A DNA stretch of 64,000 bases from Lytechinus pictus (taxonomy: Eukaryota). The stretch is taken from the NCBI RefSeq assembly GCF_037042905.1, contig NW_026974140.1, positions 10,168,001 through 10,232,000 on the forward strand, given 5' to 3'. Under the pieces are notes generated by a model that was given only the letters and a program-made list of their open reading frames with translations, made no database searches and was not told where the DNA came from. Within the stretch, counting starts at the first letter, position 1; each line of letters starts with the position of its first letter. Positions 1 through 64,000 of this stretch are shown here, piece by piece. The position numbers and the translations under genes were made by a program.

Positions 1-798
1 TAAATTATACGAGAAGCTCCCCCATTATTGATGTGTCCGATAATTTATCTACCTCACAAATAAAATCGCCTTCAATTTCAAATGATATTTTTGGAATTCA
101 TATCACAAGACATGTGGACGAGCTGATTGTCCGTGACGTCACAAAATCTTTAATCATCAACTGTGTCTCAATACACATATTTATTAATAGGCCCACAGCT
201 TGTCCCAAATACAATGTACGCGTAATAATTTAAAACCGAAGTTTCATGTGAATAAATAAAAAGCTAAATTTATTTTTCAGTTGCTTAAAAATTTCAAAGG
301 TCTCGCTTCACCAGTTTTGAACTGACAAGCAGTGCAATAGTCCATTCAAAGTTTAATAATGGGAAGTACACACGGATGGATGTAAAATGCCATGCCTGAT
401 TTGATGTTTCATACGTTTCAACAACTGCATGATCTTGTTCTCTTAATGCTTTTACATTATTGTACTATTGTCATCAAGTTATTTTTTTTTTAATCCAATA
501 CCACTGACAATATTCCCTTTCACACAGTGTTAAACCATTCATTGCAGTGTAAAACGTTTTCATTGCCCAGCTTATGGTGATTCTGCACCTTACATTTCTT
601 CTTTTTTTCAGGATGGGGCACTGATCCACCTATCAAAGTATCAATCGTGAAACAAAGATCATATTGGAAGTTTCTTGCCCTTATGAACATGTTTACGTTT
701 ATGATTATGATAAGACTGGTAAGATCAGGGAATTTCCCCTGATCAGGGGCTGACATGCTACACACAATGTACAAATGCAAAACTAGTTCTTGCAATAG

Positions 799-2607
799 TT
801 AATCATTATCTGGGGAAGTGAGTTTGGCTGTATCGTTAGACATGCTTTCTATCTCAATGTCCTTGTCCGCATCGTTCTCAGGCATGTCAGGAGTCACCTT
901 AGAGGAAGATTTGCAATGTATCACTGCGTATCTAATGCCACCTACTATGGCGGCAGTACCCGCCAAAGACACAATTACAATTCCTGCTATTGCACCAGAC
1001 GATAGGGGTTCCTCAGGGGGACTTGTAAGATCTCCATCTTTAGATGTCGTCTCTTTGGGTTCTCTGGTTGTCTTTCTTTCTGTATTGTTAGCGCTTGGCT
1101 CGGGAGTTCCCGATAATGCTGTTGATGCATTTGAATTACTGGTTAGGGTGTCGGTTGTAGAGCCAGAAGGATCCTGGGTTGGGGCATCGGTTGTAGAGCC
1201 AGAAAGATCCTTGGTTGGAGCATCGGTTGTAGAGCCAGAATGATCCTGGGTTGGGGCATCGGTTGAAGAGCCAGAAGGATCCTGGGTTGGGGCATCGGTT
1301 GTAGAGCCAGAATGACCCTGGGTTGGGGCATCGGTTGTAGAGCCAGAATGACCCTGGGTTGGGGCATCGGTTGTAGAGCCAGAATGACCCTGGGTTGGGG
1401 CATCGGTTGTAGAGCCAGAAGGATCCTGGGTTGGGGCATCGGTTGTAGAGCCAGAAGGATCCTTGGTTGAAGCATCAGTTGAAGAGCCAGAAGGATCCTT
1501 GGTTGAAGCATCGGTTGTAGAGCCAGAAGGATCCTTGGTTGAAGCATCGGTCGTAGAGCCAGAAGGATCCTTGGTTGAAGCATCGGTTGTAGAGCCAGAA
1601 GGATCCTGGGTTGAAGCATCGGTTGTAGAGCCAGAAGGATCCTGGGTTGAAGCATCGGTTGTAGAGCCAGAAGGATCCTGGGTTGAAGCATCGGTTGTAG
1701 AGCCAGAAGGGGCATCGGTTGTAGAGCCAGAAGGATCCTGGGTTGAAGCATCGGTTGTAGAGCCAGAAGGATCCTTGGTTGAAGCATCGGTTGTAGAGCC
1801 AGAAGGATCCTGGGTTGAAGCATCGGTTGTAGAGCCAGAAGGATCCTTGGTTGAAGCATCGGTTGTAGAGCCAGAAGGATCCTGGGTTGAAGCATCGGTT
1901 GTAGAGCCAGAAGGATCCTGGGTTGAAGCATCGGTTGTAGAGCCAGAAGGATCCTGGGTTGGGGCATCGGTTGTAGAGCCAGAAGGATCCTGGGTTGGGG
2001 CATCGGTTGTAGAGCCAGAAGGATCCTGGGTTGAAGCATCGGTTGTAGAGCCAGAAGGATCCTTGGTTGAAGCATCGGTTGTAGAGCCAGAAGGATCCTG
2101 GGTTGGGGCATCGGTTGTAGAGCCAGAATGATCCTGAGTTGGAGTGTCAACTGTAGAGTTTGATGGATCACTGGTTTCTTTTACGGTTGTATGTGTATGC
2201 TGGTCAGGAGTTGCAGAGTTCTCCGTTGATGTGATTCCATCTGAAGTTGCAGAAACGCCAGATTGGATGGTTACATCAGAAGTTACATAGACGCTTGTGG
2301 AGCTAGTATCATCAATAGTTGTAGAAATTCCCGTAGAACTAGTTCCGTCAGAAGTTGATGATAACCCCTGCGATTGACTGGTTGTATCATAAATTGTTGA
2401 ACTTCCCGGTGAGCTTACATCTGAGGTTGTAGCAACTCCTGGTGTACTAGTTTCAACAGAAGATATCGGACTCGTCGTAGTAATATTAGTAACATATATT
2501 GTAGTAATATCAGTAACATATGTTGCTGAAGATGCTTCCAACTTTGGAATGTAAGCTGTTGATATTATCAGCATCATTGCCAATCTGTATGTCACACGGA
2601 ACGGCAT
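799..2607 (-). CDS. Mucin/proteoglycan-like type-I transmembrane protein, paralogue A (602 aa, single coding exon)
   Basis: The ORF 799..2724 is longer than the likely CDS. A polypyrimidine tract and acceptor (ttatttccttcaatgcAG|G ATG, AG at 2610-2609) precede M40, which starts a signal-peptide-like MPFRVTYRLAMMLIISTAYIPKLEA. A T/S-rich region, 28 SGS-containing repeats, the TM segment LSSGAIAGIVIVSLAGTAAIVGGIRYAVI and a ~37-aa tail follow. Confidence 0.85.
   Translation of the reverse strand: MPFRVTYRLAMMLIISTAYIPKLEASSATYVTDITTIYVTNITTTSPISSVETSTPGVATTSDVSSPGSSTIYDTTSQSQGLSSTSDGTSSTGISTTIDDTSSTSVYVTSDVTIQSGVSATSDGITSTENSATPDQHTHTTVKETSDPSNSTVDTPTQDHSGSTTDAPTQDPSGSTTDASTKDPSGSTTDASTQDPSGSTTDAPTQDPSGSTTDAPTQDPSGSTTDASTQDPSGSTTDASTQDPSGSTTDASTKDPSGSTTDASTQDPSGSTTDASTKDPSGSTTDASTQDPSGSTTDAPSGSTTDASTQDPSGSTTDASTQDPSGSTTDASTQDPSGSTTDASTKDPSGSTTDASTKDPSGSTTDASTKDPSGSSTDASTKDPSGSTTDAPTQDPSGSTTDAPTQGHSGSTTDAPTQGHSGSTTDAPTQGHSGSTTDAPTQDPSGSSTDAPTQDHSGSTTDAPTKDLSGSTTDAPTQDPSGSTTDTLTSNSNASTALSGTPEPSANNTERKTTREPKETTSKDGDLTSPPEEPLSSGAIAGIVIVSLAGTAAIVGGIRYAVIHCKSSSKVTPDMPENDADKDIEIESMSNDTAKLTSPDND
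1150..2145 (-). repeat. Coding 36-bp tandem repeat (DPSGSTTDA[P/S]T[Q/K]), about 28 units
   Basis: Unit on the + strand is ggatcctgggttgaagcatcggttgtagagccagaa. There is one in-frame 24-bp short unit near 1700-1730, and variant units occur in blocks. Confidence 0.95.
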
Positions 2608-3914
2608 CCTGCATTGAAGGAAATAACACACAGAGACATTAATGACATCACAGTTTTGGAAAAGGGAATCTGTAGATGATAATTCAGCCTGTCCGATTGG
2701 ATATTGTATATTTCTCATATCCATAATACGAAAATTTCATTTCAATTGCATGTACCTTAGAAATTGCATTTGCTGTTAACGATATCGCATCTCAATTTCT
2801 GATGTGTACCATATAAATTACCATTTCAAATCGTCTCTGATGCCATTGAAATGTGATATCTATGTTTGTATAACTTTAGTAGACAAGACTGATTTATTTT
2901 TCTTTTCAATGTTGATCATGATCATATCTTATTTGTAAGATGATGTAAACAAGAACAATTGGAATTAATCGCTTGAAAATGACGGCCGAGAGATCGGGCT
3001 TTCAAATAATATATGATAATATTCTTTTTTTTTTAACTTGTTTTAATCGCATTATTTTGATGTAAATTGACTATTCTCTTATTAATGTTATGAAGCCATC
3101 TTCTCACATTGCTTTCTTTAATCTCACAGTCTGTTATGCAACAGCCACGCCAAACGATGGTCTGTCATTATAGTATTGGGATGTTCGCTTCGTGAAGCAC
3201 GACGGATTAAAAAACGCATTAAATATAATGAAAATGCCCGTCGAACGACAAGGGACAGCTGGGAGGTTGTTTCGGAGATGACGAAAAATTCCAAATACTT
3301 TGTTTTACCAGACTCCAGGACGAAACTGCTGTTTTGATTCACAAATTTCCGACAAGATTTCTTGGTTGTTAATGTTATGAATCGCATTTAACAACAATAT
3401 CTTTTCTGGGGCATGAATCCGTCGTGCATCGTAGATCAATAATCCCTTATCATCTTGAGCCCCTTTCACAATTGGTGGTGCGACTGCTTACAACCGTTGT
3501 GATTGTGTGCAACATATATTGTGACCAAGTGATCGCAAACGATCGCAAGAGCGATTGTGAAAGCCCCCTAGACATTAAAACTTATTATCTTATAAGATCG
3601 ATCAATAAAAAGAATATGATGGTCATTACATAAAGTTCTGTAATATCGGAAATGTAGAATTGTAGAATATCAATGCATGTTATAGACTTTTGTCAAAGCT
3701 ACAATCAATCTGATGGTAAGACGTCGGTATTTTTGTTGTTGGTCTGGAATCGGATTTAATCGGTTTTAGGCTTGCGCCAACATTACCAAAATGAAAAATA
3801 GTAATCTGTGTTATGGGACGTTGGTACTGAGTACAATAACTTTATTTTAAAGTATGAGATCTTGAAAATAATCATCTTTTACTTAGAACGCGGATAATGA
3901 AGTATATATATACG

Positions 3915-4886
3915 CACTATAAGAAATAGGGGTTCAAATTTGAACATTGGGGGTTGGCACAATAGCAGCACCCAAGGGGTGCTAATGAGTGCATTTATGC
4001 TCATTTTTGCACCTTTAAAGGTGTAGTATAGCTATATTAAAGGGATCCTCCATCCTGAAAATATTTATCTCAATGAATAGAGTAAAATTCACAGAGCAAA
4101 ATTCTGAAAAATTTATCGAAATCGGATAACAAATAACGAAGTTATTGAATTTTGAAGATTTGCATTATTCCGGTGAAACAATTATAAGCATGTCTTTATG
4201 AATATTCATTAGGTGGGCTGATGATGTCATATCCCCCACTTGTTCTTTTGTATTTTGTTATATAAAATTAGGTGTATTAAAAAAATTCTGCCAAGAAATA
4301 AAATAATTGGATTGACAACTGATTAAGTGCATTAGTTATTTTTTGCTGCAACTTAATTCATCATACTGGAGACACATAATTTACACATGTATGAAAAAAG
4401 TAAAATATGAGTTCAATGTAATAACATAAGAAAAAGGAAAGTGGGGATGTGACATCATCGGCCCACCTAATGAATATTCATGACGACGTGCATATAACTG
4501 TTTTCACGAAATATTGCTAAACTTTAAAATTCAATAACTTCGTTATTTGTTATCCGAATTTGATGAAATTTGCAGCATTTTGCTCTGTGAATTTTACTCT
4601 ATTTATTTAAATATGAATATTTTCAGCCCGGAGCATCCCTTTAAGCGACATATTGGTTGCAGTGTTGAACCACGCAATAAAGGTTCGAATTTGAACCTTT
4701 TTTTAATGTTCGGTATTATGCACCTTAAGAGGCGAATAGTTGCTCCTTTTTACGAACGAATCAAACGAGCATTTCTGGGTGCAAAATAAAAGATTCAATT
4801 GTGCACCTTTTTCCACTAAGGGTGCAAGATTACACCCAAAAGATTGGTACAGGTGTTTCAGTTAGGGTTCAAAAAGAATTTTAGTG
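3915..4886. mobile_element. CACTA/EnSpm-like non-autonomous element hosting a Kolobok MITE
   Basis: Termini are cg|CACTA...TAGTG|cg (2-bp flank duplication), with repeated tgcacc/ggtgca and ttcaaatttgaac internal motifs. Confidence 0.5.
4041..4640. mobile_element. Kolobok-type MITE (TTAA TSD, ~210-bp imperfect TIRs)
   Basis: ttaa|AGGGAT...ATCCCT|ttaa. The long arms are inverted, e.g. gaatattcattaggtgggctgatgatgtca versus tgacatcatcggcccacctaatgaatattc. Confidence 0.85.
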
Positions 4887-6139
4887 CGTAGTCACCCACA
4901 TTTAGGCAGCATGCTAATCATTCAATCAAGGGAAATTCACATAATTAATAATTATTCATTTTAATATATGCGCTGTCATTTCCTAGCTATTAAATGTATA
5001 GTTTTTCTGTCTACTTAATTACCCCTTTTCAGTCATTCTCAATTTTAGATATACATTAAGAAGGCTCACAACTTTCTCCAATCTCAAATCGTATGTATTT
5101 ATTTTCATATATGCGCACCGTCCAAGACCTTGAGAGTAATTACACATCCATAATGCTCAGGTATTCGCATATAGCAATATCGACATGATGATAAATGAAT
5201 GCAAAGAGAATGTCATTTAACTGGGGAGCACCAAATTCAGACTGCTTCCATATACATATTTTGAAAAGCCATTTGTGATATTTTCGACAGAATATAGTGT
5301 TTGCTCAAGCATGGATCAAGGCTTACAATAAAAGAAAACCAGCGGAGCAAAAATAATGATTTAAAAAATGTGTTAAAATAATGGTACTTGGAGTCAAGTT
5401 TTCTTTTTCTTTTTAATAATGTCTTTCGCTAGTCTAAAGCGTACCATTTACAAATAAATCTTCTATTCATTACATGTATTATCTTTTTATTGCCAGCTTT
5501 CTTTTTTTCATTTAAAAAAAAATGAATTCGTTACTTATGACATTCGGTTTTGGGACAAGGACCAGTGAGAACATTTTCTTAAAATCAAGAATGGGTGGGG
5601 CAAAAAGTGTCTGATCTCAAACGGGTGGGGCAAGACCCCGCTGTTAATCTACATTGGTGAGAACCCTGGTGTGAATACAAATTTATCTATTGTTATAGGC
5701 GTTGTCTCACAACTTGTCTGTTAGAAGTGACTTTTGAAAATCCATCCAGCAGAACCAAACCTAATTTTGAAATATCATTTGGACAAATTTATTTCCTATA
5801 AAGAAATCTTATTTTGTTGTCTTTATGTGTAGATGTAATTGTGTATTATGAGTATAACGTTGATGATGGGAGGTGGAAAAATAAATGAATTCATTATATT
5901 CTAATAGAAGGTTTTGAATTTTACAAATACAAAGTCAAAAGTATGAATGTTGAAAATTTAAAGAAAAATAAATGATTTCATGAATTTAGTTATGGCCTAA
6001 TTTTAGTGATATAGGGAAAATTAATAGACTTGTAGAAAGAAGAAGAGAGAGAAACCGGAGAGGAAGAGAGAATGTTTGCATACATAATTGTTTTAATTTT
6101 AAAATCATAAAATGCAATGCTTAAAACATGTCCATCGGA

Positions 6140-6320
6140 ACTCACCTTTTAATGATGTTTTATCTCCAAAATAATCCAAAATCTAAGAAGAAGCACTGCC
6201 TTGCAGGTGAGACGCATCCAGCAGAAAGTCAACCTGATCGATTAACTGCTGAAATCTTGAGTATTCAATGAAAATTATTCAACTTCTCCGATATCTAAGA
6301 GAAACGTTGACCAATCAAAT
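6140..6320 (-). promoter_or_regulatory. Candidate promoter and non-coding first exon of paralogue A
   Basis: Consensus donor AAG|GTGAGT on the minus strand (exon end 6146) and tgATTGGt (CCAAT box) at 6311-6315. It would pair with the acceptor at 2609. Confidence 0.45.
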
Positions 6321-6737
6321 TCATCCATTTAATCAGCTTTATTAATTAGCAATGCTTGTTGACTGTTGACTTATGAAACACACAAATGAAACCATGTTCA
6401 GTTAATAATTATCTATGTTTGTCCTATCAGTATTTTCCAATACAGTATCAAGAGGTTTCAGAAGTGTACTGTAGTGTATGCTTATCTCCAAACTATTGTT
6501 TGAGGAAAATCATTAACATGTTATAAAGCTATTTTGATGACACTGACTAGAAATTCAAATTCACTTTAAAGATAATGTCTTCGTCCCCAATAATCTTCTG
6601 CTGATAAATCCGATGTATATGACAATAATTATGGCTAAATAATGAGGTTTTCATGTCTTGCCCTTGCCTTCGGTTGAAACCTTAATCATGTTAATAGTCT
6701 TGGCCTTTGTCTTATTTTGGTGGTGGTGGTGTTGGTA

Positions 6738-6937
6738 NNNNNNNNNNNNNNNNNNNNNNNNNNNNNNNNNNNNNNNNNNNNNNNNNNNNNNNNNNNNNNN
6801 NNNNNNNNNNNNNNNNNNNNNNNNNNNNNNNNNNNNNNNNNNNNNNNNNNNNNNNNNNNNNNNNNNNNNNNNNNNNNNNNNNNNNNNNNNNNNNNNNNNN
6901 NNNNNNNNNNNNNNNNNNNNNNNNNNNNNNNNNNNNN
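6738..6937. other. Assembly gap (other gaps at 11156-11497, 13317-13700, 41998-42131)
   Basis: Runs of N; the first is flanked by a (TGG)n microsatellite. Confidence 0.99.
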
Positions 6938-7100
6938 TAGCAGAATGAGGAGCAGTGATAGTCAATTAATTATATATTGGATTTTATTGCGATAAAACTA
7001 TTAAAATACCATCTTGAACCCTTGAACCTTGAAGAAGTACTCTCCCAAAAGCGTACACGCTGTTTCTGGAGAGGGTTGTGCTGTGTCAGGTGCTGCCAGT

Positions 7101-7689
7101 CCCGGGGGGGGGGGGGCACTCAGTATATAATGCATAGTGGGTATGTGCCGCGGAGGGGACCCCCATTTTTACACTAAAATTTCCGTTCCAAGGCATAACA
7201 TTTTGTCTTATTGAGAAAAGGAACAAAGAAAGCCGCTCCAAAGCATAGCATTTTCTTCTTATCGTGAAAAAAAAAGAAGAAAGAAATCCGCTCCAAAGCT
7301 TCGCATATTTTCCGTTACGCCTTTCCGGCCGCATTGATCTGCTACTAATACAATGAGCCGCAATTTTGGTGAAAAAGCGGCCGCAGAGCGCTGTTTCACT
7401 ATCGCCTCTGTGCTAGCGCACCCGGCGCCCGTGCCGCTGGGCTAGCTGCATGCACGTACGCCTGTTCCATGGGGATGCTTACCACGTATTTAACTCTATG
7501 ATGCAAACGCACTCACACGCAGGCGACCCGTTCCAAGGACCCCCGTTTTCACAAACATTTGTAGTTGCAAAGCCCGTTCCGAGGACCCTCTTTTTTACAA
7601 TAAGCCCGCTCCAAGGCCCCCGTTTTTTGTCTCGCCCGCGGCACATACCGACTACTTTTTTGGTCGAGTACCCCCCCCCCCCCCCCCGG
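7101..7689. mobile_element. Non-autonomous TIR element with CCCGGG-poly(G) termini, superfamily unassigned
   Basis: cccggg(g)n-cactc...ggtatgtgccgcgg versus ccgcggcacatacc...gagta(c)n-gg. The flanks gctgccagt/gctgcagt resemble a degraded 8-9-bp TSD. Confidence 0.7.
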
Positions 7690-8008
7690 CTGCAGTGCTT
7701 CAGGTGATGTGGTGATCCTGTGGTGGTATTCTTGGTGCACTATATACAGTGTGCTAGGTGCAGTGTGCGGGTGGTGCGTGTGTGTCCCTCTTACAGTCTT
7801 ACAGCATTTTAAGGGGAGGAGGAGGCAACATTTTGTTGAGTGAGGCGGTAACTTGGGTAAAAACTTATCTACACTGTAATAAGGCCCCGAAGTTACATCA
7901 TGGTTATATTGGGAACCTGAGGAAGTAGTCAAGAGGTATGGGGCACGTTTCATAAAGCGAAACAACAAATCGTTGAGATTGTAACTTTGCCATTATGGCA
8001 ACTACCAT

Positions 8009-8247
8009 CAGTGGTGTAATGGGCAAAAAATGTTGAGAGGGCTAGCTATGGCGCATCGCGTAAGATTGATTCGAAATAAAAAAAGTTGCAAGCGGGCGAA
8101 GCGAGCTAGCATTTTTATTACAAAAATCTTTTCTTTTTTAGATTTTGAAAATAAAATATCATATTTCACCCTTCTTTTTTTTTTCTTGGTCGTGAAAAAT
8201 TTTCTGGGGGTTGGGAGCCCCCCCCCCCCCCTATCTGTACGCCAGTG
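8009..8247. mobile_element. hAT-type MITE, nested in a Harbinger-like MITE (~7940-8350)
   Basis: Perfect 8-bp TSD actaccat (8001-8008 and 8248-8255); termini cagtggtgta...tacgccagtg. Host ends are gggcacgtttcataaag and tttatgacacggtcgccc. Confidence 0.8.
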
Positions 8248-9499
8248 ACTACCATAAAAACTTGATTTTTATTGGCTGTTGAGCCATGTTACCATGGTAG
8301 TTGTCATAATGAAATAGTTCCAATAGTTTTTATGACACGGTCGCCCCCCCCCCCCCTGGTCTTGCCATGGTGTTTGTCTTCGATCTGGGAACGCTTACCG
8401 GTTGCAAACATTCCGTTCTCAATCGTGGGCCAGTCATGAGAGATTTTTCATTATCTGTGGTCGCTTCGGATCACAATCGAAATAATCTTTTTATCTTTGG
8501 AGATGGAAAGCAACCTTCATGTTTTTAAGTTCTCACGTAGAGTGACCTTGCTTCCATTTACAGTAAAATCGTTGTTAAAAACTGTACCCAACGCTGTTTC
8601 GTTGTTTAACAGTTTAAACAACCATTTTTAACTTATTGAGCAAAAATACAAATCAAACTTTGTTATTCAAGATTTTAAACACTTGTTTAAACTACTCTAA
8701 CAACTATTGTATGGTTTATGGTAAACAACATTGTTTAAAAATTTTAAACAGCATTTTTAGTGTGCTGAGCGTTAGAATTGTCCGGTAAAAGTTGATCGGA
8801 GCACTTGAGGTAGTATAAGAGCGCGGAGATTATATCGAATGACACAATGCGATTATCGAGAAGAGATGAGGATAAAATAATATTGTTCATCGCTCAAAAA
8901 CAAACGATTCGTTTTCCATTTTTAAATAACAACTCATTTTTCGACGTTAAAAATGATAGCGCTTTTCCGTGGGGAAACTATGTTTTTTAAGTGAAAAACT
9001 GAGTTTATCGTACAGATTTCGAACGTTTTACTTTGCTTTTCGATCTTCCTGTTGAGTTTCATCGCATTAGTATGTGACAGATGGCTTGCCACATATAAAT
9101 GCGTATGTGTCCGCTCGATCTCAACCGATCACAAAGGCCTTTGTTATAAAGCTTGTTTTCTCGCATCAGTGTAGCTAATTTTATTCACGTTGTTTCACTG
9201 GATCTTGTGTTACAAGTGATTGTCTATATTTTAGTACATTCATTTTTGTGACGTAACAACCAGACTGTCATACCTATTTAATGACATTAACATGATCAAT
9301 TTTAATCCTAAACTTTTCGAAATCAATGCTTTTTAGCAGTGATTCCTCTATTTGATTTATATTTTGCTCATTATTATTGTGTTACATTATTCAATACCAA
9401 GATTGTCAGATTCTACTATAATTATCATGTCGATGAGCCAAAATTGGCTATACAAATTATGCTTTATCTTATTGATAATAATGATAATATTGATAACCA

Positions 9500-9787
9500 A
9501 ATAATAATAATAAGTAATATAGGATTTGTATAGCGCACGTATCCACCTTGCTAAGTGCTCAAGGCGCTCCTATATTACCCCGGCTAAGCTAGTCTACCGA
9601 TTCTGGTGAGCACAGCTTTTTGAGGAAATACTTCCTGCCAGTACCCATTTACCTCACCTGGGTCGAGTGCAGCACAGTGTGGATACATTTCTTGCTGAAG
9701 GAAAACACGCCATGGCTATATAGGATTCGAACCCACGACCCTCTGTTTGAAAGGCGAGAGTCAGAACCACTAGACCACGGCGCGCCC
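9500..9787 (-). mobile_element. Full-length tRNA-derived SINE with L2-like 3' tail
   Basis: On the minus strand: A box gtggtctagtgg, B box ggttcgaatcc, core tgcactcgacccaggtgaggtaaatgggtac, tail gcgccttgagc...gcgctatacaaatcctatatta(tta)n. Related fragments at ~15990-16135, 31135-31205, 51270-51350 and 60930-61020. Confidence 0.85.
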
Positions 9788-11707
9788 GCTATTACTAAGC
9801 GTTAATTCTGACAGAACTATAAAAACGAAACATGACAAGATGACCATTCACTTGACAACTTGGAGATTATAACCAATACATAATTTAATATACATGTAGG
9901 ATCGATACAGTTATAATTTCATCACGAGTAATATTCTGTTTGCTCCGCCAAGCCGACTTGTCAACCGTGTCAACAGACTTTGGGTCCAAAGTCTGTTTTC
10001 TTGATGAAGTACTTGATTAATTAGGCATACAGCTATCTCTAGTTAATCATTAAACCTCTTTCAATCTCAGAACAATAGGATTTTATGTGTGATGATGGTC
10101 GATGCATTCGGTCCCGTGGTTATGTTACCATGGAGATATTAAGATATGCATTTTGACTTCCGCGCGGTTAATGGACATTCTTTTGATACCAACCCTGAAC
10201 CCTGTTCTTTAACATTCACGCTAGAAATGTGCTTCATTTTGTTTCATCTTGCATAGTGATAAATGAAGCCACAATTATTGGTAATATTACTGCCCTTTTC
10301 TGCTTCCAAGGCTCCTGAAAGGTTAAGTCCATCCTTACAGCAAGTTTATTCTATTGAATAGAAAAAGAAAACGATACATTAAGATTTTAATCCGAAGTGG
10401 ATTTTAAGTAAGAAAGACAAAAGAACAGCGTTCAAATAATAGCGTCAGTGAGGTCACCGTCACACACACACACGCACACACACACCCTCACCCACCCCTC
10501 TTACGCACACACACACACACACACACTCACTGTTTCTTTTCTTTTTATTTGTTTTTTATTTCAAGAAATTTTCATTTTCGCAGATTTAATCAAATCTTGC
10601 ATTACCCTATGGTTACAGCATGATTAAATGTGTCATGTTACACATCACAAACTGCAAAGGATGGTGAGTGTGCTACGCCGTCATCTCCATCATCCTCGTT
10701 TGCATACTGCATGTAACTTTTTTGTGAAATAAAGCGAAACATACAATGACTTGTTTTGTTCAACGTCCGATTAAGATGATGTTCTAATGTTATGCGTATT
10801 TGATTCGTCTCTATTCATTGAAATAAATTGTAATGCTGGGCTTGACATAATCTTTTTAGGCATACTAAGAGGTTTAATGGACAGGCTAACCACAATGTTC
10901 ACAAGGTTTATATTCATGTTCGTTGGATGTTGATAGCACTGGTTTTGTGATGAGATTATCATCTTAAGAAATTTAACTATACAGCGATAAACTGCTATAT
11001 CATTACATATAATCATTAGAGTTTCAAGATTTTCTATTCCATAATCATCATGTGGATTAATTTCCTCATTTATTTACTCTTTTCTGCAAGATAAAGAACC
11101 GTTGCCATTGTGAGAGTAATGGATTGCGTGCCAGATGGTAGTATGTGATATGGTANNNNNNNNNNNNNNNNNNNNNNNNNNNNNNNNNNNNNNNNNNNNN
11201 NNNNNNNNNNNNNNNNNNNNNNNNNNNNNNNNNNNNNNNNNNNNNNNNNNNNNNNNNNNNNNNNNNNNNNNNNNNNNNNNNNNNNNNNNNNNNNNNNNNN
11301 NNNNNNNNNNNNNNNNNNNNNNNNNNNNNNNNNNNNNNNNNNNNNNNNNNNNNNNNNNNNNNNNNNNNNNNNNNNNNNNNNNNNNNNNNNNNNNNNNNNN
11401 NNNNNNNNNNNNNNNNNNNNNNNNNNNNNNNNNNNNNNNNNNNNNNNNNNNNNNNNNNNNNNNNNNNNNNNNNNNNNNNNNNNNNNNNNNNNNNNNNAGT
11501 CATGAAGCAGCAGTAATGGCTATGGTATCATTGCAGCAATAATCTCATAATGTTCGAAACGTTTTACATGTTTTTTTTTAATTACTACGGACGCTTTCGT
11601 CGAAGCCATGAAATCTTATACCGCTAATCAAACACCCTGAAACAGGCTTCATTCATCCCATCACATACCATTTGGTGAGCTAGCAACAACGTCGCCATAG
11701 CAGCCTG

Positions 11708-11926
11708 ATTGGTTACAAACACATATAAAAAGACTTTGTACAGTAGACCCCTTCAAGTTATCAATCAAGGACCTTTGTCTTTAGCCTCAATACCTTCCTA
11801 TTATATCTCCGGGATCACGTAGGATTTTTATCTTTTCTCCAAGATTCTTGGCAAAAGTGACATTTTTGAAGAAGGCAAATCCCTTTGGAGAGTGATTACG
11901 CATCATCATCATCATCTGAGGTGAGA
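11708..11926 (+). promoter_or_regulatory. Candidate CCAAT/TATA promoter and non-coding first exon of paralogue B
   Basis: ATTGG at 11708-11712, TATAAAA at 11724-11730, Inr-like tcaagtt near 11752 and donor GAG|GTGAGA at 11921. It would splice to the acceptor at 19775. Confidence 0.5.
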
Positions 11927-14668
11927 ATATTTGAGGAACATCTATTTAAACTTCAATATCTTTCAAAATCAAAATAGTGTAATGCTATAGTTACAAGATG
12001 GATCGAGCGTAGAAGTGAGATATATATATAAAAACAGAGAAAATATTTATTCTTCTTGTGTTTCGATCGATCATTCTGATTTCATTACTAATGTTCGTTA
12101 AAGATCTTTTCGCTAAAACTTTTATCAATAAATATTTTTCACCTTTTGTGTAGGTCTTCTGATAGAACCATAATTCGAGTATAACGAAATATAGCAGCAG
12201 GAATATTTCGCTCAAGAAAATTTTCTCGTTAATGTCCATAGGTTTGATGTATAGGACGATGAAATTACTATGTTTCCGACTAAAAATAAATATCCTTTTA
12301 TTACCAGAAATAAAAGTGTGAAAATAAATATTCATAATTGTATCACTTAAGATTAACTTCAGCAAGATGTTAATTATTATTCAGTTTTAAAATCGGTTTG
12401 CATTACTAATAGATATTAGGCAAACTATTGGTACTATCACGATCATGATTATGCTAATTTCAGAAACAATTACTTCGTATTTTTCTTATCCAAAAATAAA
12501 AAAAATTGTCAGTTCAGTATATTTTACAGCCCTTGATTGCAGCTTTGTAACTTGCGTCACAGCAGTTTTCCTTATATACATAGTTCATTAAACGAAATTT
12601 TGACAGCCGTTTCAAGCAAAATTTCCTTGAACATAATCCAATTATTTGTAGTATTCTTGTATATATATCTGGAAAATAAGTCGGGGAAGGCTGTCCTGTG
12701 TTTATACCGGAAGAATGCACATAAGGTTGACCAACGAAACGACAAATGGAAATATTGACAAATGTGATTAGGGTCATCATAATTATACACTGACCATAGA
12801 CATGATGGAGTTAGCTCCTTGCACTGACAATGTGGAGTAAACAACATGGAAAGTTGTATAAGTTTTTAATAGGTTTACAACCAATCGACAAGAGCTAATC
12901 TTGCAACTATATTGGCCCATATAAATGAGCTTAATTAAAGCACTCAGATAAAATCGCACAGATTGTTAATTTCAGTTGATTGTGCAATATTTTTAGAATG
13001 ATATACAAATTTAAGAATCAATAATGTTTTAAGGATAAAGGTGTGCTGACCACGTATGTCATTGAACCTAAATTAAAGGTATTAAGTATTAAAGGTACCT
13101 AAATTAAAGGTATTAAGTAGCATAAACGCCACAATTGATCTAATGATTCATTCCTCGGTGGATTCATGATTATAACTGTGGTCGTCGATGCCTTCGTCAT
13201 CGTCACAGTTGTGCTTCTATTTTCATGATTATTAAGATACTAACCATGGTCTATTTAATAGCTCTGCAAACCATTATAACAACATTTTGAAGTTCTTCAT
13301 TTATTGAACGAATGAANNNNNNNNNNNNNNNNNNNNNNNNNNNNNNNNNNNNNNNNNNNNNNNNNNNNNNNNNNNNNNNNNNNNNNNNNNNNNNNNNNNN
13401 NNNNNNNNNNNNNNNNNNNNNNNNNNNNNNNNNNNNNNNNNNNNNNNNNNNNNNNNNNNNNNNNNNNNNNNNNNNNNNNNNNNNNNNNNNNNNNNNNNNN
13501 NNNNNNNNNNNNNNNNNNNNNNNNNNNNNNNNNNNNNNNNNNNNNNNNNNNNNNNNNNNNNNNNNNNNNNNNNNNNNNNNNNNNNNNNNNNNNNNNNNNN
13601 NNNNNNNNNNNNNNNNNNNNNNNNNNNNNNNNNNNNNNNNNNNNNNNNNNNNNNNNNNNNNNNNNNNNNNNNNNNNNNNNNNNNNNNNNNNNNNNNNNNN
13701 GTCCGCAAGCAGTATGAAAATGAGAATTTTTAGCTATATCATGAATATACAAAAAATAACGGGTTGAGGGCATACCCTTGTGGAACTCAAAATGATACAT
13801 TCTGATTTGTCACCGTTAACGATATACTGAATTCGATTTGATGATGAAACCAATCAAGAACATTGTATCTGTATCTCTGATTCCATTATTTTGTTTTTAA
13901 GAAGTATGTGAAAGTAAGTCTCACCTTCGAGAGATACAAGATTATACCATGATGAAAATACCCTTATCTTTGTTTTGTATTATTTTATGAAAGCATATAT
14001 GAGCATATAGTTTTTATGAAAACCAAAGCGGTGTGACGTGTGAGATCAGTGCATCGTCCTGATTAGACTTCGAAAAATCAGTATAACGTGTAAATGCATT
14101 TTCCTTATAATTTCGAGAAGAGCTGTGACACATAAATCAGTATCAAATATATTTGGTCATTAATTATATAACAATTAAATAATTTGAACTCCTTTGAACG
14201 CTTTGTGCATTAAAAAAAATGTTGAATACAGTATATACAGTATAACATAGCGGATTTATTATTTTTAACACCGAAAATTTTGATTTTCATGAGAAGCCAA
14301 TCTTTAACACTTCATTCATATTAGTAGGTCTCAAAATCATTTATTTAATATGATTGCTAAATAATAAGCTCATGAAGTCAGTGTTACATCCAGAAATATC
14401 ATTAACAATATTTCTAATGTATGCTTTGAAAATAATAATTTCGTCGCAGCTTTCAGGAGATTGATTTTTATAATACATTTCCCCCGCGACCATTCTAGTT
14501 CTGTTACAGCAGTCATTCCTTTATAGCAGGTGCTATTTGAACAGCTTTATATTATTTTCTTATATTTGTATTTAAACATGGTCTAGTGTATTTTTAAAAG
14601 GAAAACACAGAACTTGTTGAAACGAAAGTGAAAGTTTGAATACAAGTACGATATGAACTGTGCATAGC

Positions 14669-15251
14669 AGTCCACCCAAACAAAAAGTTGATATGAATAA
14701 AAGGAGAAAAATCCATCAAGCATAACACTGAAAGACATAAAAATCGGATGTAAGATAAGAAAGGTTATGACATTTTAAAGTTTCGCTTAATTTCACAGAA
14801 TAGTTATATGCACATCCTAGACGATATGTAAATAAGGGATTGATGATGTCGTCCACTCATTATTTCTTTTGTATTTTATTATATGAAATATGAAATATTC
14901 TAATTTTATCCTCATTGTCCTGTGAAAGAAAGTTTTGTTAATCCCTGAACATGTGGAATTACCTTTGTTTTAAGATTTTATGGGTCAGTGAAGTTGGTAC
15001 TTATTGTCAAACCTGTAAAAATGAAATATTTAAACAATAAAAACAAAAGACTTTCTCATTTGTATATCAATGACAAGTCATGTGCATAAAACTGTTTTGT
15101 AAAAAAAATTGTTTTCTGAAAAATAAGCGAAACTTTAAAATGTCATAACTTTCTTATTTTACATCCGATTTTAATGAAATTCTCAGCATTATGCTCGTTT
15201 GATTTTTATCCATTTATTCAAATCAACATTTTTATTGGGTGGATTTGACCT
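14669..15251. mobile_element. Kolobok-type MITE, left end eroded
   Basis: Long inverted arms (aaaatcggatgtaa...gttatgacattttaaagtttcgctta versus taagcgaaactttaaaatgtcataac...ttacatccgatttt); right end ggatttgacct|tcaa. Confidence 0.75.
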
Positions 15252-18200
15252 TCAAACTTCAAGTTTATCGACCATGGAAATTGAAAAACACCAGTGATAC
15301 AAATTAGCCTGTGCATTGAAAACTATTGATTGACATGACCGAGGCACTGAATCTTACAAGAATTATTAAACTTGATTGGGGTTTCAAAATATTTGAACTT
15401 AATCTTGTTTATTTTTTGTTTTGTTTTTTTATTGTCTATGATAGGGACATCTTATTGGGAAACGCTTTATAGTTACAGGAAATGCAAAAATATACCAAGA
15501 AAAAGCCAAAATAGCATTACCCCCAAAGAATTAAGTTATTACATAATGAGAGATTGCGATATTCTTAATAAAATGTCTTTCTACTTGGATATTTATGACA
15601 TTCTTAAACGATCAATATTGTATACTCAAAATAATTATTTGTCCTCATTTTCGCTCCAACATCGTCCAACACAAATTCCTTATCCCTTCTCCTAACACCC
15701 CCCCCCCCATCCCTCCCCAATCAAGACAGATTAATTGGATGATAACACTTCAAGTTTATCGTAATCACTACCACTAAGTGTACATTGGGTCGAAATATTA
15801 GCATATCGATAAGTAGGTTTATCATTATTTATTCAGAACATTTATGTTATTGAAGTGTTATATTATTCCCAGGGCTTTTTTCCTTGCTTTATTGCGCCAT
15901 GAGCAGATATGACTGGCAAAAAGTGGCAGGGGTTTAATGACCTCTGTCGATTCACTCTCCCTGTTATTACTCTGGCTTTAGCTGGGCCACCTTCAGGCGC
16001 TCAGGCGGTCGAGGAATATCTTCGCCTGGGTTAAGTGTAGCACAATGTGGGTAATTTTCTTGTTGAAGGAAAACACGACAAGGCGTGAGATCAAACCAGC
16101 GTCCCTCAGATTGAAACACGAGAGTCATAACCATTGATTAAACTATACAAGGTCGCATTTCAGGAATGACATTCCATGATAGATTACCAATTAACAGTAT
16201 CAACAGACCACATGCTAACAGGTGTGGCGTATTTTCTCCTTCGACAAATAACATTCTCCCTTTTGATGTTCGCAATTTCTCTTTCCAAAAATATTGCTCC
16301 TTTTTGCGACTTCGAAAATCTCCAAAATCAATATCACATCAAACTGCAAAGTGTGCAGGGGTACGTATATTCAGCAACGGGGCTTTCTTTTGCACATTAT
16401 ATTTCCCCCTCAATCTCCCTCCCGTAAAAAAGATGCATAAAGAATGAATAAATATAAAAAAATAAAAAAACACCCTACCCCTTTTCCAAATCAACTCAGC
16501 CATGTTATTGCACGCAATGTGCCTTCATTTTCATACAGTAACCTATAATTCAAGATGTTATGAATACATATGCAATTTCAAAATCACAATGATAAGTGAT
16601 ATTTTATCACTAGAGATGTCAATATTTTATCGTGATGACGTATACGTAGTTAGGCTGAACATAGGGTACATTTCAATAAAATAATTGACAAATAAATTAT
16701 GGATAACACTGGAATGAAGCCAAATATATATTGGAAACATCGAAATACAGTTATAATAATGATCATAGCAATAATCCGCTTTTATAGCACTTATACAGTA
16801 TATTGGCTTTGAATATATGTTATGATTACCCCCATGGTCATAGACTCCGCGTAGCAGTACATCTTATCATGCACTTCATCTACTCCCTCGGGATCATTCC
16901 ATTTTGTGAGATAGGAAAATGCGAATGATGCTTTGTTGGATTCAGTTAAGTTCTAAATATATGTAGACGTTTTGGACCAACAGTATGACCAAAAAGTGCA
17001 CTTCAGTGAAAAAATATGAATATTAAGAGATGATTGCTTTGTGGGTGAGATGGAATTCAGATGTAATGTCATGCTTTAAAAAAAACATGATGTTCCTTTG
17101 TTGGAATGAACATAAACGATGATTTATATTTAGTTATACTTTTTTTTTTGCTGTTTAGAATGTTGTCAATATATTAAATATGATAAAGTGTGAGCTATCA
17201 TCTGGAAGAAAAGTTGGCAAGATAATCAAAAGAAGATAGTTTCTACTTCTGTCTATTGGGACCATTACCCGATGCGTGTTTGATGATGCATTGTCGATCG
17301 TCAGCTGTACAACAATGAACCAGTTCCTCTAAGGAGAATTATACAAGGACTTTGATCAAATTATATGCCCTAATTTGACCATAAACAATCCATCTATTTG
17401 TATATGAAAATACTGCTCTAGTTTCCAAAAGTGTAAGGGTCAAAGTGTACATGTGCAATATACAAAGAGTTATCGTAAAAGTGTGTTTGTTTGTTTGTTA
17501 GCCTTTGGATATGAAAGGTATTTGACTGTCTGGAAATTTTGAAAATTGGAAATTGCATCTTTTGGTATTTTCCCTCAAACTCTCTTGACAATTTATTCAG
17601 CGATTGTTCAGACAAATTGAGTTAATACATTCAACTAAAAGATAATAATGTGAATGTAAGATACGAAAGGTATTGAGGTGCATGGGCATTTTGGAGTTTG
17701 GAAGCTGCAACATTTGGTATTTATCCCATCAACTCTCTTGGCAAAATTACAATATTGACAAATTATAGATGATAATTAGACTAATTAATATTCAATAACT
17801 GATTTTTTTTTATGCTTATGTCGTGTAATAAAAAATTTGTCCGATTTTAATTGATTGATTTGTACGAATATGTATTTGATTTATGAGAGAAAATTATAAA
17901 ACTATTACATTTTTTGCTAAAGGAATACGTGCAATGGCTATTTTAGCCTACATTAAAGTTAATAAATGGAAATTTTATAGGCATTGTTGGCATCAATGTG
18001 TGCGCGTGTTTACACTCTAAAAAATTTGTCTATAGTTCAAATTTGAACGAGAAAAATCAGCACTCCGAAGTGCAGTCACTATATACACGCTCCTCAAGAG
18101 CTAAATTTTTAGATTGTAAAAATAAGACAACAATCGTTAATCGCTAATCTGATACTTTGGTCCATGTTGCCGAACATGTGAAACAGACAGATGCCAATTA

Positions 18201-19778
18201 TTATTTGGACTGCAATGAGATTATCGATAATGCAATCGTTCACACACTCCACCCAGGTGCTACATGGGTACCCGGTAGGATGTGAAAGTCAGTCTATATA
18301 CCTTAATTGTCCAGCATTGCATGTGCCTAATTGGCGACTGACTGGAATACTCCCCAAGGAGTGGAGAACATGCATACGTTATATCTGCTGGAATAAACAC
18401 GATAGGAACGTGCAATGTACTAGTATGTCCTTAGGCACATTATTTATTATTTGCTCTCCTGTAAAGTTTCAGTAAGAAATTCCAATTCCAGTAATATGTA
18501 TCTTCACGGGGAGTGTTCTCGCAGATAAAAATCTCGTTTCACCGAGTGATATCTGGTGTTTGTTTGCCCATTGCTATGATATTATCTATCATTGCTTCAG
18601 AGCATTGGCCCTGGAATCACTTTAAGATCACTTCACGTTTATTTACTACTACCAAAAGGGTACTCTTTACGACGACCTCATGGGTTGCATTTTTTAAGCA
18701 TCACCTTTGGTTTATCACGTCCTGTGACACAGGCGAAAACGACTTAAGACGCGCTAAAAAGAATGGCGGCACGAAGGGGTAAAGTGATTTGGGGGTATGG
18801 TACAGGGGCTGCTGCTCGAGGGAGGGGGGCTTCAGCTTCAGTCCCCACTTTTTCCAAAACCGTGTACAAAAAAATGTAAAAAAAATTACCATCAGATTGA
18901 GATTTGTTCGGATGGTTAGCCTCCCCCCCACACACACTTTCAAAACGTTTCCGCAGCACATGTGGTACATGTAGGACATTTGAACTTTATGATATTTAAC
19001 GCTTTTCTTGTCCGTCCTCGCCCCCAAATTTTCTTTTGCCATCCACTTGCCCCCCCCCCTACTTGTCCCTCCTTATTGTAATGTAGATCCTCCAATTGGC
19101 AATGCGACCAAGATTTGTGGTGTGAACAACTTTGCCATTACTTTTTGTATATTATTTCACTTAAGCTGCCTCTTGTATCACATCTATCATTAGAACATGT
19201 TCTTTCTATAGGAGGGCATGTAATACAGATTTACAAAGAATACATCATGGATAAAGAGTTTGTATTACCGTAAGAGAGAGCATAATGAGACATTTTGAGG
19301 GCATTTTATTGTCCAACAAAGGGAAAGTTGTTCACATGTGACATCACACATCTTTGTCGCATTGCCAATGGAGGATATCCATAGCAGAATTGATCGAAAT
19401 ATTCAAATGCTCACCATAACTTCCTCATTATTGTCAGAATTTTCTCAAACTTTCTTTGATCTTATTTTTTTCTGTTTCCACACAAGCCCACTTGTCCAAA
19501 AGCTTTCATTCCCCTTTAAATTGTTTATACAATATATTTTTAATTGTTTCAAACTGTAATAAAACTTTTAAAAATGTTTAAAACTTGAACAATAGTTGTT
19601 AGAGTGACGGGCTTAAACAACAAATTAAACAGCATTTGTACACTGCATGTATAATAATATACGATTTCTTAGCAGATGCCATACCACTATCCCTACCAGA
19701 TATCCTCTTGATTCAGACTTTTTCAATCCACATCATTGCAATTATCAATTCATTTCTTTTCTCTTTCCAATTTAGAAA

Positions 19779-21455
19779 ATGGCTTCTCCCAAGAGCATCG
19801 CTGTTCTCTGCCTCTCGATTTGCATCAGTGCCCTTCTGTCTGGGATTTGTGAAGCTCAAACTACAGACTTAATCACTATCGATACGAGTGCACCGACAAC
19901 AGCACTGGATACGACTGATTCAGCGACAACGTCACAAGACCCAACTGATACAAGTGCCCCAACAACTGAAGCACTGGATACGACTGATTCAGGTGCAGCG
20001 ACAACGTCACAAGACCCAACTGATACAAGTGCCCCAACAACTGAAGCACTGTATACGACTGGTTTAGGTGCAACGACAACGTCACAAGACCGAACTGATA
20101 CAAGTGCACCAACAACAGCACTGGATACGACTGATGCAGGTGCAGCGACAACGTCACAAGACCCAACTGATACAAGTGCCCCAACAACTGAAGCACTGTA
20201 TACGACTGGTTTCGGTGCAACGACAACGTCACAAGACCCAACTGATACAAGTGCACCAACAACAGCACTGGATACGACTGATGCAGGTGCAGCGACAACG
20301 TCACAAGACCCAACTGATACAAGTGCACCAACAACAGCACTGGATACGACTGATGCAGGTGCAGCGACAACGTCACAAGACCCAACTGATACAAGTGCAC
20401 CAACAACAGCACTGGATACGACTGATGCAGGTGCAGCAACAACATCACAAGACACCACTGATACAAGTGCACCAACAACAGCGCCAGACACCCCTGATCC
20501 AACAAATGCACCAACAACAGCGCCGGACACCCCTGATCCAAGTGCACCAACAACAGCGCCAGACACCCCTGATCCAACAAATGCACCAACAACAGCGCCG
20601 GACACCCCTGATCCAAGTGCACCAACAACAGCGCCAGACACCCCTGATCCAACAAATGCACCAACAACAGCGCCGGACACCCCTGATCCAAGTGCACCAA
20701 CAACAGCGCCAGACACCCATGATCCAAGTGCCCCAACAACAGCGCCAGACACCCCTGATCCAAGTGCACCAACAGCAGCGCCAGTCACCCCTGATCCAAG
20801 TGCCCCAACAACAGCGCCAGACACCCCTGATCCAAGTGCACCAACAGCAGCGCCAGTCACCCCTGATCCAAGTGCCCCAACAACAGCGCCAGACACCCCT
20901 GATCCAAGTGCACCAACAGCAGCGCCAGTCACCCCTGATCCAAGTGCACCAACAACAGCGCCAGACACCCCTGATCCAACAAATGCACCAACAACAGCGC
21001 CGGACACCCCTGATCCAAGTGCACCAACAACAGCGCCAGACACCCCTGATCCAAGTGCCCCAACACTTGGATCAAACACCCCTGATCCAAGTGCACCAAC
21101 AGCAGCGCCAGTCACCCCTGATCCAAATGCACCAACAACAGCTTCGAAAACCCCCGATCCAAGTGCACCAACCGAAAAAAAGACTACACCCCAGCCTACT
21201 GAAGGTGCCGATCCTACAACAAGTCCTCCAGAGGAATCCCTTTCTGCTGGTGCCATTGCAGGTATTGTCATTGGTTCGGTGGTGGGAGCTGGAATCATTG
21301 CAGCTGGTGTCGGATACGCTATCTATCACTTCAAAACAGTTACACAGGTTGCTCCGGTCAGCAACGATATTGAGATAGCGAACATATCTACGGACAATGT
21401 CGTTGAAATAAACGACAAGACAAATCTAACACCACCGGATGATAATCAACCGTAA
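19779..21455 (+). CDS. Mucin-like type-I transmembrane protein, paralogue B (558 aa, single coding exon)
   Basis: Acceptor catttcttttctctttccaatttAG|aaaATG; clear signal peptide MASPKSIAVLCLSICISALLSGICEA; two PTS repeat arrays; TM segment LSAGAIAGIVIGSVVGAGIIAAGVGYAIY; tail containing QVAP and DIEI. Confidence 0.9.
   Translation: MASPKSIAVLCLSICISALLSGICEAQTTDLITIDTSAPTTALDTTDSATTSQDPTDTSAPTTEALDTTDSGAATTSQDPTDTSAPTTEALYTTGLGATTTSQDRTDTSAPTTALDTTDAGAATTSQDPTDTSAPTTEALYTTGFGATTTSQDPTDTSAPTTALDTTDAGAATTSQDPTDTSAPTTALDTTDAGAATTSQDPTDTSAPTTALDTTDAGAATTSQDTTDTSAPTTAPDTPDPTNAPTTAPDTPDPSAPTTAPDTPDPTNAPTTAPDTPDPSAPTTAPDTPDPTNAPTTAPDTPDPSAPTTAPDTHDPSAPTTAPDTPDPSAPTAAPVTPDPSAPTTAPDTPDPSAPTAAPVTPDPSAPTTAPDTPDPSAPTAAPVTPDPSAPTTAPDTPDPTNAPTTAPDTPDPSAPTTAPDTPDPSAPTLGSNTPDPSAPTAAPVTPDPNAPTTASKTPDPSAPTEKKTTPQPTEGADPTTSPPEESLSAGAIAGIVIGSVVGAGIIAAGVGYAIYHFKTVTQVAPVSNDIEIANISTDNVVEINDKTNLTPPDDNQP
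19880..21170 (+). repeat. Coding tandem repeats: 72/75-bp units (about 8) followed by 36/39-bp units (about 20)
   Basis: TDTSAPTT(E)ALDTTDAGAATTSQDP from ~19880 to 20470, then DPSAPTTAPDTP / DPTNAPTTAPDTP to ~21170. Confidence 0.93.
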
Positions 21456-22496
21456 AGTGATTTCAAGAGAGACATGAATATCATATTCGAAGTGGCTATA
21501 TGATTTATTATTGGTTTGTACATGGATGTGACATGGAATGGAATCCTTAGACCGTATTCACCTTTACGCGGTGGCAAGCTGTTTCTAATGGATCTAGACT
21601 GTGCTGCTTGAACACGCAATATGTGTCGCGGTTGAAAATACAGTTTCAGAGTTCAATTTATCTACATTTGTCTTTGCAGGAATTTTGCAAACAAAAACAT
21701 AATATATTTTCTCGGTGGAAGCATCTGCTACCAAAATAAATGTTGCCAAAATCAATGATTTTGTTTTTATCCCATTATTTCGCAAGTACACATTCAACGA
21801 GCGAATTTAGTCATATGTGGCTTCCCATAAGTATTGCTGATATGAAGTTTCATTATCCATTTTAATGCTGAAAGTATGACAGAGATCAATAAGCTACCCT
21901 AGAACAATATACAATCATACTATGATGGGCCAAACCCGGCATAATTCTTTTTCTCATTTGTAGTTCTAGTTCACAAAATTGTATAATGATTGATGACATA
22001 GAATCAAAAGGACCAAACTCAACAAGTTCGATAACATTCGTTTCCTTACAAGATGTTTTACAATGAAATCAAGGTTTAAGCGCGAGATACTTAAAGTACA
22101 CTGTTCCGCCTTTCTTTCTTGTGCGGCGATATTAAATTAAATTGAAATAGGGAAGGGGCGCAATTACACTTCTGTTTGAGCGCAGCATGTATTTTAAATG
22201 GTCAAGCAGAACCCATATGACACTCTCTTAAGTTGAGCTAGAGTGTTTAAAATAATTATCACGCTTATTGAGAACATTCAAATTTGTCAGCATTCCAATA
22301 CTGATGACTGAAAAGCACAAATGCTAAAAGTTTTTCCAGTCTGAATGCCTTGCGAAGTCATTTCATTGACATCAATTAAGATGCAGTCACTACAAGAGAC
22401 CGATTTTAGACCGGTCAAAGAGAGTATTATTTATTTTAAATGTTATTTTGAATGACAAATATCAGCGGATTTAGGAATCGTTTTGTTGGTGTGACT

Positions 22497-22979
22497 CAAT
22501 GGCGGATCCAGGGGGAGGGGGCATTTCTGGCCCGTGCCCCCCCCCCCCCTTGAGTGTCATAGTCAATATTTTTAATGTAGTTATGTCGTTCATACGCAAG
22601 TGTTAGTCTGCTGTGCAAACCCTTTACTCGAGTAAAGGGTCTGAATTGCAGCCTACTCATGCCTTGTGTACTTAACAGCAAGTTTTGTATGTGCTAGTCT
22701 TTGCGTGGAGACACACTTGTAGATCAAAGTTTCAATCAGGGTCTTTGCCTGCAGACTATACACAAGTGTGTCCTCCCTCACTTTGACAGTAACAGCAAGT
22801 ATTTTTATTGGGAATTTGTCGCTCGTACACAAGCGATGTCCTATTTATTTTGCTTGTCAAATTTAACGCGGGACAAAAGGACATTCATTTTTTGGTAACA
22901 ATATATTTTTTTCCTCGTCAAATTTTCCTTGGGTACATGTGCCCCCCCCCCCCTTTGGAAAATCCTGGATCCGCACTTT
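22497..22979. mobile_element. Degenerate hAT-like MITE
   Basis: Termini caatggcggatccagg...cctggatccgcact with poly-C/G tracts, the same terminal style as 41293-41532. No TSD recognised. Confidence 0.55.
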
Positions 22980-24400
22980 CAAACAGAGTATATCTTCCTT
23001 CAAACTTTTATGATAATCCAGCAGCGATTTAATTTTGACCGTTGGTGGCTTTATTAGAATAATAAAAATAGATTCTTTCCATCATGTCCATAGGGTCTGG
23101 ATCCATTGCTTTTATTGAATTGACTTGTTGATACCAGAAAGCAGTTTATTATTCTTTTTTTTTTTCGAGTTTTCTTTATTTTTCTTTCAGCACATGAAAA
23201 TTAAAGAAATCATCAGAATATATATATTCTGATGGAAAGATAGTGGATCACCCTCTTTTGCAAAATAACTCTTCTGGTTTTTTTTATTAGTTGGTACTTT
23301 GTTTTATTGTAAGTAAAAAAAAAGTGTCTTTGAAAGATAATATTTTAATAGAGTTTATGTATGTATATATTTGTAATGTTGTATTTCATACATCATAATA
23401 CGTAAGCAATCTCAATTTTCAATCATTATAGTAGCTGAGCCACACCGTGCTTATTATTTAGATCGTGATTGATCTAGAATAAATTGTATTTTAAGACTTT
23501 GTAGATGAAAAAAGTTTTTCACCATAGAGATATATTGTATCTCTATGATTTTCACACTTTTTTTTAAATTCAGTTCAATACATTGAGTTTATTCAACAAC
23601 CCTCCTTCTCTCTCCCTCTCTCCTTCTCTCTCTTTCTCTCTTTAAAAAAATCAACTTTATATTAGTGCACATGTAATATTAAAAATATGTACATTCCATC
23701 TTGCGATTATTATTTTAACTTTTTAGTATGTGGTCAAATATATTTTTTCTCATTGAAACTAATGAAAATATATATGATTAATTCTATGCAACATGCAGGG
23801 CACAGAGTGGTTCTCGAGCATGCAATCAATCGGAATTTTAAATATATTTATACTAGTAATAAAACTAAGTTTCGGGACTTGCCTTTTTATACAAGCTCTG
23901 CTTTTCTTGACAAGTCCATCTGTTCAGTTAATTCATCGTCGATATGTGTTATAAAATATCAATGAACTGTATGTATTATTTTGAACATGTACTTGTACTG
24001 TTACTTCGATTATATTAATTTGTTGAACGGAAATAAATAAATCTTAATCTAATTCTATACTTATTTTATTGTTTGAGGAAATTTGCTAATTGTGATAATG
24101 ATAATGATTAATTTATCATGTATTTACAAAATACAGTCAACGATATCAACGTAATATTCTTGATGAAAATTATTATTATTCTTTAATCAATGAAACTGAT
24201 ATTGCACAACTTCACAATACTTCGCATTTATTTTTAGAAGTTCCTGTAGAGAACACTTATTTCGTGTCCCTTTTTTCGTAAAAGGGTATTTAAATCATAT
24301 TTGGACAGTTTCAAATTATCATTTATATTTCGAATGATAAAATTATGTATTTTCTGAAATGTAAATGGTTGATATTCTCGTAGCATTGATTATAATTCAA

Positions 24401-24876
24401 AGGGGAGGGTCACCCTCTTGGTTTAAAACAAGCAGAAACAGAGAAAAATATTTGTGAGGGTTTGCTGAAAATCTGTCGAAAAATGACGGTGTTATGAAGT
24501 TTTAAACTTTTGATTTCGTGACCTCACGTGTGAGTAGCTTCTCCATTGTATATCATGGTATGTAAATTCCCAAAAGGCTATTTTCTCAAATATATGGAAA
24601 TTGACTTTATATGTACGGTTAATATAAGATCAGAAACATCATTTTCATACTCCCTTCTATAAGCAGAATTTTGTATTCATCAAATTCCATTAAAAGTTTG
24701 AACTTTGGAATTTATATACATAAATATATTTATAGGGAGGCTGCTCGTATATGACGCTACAAACATAAAACTTGAGATATTTATAACTCTTTTATTAATT
24801 GGATTTCCATCAAACATTCACCGATATTTTCTCATATTTTCTGCTTTCATTAAAAGCATAAAGGTGAGCTTCTCCT
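24401..24876. mobile_element. Older Kolobok-type MITE
   Basis: tcaa|AGGGGAGGGTCACC...GGTGAGCTTCTCCT|tcaa with degenerate long arms. Confidence 0.65.
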
Positions 24877-26186
24877 TCAACTTCATGTTGACTTACACAT
24901 TATTTTAATAGAATGTTACCAGCTTATTCACCAAAGTTGGGGTGTTTTAAACCTGAAATGAAAACATTTTCAAAAATTCAACTTTGTTGTGAAATTCTTT
25001 GGTATATCGTCTTTTTTTACTAATACTCAAGAAGGTAGACGAAAACAAAGCATTCAATAGATAGTATGTACTATAGTCAGGATAGTTCAGAGAATACAAC
25101 CATATATGCCTTTAATATATTTTTTATTCATCAGGACACCTTGAGATATAGTATTCAAGATCATTGTATTGTCATCATCGCTCTTTTTTTTTATAGAAAT
25201 ATTAGTCAAATTTAATCATGTCGTGTCGGTGTATTGTAACGACTTTTTGCATTTATAGTCTTGTAATTGGTCATTTTGAAATATAAATATTTCTCAGAGA
25301 GTGTACGTTGAGAGGTGTCATCTCTTTCCTGTTGAAGAGTGTATTATGTTTACAGTGAATGAGATTAAATGCAAATTATTTCCATTTTATGTTGACGTGC
25401 TCAAGCGTATATAAATGATTATTGATATTGGGTTTGGAATCCTTTTTCCCTTCTTTTTCTTTTCTCACTAAAAGGATTTTTTTTTAAATCAAATAAACAA
25501 TTATTTTCTTCACAAATCTCTACATTTTTGTAAACATTAATTCATACAAAAATCAATTATTCATGAAGTTATGTTTATAGAAGAAGGCTCGAATGCCTCC
25601 ACCCCTAAAATTCAGTTGGTTAGGTTTGAGAGCAAATGGAATTCCTTTTGTGTTTACGTGTGATCTGGAACTTGAACTCATAGAGACAGGGGTGACCCCC
25701 CCCCCCCCCCCCCCATTCGATTTTTTTTTCAAGAAGTCGCTAAGGAGAAAGAGAGATGAAAGAAAGAAGGGTATAAGAAGAGTACAAACGAATACTACAA
25801 GCTTGTGTTTGTAACTTTAATAATCAATCCTTTATTGGGGACATAGTATAAACATACATGGGTTTTATTAGGCCTACTTGTCGGGTAAAGATACACATAT
25901 AACACATGAGAATATGTGAATTAGACAATTGTCATGGTTATGGATCATGACTTTCATTATTTGGTCTATTTTGTTTGGGCTTTTTCATTAACAAGCAAAA
26001 TAGGGAAGGATATTATTCGTACAAAAGATGACGTAAATACATTTATTTATATATTCCTTCAAAAAATCTGACAATCAACAGAGATCATTCCGCCATTGGA
26101 GCGGAGTGTACTTTTGAAAAAGAAAAATATGCGTATAGGCCTTCGTTATAACAGGCCTATGCACATGATGCATATAAGGTTAGGTT

Positions 26187-26506
26187 CATTGGTGTCGATC
26201 ACGTGGGGTGGGGGTTATATCCTCCCCAATATTTTAGGTGGGAGGATGGCCTGTGTCATCACCCCCCCCCCCCAATAATTCACGGGCGAACATCACAATA
26301 TTTATGATGAATCATATAATAAATATAATCATGGTAGTTAATAAATTTTGCCCTTCATGCCATGCCTGGCCCCTAAAAAAACTAGACTCTTTTAATACGG
26401 CAATCAACCCCCCCCCCCCCCCGAAAAACCCTAAGTCACAGAGAAATAATATTCTGTGTCATTCATCCCGCTCCCCCATAACCCTGACCACCGATCGACA
26501 CCCATA
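26187..26506. mobile_element. Short copy of the hAT family seen at 32091-34475
   Basis: Same termini, cattggtgtcgatcac...gatcgacacccat, and similar first ~90 bp. Confidence 0.75.
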
Positions 26507-28073
26507 TAGACTGGACCTCAATTAAATTTGTTTCAACAATTTGTGTTTCTTCCCTCCTTGATCTGGTATATGACCCCTGACACATCATCGGGGACATCTC
26601 ATCTCTTTTATTTTTCTTCATATTTTATCTTCTTCTACTGAGCAGTCTGGATCTCTGCATGGTCAGAGTATGGACCTATTACGAGGTCCATGGTCAGAGG
26701 AGTTTGTACTGGAAACACAAATAATGTGATCATTAGTTTGTGCTTGTGCCATGCAATGCCTGAAATTTAATAAGTTAGTATGGCAACCTTGACTTTCATA
26801 TTTTCGGAGAGATATATTAATACAGCGGCTCTTGTCCGGGTGGGAATAATGGGTATGGTCCCCTCGCTTGCTTCCGTAGATTCCTATTCGATAATACCAT
26901 GTTGAAACCTTAATAGGAAGTTTTCGTTCAGAGACGTACGGCGAATTGAAGAACATAGAATATATATTGCATAATGCACTTCATGACAAAGAACAACCAA
27001 GTAAGTTTCTGTCGAAAATTGGTAAATCGAATCAGCAGTTAAGCTCTTGATTCTGGACAAACGAAACATTTGCAATTTTTCATCTGCTCTAGACTACAAA
27101 AAAATGCTGTTCTGGTTCACCAATTTTCGACAAAGACTTTTTAGCTGTTATTTGTCATTTGATGGTCATTTGCGTATATCGCTGAGCGAAACTCACACTA
27201 CCTTTTGCGTCACCTCCCTTTCCCTACCCCTCCCCCTCCCCCGATTCAATCATTTCTCAGTTCCATATTCTTTATAACCAATAATGCACCATAAGAAACG
27301 AGATTTTGTTGATTTTCCTCGTTATAAATCATCGGTTAGTACTTTGTACTACGCCCAGTATTCAATCAATATATATTCCACTGAAATAGTTAAGAATCTA
27401 GATATTTATGAGAAGTTTTATGATTAATGTCATGGTAATGGGCACAACATTGTGGCAATGCTTACGCCCATCTATATGTTTTTTTTTTTTTACATTACCC
27501 TTCTGCGGTAACAACACCAATCACGAAGAACGCTGTCATCTGTGTGGACGTTTGAATATCAATGTTGGTAGAGATATAGAAATTCTCAGAGGAAAACTTA
27601 ATTTTGGAATATTTTAAGAGAGAATTAAAAGGTTAGTGTATTATTGGCAAGTTTTGAACAAGTACATTTTGAACCAATACATTTTGGTAATCCATGATCT
27701 TTTCTAGATTGAAGTTTTCTAGAAAAATTAAAAGAAGTGGAGAATGTTTGGGAGTATGTCATCTTTAAAAAAAACCGTTATTCCCATCTAATGTCTAGAA
27801 ACTTCCATCCCCAAACCGAGCTACCCTCTTGCTCCCACCTCTCTCTTTCATTTTCTTTATCTCTCTCACGTGTCAACTGGCATTGGGTAACACTAATACA
27901 AACCTGAAATCATTTCCCCTTAAGCATCAACGAACCACCAATTTTTAATTATGTGAAGCAACGCCATGCCACCCTCTATCACAAAACACCAACGAATTTT
28001 ATGATGAATTAAAATGTCAGGCATGTATGATATCAAAATTGAATTAATTCTTTATCCTTAATTCTCATACAGG

Positions 28074-29222
28074 ATGGCCACCAAGCTTACCGGAATGAGA
28101 CTGCACAAATGGATCGTGTTATTCTATATAATGCATAGATCGATCATGATAACTGCACCACACACCATGGCAATGTCGCCGATAAATATAACAACCGATT
28201 CCACAACTGCTGCAACAACAACAGCAGATTTAACAACATTATCAACAACCGATTCCACAACTGATGCAACCACATCAGATACAACAACGTCACCAACAAC
28301 CGATTCCATAACTGATCCAACAACATCAGATACAACAACGTCACCAACAACCGATTCCATAACTGATCCAACAACAGCAGATACAACAACGTCACCAACA
28401 ACCGATTCCACAACCAATACAACAACAGCAGATACAACAACGTTACCAACAAACGATCCCACAACTGATGCAACAACGGCAGCAGATACAACACCGTTAC
28501 TAACCACAGGAGAATCAAACATAACATGGACAATCATTGTGACTGCTACAGCTACATCACCAGGTGCGAGCATATCCGATACTGAAATCCCATCAACCAT
28601 GTCTACTACAACTGCATTCACGCCGTTAGATACGGGCACAACTGCAGATATAACTACCACCTCCGCTACAGTAACAGCAACCACAGAAAAAACAACAGCA
28701 CTAATGGGAACATCTGATCCAAGAACACAAACCACAGCGCCAGACAACCGTGATCGAAGTGCACTACCATCAATTTCAGACACCCCTGAAACTCTCGATC
28801 CAGATGTACCAACAACCACGCCCGAAACCCATGAAACTCTCGATCCAGATGCACCAACAATCACGACAGAAACCCCGGATCCAAGTGCACCAACAACAGC
28901 GTCAGGAAACCCTGATCCAAGTGAACCGGTTTTGATTACTACATCCGAGGAAACATCTACTAGAGATGAAGATTCTACAACAAGCTCACCTAAAGATTCC
29001 ATATCGTCTGGTGCCATCGCGGGTATCGTCATCGGATCATTAGCAGGAACTGCTGCTTTGGCAGGCGGTGTTGGAGTTGCTGTGTATTATATGAAACATA
29101 CCATGGGTGATGCTACAGTTACGCCAACCTATTCCAGTCAGAGCAATATTCGTATGACGATGATGGAGGAAGGGGTTGCAGGAAACCATCCTAATGTGAC
29201 TGGCAAAAACAACGTAAAGTGA
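28074..29222 (+). CDS. Mucin-like type-I transmembrane protein, paralogue C (382 aa, single coding exon)
   Basis: Acceptor tctttatccttaattctcatacAG|G ATG; hydrophobic N-terminus; ~51-bp repeats (TTDSITDPTTSDTTTSP); degenerate DPSAPTT units; TM segment ISSGAIAGIVIGSLAGTAALAGGVGVAVYY; tail with TVTP. Confidence 0.85.
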   Translation: MATKLTGMRLHKWIVLFYIMHRSIMITAPHTMAMSPINITTDSTTAATTTADLTTLSTTDSTTDATTSDTTTSPTTDSITDPTTSDTTTSPTTDSITDPTTADTTTSPTTDSTTNTTTADTTTLPTNDPTTDATTAADTTPLLTTGESNITWTIIVTATATSPGASISDTEIPSTMSTTTAFTPLDTGTTADITTTSATVTATTEKTTALMGTSDPRTQTTAPDNRDRSALPSISDTPETLDPDVPTTTPETHETLDPDAPTITTETPDPSAPTTASGNPDPSEPVLITTSEETSTRDEDSTTSSPKDSISSGAIAGIVIGSLAGTAALAGGVGVAVYYMKHTMGDATVTPTYSSQSNIRMTMMEEGVAGNHPNVTGKNNVK

Positions 29223-30036
29223 TTTCCCTGGTGACGTGATAGTCAAACAGATGACAGAAAAGACAACAGTAAGAAAGGAAATCGGAGGAATCAATTTTTT
29301 TACTCTGAACACGAACAATAATGCTAAAATGAAATTTTCAAATCTCGGGACAGATTCTGCGATCGCCAATAAGGGGAGCCGGAAACACATATTTTCATCC
29401 ACAAACTGTTTTTGGTTGGTTTATGAGGGGAATTCCTAAATAAAGATTGAGGTTTTAAGTACATCTTAACTTTTTCTTATAAACAAGATAGGTATGTCAT
29501 TAAGCCAATACATGATGCGAGCGCGAAGCGCGAAATGTTTCTCATATAGTCCATGTATTCAAACCTGAAAATTGAATATGCTAAGCAGTTTTTATAATCA
29601 TAATCAAGATGTGTACATATAACTTACCAATTAATGGATATACTGACCTGAAAAAAGACATGTTAAGGACCGTTGCAGTGACTCTCACCAATTACACAAT
29701 GCGTAGCACAACCTCAAAAAATTGATATATATCGACCTGAAAACTTGACGATTGCTTAGATTGGGATCTAACAATAAGGTCTTTGGATCTAACTAACAAA
29801 TGATGCGAGCGCGAAGCGCGAGTTGAAATTTTTTATATACTGACCTAAAAGGGACATGGGGCCCGTTACACAAAACTTAGCAATGATCGTAGAACATTTT
29901 TCTACGATTGATTCCATTGACTACAATGTACAATCAATCTTGAAAATCAAGCGTACGATCAATCGCTAAACATTGTGTTACGGTACTCTGCTCAGGAATA
30001 TTGGCAGTGACTCATGAAGAGGATACATAAAAAATA

Positions 30037-30626
30037 AACTTCTCAAAAAAGTTTGGTAATCTGAGTTTGGCCATTAATATCTCCCAACTCCCAATTTTAC
30101 ACAATGCATGTTTGATATCGTTCAAAAGATCATTTGATTTTCTTTAAAATGATATCCTGCTTGTTATGACCATGCCATCACGAAAAGAGCAGGATTCAAA
30201 AGTGTTGGATGAGGTCTAAATTGAAAAGCTGCAAAATAAGCAGAAATGGTCATGAAGGGTCAATAAAGAGCATGATTCCTTTGTCCGGAGTGATGACTTT
30301 TTATGTAGTGATGGATCTGTGAGATAACATGGTTTGAGTCGTGGTTTGAAATACCCATGCATGTTGAAAACAAAAGGAAACCACTAAGAAATTCACTCAT
30401 CACCACGGAAAAAAAAGAACAGTGACTTTCAATATTGTGTCATTTTGCAACTTTGGAATTTTGACCTTGCCCCGCACCTCCATGTGAACCATAATCATAT
30501 CATGTAGGGTATCATTTGAAGAAAATTAAATGATCTTTTGAATGATATCAAATATTTATTGTGTAAAATTGGGAGTTGGGAGAAATTAATGGCAAAACTC
30601 AGATTTCCAAACTTTTTTTAGATTAT
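30037..30626. mobile_element. Long-TIR MITE (Tc1/mariner-like ends) inserted in a gcgagcgcgaagcgcgag-motif repeat (~29500-30760)
   Basis: ~125-bp inverted arms: aaaaagtttgg-aatctgagttt-gccattaat-tctcccaactcccaattttacacaat versus its reverse complement at ~30500-30620. Confidence 0.75.
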
Positions 30627-30905
30627 ATTCCGACCTGAAAACTTAACATTCTAAGCACTTTTTGTATCCATGAACAGAAAGGGTATCTATTACTTACTAG
30701 ACTGACGATGCGAGTGCGAAGCGTGAGCTGAAAAGTTTTTACAGCTGTAAATTTACTCGAAATGGAACTGTTTAACATGGAGCTGGCGCTGTTGCTGATA
30801 TGCATTGCGGAACACTGTTTTCTTCCAGTAAGGTTTCTTTGGGTTTTAATTTTTGCATTTGCACCCCGATTTGTACCAAAATTGAATGTTTACCGATAAA
30901 TATTA

Positions 30906-31395
30906 AGGCCACCGCACAACTTACAAAATAATGTTCCACGATCCGATTTCGGAACAAATGGCATTTTCCTCATTTTCTGTAAATTTGAATGAAAAGTGTA
31001 TTTTTATAATAGGTTCAAATTAACTGAAAGAATACTAACGTAACAATTTTGGATGATTGCAAGTCTTTATTTTGGAATAAAGGATAAATTAGTTTCAAAT
31101 CGTATAGTCAGTCGTACGATTGCTATGACGTCATTAATATAGGAGCGCCTTGAGCACATAACAAGGTGGATATGTGCGCAATATAAATACCCTATATTAT
31201 CATTACGACTAGATATTAAATTCGCTTTTATTCTGATAAGGATGATAGCATAGTCACATATTTGAACATAGGTATTTTTACGATGATTTAGAACATTGCA
31301 CAGTAAGATATTCCATGTTTCAATATTAGCATCAAATCCTACTCCGTGTCATTCCGAATCGGGTCGCAGACCGATCGTAAGGTGTGCAGTGGCCT
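30906..31395. mobile_element. PIF/Harbinger-like MITE containing a SINE tail
   Basis: tta|AGGCCACCGCACA...TGTGCAGTGGCCT|tta (3-bp TSD); SINE 3' tail at ~31135-31205. Confidence 0.7.
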
Positions 31396-31676
31396 TTATA
31401 GTTCAATGCCACAGTCAGACCGACCATAGCTTTTACCATGTTTACGATTACCATTGACTGGCAGGAGCCGACTGGCAGGTCTTAGCTGACTGGTCATCGG
31501 TCGGTTTAGAGTCAGTTTCGTTGGTGTGACTCTAGAACCAGCAAGTGAAAGTGGTACTCTTCATACAAGTGATTGAGTTTCAATGAAATCTATTCCAATG
31601 CGACGAATGATATAATGCCATTCGATAGATTTGGTCGGTTGGAGTTGGTTTCGCCGATGTGACTTTGTCATAAAAT

Positions 31677-31896
31677 GAGGGACGTGGGTTCGAATCCCAG
31701 CCATGGCGTATTTTCATTTCATTGTTCTGCACTCGACCCAGATGAGGAGAATGGCCACCCGGCAGGATTATTCCTTGAAACAATTTACCAAGCGCCTTTA
31801 TACAGCTGGAGCTAAAGCCGGGGTAATACACAGTGCGCCATTGAATAGGCAACGAGATAATCGGCGCCTCATAAATGTTATATAATTATTATTATT
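31677..31896 (+). mobile_element. 5'-truncated tRNA-derived SINE
   Basis: B box ggttcgaatccc, core gcactcgacccag and (tta)n tail; related to 9500-9787. Confidence 0.75.
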
Positions 31897-32090
31897 AAAA
31901 TAACTTTTCATCGATATTGATGTAGTTTTTATATTTACTCGTGTGTAATGATCGGAAGTGAGCCAAGTTATTTTAGTTCATTTATTGATATTGATGTAGA
32001 TATTATATTTACTCGTGTGTAACGATCGGAAGTGAGCCAAGTTATTTTAGTTCATTTATTGAAGCACTAGTTCTCATGAATGTTCACGAA

Positions 32091-34475
32091 CATTGGTGTC
32101 GATCACGGGGGGGGGGGGGTGGGGGGGATATATCCCCCCAATATTTCAAGTGGGGGGATGGCCTGTATTATCATCCCCCCCCCCCCAATAATTCAGGGTC
32201 GAAAAATTGTAATAATGATGATGAAAAAATGAAAAGTTTGATAATGATGATTATAGTGATGATTATAGTATGCCATCAATCAGTTTGTTTCCCTCGCAAT
32301 TTGTGTATATTGTTATTAAATATAAACATTATTTTCCAGGGCTTTTAAACAGATGGGTGGAGGTTCAAGATGAAAAAGAATGAAATGTTTATGTACCGGT
32401 ATATGATATTTTTTAAACACATGACATAAAATGACCCCGACGAAAAAAAACTTTTGTTGATAGGGTGTTCCATCCCACCAGTGGTGAATAAATTAATTTT
32501 AAGAAATCAATTAATTCAAAAGGGTGGAAAAATAAACGGGTGAAAAAGGGTGGCAAGATAAACAGGGAAACCTCCATGGACGTAAATCCTAGAGGGGTAG
32601 ATCTTGAAAAAGTACAAACAACTTTTCTCAGATTTACCCCTCCCCACATCCAAGTGCATGATGTTTGTCCCATTTAATCTACAACCCTTTTGAATATTAA
32701 ACATTTTATCATGTGACCCCATCAGATACCTCTCATGAAAATATTGAGGTGCAGTGAGCTCAATATAATATGATCATATTTTTACAATTTTTTAATAAGT
32801 GAAATCAATGAATGGTTTCAGAAAGAATAATCATTCATTTCTCTCTAAAGCGTATCTTCAGATATGAACATCGGAAGGGTTTTTTTTTTCATGTTATTCT
32901 TGTTATTGTTATGGACTTGAATAACTAAAGTTGGTTGATTTTTTCTTAGTTTGGCAAAAAGAAATCTTTTTTTAGTTTGGAAAGGGATGACAGTTTTGCA
33001 TTCTATATGAGCACACTCATGCGGTATGTTAATTTCATTTTAACACATATATTAGCTGATATTACACACTGATGATTCAAGAAGATGTTGGAGAAATATC
33101 ATAACATGACAGTTGAGTTTTGATTGTTTTTATGTTTGTTTTGTTTCATGCACTTATAAAATATTTAAAACGTGTTAAAATCAAGGGTTAAAATCGTCTG
33201 ACGGTAAGCCCGATGGCGCACGAGAAGCCACACAGTTTGTAATTTGTGCTAGTCTTAATTTGTCCGAATCTGCATTTTATCATCATGCATTAAGAAGAAA
33301 AAAGATATTGCCAGTCGGGTTAGATTTAAGAGAGAAGTTGTATACATCATGCTCAATAAACAGATCACTTTGTACATGGTCCAGACAATTTTTGTCATTT
33401 TTTCTTTCGTATGAGTTTAGAATAGGCTCACTCAGTGGGGTAACTACGGGGGGGCATGGGGGGCACATGCCCATCCAATCGGCTGACAAAAAAAACGAGG
33501 AAAAGGAGAAAAAGAGGGAGAGAGGAAGGGAATGTAATGGGAAATAAGAAATTATTGTTCATTATGATGTTAGATTATACTATAATTCTGTTATATTACA
33601 TAAGACGCATTTTTCATAACTTTATGAAACATAATTTGATAAGGGCCCATGTCTTCATTGTTCCTGGTATTCACATTGTCTGTTTAACTTTAACGAGATA
33701 TATAATCCTGTGGCACTAAAACCTCCTGTTTTCAATATACTTCCTCGCACTTCGAATTATTATTTTATGTGCAATAGTATGCTTCTTTTCATGACTACTT
33801 AAAGTGATTGCCACATTTTAAGGTCTTAATATAAAACATTTCTTGTCCGTGCTTATGTTCTCATTAGTGAGATATGTCTGCTCTCCATGAATTCCTAGAA
33901 TCAGTCCTTAAAATGTCCCTTTTTCTGATCTCAATATCAAAACTTTTCAGATCGCGCTTCGCGCTCGCATCATTTGGTTAATGAAATACGTATGGTCTTA
34001 GTGAATTCCTACAAACAAGCTTTAGAATGCCCCTTTTCAGGTCTGAATTTCCTAAATTTTCAGCTCGCGCTTCGCGCTCGCAATATTTGATTATTGAGGT
34101 TCGTATGTTAATAATCATGATTACAATTACTTCATGTGTAATTCTAACAAAATCAGCAAGCGCTTAGCACTGGCATTAGATGACTGTGGTGAGATATGTA
34201 GTGGATTCCTTAAATATTATCATCAGTGAGATACATATCTGTTTAATATATGGCACTGTCCTTAAAGTGTGTCTATTAGGTCAGTATGCCTGGCAACTGA
34301 GCGCGCTTTGCGCGCTCACTAAGTGACTCAAAATTTTTGCTGGTGCCCCCCAATGCCATGACCCACGGTACGCCACTGGGCTTACTGGTAACACAAATTG
34401 AATTTTGTGATCCCCATCCACAAGAATATTTGTGTCAATCATCCCCCCAACCAAGAATACCGATCGACACCCATG
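32091..34475. mobile_element. Non-autonomous hAT element (2.4 kb) with a nested hAT element
   Basis: TIR cattggtgtcgatc / gatcgacacccatg; perfect 8-bp TSD ttcacgaa (32083-32090 and 34476-34483). Confidence 0.88.
33433..34378. mobile_element. Nested non-autonomous hAT element
   Basis: Termini cagtggggta...tacgccactg; TSD ggctcact/ggcttact (7/8 match); internal repeats gctcgcgcttcgcgctcgc. Confidence 0.82.
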
Positions 34476-35301
34476 TTCACGAATGTGAATTGGATACGAA
34501 ATACGAAGGGATATTCATCGTTGCTAGTACTTCTGTGCATTATGTAATCCATGCTCTCTTTACCAAATCGACTGAAAGGTCCTTGGTTCGAATCCCAATC
34601 ATGAAATAGTTATGTGATTTAAATTTTCCTTGCCGGGGTTTCTGATTGAAAATGGAATCATCATTTTTTTTCCACTCGAAAATATGCTTTCTTCACTTAC
34701 ATGATGAAAGTGTTATTTCATTCCTTTGCTAGTGTATTTTCACTGTTTCCGATTTGGAGACTATGTTTGGCATGAAAGCAAATCTGTATAGATATGCTGA
34801 CATCAATTCTTAATATGACAAAATAGAAATCAAATATTCTAGGTACATGCAAGAGCTACAATGGGTTGATGAAGAGATCTACCCACCCCCCACCCCCCCC
34901 CCCCAAAAAAAAAAAAAAAAAGATGACGACGACGACTTGAAAAGAAGAATTGGGAAAATTTATGAGACTTATGCTTCCATATAACCGATGTTAATCAATG
35001 ATTGAAAATAGATCACATAAATTTATGCCCTCCCCCGCCCCGCGGTATTGTTATTGAAGTACCATGGTGCTGCGAGTTCTAACGGCTTTGTCCCACCGCA
35101 CTTACGGATGCAGAGAGGATGTCAAACGGTAAAGAATCTTGCCATCTGACCCATCCGATTGAAAACGTCATGTATCCCTTGTGTACTCGTTGCACCCGTG
35201 TTTCATACGCTATATTTATCGACCATCCGTCCACTGTGATTTCATTGTCATGATTGTTGGCCCATTTTGTCCATTGTCTGGAGCGGATGAAAACGGAGGG
35301 A

Positions 35302-35543
35302 CACTAGCGTACCTACGGGGGGGGGGGGGCAGGGGGGGCACTCTGCCCCCCCTGACGAGTCACAACCCATGCAAAAACGTATCTTTGCCCCCCCTGACGG
35401 GCTTGAAAAACCTTTTTTGCCCCCCCTGACGAGCTTTAAGACCTTCAATGCCCCCCTGACGAGCTTGAAGACCTTTTTTTTTTTTTTTTTTTTTTGCTTG
35501 TCAATTTTTTTCTGGTACGAAATCCTTTATTTGTGATCGAAGA

Positions 35544-35579
<36 letters not shown>

Positions 35580-35639
35580 TGTCAAATTTTTTGGTGGACG
35601 GTTTTGCCCCCCCTGTGAAAAATCCTAGGTACGCCACTG
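35302..35639. mobile_element. hAT-type MITE
   Basis: Perfect 8-bp TSD cggaggga; termini cactagcgtacct...aggtacgccactg; internal gccccc(c)tgacg repeats. Confidence 0.85.
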
Positions 35640-36331
35640 CGGAGGGAGCTACCCCGAAATTTTGCTTGCCCGCTGTATCCGTTATGAATACGTTTTGTGT
35701 CCGTCGGCCAGTGCATGGGACCATGCAGGCCTTTACTTGTTTTTTTTTAATCATTTTTAAATAGTCTTTTCTTTAATAAATGTATCGAAATGCTCTCTAT
35801 GAAGTACCAAAATCTTATTATCCATGATCGTCACAGTAGTTGTCACGGTTTTATACGTGACCGAAAAATATCACCATCGTATGCTATAGTCACACCAACG
35901 AAACCGTCTCAAAACCAACCAACAGACTATTATTTTAATCGCTCAGTTGCAGAGTAATTAAAATGGTATTTTCTGTGATTTTGACATTGTGTTTGCTCCG
36001 ATCCAATTCCTTTAACTGCTATGTCATTTTCTGTAATTTCTTTTAACTTTGTATATTCTCAGCTGCAACTTATTTGTTATATTATTTTTCTGTAATATGT
36101 TTTCAGATTATGTATATAAGTTTATAATATCAATTAACAATAAAGCCTACTACAAAACAAAAAGGTAATAGCTTTGGTGGGTCTGTAGTCTGGGTCTTTG
36201 GTGTGACACGGGGGCATCGTTGATGTCAGTCACACTCACGAAACCGATCGATGTTATATCATTTGAAACAGCACAATAATTTTGATCGGTCTCAAGTCGA
36301 TTTCATTAATGTGACTGAGGCGTCATAATGT

Positions 36332-36480
36332 GGATGTGCCGTGGTCTAGTGGTCTAATATTAGGTGCCTGACAAGACATTTGAAAGTCCGGGGTTCGATC
36401 CCGGCCACGGCACCTATAAGCCCGCGAGCAAGGCATCGACGGTGCTCTTTTATCCTGCATTCAAATAAATGGAAATGCTG
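36332..36480 (+). mobile_element. tRNA-derived SINE head
   Basis: A box gtggtctagtgg and B box ggttcgatccc; no convincing acceptor stem. Confidence 0.6.
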
Positions 36481-36733
36481 CATGCATTCTTGGTAAATAG
36501 GTGTTAACATTTTTTTTTATTTGTTCGGTTGCTTGCTTGATTTTTTTGTGGATTTAGATTAGGTTTCTTTGATGCGACTTTAGCATAATACGTGGATGGT
36601 TAGGAATCCTTGTAGTCACTGGTTTAATTACTGAATATTGTGTTTGTTATTGTACTTGTATGATTGATTGAAAAATCTGTAAATATTTGGCTTTGTATTG
36701 CTTATTTGTATTTTGTTGACGGAAACTATAAAT

Positions 36734-37520
36734 GAAGAGTTTAGTTGCAAAAGGGGTTAGGCCCACTTTGGACCATTCCGAGAAAAACCACGTTTTTTAT
36801 TTTCACTTATTGCAATATTCTTGTGAAAAACTAAATTGTCATGATGTACTACCCTATCATGTGAACATAAAATTGGGTATAAAAGAAATCTACCTGCCTT
36901 CAATTTTTTCTATATATTTTCAAAAAATTAGCATTGTGGACCTAACCCCTTTTGCAAGTAAACTGAAATGAATCCAATCTCTTTTGATTAAAAAAGTGAT
37001 TTTCCTTTGCCACTGTCATTAACGTTTTAATTTAAATTTCAAATTGTCTCTGGTATCATCAGAGTGACTAAAAATTTAGAGGTTTAGAGACAGAAAACAA
37101 TAAAATTTATGAAAAATTGACCTAACCCCTTTTGACAAATGAGTTCTTCAGAAGAGTTTAGTTGCAAAGGGGGTTAGGTCCACTCCAAAAATCCTTTTTT
37201 TTTTTAATTCTCCCATATCGCAATATTCTTATGCGAAAATGAATTTTCATGATACCCTACCATAAGAACATAAAATTGGGTATAGAGAAATCTACCAGTC
37301 TTCATATTTTTTAAGATATTCTTGTCCAAAAAAAATCTGTGTGGACCTAACCCCTTTTGAAAAAAAGTGATTTTTCTTTGCAATTTTAGTTCACTTTTTA
37401 ATAGGAATTTCAACTTTTCTTTGGTATCATCTTTTAGAGCTACTAAAAATCTATACATTAAGACATAAAAATCAAATTTGATGAAAAATGGACCTAATCC
37501 CTTTTGCAAGTGAGCTCTTC
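36734..37520. mobile_element. Head-to-tail dimer of a Sola1-like MITE
   Basis: aaat|GAAGAG...CTCTTC|aaat (4-bp AWWT TSD). The two units, 36734-37149 and 37151-37520, each have their own TIRs. Confidence 0.75.
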
Positions 37521-37733
37521 AAATACCATCGTCTCGTGTGCACTTTGATAATGATTCTCTCACAATGAGAATGTATATAATATTAAGTGATTATTGACTG
37601 CACAATCAGTGAATAAGAATCACTATACACACAAACATACAACAACCCACACGAATGCATATATTTCAATCTCTGCTGAACCTGTTGTTCACGTTTGACA
37701 TGTCATTATATTCGATGTTTTCGTAGATTCGTT

Positions 37734-37870
37734 GAGGTATTGTGGCTCAGTGGATAAGTCTCCAGACTTTGAACCACAAGGTCCGAGGTTCAAACCCCAC
37801 CGCAGCACTCGCGTCCTTTGGCAAGGCGTTTATCTACATTTGCCACTCCCCACCCAGGTGTAGTAAATGT
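37734..37870 (+). mobile_element. tRNA-derived SINE (head and core)
   Basis: gtggctcagtgg A box and ggttcaaaccc B box, followed by ttggcaaggc...ccacccaggtgta core. Confidence 0.65.
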
Positions 37871-38380
37871 GAAGATAGTCCTATCATAGGCTACCACATT
37901 TAGGTTTCGGTTACATTCGTTTCTTTTCAAGATTATATGGCCATCTTCTATACTTAATACGTTTATGGTGTGTAAATACCGTATAATTTTATTGCAAATA
38001 CGATATGTAATAACTCCTAACCCTTTAGTATTAAAGGGCCAAGTGACTGATTTCTCTCTAAATCGTTTTTGTATTGATAATTGATTTATAACAAAAAGCA
38101 GTGGCGGACCAAGGGCCTGGCGGAGTGCAAGAGGCACCCATCCCCTCTGTAATTGGGAATTGCCCATTGAATATAGCTAAATTTAAAATAATTGTCATCT
38201 TGGCCCTCTCTGTTTCAAAATTCTTGATCTGCCACTACAATAGAAATGAATTTAAGTATACATTTTTGTTGAGGTGCACCGGGGTTATGTATATCCCCAT
38301 ATTTCCTAGGGTTACGTGCACTGAGGGGGGGGGGTCGAGTTTCCCCTCCAACCCGAAGCGTGAAGTTTCCGATGTCTCAT

Positions 38381-40163
38381 CCCAGGACCAAAATCCAGTT
38401 AAAACCAATTAGGGCAAAACCAATTGAAACCAGTTGGCCAACTGGTTTCAATAGGGAAATTGGAACAACTGGTTCCAATTGAAAACCAGTTGCCAATTGG
38501 TTCCAGTTAAAACCAATTGGTTCCAATTGAAAACCAGTTGCCAATTGGTTCCAGTTAAAACCAATTGGGCAACTAGAACCAGTTGGCAATTGGTTCCAGT
38601 TGTTCCAATTTCCCTATTAAAACCAATTGAATCCAATTGGAGGCAACATGGTTTCAATTGGTTCCAGTTGAAACCAATTGGAGGCAACTGGTTTCAACTG
38701 GAACCAGTTGAAACCAATTGGTTTCCAACTGGATCCAATTGGAACTTCCAGTTGGAATGAACTTAATTAGTTACAAATTAATTAGCATTTGCACTAACTA
38801 TTGCTCATGCCAACACAGAAGCAGTGTTTTTATGTCTATTAATACCAATGTAAAGGGCATTGATTAAATACAGACTTTCATATGTATATATTTATATGGA
38901 AGATCTTCAAATATATGTATTTTTATTTGATGTAATTTGGTAACAGTTAGTGGTGTACTAATTATCCTTTAATCTGTTTTAATTATAATCTATAACATTT
39001 ATGAACATGGTTTTCACTGCTAAGTATTCTAAATACTTATCTTTAAAAAGTGTGGTACTTGAAATTGAAAAGAATTAAATAGATACATTGTTAATGATGA
39101 TGAATCTCATAAAACATTAATCTGTGCACACTGGCAGATAATATGCAAATTAACTGGTTTCAATTGGATCCAGTTGGGTAACTGGAAAATTTCCAATTGG
39201 AAACCAATTGGAAATAATTTCCAGTTACCCAACTGGTTCCAGTTTTATTTCCAGTTACCCAACTGGTTCCAATTAGAATTCATTTCCAGTTACCCATCTT
39301 TCCAGTTAGAAGTCACCCAATTGGTACCAGTTAGGATTTCCAGTTACACAACTGCATGGTTCAAGTTGGAAATCATTTCCAGTTGGAAGTCATTTCCAGT
39401 TACCCAACTGGTTCCAGTTAGGATTTACAGTTGCCCAACTGGTTCCAGTTGGGATTTCCAGTTAGAAATAATTTCCAGTTGGAAGTCATGTCCAGTTACC
39501 CAACTGGTTCCAGTTAGGATTTCCAGTTGCCCAACTGGTTCCAGTTGGGATTTCCAGTTAGAAATCATTTCCAGTTGGAAGTCATTTCCAGTTACCCAAC
39601 TGGTTCCAGTTAGGATTTCCAGTTGCCCAACTGGTTCCAGTTGGGATTTCCAGTTAGAAATCATTTCCAGTTGGAAGTCATTTCCAGTTACCCAACTGGT
39701 TCCAGTTAGGATTTCCAGTTGCCCAACTGGTTCCAGTTGGGATTTCCTGTTAGAAATCATTTCCAGTTGGAAGTCATTTCCAGTTACCCAACTGGTTCCA
39801 GTTAGGATTTCCAGTTGCCCAACTGGTTCCAGTTGGGATTTCCAGTTAGAAATCATTTCCAGTTGCAAGTCATTTCCAGTTACCCAACTGGTTCCAGTTA
39901 GGATTTCCAGTTGCCCAACTGGTTCCAGTTGGGATTTCCAGTAACTCAACTGGTTCCAGTTAGAAATCATTTCCAATTGGAAGTCATTTCCAGTTACCCA
40001 ACTGGTTCCAGTTAGGATTTCCAGTTGCCCAACTGGTTTCAATTGGTTTCAACTGGAAATTGTTAAATTCCAGTTGAAACCAATTGAAACCAGTTGAAAC
40101 CAATTGAAACCAATTGAAACCAGTTGGAAATCCAACTGGTTTCAATTGGATTTTGGTCCTGGG
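38381..40163. mobile_element. EnSpm/CMC-like non-autonomous element filled with ccagttgg/ccaactgg arrays and a 96-bp tandem repeat
   Basis: at|CCCAGGACCAAAATCCA...TGGATTTTGGTCCTGGG|at (2-bp TSD). The 96-bp period is visible at 39461, 39557 and 39653. Confidence 0.85.
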
Positions 40164-40586
40164 ATCAAATTCAATTCAAAGAAGGCTTCTTTTTCGTCTC
40201 TAATACCCTTATCAGCTCGAATTCAATTGACTTGCTGTGATTAAAAAAAGAAGAAATTGTGTGCGCACAAAAATGGGAAAATGTTGAGGAATTTGAAATA
40301 ATCCCTCTTCCGGCGCTTCGCGCGGGAGTTAAAAAGTTTTATTAAATAAATTGAGAACAGAAAAGGCCATTCATTGAGTTGCACACAATGCCGGCTTTGG
40401 TATAAAATGCTGACCTTGTTCAAATCAGATTTGATCGCAGTTTTGTTAGCCACATTACTTATCTTTAATTCGCAAAACAGACTCGGATGTGCAGGGAGAA
40501 GGCTTTCAGCGAATAGCGTTGAAACTCTGAAATTTCGAAACTTCTCTGAAACCTTAACCTGCTATAAGTCATTGGATTTTTCTTAA

Positions 40587-41179
40587 AGGGGAATCCAGCC
40601 TTGGCCATTAAATGTTGTGTTGGGAAGGAGAAAATAAATTAAACAGAATGGTGAAAGTTTGAAAGAAATCGGACAAGCAATAAGAAAGTTATAGCTGTTT
40701 TAAAATTTAGATCACTAATACTATGTAGATTTCAAATTGGCAACTGGGGATGTAAATTATGACAAGGGGCAAGGACAACTTTCCCATAGGCCATGTACTT
40801 TATTATCAGGGATTTGTGGTTTTCTCCTTAGTACCCATTCCCCTGGGGCAGTAATCTAAATATAACTCAGGTAGTATATTGTTTTATGTGCTCTTGAAAG
40901 AAAAATATAATTTGAAATAAAACTTTTAGGAAAAAAGAAATTTTAGTCATAATATGTATTGGAGTACATGAAAGAGTAGTCCTTGCCTTACATCACTATG
41001 ACATCCCATATGCGGCCAATTTGAAGTCTCCATGGGTATAGTGATTACCAATATTTACAACTTTAAAAAATTCATATTTTTCTTGTTGTTTGTCCAATAT
41101 TGTTCAAACTTTCACCTATCAACTTGTCCGATTTTTCTTTTCCTTATAAAACAAGTTTTCATTTGGGTTGGATTCCCCT
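40587..41179. mobile_element. Kolobok-type MITE
   Basis: ttaa|AGGGGAATCCA...TGGATTCCCCT|ttaa. Confidence 0.85.
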
Positions 41180-41292
41180 TTAAGATTATAGTACTCGATT
41201 ACGAAGAAAAAAAAATCAAAATGGGAAAGGGAAAGGGACGATACAAGGAGATGTTTTTTTTCTTATTTCCCATGTACCAAAAGCATTGAAAC

Positions 41293-41532
41293 CAGGGGCG
41301 GATCCAGCGTTTTCCAAAAGGGGGGGGGCATTTTGAGAAAAAAAAATTGAAAAGGAAAAAAAAGAGGTTAAAAAAGGTACATTAATTTTCGTCCACAAAA
41401 AGCCCCTCACATTCAAAGGGGGTTCACACTTGTGTTTTAACGGCAATTTTACATTACAAATTTTAATTGTGCCTCTCAAGGGGGGATGAGCCGGCTGTGC
41501 CCCCCCCCCCCCCCCCCGTGGATCCGTCAGTG
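41293..41532. mobile_element. hAT-type MITE
   Basis: Perfect 8-bp TSD attgaaac; termini caggggcggatcca...tggatccgtcagtg. Confidence 0.85.
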
Positions 41533-42490
41533 ATTGAAACCTAGCTCTGTGATTTATTTTGAAAAAAAGGAGAGAAATATATGTGCTTCCTTTTGTATGA
41601 TTAACTTGAGTGATATTCAAACTTTCAAATCAATGGCGCAAAAGAGGATAGCAGATGAATGTGTAGCGATATGAAATAAGGTTTCAGCTATATTATACTT
41701 TTGCATACAGCACGGCACGAATTTTGTGCCTGCCCCTTACGTGCCAAAAAAGTTGCTTGCTGAAAAGAAGAAATTGCATATGGGGACTCGCCGGGAGTGG
41801 CGGTAGTGTTTACTCACTCCGACCAGAAGAACGGAAATTTTGTATCAATACGATTTAAAAATTAGGCCTACTTTTCATCATTAACACCATTGTATACTTA
41901 ATGATCTCTTGCAAGAAATACATGTGTCCCATAGTCGAGGAGAGGAAAATGGTGCGGGGAAACAAAGGGGAAACGCAATATTGATATTTTTCCCGCGNNN
42001 NNNNNNNNNNNNNNNNNNNNNNNNNNNNNNNNNNNNNNNNNNNNNNNNNNNNNNNNNNNNNNNNNNNNNNNNNNNNNNNNNNNNNNNNNNNNNNNNNNNN
42101 NNNNNNNNNNNNNNNNNNNNNNNNNNNNNNNGAAATAGAGCTATACCAAGCTTACTTGTAGTTAAACCACGTAGGACAGCTGAGTGGGTATATTTGCGAC
42201 CTCCTTCCATAATTTTGCATGCGATAGTGGGGTAGGCTTAAGAGGAGAGAGGGGAAAGAAGAAAAATATGGAGTATTATATCAGTCTATTAGCCACAGCC
42301 CCACACCGACACTGGTAGCATTTGGATTATAATTAGACAAAGTAATTATCAATCAAGCGAATGGGCCTATAAAGCTAGGAGCTAGATAAGATAAGATTGA
42401 ATGTATTTATACACGATTAAAAAGCCCAAACAGTTCACAAACTGATTTCCATTAGGGCCGTGTGGAACATGATATACAATTGACATAGTA

Positions 42491-43680
42491 CCCAGAAGGA
42501 AAAACCAGTTCCACTGGACCAGTTAGACCAGTAGAATTTTAACTGGTAACTCTGGAAATTGGAACATCGGTTTACTGGTCTAACTGGTCATACTGGTCCA
42601 GTTAAAATTGTACTGGTCCAGTTAAAAATTAAACTGGTCTTGAATTGCAACTGGAATTTTATACTGGTCTTGTTTCTGGAGTTTGTCACTGGTCTTCAAA
42701 CTGGTATCTAACTCAAGCTGGTAATACTGGTGTATTTCCTACTAGTCTGACTGGTCCTCCAACTGGTCAAACTGGTCCTTCAACTGGTCTTACTGGATCA
42801 ATTTACTACATGTATTTAGTTTGTTATATACCATGGTCAGTGAAATGTGGTGGAAAAGACGGTTAGTAAATTAATCTTTCTGCTGTAATTTTAAATGTGT
42901 TATGTGAAATTACACATTTTCATTGTGAAATAGTTCACACAATTATTTAGAAAGTTTTGAAACAACAATGAGTGCCATTGCAATGATATTCTTTTCTAAA
43001 TCCTGATTTTTCTTTAAAAAATAGGAAATATGCAAATGAGGTAAACCACGTGATCAGCATCACAAGAATTACTGGTATTACTGGTCTTGGTCTTGGTTGT
43101 AAATTCAATTTCAAACAATAAATGGAATTACTTTTGACCAGTTGACTATATCAGAGGAATATATCTTTGATCTTGATAATTATTATGATAATATTAATAC
43201 TAATGATGATTATAATAATAATGATAAAAATAATAATAATAATAATAGTAATACAATAACTAATAATATCATTAATAAGAATGATGACAATGAACATAAT
43301 AATAATAATATTGATAATAATGATAATAATAATAATAATGATAATAATAATAATAATAATAAACAATATTAATAATAATAATAATAAGAATAAGAAGAAG
43401 AAGAATGATTATGATAAATGATAACGATAATAACTTTCTCTGAATTGCAAGATTCATTTTCCATAATTCGTCAAACGAATTTGACTTGAAATAAAGTCAT
43501 TATTTTAATTGGACCAGTCACACCAGTTTGATGAAAAACAAATTAACTGGTATTACTACTTTGCTTCAATTGGAAGACAATTGTGGGAACTGGAGACTCC
43601 AGTTGATTTTTACTAGTCCAGTTAAAAATCAAATGGCCCAGTAAAAAAAATTACTGGTCTTACTGGTTTTTCCTTCTGGG
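42491..43680. mobile_element. EnSpm/CMC-like non-autonomous element with actggt subterminal repeats and an internal (TAA)n microsatellite
   Basis: ta|CCCAGAAGGAAAAACCAGT...ACTGGTTTTTCCTTCTGGG|ta, a 19-bp perfect TIR; (TAA)n at ~43175-43430. Confidence 0.85.
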
Positions 43681-44469
43681 TAAACATTTAAAAACCAATG
43701 TTTAACGAACAACATATTTGAAAAAAATATGTTAACATAAACAGAAGCATTAATGAAATATTACAAAGGAATCATAGAAAGATGAAGAGGAGGGGAGGAG
43801 AAGAAAAAAGGGAAGAAGAAGGAGGAAAAGGGAGAAGAAGCAAAAGACAACGGAGAAGAAAACAGAAGAAGAAAGAAGAAGAAAAATAATGATAATAAGA
43901 AGAAGACGAAGAAATGATATACCGTTCTCAAAAACATCAATGATATACAAAATTAAATATCTATTGGGTAATTCGAACAAAGCAGTGCTTACAAGGTAAT
44001 AGTAAATGTGAACATGGAAAAGTAAAATGTCAAAGTAAATTCATGTTTCTTAATGGACAATCGAGTACATGAAAATTAATACAAGATTTATTAATGGTAA
44101 AAGCTAAATACATAAAAATGACTAGAAAATTTATGATAACTAAACATGCACTGAACATATAAAGCATTAAAAACTTGGTTGATACTGAAGCTTGCCATAT
44201 ATAAAGCAAAACCTATTAATGCATGTGCTGATGGGAGTAATTGATAGAAATTGTCTGTTGATGTTTGATGAAAACAATTAAACAGAATAATAGTCGTTTT
44301 GTGATCCACATCACAAAGATAATCTCTTAAGACCCGCCTTAATACTCGAAATACTGCGTGAATTAATTCCAATCTAGCCCAACAGAGCTGAGAAACGTAT
44401 AAAAAATGTAATTAGACGATTTGTTGCCTCGATCGTTTCTCTTTTATTTTTCATTTTTTATTCGTCGTT

Positions 44470-44544
44470 TCAATTTCATGCTACCGTAGACGTCTACAAC
44501 AGCAAAACCAAGCCAAGCCAAAGCAAAGCCAGGGAATTAACAAT
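44470..44544 (+). other. WBP4: WBP4 candidate exon 1 (5' UTR plus the AT of the split start codon)
   Basis: ttaacaAT|gtaagt at 44543-44550 supplies the AT needed by exon 2, which begins G-GCT-GAT. The 5' boundary is approximate. Confidence 0.7.
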
Positions 44545-47500
44545 GTAAGTTCATCGATTTGTATATTTATTTACTGCTGGAGTGTGTTTGGTGTAATAGT
44601 TACAGTCAATGAATAGTCATGAAAATAACAAGAGTAACTTTCGAATTACATTTCATGTTTAAATGCTTTGAAATACATCTGTTATCTGTGGTGAATCCTA
44701 CTTCAGTCCCGTATATTTTTATTTGGTGTATGCCAAGCCAAGGGCCTATCCTAGGCCTACCTCTCTCTAGCTCTCTCCTGTGACTTTTCCGCGGACTTTG
44801 CTTGGCAGTACAGTACGGTACAGAATTTGGTACGCGCGCACCTGCCTCAGGTGATGTTCGTGTAGGCTCCACTCCACTTCAATACCACTACGCAGTCACA
44901 GAGTGACCAGATTTCACAAAATGATAGTGAAAATGATATAGGCCTAGGCCTAGGGGGCAATCGACAAAGGTCAAAGCACGCTGCACCGTGACGAGCGGAT
45001 ATAATAATTATTCAAGTTAATTTTAAAAAAGAGCAACAAAGAAGGCTACACAGTGTTAGACTTTTGAAAAAATATATAAAGAATTGGAAGGGAGGTTGAA
45101 CGAAAGAATGAAGGAGAGAATGAAAAAAAAACGAAAGAAAAGAGATGAATTGAGAAGATAGGAAAAAAATGAAGGGGAAAAAAAATTTATAGAAATTTAG
45201 AATAAAAGAAGGATGAAAGAAAGAATAAAAGAGAGAAAAAAACATTTCAGTCATTCTTTGAAATGAACATAGGAAGAAAGAAAATGAAAGGAAGGGAAGA
45301 TGAATAAATGTGTGAAAGACGAAATAAAGGAGAGAAAGGAAACAAGAAAGTAAGAAAAAAAGAAGGAGGTAAGAAAGAAACAAAGAAAAACAGGAAAGGA
45401 GGGAAAGAAAAAATAGGGAAAAGAAATAGAAGGAAAAAATAAAATAAAGAATGGAAAAAAAAAGAAAGGAGGAAAGAATGAAGGGAGGAGAGAATGAAAA
45501 AAAGAGAAAATAATGGAAGGAGAGAAAGAATGAAAAGAAAATGGAGAGGAAGGGAGAAGGAAGCATAGACAATTTTAAGGAAAGAAAGAATGAAGGAAAT
45601 AAAAAAGGAAATTTAAGGAAAGTTAGAGAAATAAGGAAAGAAAGAAAAATGAACACATTCTTCAAATCCTTCAGAAAGGAACAGGAAATAAAGATAGATG
45701 GAACAAAAAATGGCAAGCAGGAAGGATAGAAGGATGAAGAAAGAAGGATAGAAGAGAAAGAAAGAGGAAAAACATTCAAACTTTAAGCAAACAAAATAAA
45801 ATCCAATCATCTAACAAAAATCATAATGATATTTGGTGTTTTTTTAATATATTTTTACAGCACTTTTAGAGGGATTGATTTTATATTGCCACTCTTTTGT
45901 GTATGCATGAGTTGTGGTCAGCATCTCTTGAAGTTCTGAAGGGGTGTTCTAATCAAGGCGACATCATCAGCAAGTATGGTGACACCTGAATATCGGTCAT
46001 TGATGGTGCAACCAAGCTGACTGTTTCTCTTGGTGAGTCCATCAATAAAGAGTGTGTAGAGGGTTGGAGAGAGAACTCCTCCCTGCCAAACTCCTTGTTG
46101 GATTTGTATGGTATTTGTGACCTTTCCATCCCAGAAAACTTGGCTTTCCATTCCCTCATACAGGTTCTGGATGATGCGAAGAATATCAGAATCTGGATCA
46201 GAGTTATGAAGTTTGTGAAGTAGACGAGCATGTCAAACCTTGTCGAAGGCTTTCTCTGCATGTAAGAAATAAACGATGGAAGGTCTCTTCATTGCTACAG
46301 AGACTTCTGTGGTGAGTTGTAAGCATAATGCAGTTAGCTGACAGGAGAAACCCTTGCGAGATCCAAACTACAGCTGATCAGAAATATTAATTACAGATGG
46401 AAAGCTGGGTCTCAAGACGAGGTTTAATACAGGTTTCCAGTTGCTTGGAGATTGTGGGTGTTAGTGTGATGCCTTGGTAGTTGCGGCGATCTAGTGGATT
46501 TTTCCCCTAACCTTTATGGAACGGCGAGATGATTCCTGTTTTGAGAGATTTCGGGCAATGCCCACTTTGTAAGATTAAATTCAGGATGAACAGGAGAAAC
46601 CTTTGAGCAACTGTGTCTAGGTGTTTAATATATTCAGAGCTAATGTTGTCAAGACCACTTGCTTTGTTGAGTTTAAGAGAGTTTATAGCATTTTGGAGGT
46701 CAGGATACTTGAGATGCATTTGAAGATGACTTCATGACAATGCAATGGACTTGACTCTCTTGTGGCATCACAATGAGTATCATCTGACAGAGGTAGTGAG
46801 TAGTCCATATTTCTTTCTGAGGAATGTGAGAAGTCACAAGCTAAGTCACTAAAGTACTTGTGCCATCCAAGTATGACTTCTGTGTCTTTGTATGTACATC
46901 CATCATATTCCAAGGTAGTAGTTGCATTCTGTGACTTCTGCCCTTTGCTATTTATCAGGCGATAAAACAGAGATTCATCAAATAGAGAGGCTTGTTCAAC
47001 TTTCTTGTGAAGTTTCATACGATCAACAGCTCTGGCTCTAAGGCATCTTCTGAAAGCTTTCTTCAGATTAAGGTGATCATAATACTGACTACCTGACTTT
47101 ATGCCTGAGTCTGACTGCAAGGATGGCTTCTTGTTGTAAACTTTCCCTACTTCTGAAGTCCATTCAGGTTTGCCCTTTTCTTCTTGGAAAAAGTGATGTG
47201 TGGAAGTGAAAGTGACGTTTTCAGCATTGCTGAGTTGAATTGGTTTAGAATAGTGTCTATATATGAATCACTCTGACAGCAGGATTCTGAGATTGATTGG
47301 AAGAGGAGAGAAGCTGCCCTTTCCGTGGGATAGGTGTATTGATCCAAAATTGTTTGACAATCCACAGAGTGCCACTTGATCTTAATTCTGGATAGGGGTA
47401 CACTACTCTGACTTCCTCTGGCTGTGCTACTTCTTACTGTTTGAGATTGTAGTGAGCAAGTCGTGATGACCAGAAGATGATCAGAAGTGTTGATCAAAAC

Positions 47501-50500
47501 ATCCCCTGTTATTCTAGTAGTTTAGTACAATGGGAGATCAGCAGCTGGAATAAGGAAGCCATTTCTGCCTTCCATCATCTAAACCCTATTATACCGTCAT
47601 TATACGTCAGTCATGTCGGTGCCGTATTGGAGCCCATTCAGTCCTTCCCATTTTGAGCTCGTTACAGGTAAAGATGGTCGCAGGCAAAATGTATTACCGG
47701 TACTTTAAATGTATTACTTTGCCTTGATCTTGAAGGCCCATGTCTTTGGTACCTGTAAGCTTGTATCTATAGGTATTGTATAAATTTAAATCCAATAATC
47801 CAATACCATTAACCCTGTAGGTTTGAATTACCTTCATTTTAATATGCACTGTATAAGATAAATCATTTCATTCCTGATTACTTTTTTTTCATTGCACTTT
47901 TGCAATCTTTACTGCCCATTAACATCAAATTTCTTCACTTGTTTTTAAAATAAACCACATCATAATTTCCCCTTCCATACTATAGGATAAGCATGCATCA
48001 ATTTCATGTTTCTAAATTTTTTATTTCTCTTTTTTTAGGGCTGATTATTGGAAGTCAAATCCAAGAAAGTTTTGTGACTTTTGCCAGTGTTGGTTTGCAG
48101 ACAACAAATCGGTAAGTAATGGAGCAATTTTCAAAATGAGTAGGATATACATGTATGTCTATGAAGCCATTCAAAGAATTTATGACAAAACAGAATTTTC
48201 ATATTAGATCAAGTTTGAAATGGCATTGCAGGTTTTCAAAAACAGTAAATCACTGTCCGAACAGAACATCTTGCTGAATCGTGTGGAAACGTAATGATGT
48301 TATTCATTTTGACTTCAGAGTAAAGAGTTTCACGAGAGGGGTAAGCGGCACAAGGAGAATGTGGAGAAGAAGATTGCAGAGCTGCGTAAGAAAGGGCAGA
48401 AGCAGTATGAAACCCAGCAACAACTCAGCGGCTTCATGAAACAGATAGAGGAGGTATGTATCGACAGTTATCAATATGTCAACATTTGCTGGTAATAGCA
48501 ATTTGTACCTGAGGGGAGAATGTCTGACAGAATTATCTTTCTTTAATATTCATAAGTCATGTATAGTACAAGTGGGTTTGGATGCTATCTTTATGAAAAT
48601 ATCTTATTAGTGGTCGGGGACCTCTATTAGTATGCCTAAAAAAAGCTAATGTACATATTGACAGAGCAACACATGTGGCTCATTGCATTACCCTTTGAAA
48701 GTATGTTTGTTCTTCTTTGAAAGCAGTGTTAGCAATTTTCCGGTAAATTTCCCACCCAGGTGAGAAATCCTGGAAAAAGCCTTTAAAATTAAATGTACAG
48801 GGAGATACAGGGACATGTTACAATATGCTTGAGAAATGCTGGACAATACCTCAAAATATTCAGGAAGTATATTTTATAGTATTTCTACCTATTTCCCTTT
48901 TCCCCCAAATTGTATCGTGGGGATATTACACAGTATATGCCACCAGTTTTCCCCACTAAGGCAAACCCTTTTTGCTTGATGAAAGAGAAATTTATTTGGG
49001 TGTGTAAACTGTCTATTAATGCTTTCTTGTCTCTTTGGGTTATTCTACTTACAGTTAATCAGTAAATGCAGACTACAAGATCTCTACATCTTTTTTATGA
49101 CAAGTATCATGGTTTATTTCTTGTTATACTTTTAGTTCAGAGGGTAATACTATATTAGTACATGGATGTCTGTATCAGCCCAGGAATCTGAATTTCCCAA
49201 GTGCTGAAATATTTACAGGGAGTAAATTTCCTGGTATTGCACAACAATTTTCTCCATATGCTTTAGGACTACCACACAACATTTCCTCTGTGTAGCATTT
49301 TTTTTTACATAGGACTGTACAGAACCTACATGTAGTTGAAAGCTTTTTCTCTAACAACCATAAGTGCTATTACATCAAATTTGAGAAGTAAAATTATTCG
49401 CTGTATTCAGGGTTTGTTTCTGGATTATGACATTGTTTGTTTTTTGCAGGATGCTATGAAAGCTTTCAAGAAGGATGTGGCATCTAATCCTGACCTGATA
49501 CCAGAGTATAAGGTGGCTCTGGTAGAAAACAGCGTACGACAACAGCAAGAGCAGGGTACTAACATGCTACTTAACACTTGTTCTTAGTTATGGTATCGAT
49601 TTTATTTGTCTTGAATATTATATTTTACTGTACAGAACCTTTGCTTTGTTCTTTTGATGCTTCCCATTTCATGTTCATATTGTTGCATGTACTGTAAATA
49701 GCTTTTATACAATCTTAGCCTTTTCCTCTTTACTTGTATCATATCTTTGTTTCTTTTTTTCTGTACTTTTTGTGATTTTGTTATTGTTTTTATATGCTTA
49801 ATGTAATTTAATGGACTTGAATAAATTGAAAATTAAAAATAAGTTTAAAAAATAAATCCCCCAAAATTCTTGTCACCATTCCTTTTCATATTTATTGTAG
49901 ATATGAATGTGTATACCCTATAAAAACAGTTACGATGCAGAGAATGTAAAATAAATATTCCTTCACATGGTAAATTTTGGTATAAGTAGATGAAGTGAAA
50001 ATTAGACCGTATGGTCATGAGAATGAATAAGAATTAGAATAAGTGGATATTAGTGTAGTCTACACCAAACTGAAAGTCAACCATATGGGTTTAATTAGAC
50101 TATCTGAGAATTTGACCAACAGCTTGTAGATCAAGTAAATTTAAACCACTAAAATATCTGCATTTTTAAAACATTTATTTGTGAGCATTTCTCAAACATG
50201 AAAGGATCTTAAAATTACAGGATGTGACCTTTCTGTGTAGCTTTCTTATATCACTAAATTTGTAGGTACTTGCTCAAAAGCTCCTTGATAAATTCTAAAG
50301 AAAATATTAATTGCAGCAGAATTTATCCACAAATTACATGAATGTCTAAGCCCATGAATGGATAAGAGCAGTCTATCCAGAGAGTAGTTGATAGTAGACC
50401 AGGGGGAGTGTTTCACAAAGATTTAAGTATGACTTACATGTAAGTCACACTTAAATGCTGACGCGTACATGATATGCAATGTGCAATCTTATTGATCAAT

Positions 50501-53500
50501 ATGCAGTAGTGCGCGTCCTCTTGGCATGATCTGACCAATGCGGTCATACCTTTCATATCGTGCGCAACTATACATTTAAATACAACTCTTAGTCATACTT
50601 AAATCTTTGTGAAACACCCCCCAGATGGGATTAGCCCAGATGGGATTAGCCCATGTGGTATTAGACTATCTGAGAAATAGACCATGCTTGAAGAGTGTAG
50701 TCTATAAAGCGGATATAAACCCTTCAAGTATTATAGGATTATAAAACTATAATTCATTTCAGAGGAATTGACAGTTCAGCAGGGGAGCAGATACCAGCCA
50801 GGAGGGACGTCAAGTACCCAGGGGAACACGCCCTCATCATCGACCACACCCAACGACCAATCACAGGAATGGATGGAAGCGGTCAGTCCAGAGGGTCACA
50901 CCTACTACTGGAACACCAAGACAGGAGGTAACAGACGATCAAAAGTTTTAGTTTTTTAACTTTGTTGAGTTGTCGTGAGGGTCTTCCCACGAGTCTGAGG
51001 GTCCACAAAGCTGAGGATTTGATTGATCTACATAAAATATCTTATAAACCTTGCTTTCAGTTTCAAAACATGCCCCCAAAGTGCACAGTTGGCTTCTGTG
51101 TGGTTAAAGTAACTGCAGTGTTATCTAGAGTGTGGATATTAGTTACTTTGAAGATCAGGACCCTCATCCTCAAGAGCCTCCCCTCTTTGATTTGCACTAT
51201 ACTAGCCTTAGGTTTACAGAAAAAATACAATTCATTGAAATTTCATTTACAAGTTGACTCCCAGCGATTGCGTGTTTTCTTTTAGCAAGAAATTTATCCA
51301 CACTGTGCTGCACTCGACCCAGGTGAGGTGAATTGGTAACTGGTATGATAAGTTTCTTGAATGCATTGAGTACTACTGATGAAGTGGTAGCTTGAGTTTA
51401 AAGTTGGGCTAATAATATTCTCTCTTTGTATTTTCTGGCAATTAAGATATATGGAATTAACGAGGCAGGGGTTCATAAATAATTGCTGAATCATATTTTT
51501 CTCAAAGCGTGCATTTTTGCAAGGCATTGAAATTTAATTTTGTTGTTGAGCCTTTGAGTGTTTTTAAACAGATATATGAACGCATACAAATACTGTGAAT
51601 CAACATGATTGTTATCATTATCATCATCATTGTCATCCTCCTCATCATCATCATCATCATTAACATCATCATTATCATCATCATTATTCTTTTCATCATT
51701 TTCATCTTTGTCATCAGCATCATTATTATTATCATAATCATTATCATCATTACTATCATCATCCTCATCATCATCGTCTTCATCAATATCATGATCAGCA
51801 TCCTTATCATTAGCATCGCTTCTGTCGCTCTCTCATTTTTTTATACGCCCGTCTCGACGGGACGTATTATGGTATCACGCTTGGTGTCCATCCGTCCGTT
51901 AACTTTTCCTTGTAAATGCAATAACTTCAGTTTAACTTAACCTAGGCTCATATAATTTGGTGTGTATGATACTAGCATGGATCCCAGGAAGCCTATCGGT
52001 TTTGAGGTCAAAGGTCAAGGTCACAGTGACGTATTTTCATTGTACACTTCTGAAGTCTTTGTAAACGCGATAACTTCAGTTTAATTTAACCTAGGCTCAT
52101 ATAATTTGATTTGAGTGATACTAGCATTGATCCCAGGAAACCTATTGATTTGGAGGTCAAAAGGTCAAAGGTCAAGATCACAGTGACATGTTTTCATAAT
52201 ACACTTCTGAAGTCCTTGTAAATGTGATAACTTCAGTATTAACCTAGGCTCATAATTTGGTGTGTATGATACTAGCATGGATCCCAGGAAGCCTATTGAT
52301 TGTGAGGTCAAAAGGTTTTCATCTTACCCTTCTGAAGTCCTTGTTAACGTGATAACTTTAGTTTAACTTAACCTTTAGGCTCATATAATTTGGTTTGTAT
52401 GAAACTAGCATAGTTCTCAGGAATTCTATTGATATTGAGGTCAGGCAGTCAAAGGTGAAGTCGCCACCTTCCACTTTTCTTGCTTGACCAATATCTCCAT
52501 TTTCCGCTTTACAGGCGGGCGTATTATGTGCTCGCCTTAGCGACACTCTTGTTACTTTCTCTCTCTAACCTTTCCTCTCATTCCCATTTCTTGATATAAA
52601 TACCTGTATAAAATGCAGAGCAAACACCATCACTGAGCCTGCCCCAGTGCCAGCTTTTGCTTGTCAACTTTGCACCAGATGTTTTTGGGGTGAAGACTGG
52701 TCTATCCAGCCATCTTCAAACTGACCTCTATAATCTTTCCTTCTCTCTGTCAATTTTCCACTCTGTATGTTATAGCTCCCTCTCATGACCTTCCATTTAT
52801 TTCTCATCCAATGCAGTGACCCAGTGGGAAAAACCAGCCAACTTCATATCAGCACCCTCCACCTCATCACAAGATAAACCTTCTTCCAAACAAAAGGTAG
52901 ACAAAATCACATGGTGGGAATTGCAGAAAGACATGCTTTTAAAGGGGTACTCCAGGCTAAGAATAATATGAATAAAATAAAAATATCTGAATAAAAGATT
53001 AAGGGAAATAGGACAAACAAGACACTGGAAATTTCATCGAAATTGCACTTCATACTGCCAGTTAGATAATTTCAGTTCAATCACCTGAAGGAAGGAAAAA
53101 TGCAGTTGAAGTAACGTACAAGCTCCCAGAATATATGATATATGATATATTTACATCTTGGAGCGACATTTTATGTTACCATTCGAAAGACGTGACCAGG
53201 GATCAAGCCCCTAACCTCTACATCAGTATGTAGCCTTCCCAATGTAGCTTGGATTGCAGATGCACACCACAACACCCTTGATTGTGACTGGCTAAGATGC
53301 ACTGTTGCAATGGTAACTGTCGGATGATATGGTACTTGTCGGATAAAACATCAGACAAGTCCTTATTTCATGAAACACTTACCGAGAGATTTGGTGCCTG
53401 GCAGCAAGTGATTGGAAAGGAATATGCATTTGATGCTGTGGAGAGACAGAAGAATCATGGCAATGGAGTTAGACTTCTGCCAAGTGCTGAACTATTGACA

Positions 53501-55115
53501 GCCGTTTTTTCTTGTCATTTGTTAAGCCACCTAAAATCAGCATAACAACCCCAGAATACTTGATAGAATGGCCCGAATTCACAAAAGTGGTTTCAGTTGT
53601 ACCATGGTAAGAAACCATTCACTATGCAGATTTAGTATCATACTACCATGCTTCAGTCAAGCACCCTGTGCCAAAAGTGCACATTTATAGTCGGACTTTT
53701 CGTAGTGGACGTGATGGAATAAAAGTAATTATGTCCATGAAATCTGCATAGTCCATGGTTTTTGTACTTTGAGCCACCATGTTTAACAAAATAGCAAAGA
53801 AAAAATCTTGTGATGCGAATGTCTGCATATTTTTCCTGGTATTATCTTCCAGGTCGAAGAAGAATCAGAATCAGATGAGGATGAAGAGAAAGATCAAGAG
53901 AAGAAAGAGGGGAATGAAGAGAGTTTATCAAGAGGAACAAAAAGAAATAGCGATGCGTATGGTGGGTGGACATCTGTTTCAACTGAACCAGAAGAGTAAG
54001 TATATCCTTTCATGTTGAGTTTTTTATACGATCATGAGCATCTGATTTGGTGGGAACCTGCCCTGAAGAAGACTATACTTCATGTATACATGTAATGACT
54101 GCACCCTTATGGTTACATCACTTGTACGTAAAAATCCTTTATAATTGGTCAACCACTGTGTGCTCAGCTGAATCTGTTTCTCTTTCAAAGTGATTACAAC
54201 CTCATATAAACAATACTATCTTCCTTGTTTCCCTGCACTTGGTATCCATCTATCAATGAGATGTTTCTTTATTTTTGTTTTCAATTCTGGGATCTGGTTC
54301 ATAGTTCATCATTAGTTAGATACTTCTATAATTGTTCAAGTTTTACCCGCGGTCCATGCTATCTTTTATCTTGTTCAGAAATAGTGGTCGACTCACAAGC
54401 TTCTCACAATAATGAATGTTAATGGCATATGTATTATGAAATGCACCAATTATGGCCTTTGAATTTAAACAACAAAACTGATGAAACAGAAACCAGTAAA
54501 TTCCTAATGAGCTAAATTACATATACATGTTTGTAGGTCATTGTTGATATCTTAAACTTGACCTTCATTACCCTGAAGCAAGCAAAGTTTTTACCTTGTT
54601 GGTAATTCAACTAAACCTTGGGGGGTCCTGAGGCAACCTCACCCAATCCCCCTCCATAACCCTAGTCTGCAAGCACAGACTCAAATTCAACACTTTAAAA
54701 ATTATACCTTATCTAAAATAAAGACACTGTAAAATAAGCAGCCACAGCACGTGAGTGAATCTAATTGGTCTGTACCTGCAGACTACCATAACCCCTCCAA
54801 GAGCTTGTTTCCTTGGCCTTCTGCCGTCATCATACCCACTACTCTTGTTTTCAAAGACATCATGTAAATACTTATCAAATCATATATTTTTAATGACACA
54901 GAGAGCAAGATCTTCAACTCCCTGAAGCGAACCCTCTGTACATGAGCTCCTACGTACCCCAGGCTGCCCAGTATGAACCCAGAGAGAAGCTAGACATCAA
55001 GGAGAAGGTGGTCGGAAGCATCAAGGCAAGCTCAAGGGAAGGGTCAGGGGGTGTGTCGTTTAAGAAGAGGAAAGGAGGCCAAAGACAAATCCGGTCGAGG
55101 GATTCGTCCTCATGA
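44543..55115 (+). CDS. WBP4: WW domain-binding protein 4 (FBP21) orthologue, 8 coding exons, about 305 aa
   Basis: join(44543-44544,48039-48111,48319-48453,49450-49555,50763-50927,52817-52896,53853-53995,54902-55115) = 918 nt; all introns are GT-AG with compatible phases. Protein: MADYWKSNPRKFCDFCQCWFADNKSSKEFHERGKRHKENV (U1/matrin zinc finger), WW domain WMEAVSPEGHTYYWNTKTGVTQWEKP, then AYGGW, DLQLP, KEKVV and FKKRK motifs as remembered for WBP4. Confidence 0.92.
45070..45775 (+). repeat. Purine-rich (GAAA/GGAA) low-complexity tract in WBP4 intron 1
   Basis: About 700 bp of mostly A/G; it generates the F/S/L-rich shadow ORF on the minus strand. Confidence 0.9.
45918..47500 (-). mobile_element. 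Decayed non-LTR retrotransposon (APE-RT ORF2 remnant, RTE/RTEX-like) in WBP4 intron 1
   Basis: Broken frames carry TSDHL (endonuclease end), LKLNKASGLDNISSEYIK, GIISPFHKG, QGVWQGGVLSPTLYTLFID and ILADDVAL. Confidence 0.85.
48039..48111 (+). CDS. WBP4: WBP4 exon 2
   Basis: tttttAG|G GCT GAT TAT TGG...TCG|gtaagt, encoding ADYWKSNPRKFCDFCQCWFADNKS. Confidence 0.93.
48319..48453 (+). CDS. WBP4: WBP4 exon 3
   Basis: ttcAG|AGT...GAG|gtatgt, encoding SKEFHERGKRHKENVEKKIAELRKKG...QIEE. Confidence 0.93.
49450..49555 (+). CDS. WBP4: WBP4 exon 4
   Basis: tttttgcAG|GAT GCT ATG AAA GCT...CAG G|gtact, encoding DAMKAFKKDV...QEQ. Confidence 0.85.
50403..50621. mobile_element. PIF/Harbinger-like MITE
   Basis: cag|ggggagtgtttcacaaagatttaagtatgact...agtcatacttaaatctttgtgaaacacccc|cag. 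Confidence 0.8.
50763..50927 (+). CDS. WBP4: WBP4 exon 5 (first part of the WW domain)
   Basis: tttcAG|AG GAA TTG...GGA G|gtaac, ending ...QEWMEAVSPEGHTYYWNTKTG. Confidence 0.9.
51605..51815. repeat. (CAT)n degenerate microsatellite
   Basis: Read directly from the sequence; it explains the poly-I and poly-M ORFs. Confidence 0.95.
51836..52553 (+). mobile_element. Helentron-associated non-autonomous element (HINE/DINE-1-like)
   Basis: 5' poly-T-ATACGCCCG subTIR, (TCCG)n-like microsatellite, four ~125-160-bp core repeats containing aaggtcaaggtca, 3' subTIR cgggcgtat, short hairpin and a CTTGTT end. Confidence 0.8.
52817..52896 (+). CDS. WBP4: WBP4 exon 6 (end of the WW domain)
   Basis: aatgcAG|TG ACC CAG TGG GAA AAA CCA...AAG|gtaga. 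Confidence 0.9.
53853..53995 (+). CDS. WBP4: WBP4 exon 7
   Basis: cttccAG|GTC GAA...GAA GA|gtaagt; acidic linker and AYGGW. Confidence 0.9.
54902..55115 (+). CDS. WBP4: WBP4 exon 8 (terminal coding exon)
   Basis: cacAG|A GAG CAA GAT CTT CAA CTC CCT...FKKRKGGQRQIRSRDSSS-TGA. Confidence 0.9.
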
Positions 55116-55409
55116 CGTAGATCTACATTTCTGGACTCCAGGATGCAAAGGATCAAGGGGTGTTGTTTGAGAAGAAGAAAGGGGGTCAAAGACGAATCTG
55201 TTCTAAGGATTCTTGATCACGTTGTAGACTACATGTATATTTCTGGAGACGCAGAGAGTTGTGTCGTTTAGGAAGAGGAAAAGACGAAGCTGCCCTATGG
55301 ATTTGTCATCGTCATGTAGAACTGCACTTGTGGATTCAGAGACAATGATAGAGAGGAATTTGTAGATTGCGGAATAATGCATGATTTCTTCTTCTTCTCT
55401 ATAAGTACA

Positions 55410-56350
55410 GGCCACCATCGGATATTAAGGAGTTCTTAATGCAGAACATCATCGCAACCTTTGCCTGGGCTCTCCTTTCTTGCAGGGATGGCCATTGCAG
55501 TTGTTGGAGCATGGAGGTGACACTGCTTGCTCTGCGGTGGTCATTGCAAACAAAGCGAGCATACCTTCTCTGTATCATTTCAAGCATCATGATGTTAGCT
55601 TGAGTGAAAGGATCCCAGATGATGCTTCCATATTCCATGACTGGTCTAAGTAGAGTGAGGTAGCAGAGCACCTTGACTTTGCGAGGACATGATCTGATGT
55701 TCCTTTGAAGAAAAGCCCTGGTGGAATTAGCCTTTTTTGCTACCTGACTGATGTGATGATTCCAGCTGAGCTTTTGATGGAGGTAGATTCCAAGATATTT
55801 TGCCGTGTCTCCTTTGTCCAAGGTGTATCCATGAAGGATATATGGCAATATTTGATTTGATTTGATTTATTTATTTCCACATTCCAATAACAAAAGTATA
55901 CACAAGTGTAATCATTTTTTTTCTTAGCAAAACAACAATAAGCAAATAACATAATTAATAACATATGCATATATACAATCTAACAATCTAAATCTAATTG
56001 AAATACATTTATACCTGATAAATTTCTCTTTTTTTATTATTAAAACAAATAGCAGAAAAAATTATATACATACATATATCGACATAATACATTTTGAAAT
56101 GTGGGAGACCTTCATCTTAAGCTTAGAGCTTAAAATTGATAAAGGCCTCAAAAGGAAAGGGGAAGGAAAATCAGACAAACAGTGCAATAAAAGAGACTTA
56201 TCTTTTATTGCACAAAATAATAGGAATATTACCAAAAAAAGTAGATAGGGAAAGATAGGCTTCTGTTTGTTGGTAACATGGAGGACTTGGCATTTCTTAG
56301 GGTTGAACTCCATCAGCCAGTCAGCCTCCCATTGCTCCAAGGACTTGATG
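55410..56350 (-). mobile_element. CR1/Jockey-group LINE RT C-terminal fragment, split by a second LINE 3' end (~55851-56252)
   Basis: EQWEADWLMEFNPKKCQVLHVTNKQKPI (56340-56255) continues as PYILHG...KYLGIYLHQKLSWNHHI...LRPVMEYGSIIWDP...IQRRYARFV (55848-55410). The insert ends in an (ATCAA)n tail on the minus strand. Confidence 0.85.
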
Positions 56351-58639
56351 TCTTCCCGATGAGAGAGGCATGTTCACATAGCTTCATAAGGCAAGCCTTC
56401 CTAAATTGTTCATACTCTGGCTTCCACATATACTCTGGCTATATGAACAAGGTGATCCCTATACTCAAGGCACGGGGAGTGAGAAAATGCGATACTTTAA
56501 TGGTGCCCTCACTGATAAGACTCGGCGGGATGAATTTTCATCACAGGTTTCACGCGCCTTGACAACAGGGAGGCAAAAAGTATGCATTTTACCCAACCCA
56601 TTCCCAGGGTTTTTAATTTGATATAGTTGATGACAAAAGTGTATGCATATGATTCGCCATCTAACACTGATTGTTGGAAAGCAAATCACTGAACATCCTT
56701 TTCTTAAATGGGAAGAAATATCACTTTCCTTTTGAAAATATTGTACCTGTGGAAGAATTAGAGTTATTTTTTTATTTCATAAGATGAATGAGATGTTGTC
56801 ACATGATGTTTCCATACATGTTGATTTACTTTCAAATGAGCTGGTCAACATACGCTTGATGGTCAGATATGAAATGTTAGATAAACGTTCCATTTACCTG
56901 GGCCTTACTGCGGGTGCTGATGTCAATTAGAAAAAAAGAAAAGAAAAAATGAAGGTAATTTCGGTCCTGAGAAATTTGAAAAGCAAAAAAAATGGTTACA
57001 CTACAAAATGAATCTCATTTCGGTTGCACTTTTCCATTTTTACACCCTGTGGAGCCGGGTTATGTGCGAACAACGGTACATGTATATTTGTAAAATTTCC
57101 GAAGGGATTTGTGCAAATCTGTCAAAATTGATCAACGGCATAAGTGCAAATGTGACGACGGGATATGTGCAAATGAACAATTGTCACAGGAAAATGTGCA
57201 AACACCTCCGGGATATGTGCAAATCACTGTTTTTATCAATATTAAGACTATTTCTGCCTGAACAGGGGAGTAGGTTCAAGACCATCGGCAATGAAACGTT
57301 TTTCAAAGAGGCGAGGTCGGAGGGGGGGCGGCGCCAGGCTTAAAGGGACATTCATTTACTGTTTCGAACACTGCATGGGGCACTTTTAAAGCACATGGGG
57401 GAATGGGCCCAAGAGTATTTTTGTCACTCGGGCAGGGAAATGTTATACTCACAATATAATAATACTTTACTGACACACAACTGTAAAAAAACACCCACTC
57501 TCTTTCCACAAATGTAATGCTCTTTTCCCAAAGATACAATAAAGCGAACGAAGCACTCACAAGGTAATAAATTAGAAGATTACATTTAATGTGTATCTCT
57601 ACCCAAAAATTATTTTTAGACATGTGAAAAGAGGCGGGTGCAATTCAGTGTTCCATTCCACCCTTATTCAGAAAAATGGGTCAATAAGTAAAGAAATAAT
57701 ACAAGATTTAATGTTAAAAAATAGTACTAAACCAAGAGGTCTGAAAGAAGAAACTATAAATTTTTTTTTGTTCTCAGGAACCAGCAAGGGATTAGGGAAC
57801 CAGAAAAGAGTAAGCAGCAGGAGAACAATAGCCAAGTTGTAGTCTTTTGTCAGACCCTTTGATTTTAGTAATATTTTTATAACGTTGATTGTATTTTTCT
57901 TTATGTATATGCAACCTTTTTACGCAAAGTTTTGGCGGAATAGATTACCGAAATATATCTTTTGGCCAAAGATGCACTTTAAAGCATATTAGGTGTAGAA
58001 TATAGTCTTTACTCCAGACCCGTTTATTAAAAAAAATCTTCAAAACAAAAACCCTTGTAATAAATCATAGATATAGAACGTTGTCTTTACCTCGGACCCT
58101 GTTATATCAAAAATCTTGAAAGTTCTTCAAAGTTTTTATTTTGATAAATAAACCATTCAATAAAACACGTTTTCTATTTTTTTTTTCCTTTTTTACTCCA
58201 AAATACATGCTGGATTGTGTACCAGCCTGGTTTACTTTCTTGATGATTTCTTGATAACATCAGCCAGGCGAAAAACCAGGATGAAACACTTATAACCGAT
58301 CTGATCTCAATCCCAAGTCCACTCCGCTTTCCAGCGCTTCTCATCATTTTGTTAACACTCACACAACACTTCATGTGTTCAAAGCTATTCCAAGAGCTCG
58401 TTGGACGCTTTGGTTTATATAGACCCGTTTTTCCCTGACAGATGAACGCGAAACTTCCTCTGCTGCCCCTTTGAATCTTTTATTCACACATGGTCAGAAT
58501 TTCGTTGGGTAGTCTATCAAATGGTGATACATTTTTTCCTCTTCTTTATCATACATCTCTTCACTGTTTTCACCATCCGTGCCATCGTTGATTCCTTCGC
58601 TTAAGCTTTAATCGTCGACTCCATTGCAAGTTCCTTCCT

Positions 58640-59320
58640 CTTCGTCTAAGCCATCTCTTACTCCTTTCTCTAAGCCATCTATCACTCCTTTGTCTAAGCC
58701 ATCGCTTACTCCTTCGTCTAAACCAGCGCTTCTCAACCTTTTTTTACTCGAGGACCACTTTGACTCTCAGATTTTTTTTCTAGGCCCACCTACCAAATTT
58801 CAAGAAAACGTTCATTTTTGATGAAATTTTTTTTTGTGAAATTTGGACTCAAAGCTCTGAAGCACATTCGAAACAAACAGTTTGAGAACTAATCTGCATT
58901 CGCTAATGTCGGTAAATGGGCGACAATTAATTACATACACAATATGCATTAAAACCATCATAGTGTGCATACATGTTCATGCTTTGCAACATGCATGACA
59001 CCTAAGCGTGTTTAAGTTTTGTTTGACCCACGTAGACTGATCGGACGTACCATGTTCGGACAGGTCTGTGAAATATACTACAGTATCGTTTTTCACCTAA
59101 TTTTTTTTCTCCCCCTGGAGCTTCTCATGGCCCACCTGAGAGAGCTTCGCGGCCCACCACTGGGCCGCGGCCTACCGTTTGAGAAGTGCTGGTCTAAACC
59201 ATCGCTTACTCCATCTAAACCATCCCTTACTCCTTCGTCTAAGCCATCCCTTACTCCTTCGTCTAAGCCATCCCTTACTCCTTCGTCTAAACCATCCCTT
59301 ACTCCTTTGTCTAAGCCATA
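58640..59320. repeat. 24-bp tandem repeat interrupted by a hAT-Charlie MITE
   Basis: Unit ccatcccttactccttcgtctaag on both sides of 58724-59191. Confidence 0.9.
58724..59191. mobile_element. hAT-Charlie-type MITE
   Basis: TIR cagcgcttctcaa / ttgagaagtgctg; perfect 8-bp TSD gtctaaac, close to the nTCTAGAn target preference of Charlie elements. Confidence 0.9.
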
Positions 59321-62300
59321 AACAGATCTGGAGAATTGAGAATACGTTAAATACACATTCTTTTTTACAGAGTCTTAGTAGTGGAAGATGGCGTGGCTTT
59401 AATAGTTTGAATTTTTTAAATCACCCGGTCTGGAGTAAAAGACTAAACTTTAAACTCATCTTATTCCACAGAATTGAGACTGTGGTGTCTTAATTTGATT
59501 TTTTTTTTAATTATTGATATAACAAGGTCTGGGGTGAAGACTACATTCTATATCTATTTTTACAGGGTCTTAAATTGGTAGACGGTGAGGTGTTACAGTT
59601 TTTAATTATTATTTTTGAAAGACTATGCTCTTTACTTATGCTTTAGTACAGGATCTTGGTTTAGAAGGATCTTCAAATTGTTAAATAACCGGGTATGGAG
59701 TATGAAAAGACTACACTCTGTATCCATGTTATTCCAAACGATAGTGGGTCTTAGTTTTTAAGATTTTTTTTTAAAGTTTTGAAACAACCGGGTCTTGGGT
59801 AAAGACTCTGTTCTCAGCTACGCATGCTTTAGTACAGAAGTCTTATAGTTTTGAAGATTCTTAAATTTTTTTATATAACCGAGTCTGGAGTAAAGACCAC
59901 TCAATCAATATATATAATATCCATTCCACACAATGGTGGGTCTGGAGTACATTTGTGGGTAAGAGAGTTATTACATTTGCCGGCGATCTTGTTACATTTG
60001 TGTGTAATATGTCATTACGTTTGAGGGTGTAATTACATTGTGGGTATAACATCTCTCGCCCGAATGACCCCCCCCAAAAAAAAATATATATATATATATA
60101 TACTCTTGTGCCCCATTTGCATTGAAAGTGCCTCAGGCAGTGTTCGAAATTGAGTGTCCCTTAAAAGCGTTTCATCGCCGATGGCACTTTAACTTCTCCC
60201 CTATGCAGGCATGTTTCTCATTTTAACAGTAATGTTATAAAACATTTCATGAGAAATAGCCTTAATATTGATAAAAACAGTGATTTGCACATATCCCGGA
60301 GGTGTTTACACATTTCCTGTGAGAATTGCTCATTTGCACATATCCCAGCGTGGCGTTTGCAAAAATACCATTGTTTGCACAAATCCCGGCGAAATTTTGC
60401 AAATATAGTGTACCGTTGTTCGCACATATCCCGGCGTTTGCACATAACCCGGCTCCACACACCCCCAACACCCCCACTTCTCAGGGCCATCCCATCTACT
60501 ATTGTAATCCTTATTTTATTTGATTTTTTTTTCTCTGCTATTTAACATGCCTTTCTATACTTAGAGGGAAATGTTTGTAGATGTGAATACCTTCAGCTCT
60601 TTGATTATTCTTCATCCATAGAAGGTTTGCAAAATGCTCTCATACTTTACCCTCTATGTGCAGACATCAAATGCCACCAATTATCGTCTTATTTTAAAGT
60701 GAGTGCTATATAATACTTTAAGCTGCCCCAAACCAAATATTTCATTATTTAAAGCCTTTTTTCTTGGGGTATTTCAAAGAAGAAATTATGAACAAATGGA
60801 GCTGATGTAAAATATCAAAATGTGATAATTATATTATATTCAGCATGTATCACCAAAAAGAAAAGTTAAAATAATAATTTGATTTGGATTAAGAAAGTGT
60901 AATGCTACTTTTGTTTAATATGCAGTGAGAAGAGTCAAAAGCTTTCAACCAAGCGCCTATGGCAGCTGGAGCTAAAGCTGGGTAGTATCCCATTGAATAG
61001 GCAATTAGGTAATTGGCACCTTTTTTTTGAAGACTAGGTTTGTTACAGAATTTGATTTCGATCAATTTTTAGTGAGATAATATTATTAAAATGGCTTGGA
61101 ATGTGATTGGAATGAGTATTTTTTGTAGCAATTTTGTGAAAATTTGTAGTTGACGTGATTTCAAATGAACTACAGTATACCATCCCAATCCTTGTCTGAA
61201 AACATGTACAAGGCTTGAAATAACAAAATAAAAAGTCTGCTAATGGGGTGTCATGCTGTAGAGCTCAGGTCGTGATTTTCACAAAGGAACATTGAATTTG
61301 ACCCCTCCAAGTTGGGTATAAGGTTAAACATCCTGGTGCCCCACTATTTACATTTACAATTTTCATTTATTAATAAATTATGAAATAATGATATACACTA
61401 AGATGACACACAAAAGAGATATCAAGATAAGTTTCCAAGAAAACACTTGTGCAAACAATCTTCAAATATGCAAGAGGAACAAATTTGAAATATTTACAGT
61501 TATGTCCTCCATAATGTAAGATAAGCTACAGAATGATAGGGGTTTGTTTGAACAGAGAAAAAAGTGGTACGGTTGTGCATTGCCGGGCTGTCAAAACCTT
61601 GTTTATCAGTGTTCATAAAAGTTTAGGGCAGATCAGAAAAGCTGCATTATAGAAATACATGTACAACCTCATATTGTCTGAAAACTGCCTCCTAATTTAT
61701 GTGAAGAACTCTTCCTAGGCAAGAAAATGTTTGCTACTAAAGTCTTAACTATAAAATAAACTCTAAAGGAGTATTGATAATCAATCAAGTTTGTACATGT
61801 ATCTGTGGTGTCATTTTATCCACAATGTATTGTGTAAATAATAAAATATTAACAAAATAACATTAGCTTCTGTTTGCTATCTTTTTTTTAAACTCTCATA
61901 CCCATATATTTTAATGTGATCTGTGATTGTTGATGATTTGCATCTGCTCTTTTTTTAGAAAAGTTACTTTTAGAAATGGCTGTGACCTTATTGCTTTTTT
62001 TTCCTTTGAGCTGTCAGAAATTCTTATCCCTTCTTAACCAGGGCCCTGTAACATAAAGCTTCAAGTTTGCATGGGGCTTATTTATATGATTGATTGCATT
62101 GATTATTGTGTATGATCAATCATAGATATCAACCTTATGATCAATTGCAAAGCTTTATGTTACCGGGTCCAGGGTTGAAGATACATGACTCTGTTTTAAT
62201 GGAGAAACTTACATCAGGGCCCTGTTACATAAAGCTTCGCAATTGATCATATGACTGATTTCTACAATTGATTGCATTGATTATTGTGTATGATCAGTCA

Positions 62301-62383
62301 TAAAACTCAGCCCCATTGTATTTTGTTATGGTCCGTTGCAGAAAGAGTTGTGTTTTTTACTTATGTCTACACAGCATATTTTC

Positions 62384-63979
62384 TTAACTAAAGAGATATG
62401 TTTTTAATTTTGATTTGAAGAGAGCCATGAATGGAGAGCTTCTTATATCAATTGGCAGGCTATTCCATAGTTTGGGGGCAGCAAGTGCAAATGCACGATC
62501 ACCAAGTGTGACTTTTGTTTTGTGAAATGGGATCTGAAACAATAATTTATCTGTGGAACTTCGCAGGCTTCGACTGTGTGATTGGGTTTTAAGTTTGAGT
62601 AATTCTGTAATGTAATGTGGGGCTTGACCGATTAATGATTTATATACAATTAACAGAATTTCGAATGAAATTCTTTGACGTACAGGCAACCAGTGGAGTT
62701 CTCTCAGAAGAGGTGTAGTGGAACTGAACTTTGGGACACGGTAGATAAGTCTTGCACATGAATTTTGGACTCTTTGTAGCTTAGAAATGAGACTATCAGG
62801 CATTCCAAACAACAAACCATTACAGTAATCAAGCTTACTTGTAATCAGAGCATGCGCCACCAGTTTGATACTTTCTTGATCAAAGTATTTGCGAATGCGC
62901 CGAAGGTTATAGAAGAGATAATATGTCGATTTGCATACATTCGTGACCTGGGTTTCCATATTGAGGTTTGTATCAAAATAAACTCCTAAATTCCTTGCAG
63001 TATCAGATGGTTTGACATTGGATACTCCAATTTTTATACAGTTGATATTAATTTTAGAGATCTGCTGTGAGGTGCCGATGAGCAGAAATTCACTTTTGCT
63101 ATCATTTAATTTCAGATTATTGTTGAGCATCCAGCTACGAATGAAACAGATACATTGTTCCAGCCTTGAAACACTTGTGTCTGCAGAGGTAGAAGATGCC
63201 CTAAAAGATATATACAATTGTGTGTCGTCAGCATAACAATGACAGGAAACTTCAGGAAAATTATTCTGAGTGCTATTAATAAGGCTGCTTGTGTATAAAG
63301 CAAAAAGCAATGGACCGAGTCGTGAGCCCTGGGGCACGCCAAAAGGTACTGGGAAAGAATCTGAGACAGTACCATCAATAACAACTTTTTGATGCCGATC
63401 AGACAAGTATGACTTGATCCAGTTGAGAGCCAAACCATTGATTCCGAAACAGTTATGCAAAATTTCCATAAGTCTGGTGTGGTCTATAGTATCAAATGCG
63501 CTACTTAAGTCTAGTAATACTAGAAGAGTGACTTTCTGATTGTCCATTGCCATCAGAATTTCACTCTTATTCCTAAGTAGCGCAGTTTCTGTACTATGAT
63601 ATTGTCTATATGCGGATTGGTTGGATGGAAGAAGTGAATTGCTATTGAGGAACTGTAAGATTTGTTGAGTGGCTGCACCTTCAACCAATTTTGAAATATA
63701 TTGTAAGTTGCTTACAGGTCTTAGATTACAGAATTCAGGATCTAGACCTGGCTTTTTCAAAAGAGGTGAAACTAGGGCTACTTTCCATTCATTAGGAAAA
63801 TGACCTGTAGACAGTGAGACATTGATCATAGACGTAAAAACAGGAAGTATAACATCAATATGTTGCATAATAATATTTGTTGGAAGTGGATCAGCAGAGC
63901 AAGACTTCTTAGTGAGCTTCATTACAAGTTGCCTTACTTCTCGTTCTGATAACAGTTTAAATTTATCAAACCTAATAAT
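62384..63979 (-). mobile_element. L2-clade LINE reverse transcriptase region, uninterrupted 531-codon frame
   Basis: Motifs SCSADPLPT, PLLKKPGLD...NLRPVSNL, LLDLSSAFDTIDH, GVPQGSRLGPLLF, YADDTQLY, GDRAFALAAPKLWNSLP and FKSKLKTYLF. The frame stays open 19 codons upstream of the annotated M to a stop at 63980-63982. Confidence 0.93.
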
Positions 63980-64000
63980 TTATTTCATGCAAAATGCTAT

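Follow-up and report, generated by a model that had tools for sequence, protein, structure and literature searches.

A Sea Urchin Cluster of Membrane Mucin-Like Genes with a Common Membrane Anchor and Cytoplasmic Tail

Introduction

Are the long, repeat-rich open reading frames (ORFs) found upstream of WBP4 in the sea urchin Lytechinus pictus genuine genes, and what kind of protein would they encode? Three such ORFs, referred to as A, B, and C, are present in a 64,000-nt stretch of the genome (contig NW_026974140.1, positions 10,168,001 to 10,232,000; hereafter, the window). An initial annotation read them as a three-gene, lineage-specific, and rapidly diversifying family of transmembrane mucins, each with one coding exon, with a conserved membrane/tail module and independently rebuilt ectodomains, that domain-based annotation would miss. 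We found that A, B, and C are a genuine sea urchin cluster of membrane mucin-like genes with a common membrane anchor and tail.

Results

Gene Set and Exon Structure

The three ORFs (602, 558, and 382 aa; Table 1) are all intact and have the one layout previously ascribed to them: a hydrophobic leader at the N terminus, tandem repeats that are acidic and rich in Ser/Thr/Pro, a conserved transmembrane (TM) segment (SxGAIAGIVIG...), and a tail of ~40 aa. Their orientations were also as described, A and B being divergent and B and C in tandem. The full ORF of gene A (799..2724, minus strand) codes for 641 aa; the 602-aa form begins at Met 2607, the same start as in an annotated paralogue, P0002 (MPFR...). 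Stretches of N at 6738-6937, 11156-11497, and 13317-13700 are all intergenic, between A and B, and the reading frames of A, B, and C are therefore independent of the gaps. The first stretch is spanned collinearly by a paralogous block (276 nt in L001 vs. 260 in the window).

Table 1. Features of the family genes and of the WBP4 synteny anchor (positions in the window).
Feature	Position	Strand	Basis and remarks
Gene A coding exon (602 aa + stop)	799..2607	-	ORF; 27 copies of 12-aa repeat between leader and TM, then acidic tail of 37 aa
Gene A conserved module: juxtamembrane TSPPEE, TM GAIAGIVIVSLAGTAAIVGGIRYAVIHC, tail K..KVTP..DIEIESMS..AKLTSPDND	802..1038	-	Alignments; hydropathy (KD19) maximum of 2.26, aa 534-563
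Gene A tandem array, 36 nt x 27.9 (DPSGSTTDA[S/P]T[Q/K])	1151..2141	-	TRF, 93% matches
Gene B coding exon (558 aa + stop)	19779..21455	+	ORF; 40-aa acidic tail
Gene B repeats: higher-order units of 147 nt followed by 72/36-nt units (DPSAPTTAPDTP)	19924..21172	+	TRF
Gene B conserved module: TM with glycine zipper (GAIAGIVIG), acidic tail of 40 aa	21207..21452	+	Alignments, hydropathy
Gene C 5′ untranslated exon	27139..27631	+	521-nt X3 contig; 27139 is the contig edge, not a fixed 5′ limit
Gene C 5′ UTR intron, 441 nt, GT..AG	27632..28072	+	Spliced X3 contig, joint 27629>28071 (skips 441, cut +2)
Gene C coding exon (382 aa + stop)	28074..29222	+	ORF; X3 RNA contigs
Gene C 51-nt (17-aa) array x 6.1	28190..28504	+	TRF
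Gene C membrane-proximal 45-nt + 36-nt units (ETLDPDAPT..; DPNAPTTATENP)	28777..28927	+	TRF; homologous to B unit
Gene C conserved TM module, tail diverged and basic (pI 8.45)	28980..29219	+	Alignments, hydropathy
Gene C 3′ UTR, 610 nt or more	29223..29832	+	1452-nt X3 contig, 28381 to 29832
WBP4 exon at CDS 5′ end, start of zf-U1 region (ADYWKSNPRKFCDFCQCWFADNK)	48037..48117	+	Synteny anchor, outside the family

Gene C is transcribed and spliced. The 521-nt X3 contig extends from 27139 to 27629 and is then joined to position 28071 onward; the intron donor is AAAAG/GTTAGT, the intron ends one base before the ATG, and the spliced sequence contains an in-frame stop six codons 5′ of the ATG. Positions 28071-29832 are covered by X3 contigs at a word depth of ~27, with 0 differences, and gene C depth was zero in runs X18, X21, and X22. 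Thus, the transcripts on which the initial annotation had made its reading depend exist for C, as a spliced RNA contig in X3. Gene B is very probably transcribed as well: it is present in 8 runs, and RNA-like runs X4-X7 and X18-X20 contain 0.62-0.82 of the sampled words. Run X18 covers the region only patchily and hence is not genomic DNA. Among the genes called in the L. pictus record is one for exactly the gene B protein.

In gene A, a polypyrimidine-AG acceptor, ...ttccttcaatgcag/G, ends one base before Met 2607; in gene B, the acceptor ...ttctctttccaatttag precedes the ATG by three bases. Acceptor sites 1-24 nt 5′ of the start codon, together with single-range CDS models, were found for A, B, the Diadema genes, and A′, a further paralogue described below; acceptors this close to the ATG were seen in five genes. 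The arrangement proposed earlier, a 5′ UTR intron followed by a single coding exon, is therefore seen directly in C, from the spliced contig, and is implied for A, A′, B, and the Diadema genes by their acceptors and single-range CDS.

Repeats and Ectodomain

Between B and C, the 36-nt units agree at 31 of 36 positions, a level reached by none of 5000 shuffles, and the 36-nt unit of A, which judging from its sequence is probably related to the B/C unit, aligns to it in the same register. These matches contradict the view that the ectodomains were rebuilt independently. Rapid diversification, in turn, is borne out: proteins of the family are between 167 and 602 aa long, and A and A′, a young duplicate pair, have 27 and 10 repeats, respectively, at a dS of ~0.05.

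Ser and Thr make up 46% of the gene A product and Asp and Glu 14.5%, with an ectodomain pI of ~4; across the family, Ser+Thr content is 37-47% and Pro content 9-20%. Cys is absent from every mature ectodomain of A, B, and C, as first noted: the three Cys residues of B are all in the leader, and the single one of A borders the TM on its cytoplasmic side. A Pfam scan of A, B, and C returned nothing at gathering score, and neither they nor their relatives had a SEA, EGF, or vWD match, in agreement with the claim that folded extracellular domains are lacking. A structural model (Atlas) of a Diadema family member had a pLDDT of 0.46 and a pTM of 0.20, i.e., it was disordered.

Leader, Membrane Segment, and Tail

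Conservation among paralogues and between genera is seen in both the non-repetitive leader and the TM/tail. C-terminal modules are 40-53% identical to that of A, with the invariant residues S-x-G-A-I-A-G-I-V-I-x-S..G......G...A....K; module-versus-module tblastn gave E values of 1e-13 to 1e-16 and only three copies within the 64-kb window. Each family member has one hydropathy (KD19) peak, of 1.8-2.5. The mean KD of the best 10-aa leader window was 3.13 in B, 2.25 in A, and 1.43 in C, so that of the signal peptides claimed for all three proteins, the hydrophobic leader is strong in B, present in A, and marginal in C. With this reservation for the C leader, type I topology (an N-terminal leader and one C-terminally placed TM) fits the members by hydropathy. 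The tails are 37-46 aa long and have a pI of 4.0-4.8, except for that of C (8.45). The TM-start motif LSxGAIAGIVIG is also found in fungal, diatom-like, crayfish, and starfish proteins; it is thus generic, and its conservation alone says little about a specific partner. The branching order in the module phylogeny came out unsettled.

A Fourth Paralogue

The family consists of at least four genes in the L. pictus genome rather than three, since a fourth member, A′ (“uncharacterized protein LOC135157708”, 277 aa), sits just beyond the window, ~14 kb to its left. At the dS given above, dN/dS between A and A′ is ~1.15 (1.66 in the TM and tail, where there are only 12 substitutions), and at least one copy is therefore without strong constraint; A′ has a Lys within the glycine zipper. 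Similarity between A and A′ breaks off precisely at the stop codon and, at the opposite end, 6.5 kb upstream; a 7.6-kb unrelated spacer separates the blocks, and neither block boundary is at a gap. This arrangement fits segmental duplication, not stacked haplotigs.

Taxonomic Range and Synteny

In an exhaustive HMM/profile search that took in 1.84 billion proteins, full-length module matches were obtained only with P0001, P0002 (L. pictus), P0003 (Diadema setosum), and P0005/P0135; P0137 (Diadema antillarum) came to light in a subsequent profile search. By profile similarity, the true relatives found so far appear to be only in sea urchins (two Diadema species beside L. pictus) and among a few unlabelled entries, as expected of the lineage-specific family first proposed, and no characterised family claims these proteins. 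That annotation would miss them is overstated: A′ and both Diadema genes do have NCBI models, but these are named only “uncharacterized protein”.

The proposed linkage to WBP4 holds, the family adjoining the upstream side of this gene in both the window and Diadema. The WBP4 exon is identical, at 27 of 27 aa, to an exon of a Diadema gene with PF06220 and PF00397. In Diadema, where a single family gene was found, this WBP4-like gene follows it 8 kb downstream.

Discussion

The gene structure, paralogy, conservation pattern, taxonomic range, and synteny that we observed are probably best explained by an echinoid lineage-specific, previously unstudied family of type I membrane proteins that are mucin-like and domainless. 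A close known architecture is that of CD43 (SPN) and PSGL-1 (SELPLG), in which a 5′ UTR intron precedes a single exon with the entire CDS, as in C and, by implication, in the other family members. They too are type I single-pass proteins with a Ser/Thr/Pro-rich repeat ectodomain and no folded domain. The family shares these features, its O-glycosylation being putative, with what is an architectural class and not a homology family; no sequence similarity to CD43 or PSGL-1 was found by Pfam, by profile search, or among language-model neighbours. The tails of CD43 and PSGL-1 are long, with an ERM-binding basic cluster, while those of the family are ~40 aa long and acidic, with 1-2 juxtamembrane basic residues, and its conserved glycine-zipper TM and restriction to echinoids set it further apart.

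The nearest protein-language-model neighbours were MUC15, MUC21/epiglycanin, PARM1, TMEM154, and glycophorin A (cosine 0.83-0.90), the best matches having 143 of 256 features in common, which is under the level typical of true family membership. These small vertebrate membrane mucins have a leader, an O-glycan stalk, a TM, and a short tail, and glycophorin also has the GxxxG dimerisation logic; however, they are a mix of unrelated families, and none of their Pfam models matched at cut-off. SEA-domain mucins (of the MUC1/MUC13 type, and Patiria miniata “mucin-2-like” P0009) have PTS repeats and a LSPGAIAGIVVG TM-helix start in common with the family, in which, in contrast to MUC1/13/16, repeats and TM have no intervening SEA, EGF, or vWD domain and the tail is unrelated.

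Podoplanin is a small mucin-type membrane glycoprotein whose PLAG motifs bind CLEC-2 and whose short basic tail binds ERM proteins. That the family is its echinoderm counterpart is very unlikely, although both are small, acidic, O-glycan-type, type I, and have GxxxG in the TM, and although P0001 (167 aa) scores 33.7 bits against PF05808 (E 5e-8), barely over the gathering score of 30. Gene C reaches 17.5 bits with the whole protein and 23.1 bits with its C-terminal part, but A, B, A′, both Diadema proteins, and P0135 have no match at E<1. The module alone scores ~20 bits, via profile positions 88-122 (juxtamembrane and TM start), and PF05808 is also matched by 17 of 74 unrelated proteins that have just LSxGAIAGIVIG in common; database proteins pre-tagged PF05808 are diatom-like or fungal-like, not podoplanins. 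When 74 of the 134 family-profile matches were Pfam-scanned, only P0001 was above cut-off, and there was no bona fide podoplanin among those examined. The weak PF05808 match is thus accounted for by the generic TM motif and composition. No PLAG motif turned up in the seven members, either with [ED][ED]..[VT]TPG or with the less strict [ED]D..[VT][TS]P, and their tails (37-46 aa, mostly acidic) contrast with the ~9-aa basic tail of podoplanin, profile positions 123-135 being unmatched. It is also unlikely that A and A′ are membrane proteoglycan cores, with GAG chains on acid-flanked Ser-Gly, acting as syndecan-like co-receptors next to B and C as ordinary O-glycan mucins. The repeat D-P-S-G-S-T-T-D does provide Ser-Gly sites with an acidic residue within 3 aa (26 in A and 9 in A′ vs. 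1-2 in B and C), but the A repeat appears to be without the fuller xylosyltransferase context of several acidic residues plus G-S-G, and mucin-type O-glycosylation is equally compatible with the Ser/Thr density. Weak matches to SNORC (DUF4690), a small membrane proteoglycan, in B, C, P0001, and P0003 are sub-threshold (11-17 bits vs. a cut-off of 30.7) and also seen in unrelated proteins; Syndecan (PF01034) was matched by 0 of 7 family members and by only 2 of the 74 Pfam-scanned family-profile matches.

We consider it highly improbable that the family consists of acidic membrane proteins of the biomineralisation type, belonging to skeletogenic cells. Sea urchin P16/UTMP16, which is from the same phylum, has the same overall architecture of signal peptide, acidic ectodomain, TM, and short cytosolic tail (PMC2758014). 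However, its ectodomain is Gly-rich and Asp/Ser-rich (phosphophoryn-like), whereas that of the family is Thr/Pro-rich, and in a comparison made by peptides and composition, the peptides from PMC2758014 occurred in 0 of 164 proteins retrieved by family profiles, although P16 sequences are public. Equally hard to credit is the view that the ORFs are non-functional or artefactual, either frames opened by low-complexity repeats or false haplotype duplicates. Repeat DNA does leave several frames open on both strands, the region has N stretches, and the A/A′ dS is within the range of sea urchin allelic divergence, with dN/dS at ~1. Against this stand the conservation of leader and TM/tail across paralogues and genera, the spliced and expressed gene C, the presence of B in RNA-like runs, the position of the N stretches clear of all ORFs, and the fit of the A/A′ block boundaries to segmental duplication.

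As a family of domainless membrane mucins, A, B, C, and A′ would be tandem genes upstream of WBP4, so far mainly of sea urchins, each built of a 5′ untranslated exon, an intron whose 3′ end is 1-3 nt from the ATG, and a single coding exon for a single-pass protein with no folded domain. The N-terminal leader may be cleaved. The ectodomain, predicted to be intrinsically disordered and strongly acidic (pI ~4; Ser+Thr 37-47%), would be most likely densely O-glycosylated, and its repeats, derived mostly from a common 12-aa/36-nt “DPSxxTT” unit, appear to expand, contract, and re-pattern fast. The predicted TM helix is rich in small residues, with a glycine-zipper start (GxxxGxxxG: GAIAGIVIG), and is followed by a cytoplasmic tail of ~40 aa, usually acidic, of the form K-x3-(K/T)VTP ... 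DIE(I/V) ... (M/I)S ... (A/T)xLT; TM and tail appear to be the only parts held under sequence constraint. Helix-helix packing in the TM, possibly through oligomerisation, may set membrane organisation, and the tail may set intracellular coupling.

The protein is likely to stand as an extended, negatively charged glycan brush on what would be the surface of particular cell types, and the brush could form a glycocalyx, keep other surfaces from adhering, or display ligands; such glycan display might have immune or gamete roles. The family itself is unstudied; proteins of its kind, domainless membrane mucins, are common in animal genomes.

The gene cluster and its conserved module

Three mucin-like ORFs are present at the sites given in the initial annotation, and the ORF list also bore out the divergent orientation of A and B and the tandem arrangement of B and C. 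Each protein consists of a leader, a disordered acidic Pro/Thr/Ser (PTS)-repeat stalk, a small-residue transmembrane (TM) helix, and a tail of ~40 aa, all encoded in one exon. The TM and tail segment (the module) was the conserved part: in an alignment of A, B, and C, the last 80–110 residues were 40–53% identical to A and contained an invariant core, S-x-G-A-I-A-G-I-V-I-x-S..G......G...A....K. The three modules were interlinked by tblastn within the window at E values of 1e-13 to 1e-16, while a tblastn search of the window with the modules revealed no fourth copy. The ectodomains are rich in Ser and Thr (37–47%) and Pro (9–20%), with Asp and Glu at ~15% and a pI of ~4. By residue count, they contain no Cys; all three Cys of B are in the leader, and the single Cys of A is at the cytoplasmic edge of the TM.

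Features in and around the cluster (window positions unless a locus is named)
Feature	Position	Strand	Remarks
Gene A ORF	799–2724	−	ORF list; 641 aa, 602-aa form from Met 2607
Gene A repeats			Tandem Repeats Finder; 36 nt × 27.9 copies, 93% match
N stretch	6738–6937
N stretch	11156–11497
N stretch	13317–13700
Gene B ORF	19779–21455	+	ORF list; 558 aa
Gene B repeats	19924–21172		Tandem Repeats Finder; 147/72/36-nt periods
Transcribed region	24600–25387		between B and C
RNA-read pile-up	25585–25781
RNA-read pile-up	26373–26569
C upstream exon segment	27139–27629
C exon, contig span	28071–29832
Gene C ORF	28074–29222	+	ORF list; 382 aa
Gene C repeats			Tandem Repeats Finder; 51 nt × 6.1, short 45- and 36-nt arrays
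High-copy element	29722–30500
Inverted repeat	30063–30148 / 30515–30600		86 nt, 91% complementary
WBP4 exon	48037–48117	+	5' end of coding sequence, ADYWKSNPRKFCDFCQCWFADNK
RT-like fragment	55399–55848	−
RT-like ORF	62384–63922	−	512 aa, non-LTR retrotransposon type
tblastn match to L001 element	63059–63733
Gene A' (P0002)	L001:10001–10834	as A	277 aa; JAZDCF010000019.1, ~14 kb left of window start by record coordinates
D. setosum member	L002:10001–10621
P0006 exon	L004:4054–4275		GCA_022702875.1; 73 aa

The exact B protein is a called gene on contig JAZDCF010000019.1 of L. pictus assembly GCA_037042905.1, with C called 6.6 kb downstream. The L. pictus locus found via this protein was identical to the window at 20,951 of 20,951 non-N positions and differed at 726 N positions only. 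The three N stretches of the window all fall into the A–B interval, clear of every ORF. Across the first, the paralogous block described below runs collinearly (276 nt in L001, the L. pictus locus carrying A', vs. 260 in the window). When positions were counted, the other two accounted for the 726 differences; since the locus from the same record differs from the window only there, these two may be masked rather than true gaps.

Gene structure and transcription

A polypyrimidine-AG acceptor precedes every ATG, at a distance of 1–3 nt in A, B, C, and A', and of 24 nt in Diadema. In X3, one of the sequencing runs searched with window words, contigs spanned the C exon at a word depth of ~27 with no differences, and a 521-nt contig linked the upstream exon segment to it over a 441-nt GT..AG intron (donor AAAAG|GTTAGT, acceptor CATACAG|G). 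An unspliced C contig was also seen, at a depth of 2. In spliced C, an in-frame stop is located six codons upstream of the ATG. Among contigs and reads matched to the region, C was not found in run X18 or in two deep rRNA-depleted RNA-seq runs, and its expression is thus sample-specific. B was present in eight runs, at 0.62–0.82 of sampled words. Coverage of the B/C region in X18 was only patchy, which identifies this run as RNA rather than genomic DNA.

Several other features were recorded in the vicinity. The region between B and C was transcribed, with contigs of 1.38–1.40 kb in X18 (depth 62) and X3 (depth 26) that showed no differences and extended ~620 nt further left. The ORF list contains no ORF of at least 150 aa there, and the region could be a long B 3' UTR, a non-coding RNA, or a repeat transcript. 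Upstream of C, raw RNA reads pile up at two sites, with loose poly-C/poly-G ends and joints running back and forth; these resemble artefacts of homopolymers or of the library more than splicing. A very high-copy element (RNA-contig word depth up to ~19,000, many variant letters) gave no Rfam match, as was the case for the window as a whole. The inverted repeat just past the C 3' UTR suggests a MITE-like transposon. Two reverse-transcriptase (RT)-like sequences are present near the right end of the window, and an element similar to the longer one also occurs in L001.

A fourth gene and its probable duplication with A

The initial annotation had counted three genes, which proved too few. The closest database relative, P0002 (A'), named by NCBI "uncharacterized protein LOC135157708 [Lytechinus pictus]", is located outside the window but on the window's contig and is therefore a paralogue, not an orthologue. 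A and A', together with 6.5 kb of upstream flank, form blocks with 82–94% DNA identity. One edge of the similarity coincides with the stop codon, and the blocks are parted by a 7.6-kb unrelated spacer. Segmental duplication accounts for this pattern better than stacked haplotypes do. For A and A', dS was about 0.05, while dN/dS was 1.15 over the whole non-repeat C-terminal part and 1.66 over the TM and tail (12 substitutions). The repeats number 27 copies in A vs. 10 in A', and A' has a Lys within the otherwise invariant GAIAGIVI.

Relatives and linkage to WBP4

The initial annotation had proposed tracing the family with a module profile and through its WBP4 neighbour. A profile of the A, B, and C modules was searched exhaustively over 1.84 billion representative proteins. 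Full-module matches were restricted to P0001 (a UniParc entry, 167 aa, E 1e-20), A' (E 4e-19), P0003 (an "uncharacterized protein" of Diadema setosum, 206 aa, E 1e-13), and P0005/P0135 (from an ENA assembly, 125/229 aa, E 9e-9). A second profile search added P0137 from Diadema antillarum. The remaining ~130 matches do not extend beyond the beginning of the TM helix (LSxGAIAGIVIG). The ones inspected were fungal, Dictyostelium-like, diatom-like, crayfish, and starfish SEA-mucin proteins, and this motif is therefore generic. The family-defining feature is instead the tail pattern K-x3-(K/T)VTP...DIE(I/V)...(M/I)S...(A/T)xLT. A word-indexed protein search with the B C-terminal region and with P0001, which requires shared 5-mers and similar length, returned nothing beyond self.

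In D. setosum, the member is a single coding exon located 8 kb upstream of WBP4 (zf-U1 and WW domains) on the same strand. A WBP4 exon is present downstream of C in the window, and the linkage is thus conserved. Diadema has one family gene (within ±10 kb) vs. four in L. pictus. In the module tree, only A with A', the two Diadema genes, and the ENA pair were resolved. The Diadema members (D. setosum and P0137) have a CxxC pair just outside the membrane (SGECEDC / SGECEGC), unlike the L. pictus genes, which are without ectodomain Cys. A further TM and tail much like the family consensus (GAIAGIVIGSVAGTAAIAGG ... VKPTDDIDL) was seen in P0006. It is encoded by a separate exon without a PTS ORF upstream and was therefore left unassigned; P0006 may be distantly related and have its gene organised differently.

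Comparison with known families

In A, B, and C, every Pfam model stayed below its cut-off. The Podoplanin model PF05808 reached it in P0001 (33.7 bits, cut-off 30); C scored 17.5–23.1 bits, below the cut-off, and A, B, A', the Diadema proteins, and P0135 gave no match. The module alone gives ~20 bits, from the TM start, and of 74 unrelated proteins that carry this TM motif, 17 matched the model as well. Pre-computed PF05808 tags (among P0141–P0144, P0148, and P0151) are found on diatom-like and fungal-like proteins that are plainly not podoplanins. A motif search found the PLAG motif in no family member, and the podoplanin tail is basic and 9 aa long, whereas family tails are 37–46 aa and mostly acidic. 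Podoplanin membership was therefore rejected, the score being a generic TM-motif effect. Since PF05808 catches TM starts of the GLSxGAIAGIVIG type, "podoplanin" labels outside vertebrates are unreliable.

The sea-urchin protein P16/UTMP16 has an architecture in common with the family, but its ectodomain is Gly-rich and Asp/Ser-rich, and published P16 peptides are absent from all retrieved proteins; this identity is considered very unlikely. SNORC/DUF4690, DAP10, PARM, and Giardia VSP scored far under their cut-offs, were also matched by unrelated proteins, and were rejected. Language-model neighbours were small vertebrate membrane mucins of mixed kinds rather than members of any one family. 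The Atlas model of a Diadema protein was disordered (pLDDT 0.46), and a PDB sequence search gave insignificant TM matches only (e.g., DAP12, CD166). In literature searches on podoplanin and transmembrane mucins in sea urchins, and on the accessions, no paper came up on this family, which has so far been seen mainly in sea urchins and is uncharacterised.

Origin of the repeat ectodomains

The ectodomains had been described as independently rebuilt, which holds only in part. The arrays do differ, with a 17-aa unit in C and 24- and 49-aa units in B. The underlying 36-nt units, however, are related, that of A probably so: those of B and C were identical at 31 of 36 positions (reached by 0/5000 shuffles), those of A and C at 20 (7/5000), and those of A and B at 19 (107/5000), and the best rotation always aligned GATCC (Asp-Pro), which puts the A unit in register. 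B and P0001 have a membrane-proximal "DPSAPT"-type unit, and variants of it occur in C and A. The most plausible reading of these sequences is that a single ancestral 12-aa unit was amplified differently from gene to gene, in which case C would have gained its 17-aa array and B would have built its higher-order units.

Discussion

The family is real, uncharacterised, and expressed (C as spliced RNA, B in an RNA run), and falls within an ordinary, abundant class of proteins, that of domainless type I membrane mucins. By analogy with mucin-type proteins, the stalk would be densely O-glycosylated and form an extended, negatively charged brush at the cell surface; in A and A', acid-flanked Ser-Gly sites (26 and 9, respectively) might also bear glycosaminoglycans. 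The TM helix opens with a GxxxGxxxG glycine zipper which, as in other such helices, may pack tightly with itself or with a partner. The tail carries the conserved motif, and its Thr-Pro and acidic Ser-containing segments could couple the protein to sorting or signalling. C combines a divergent basic tail with limited expression and has probably been sub-functionalised.

A bolder reading takes the glycine-zipper TM and K..VTP..DIEI..MS..LT tail as an echinoid-specific signalling or sorting cassette, with fast-changing ectodomains that would be subject to diversifying selection because they recognise self and non-self, gametes, or microbes. The occurrence of C transcripts in some samples only, together with a dN/dS of 1 or more for the young A/A' pair, would be first hints in this direction, though we consider the reading improbable. 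If true, it would reveal a previously undescribed recognition system in a genetically tractable sea urchin.

The TM/tail module, WBP4 linkage, and single coding exon provide a searchable family signature, and the arrays illustrate the reshaping of mucin ectodomains from a single 36-nt unit next to an unchanging anchor. Since L. pictus is a genetic model, the cluster is open to deletion or tagging. The defined module, kept WBP4 linkage, visible repeat evolution, and tractable species are what make the family most useful, and it could be used to address the role of a domainless membrane mucin in an invertebrate deuterostome.
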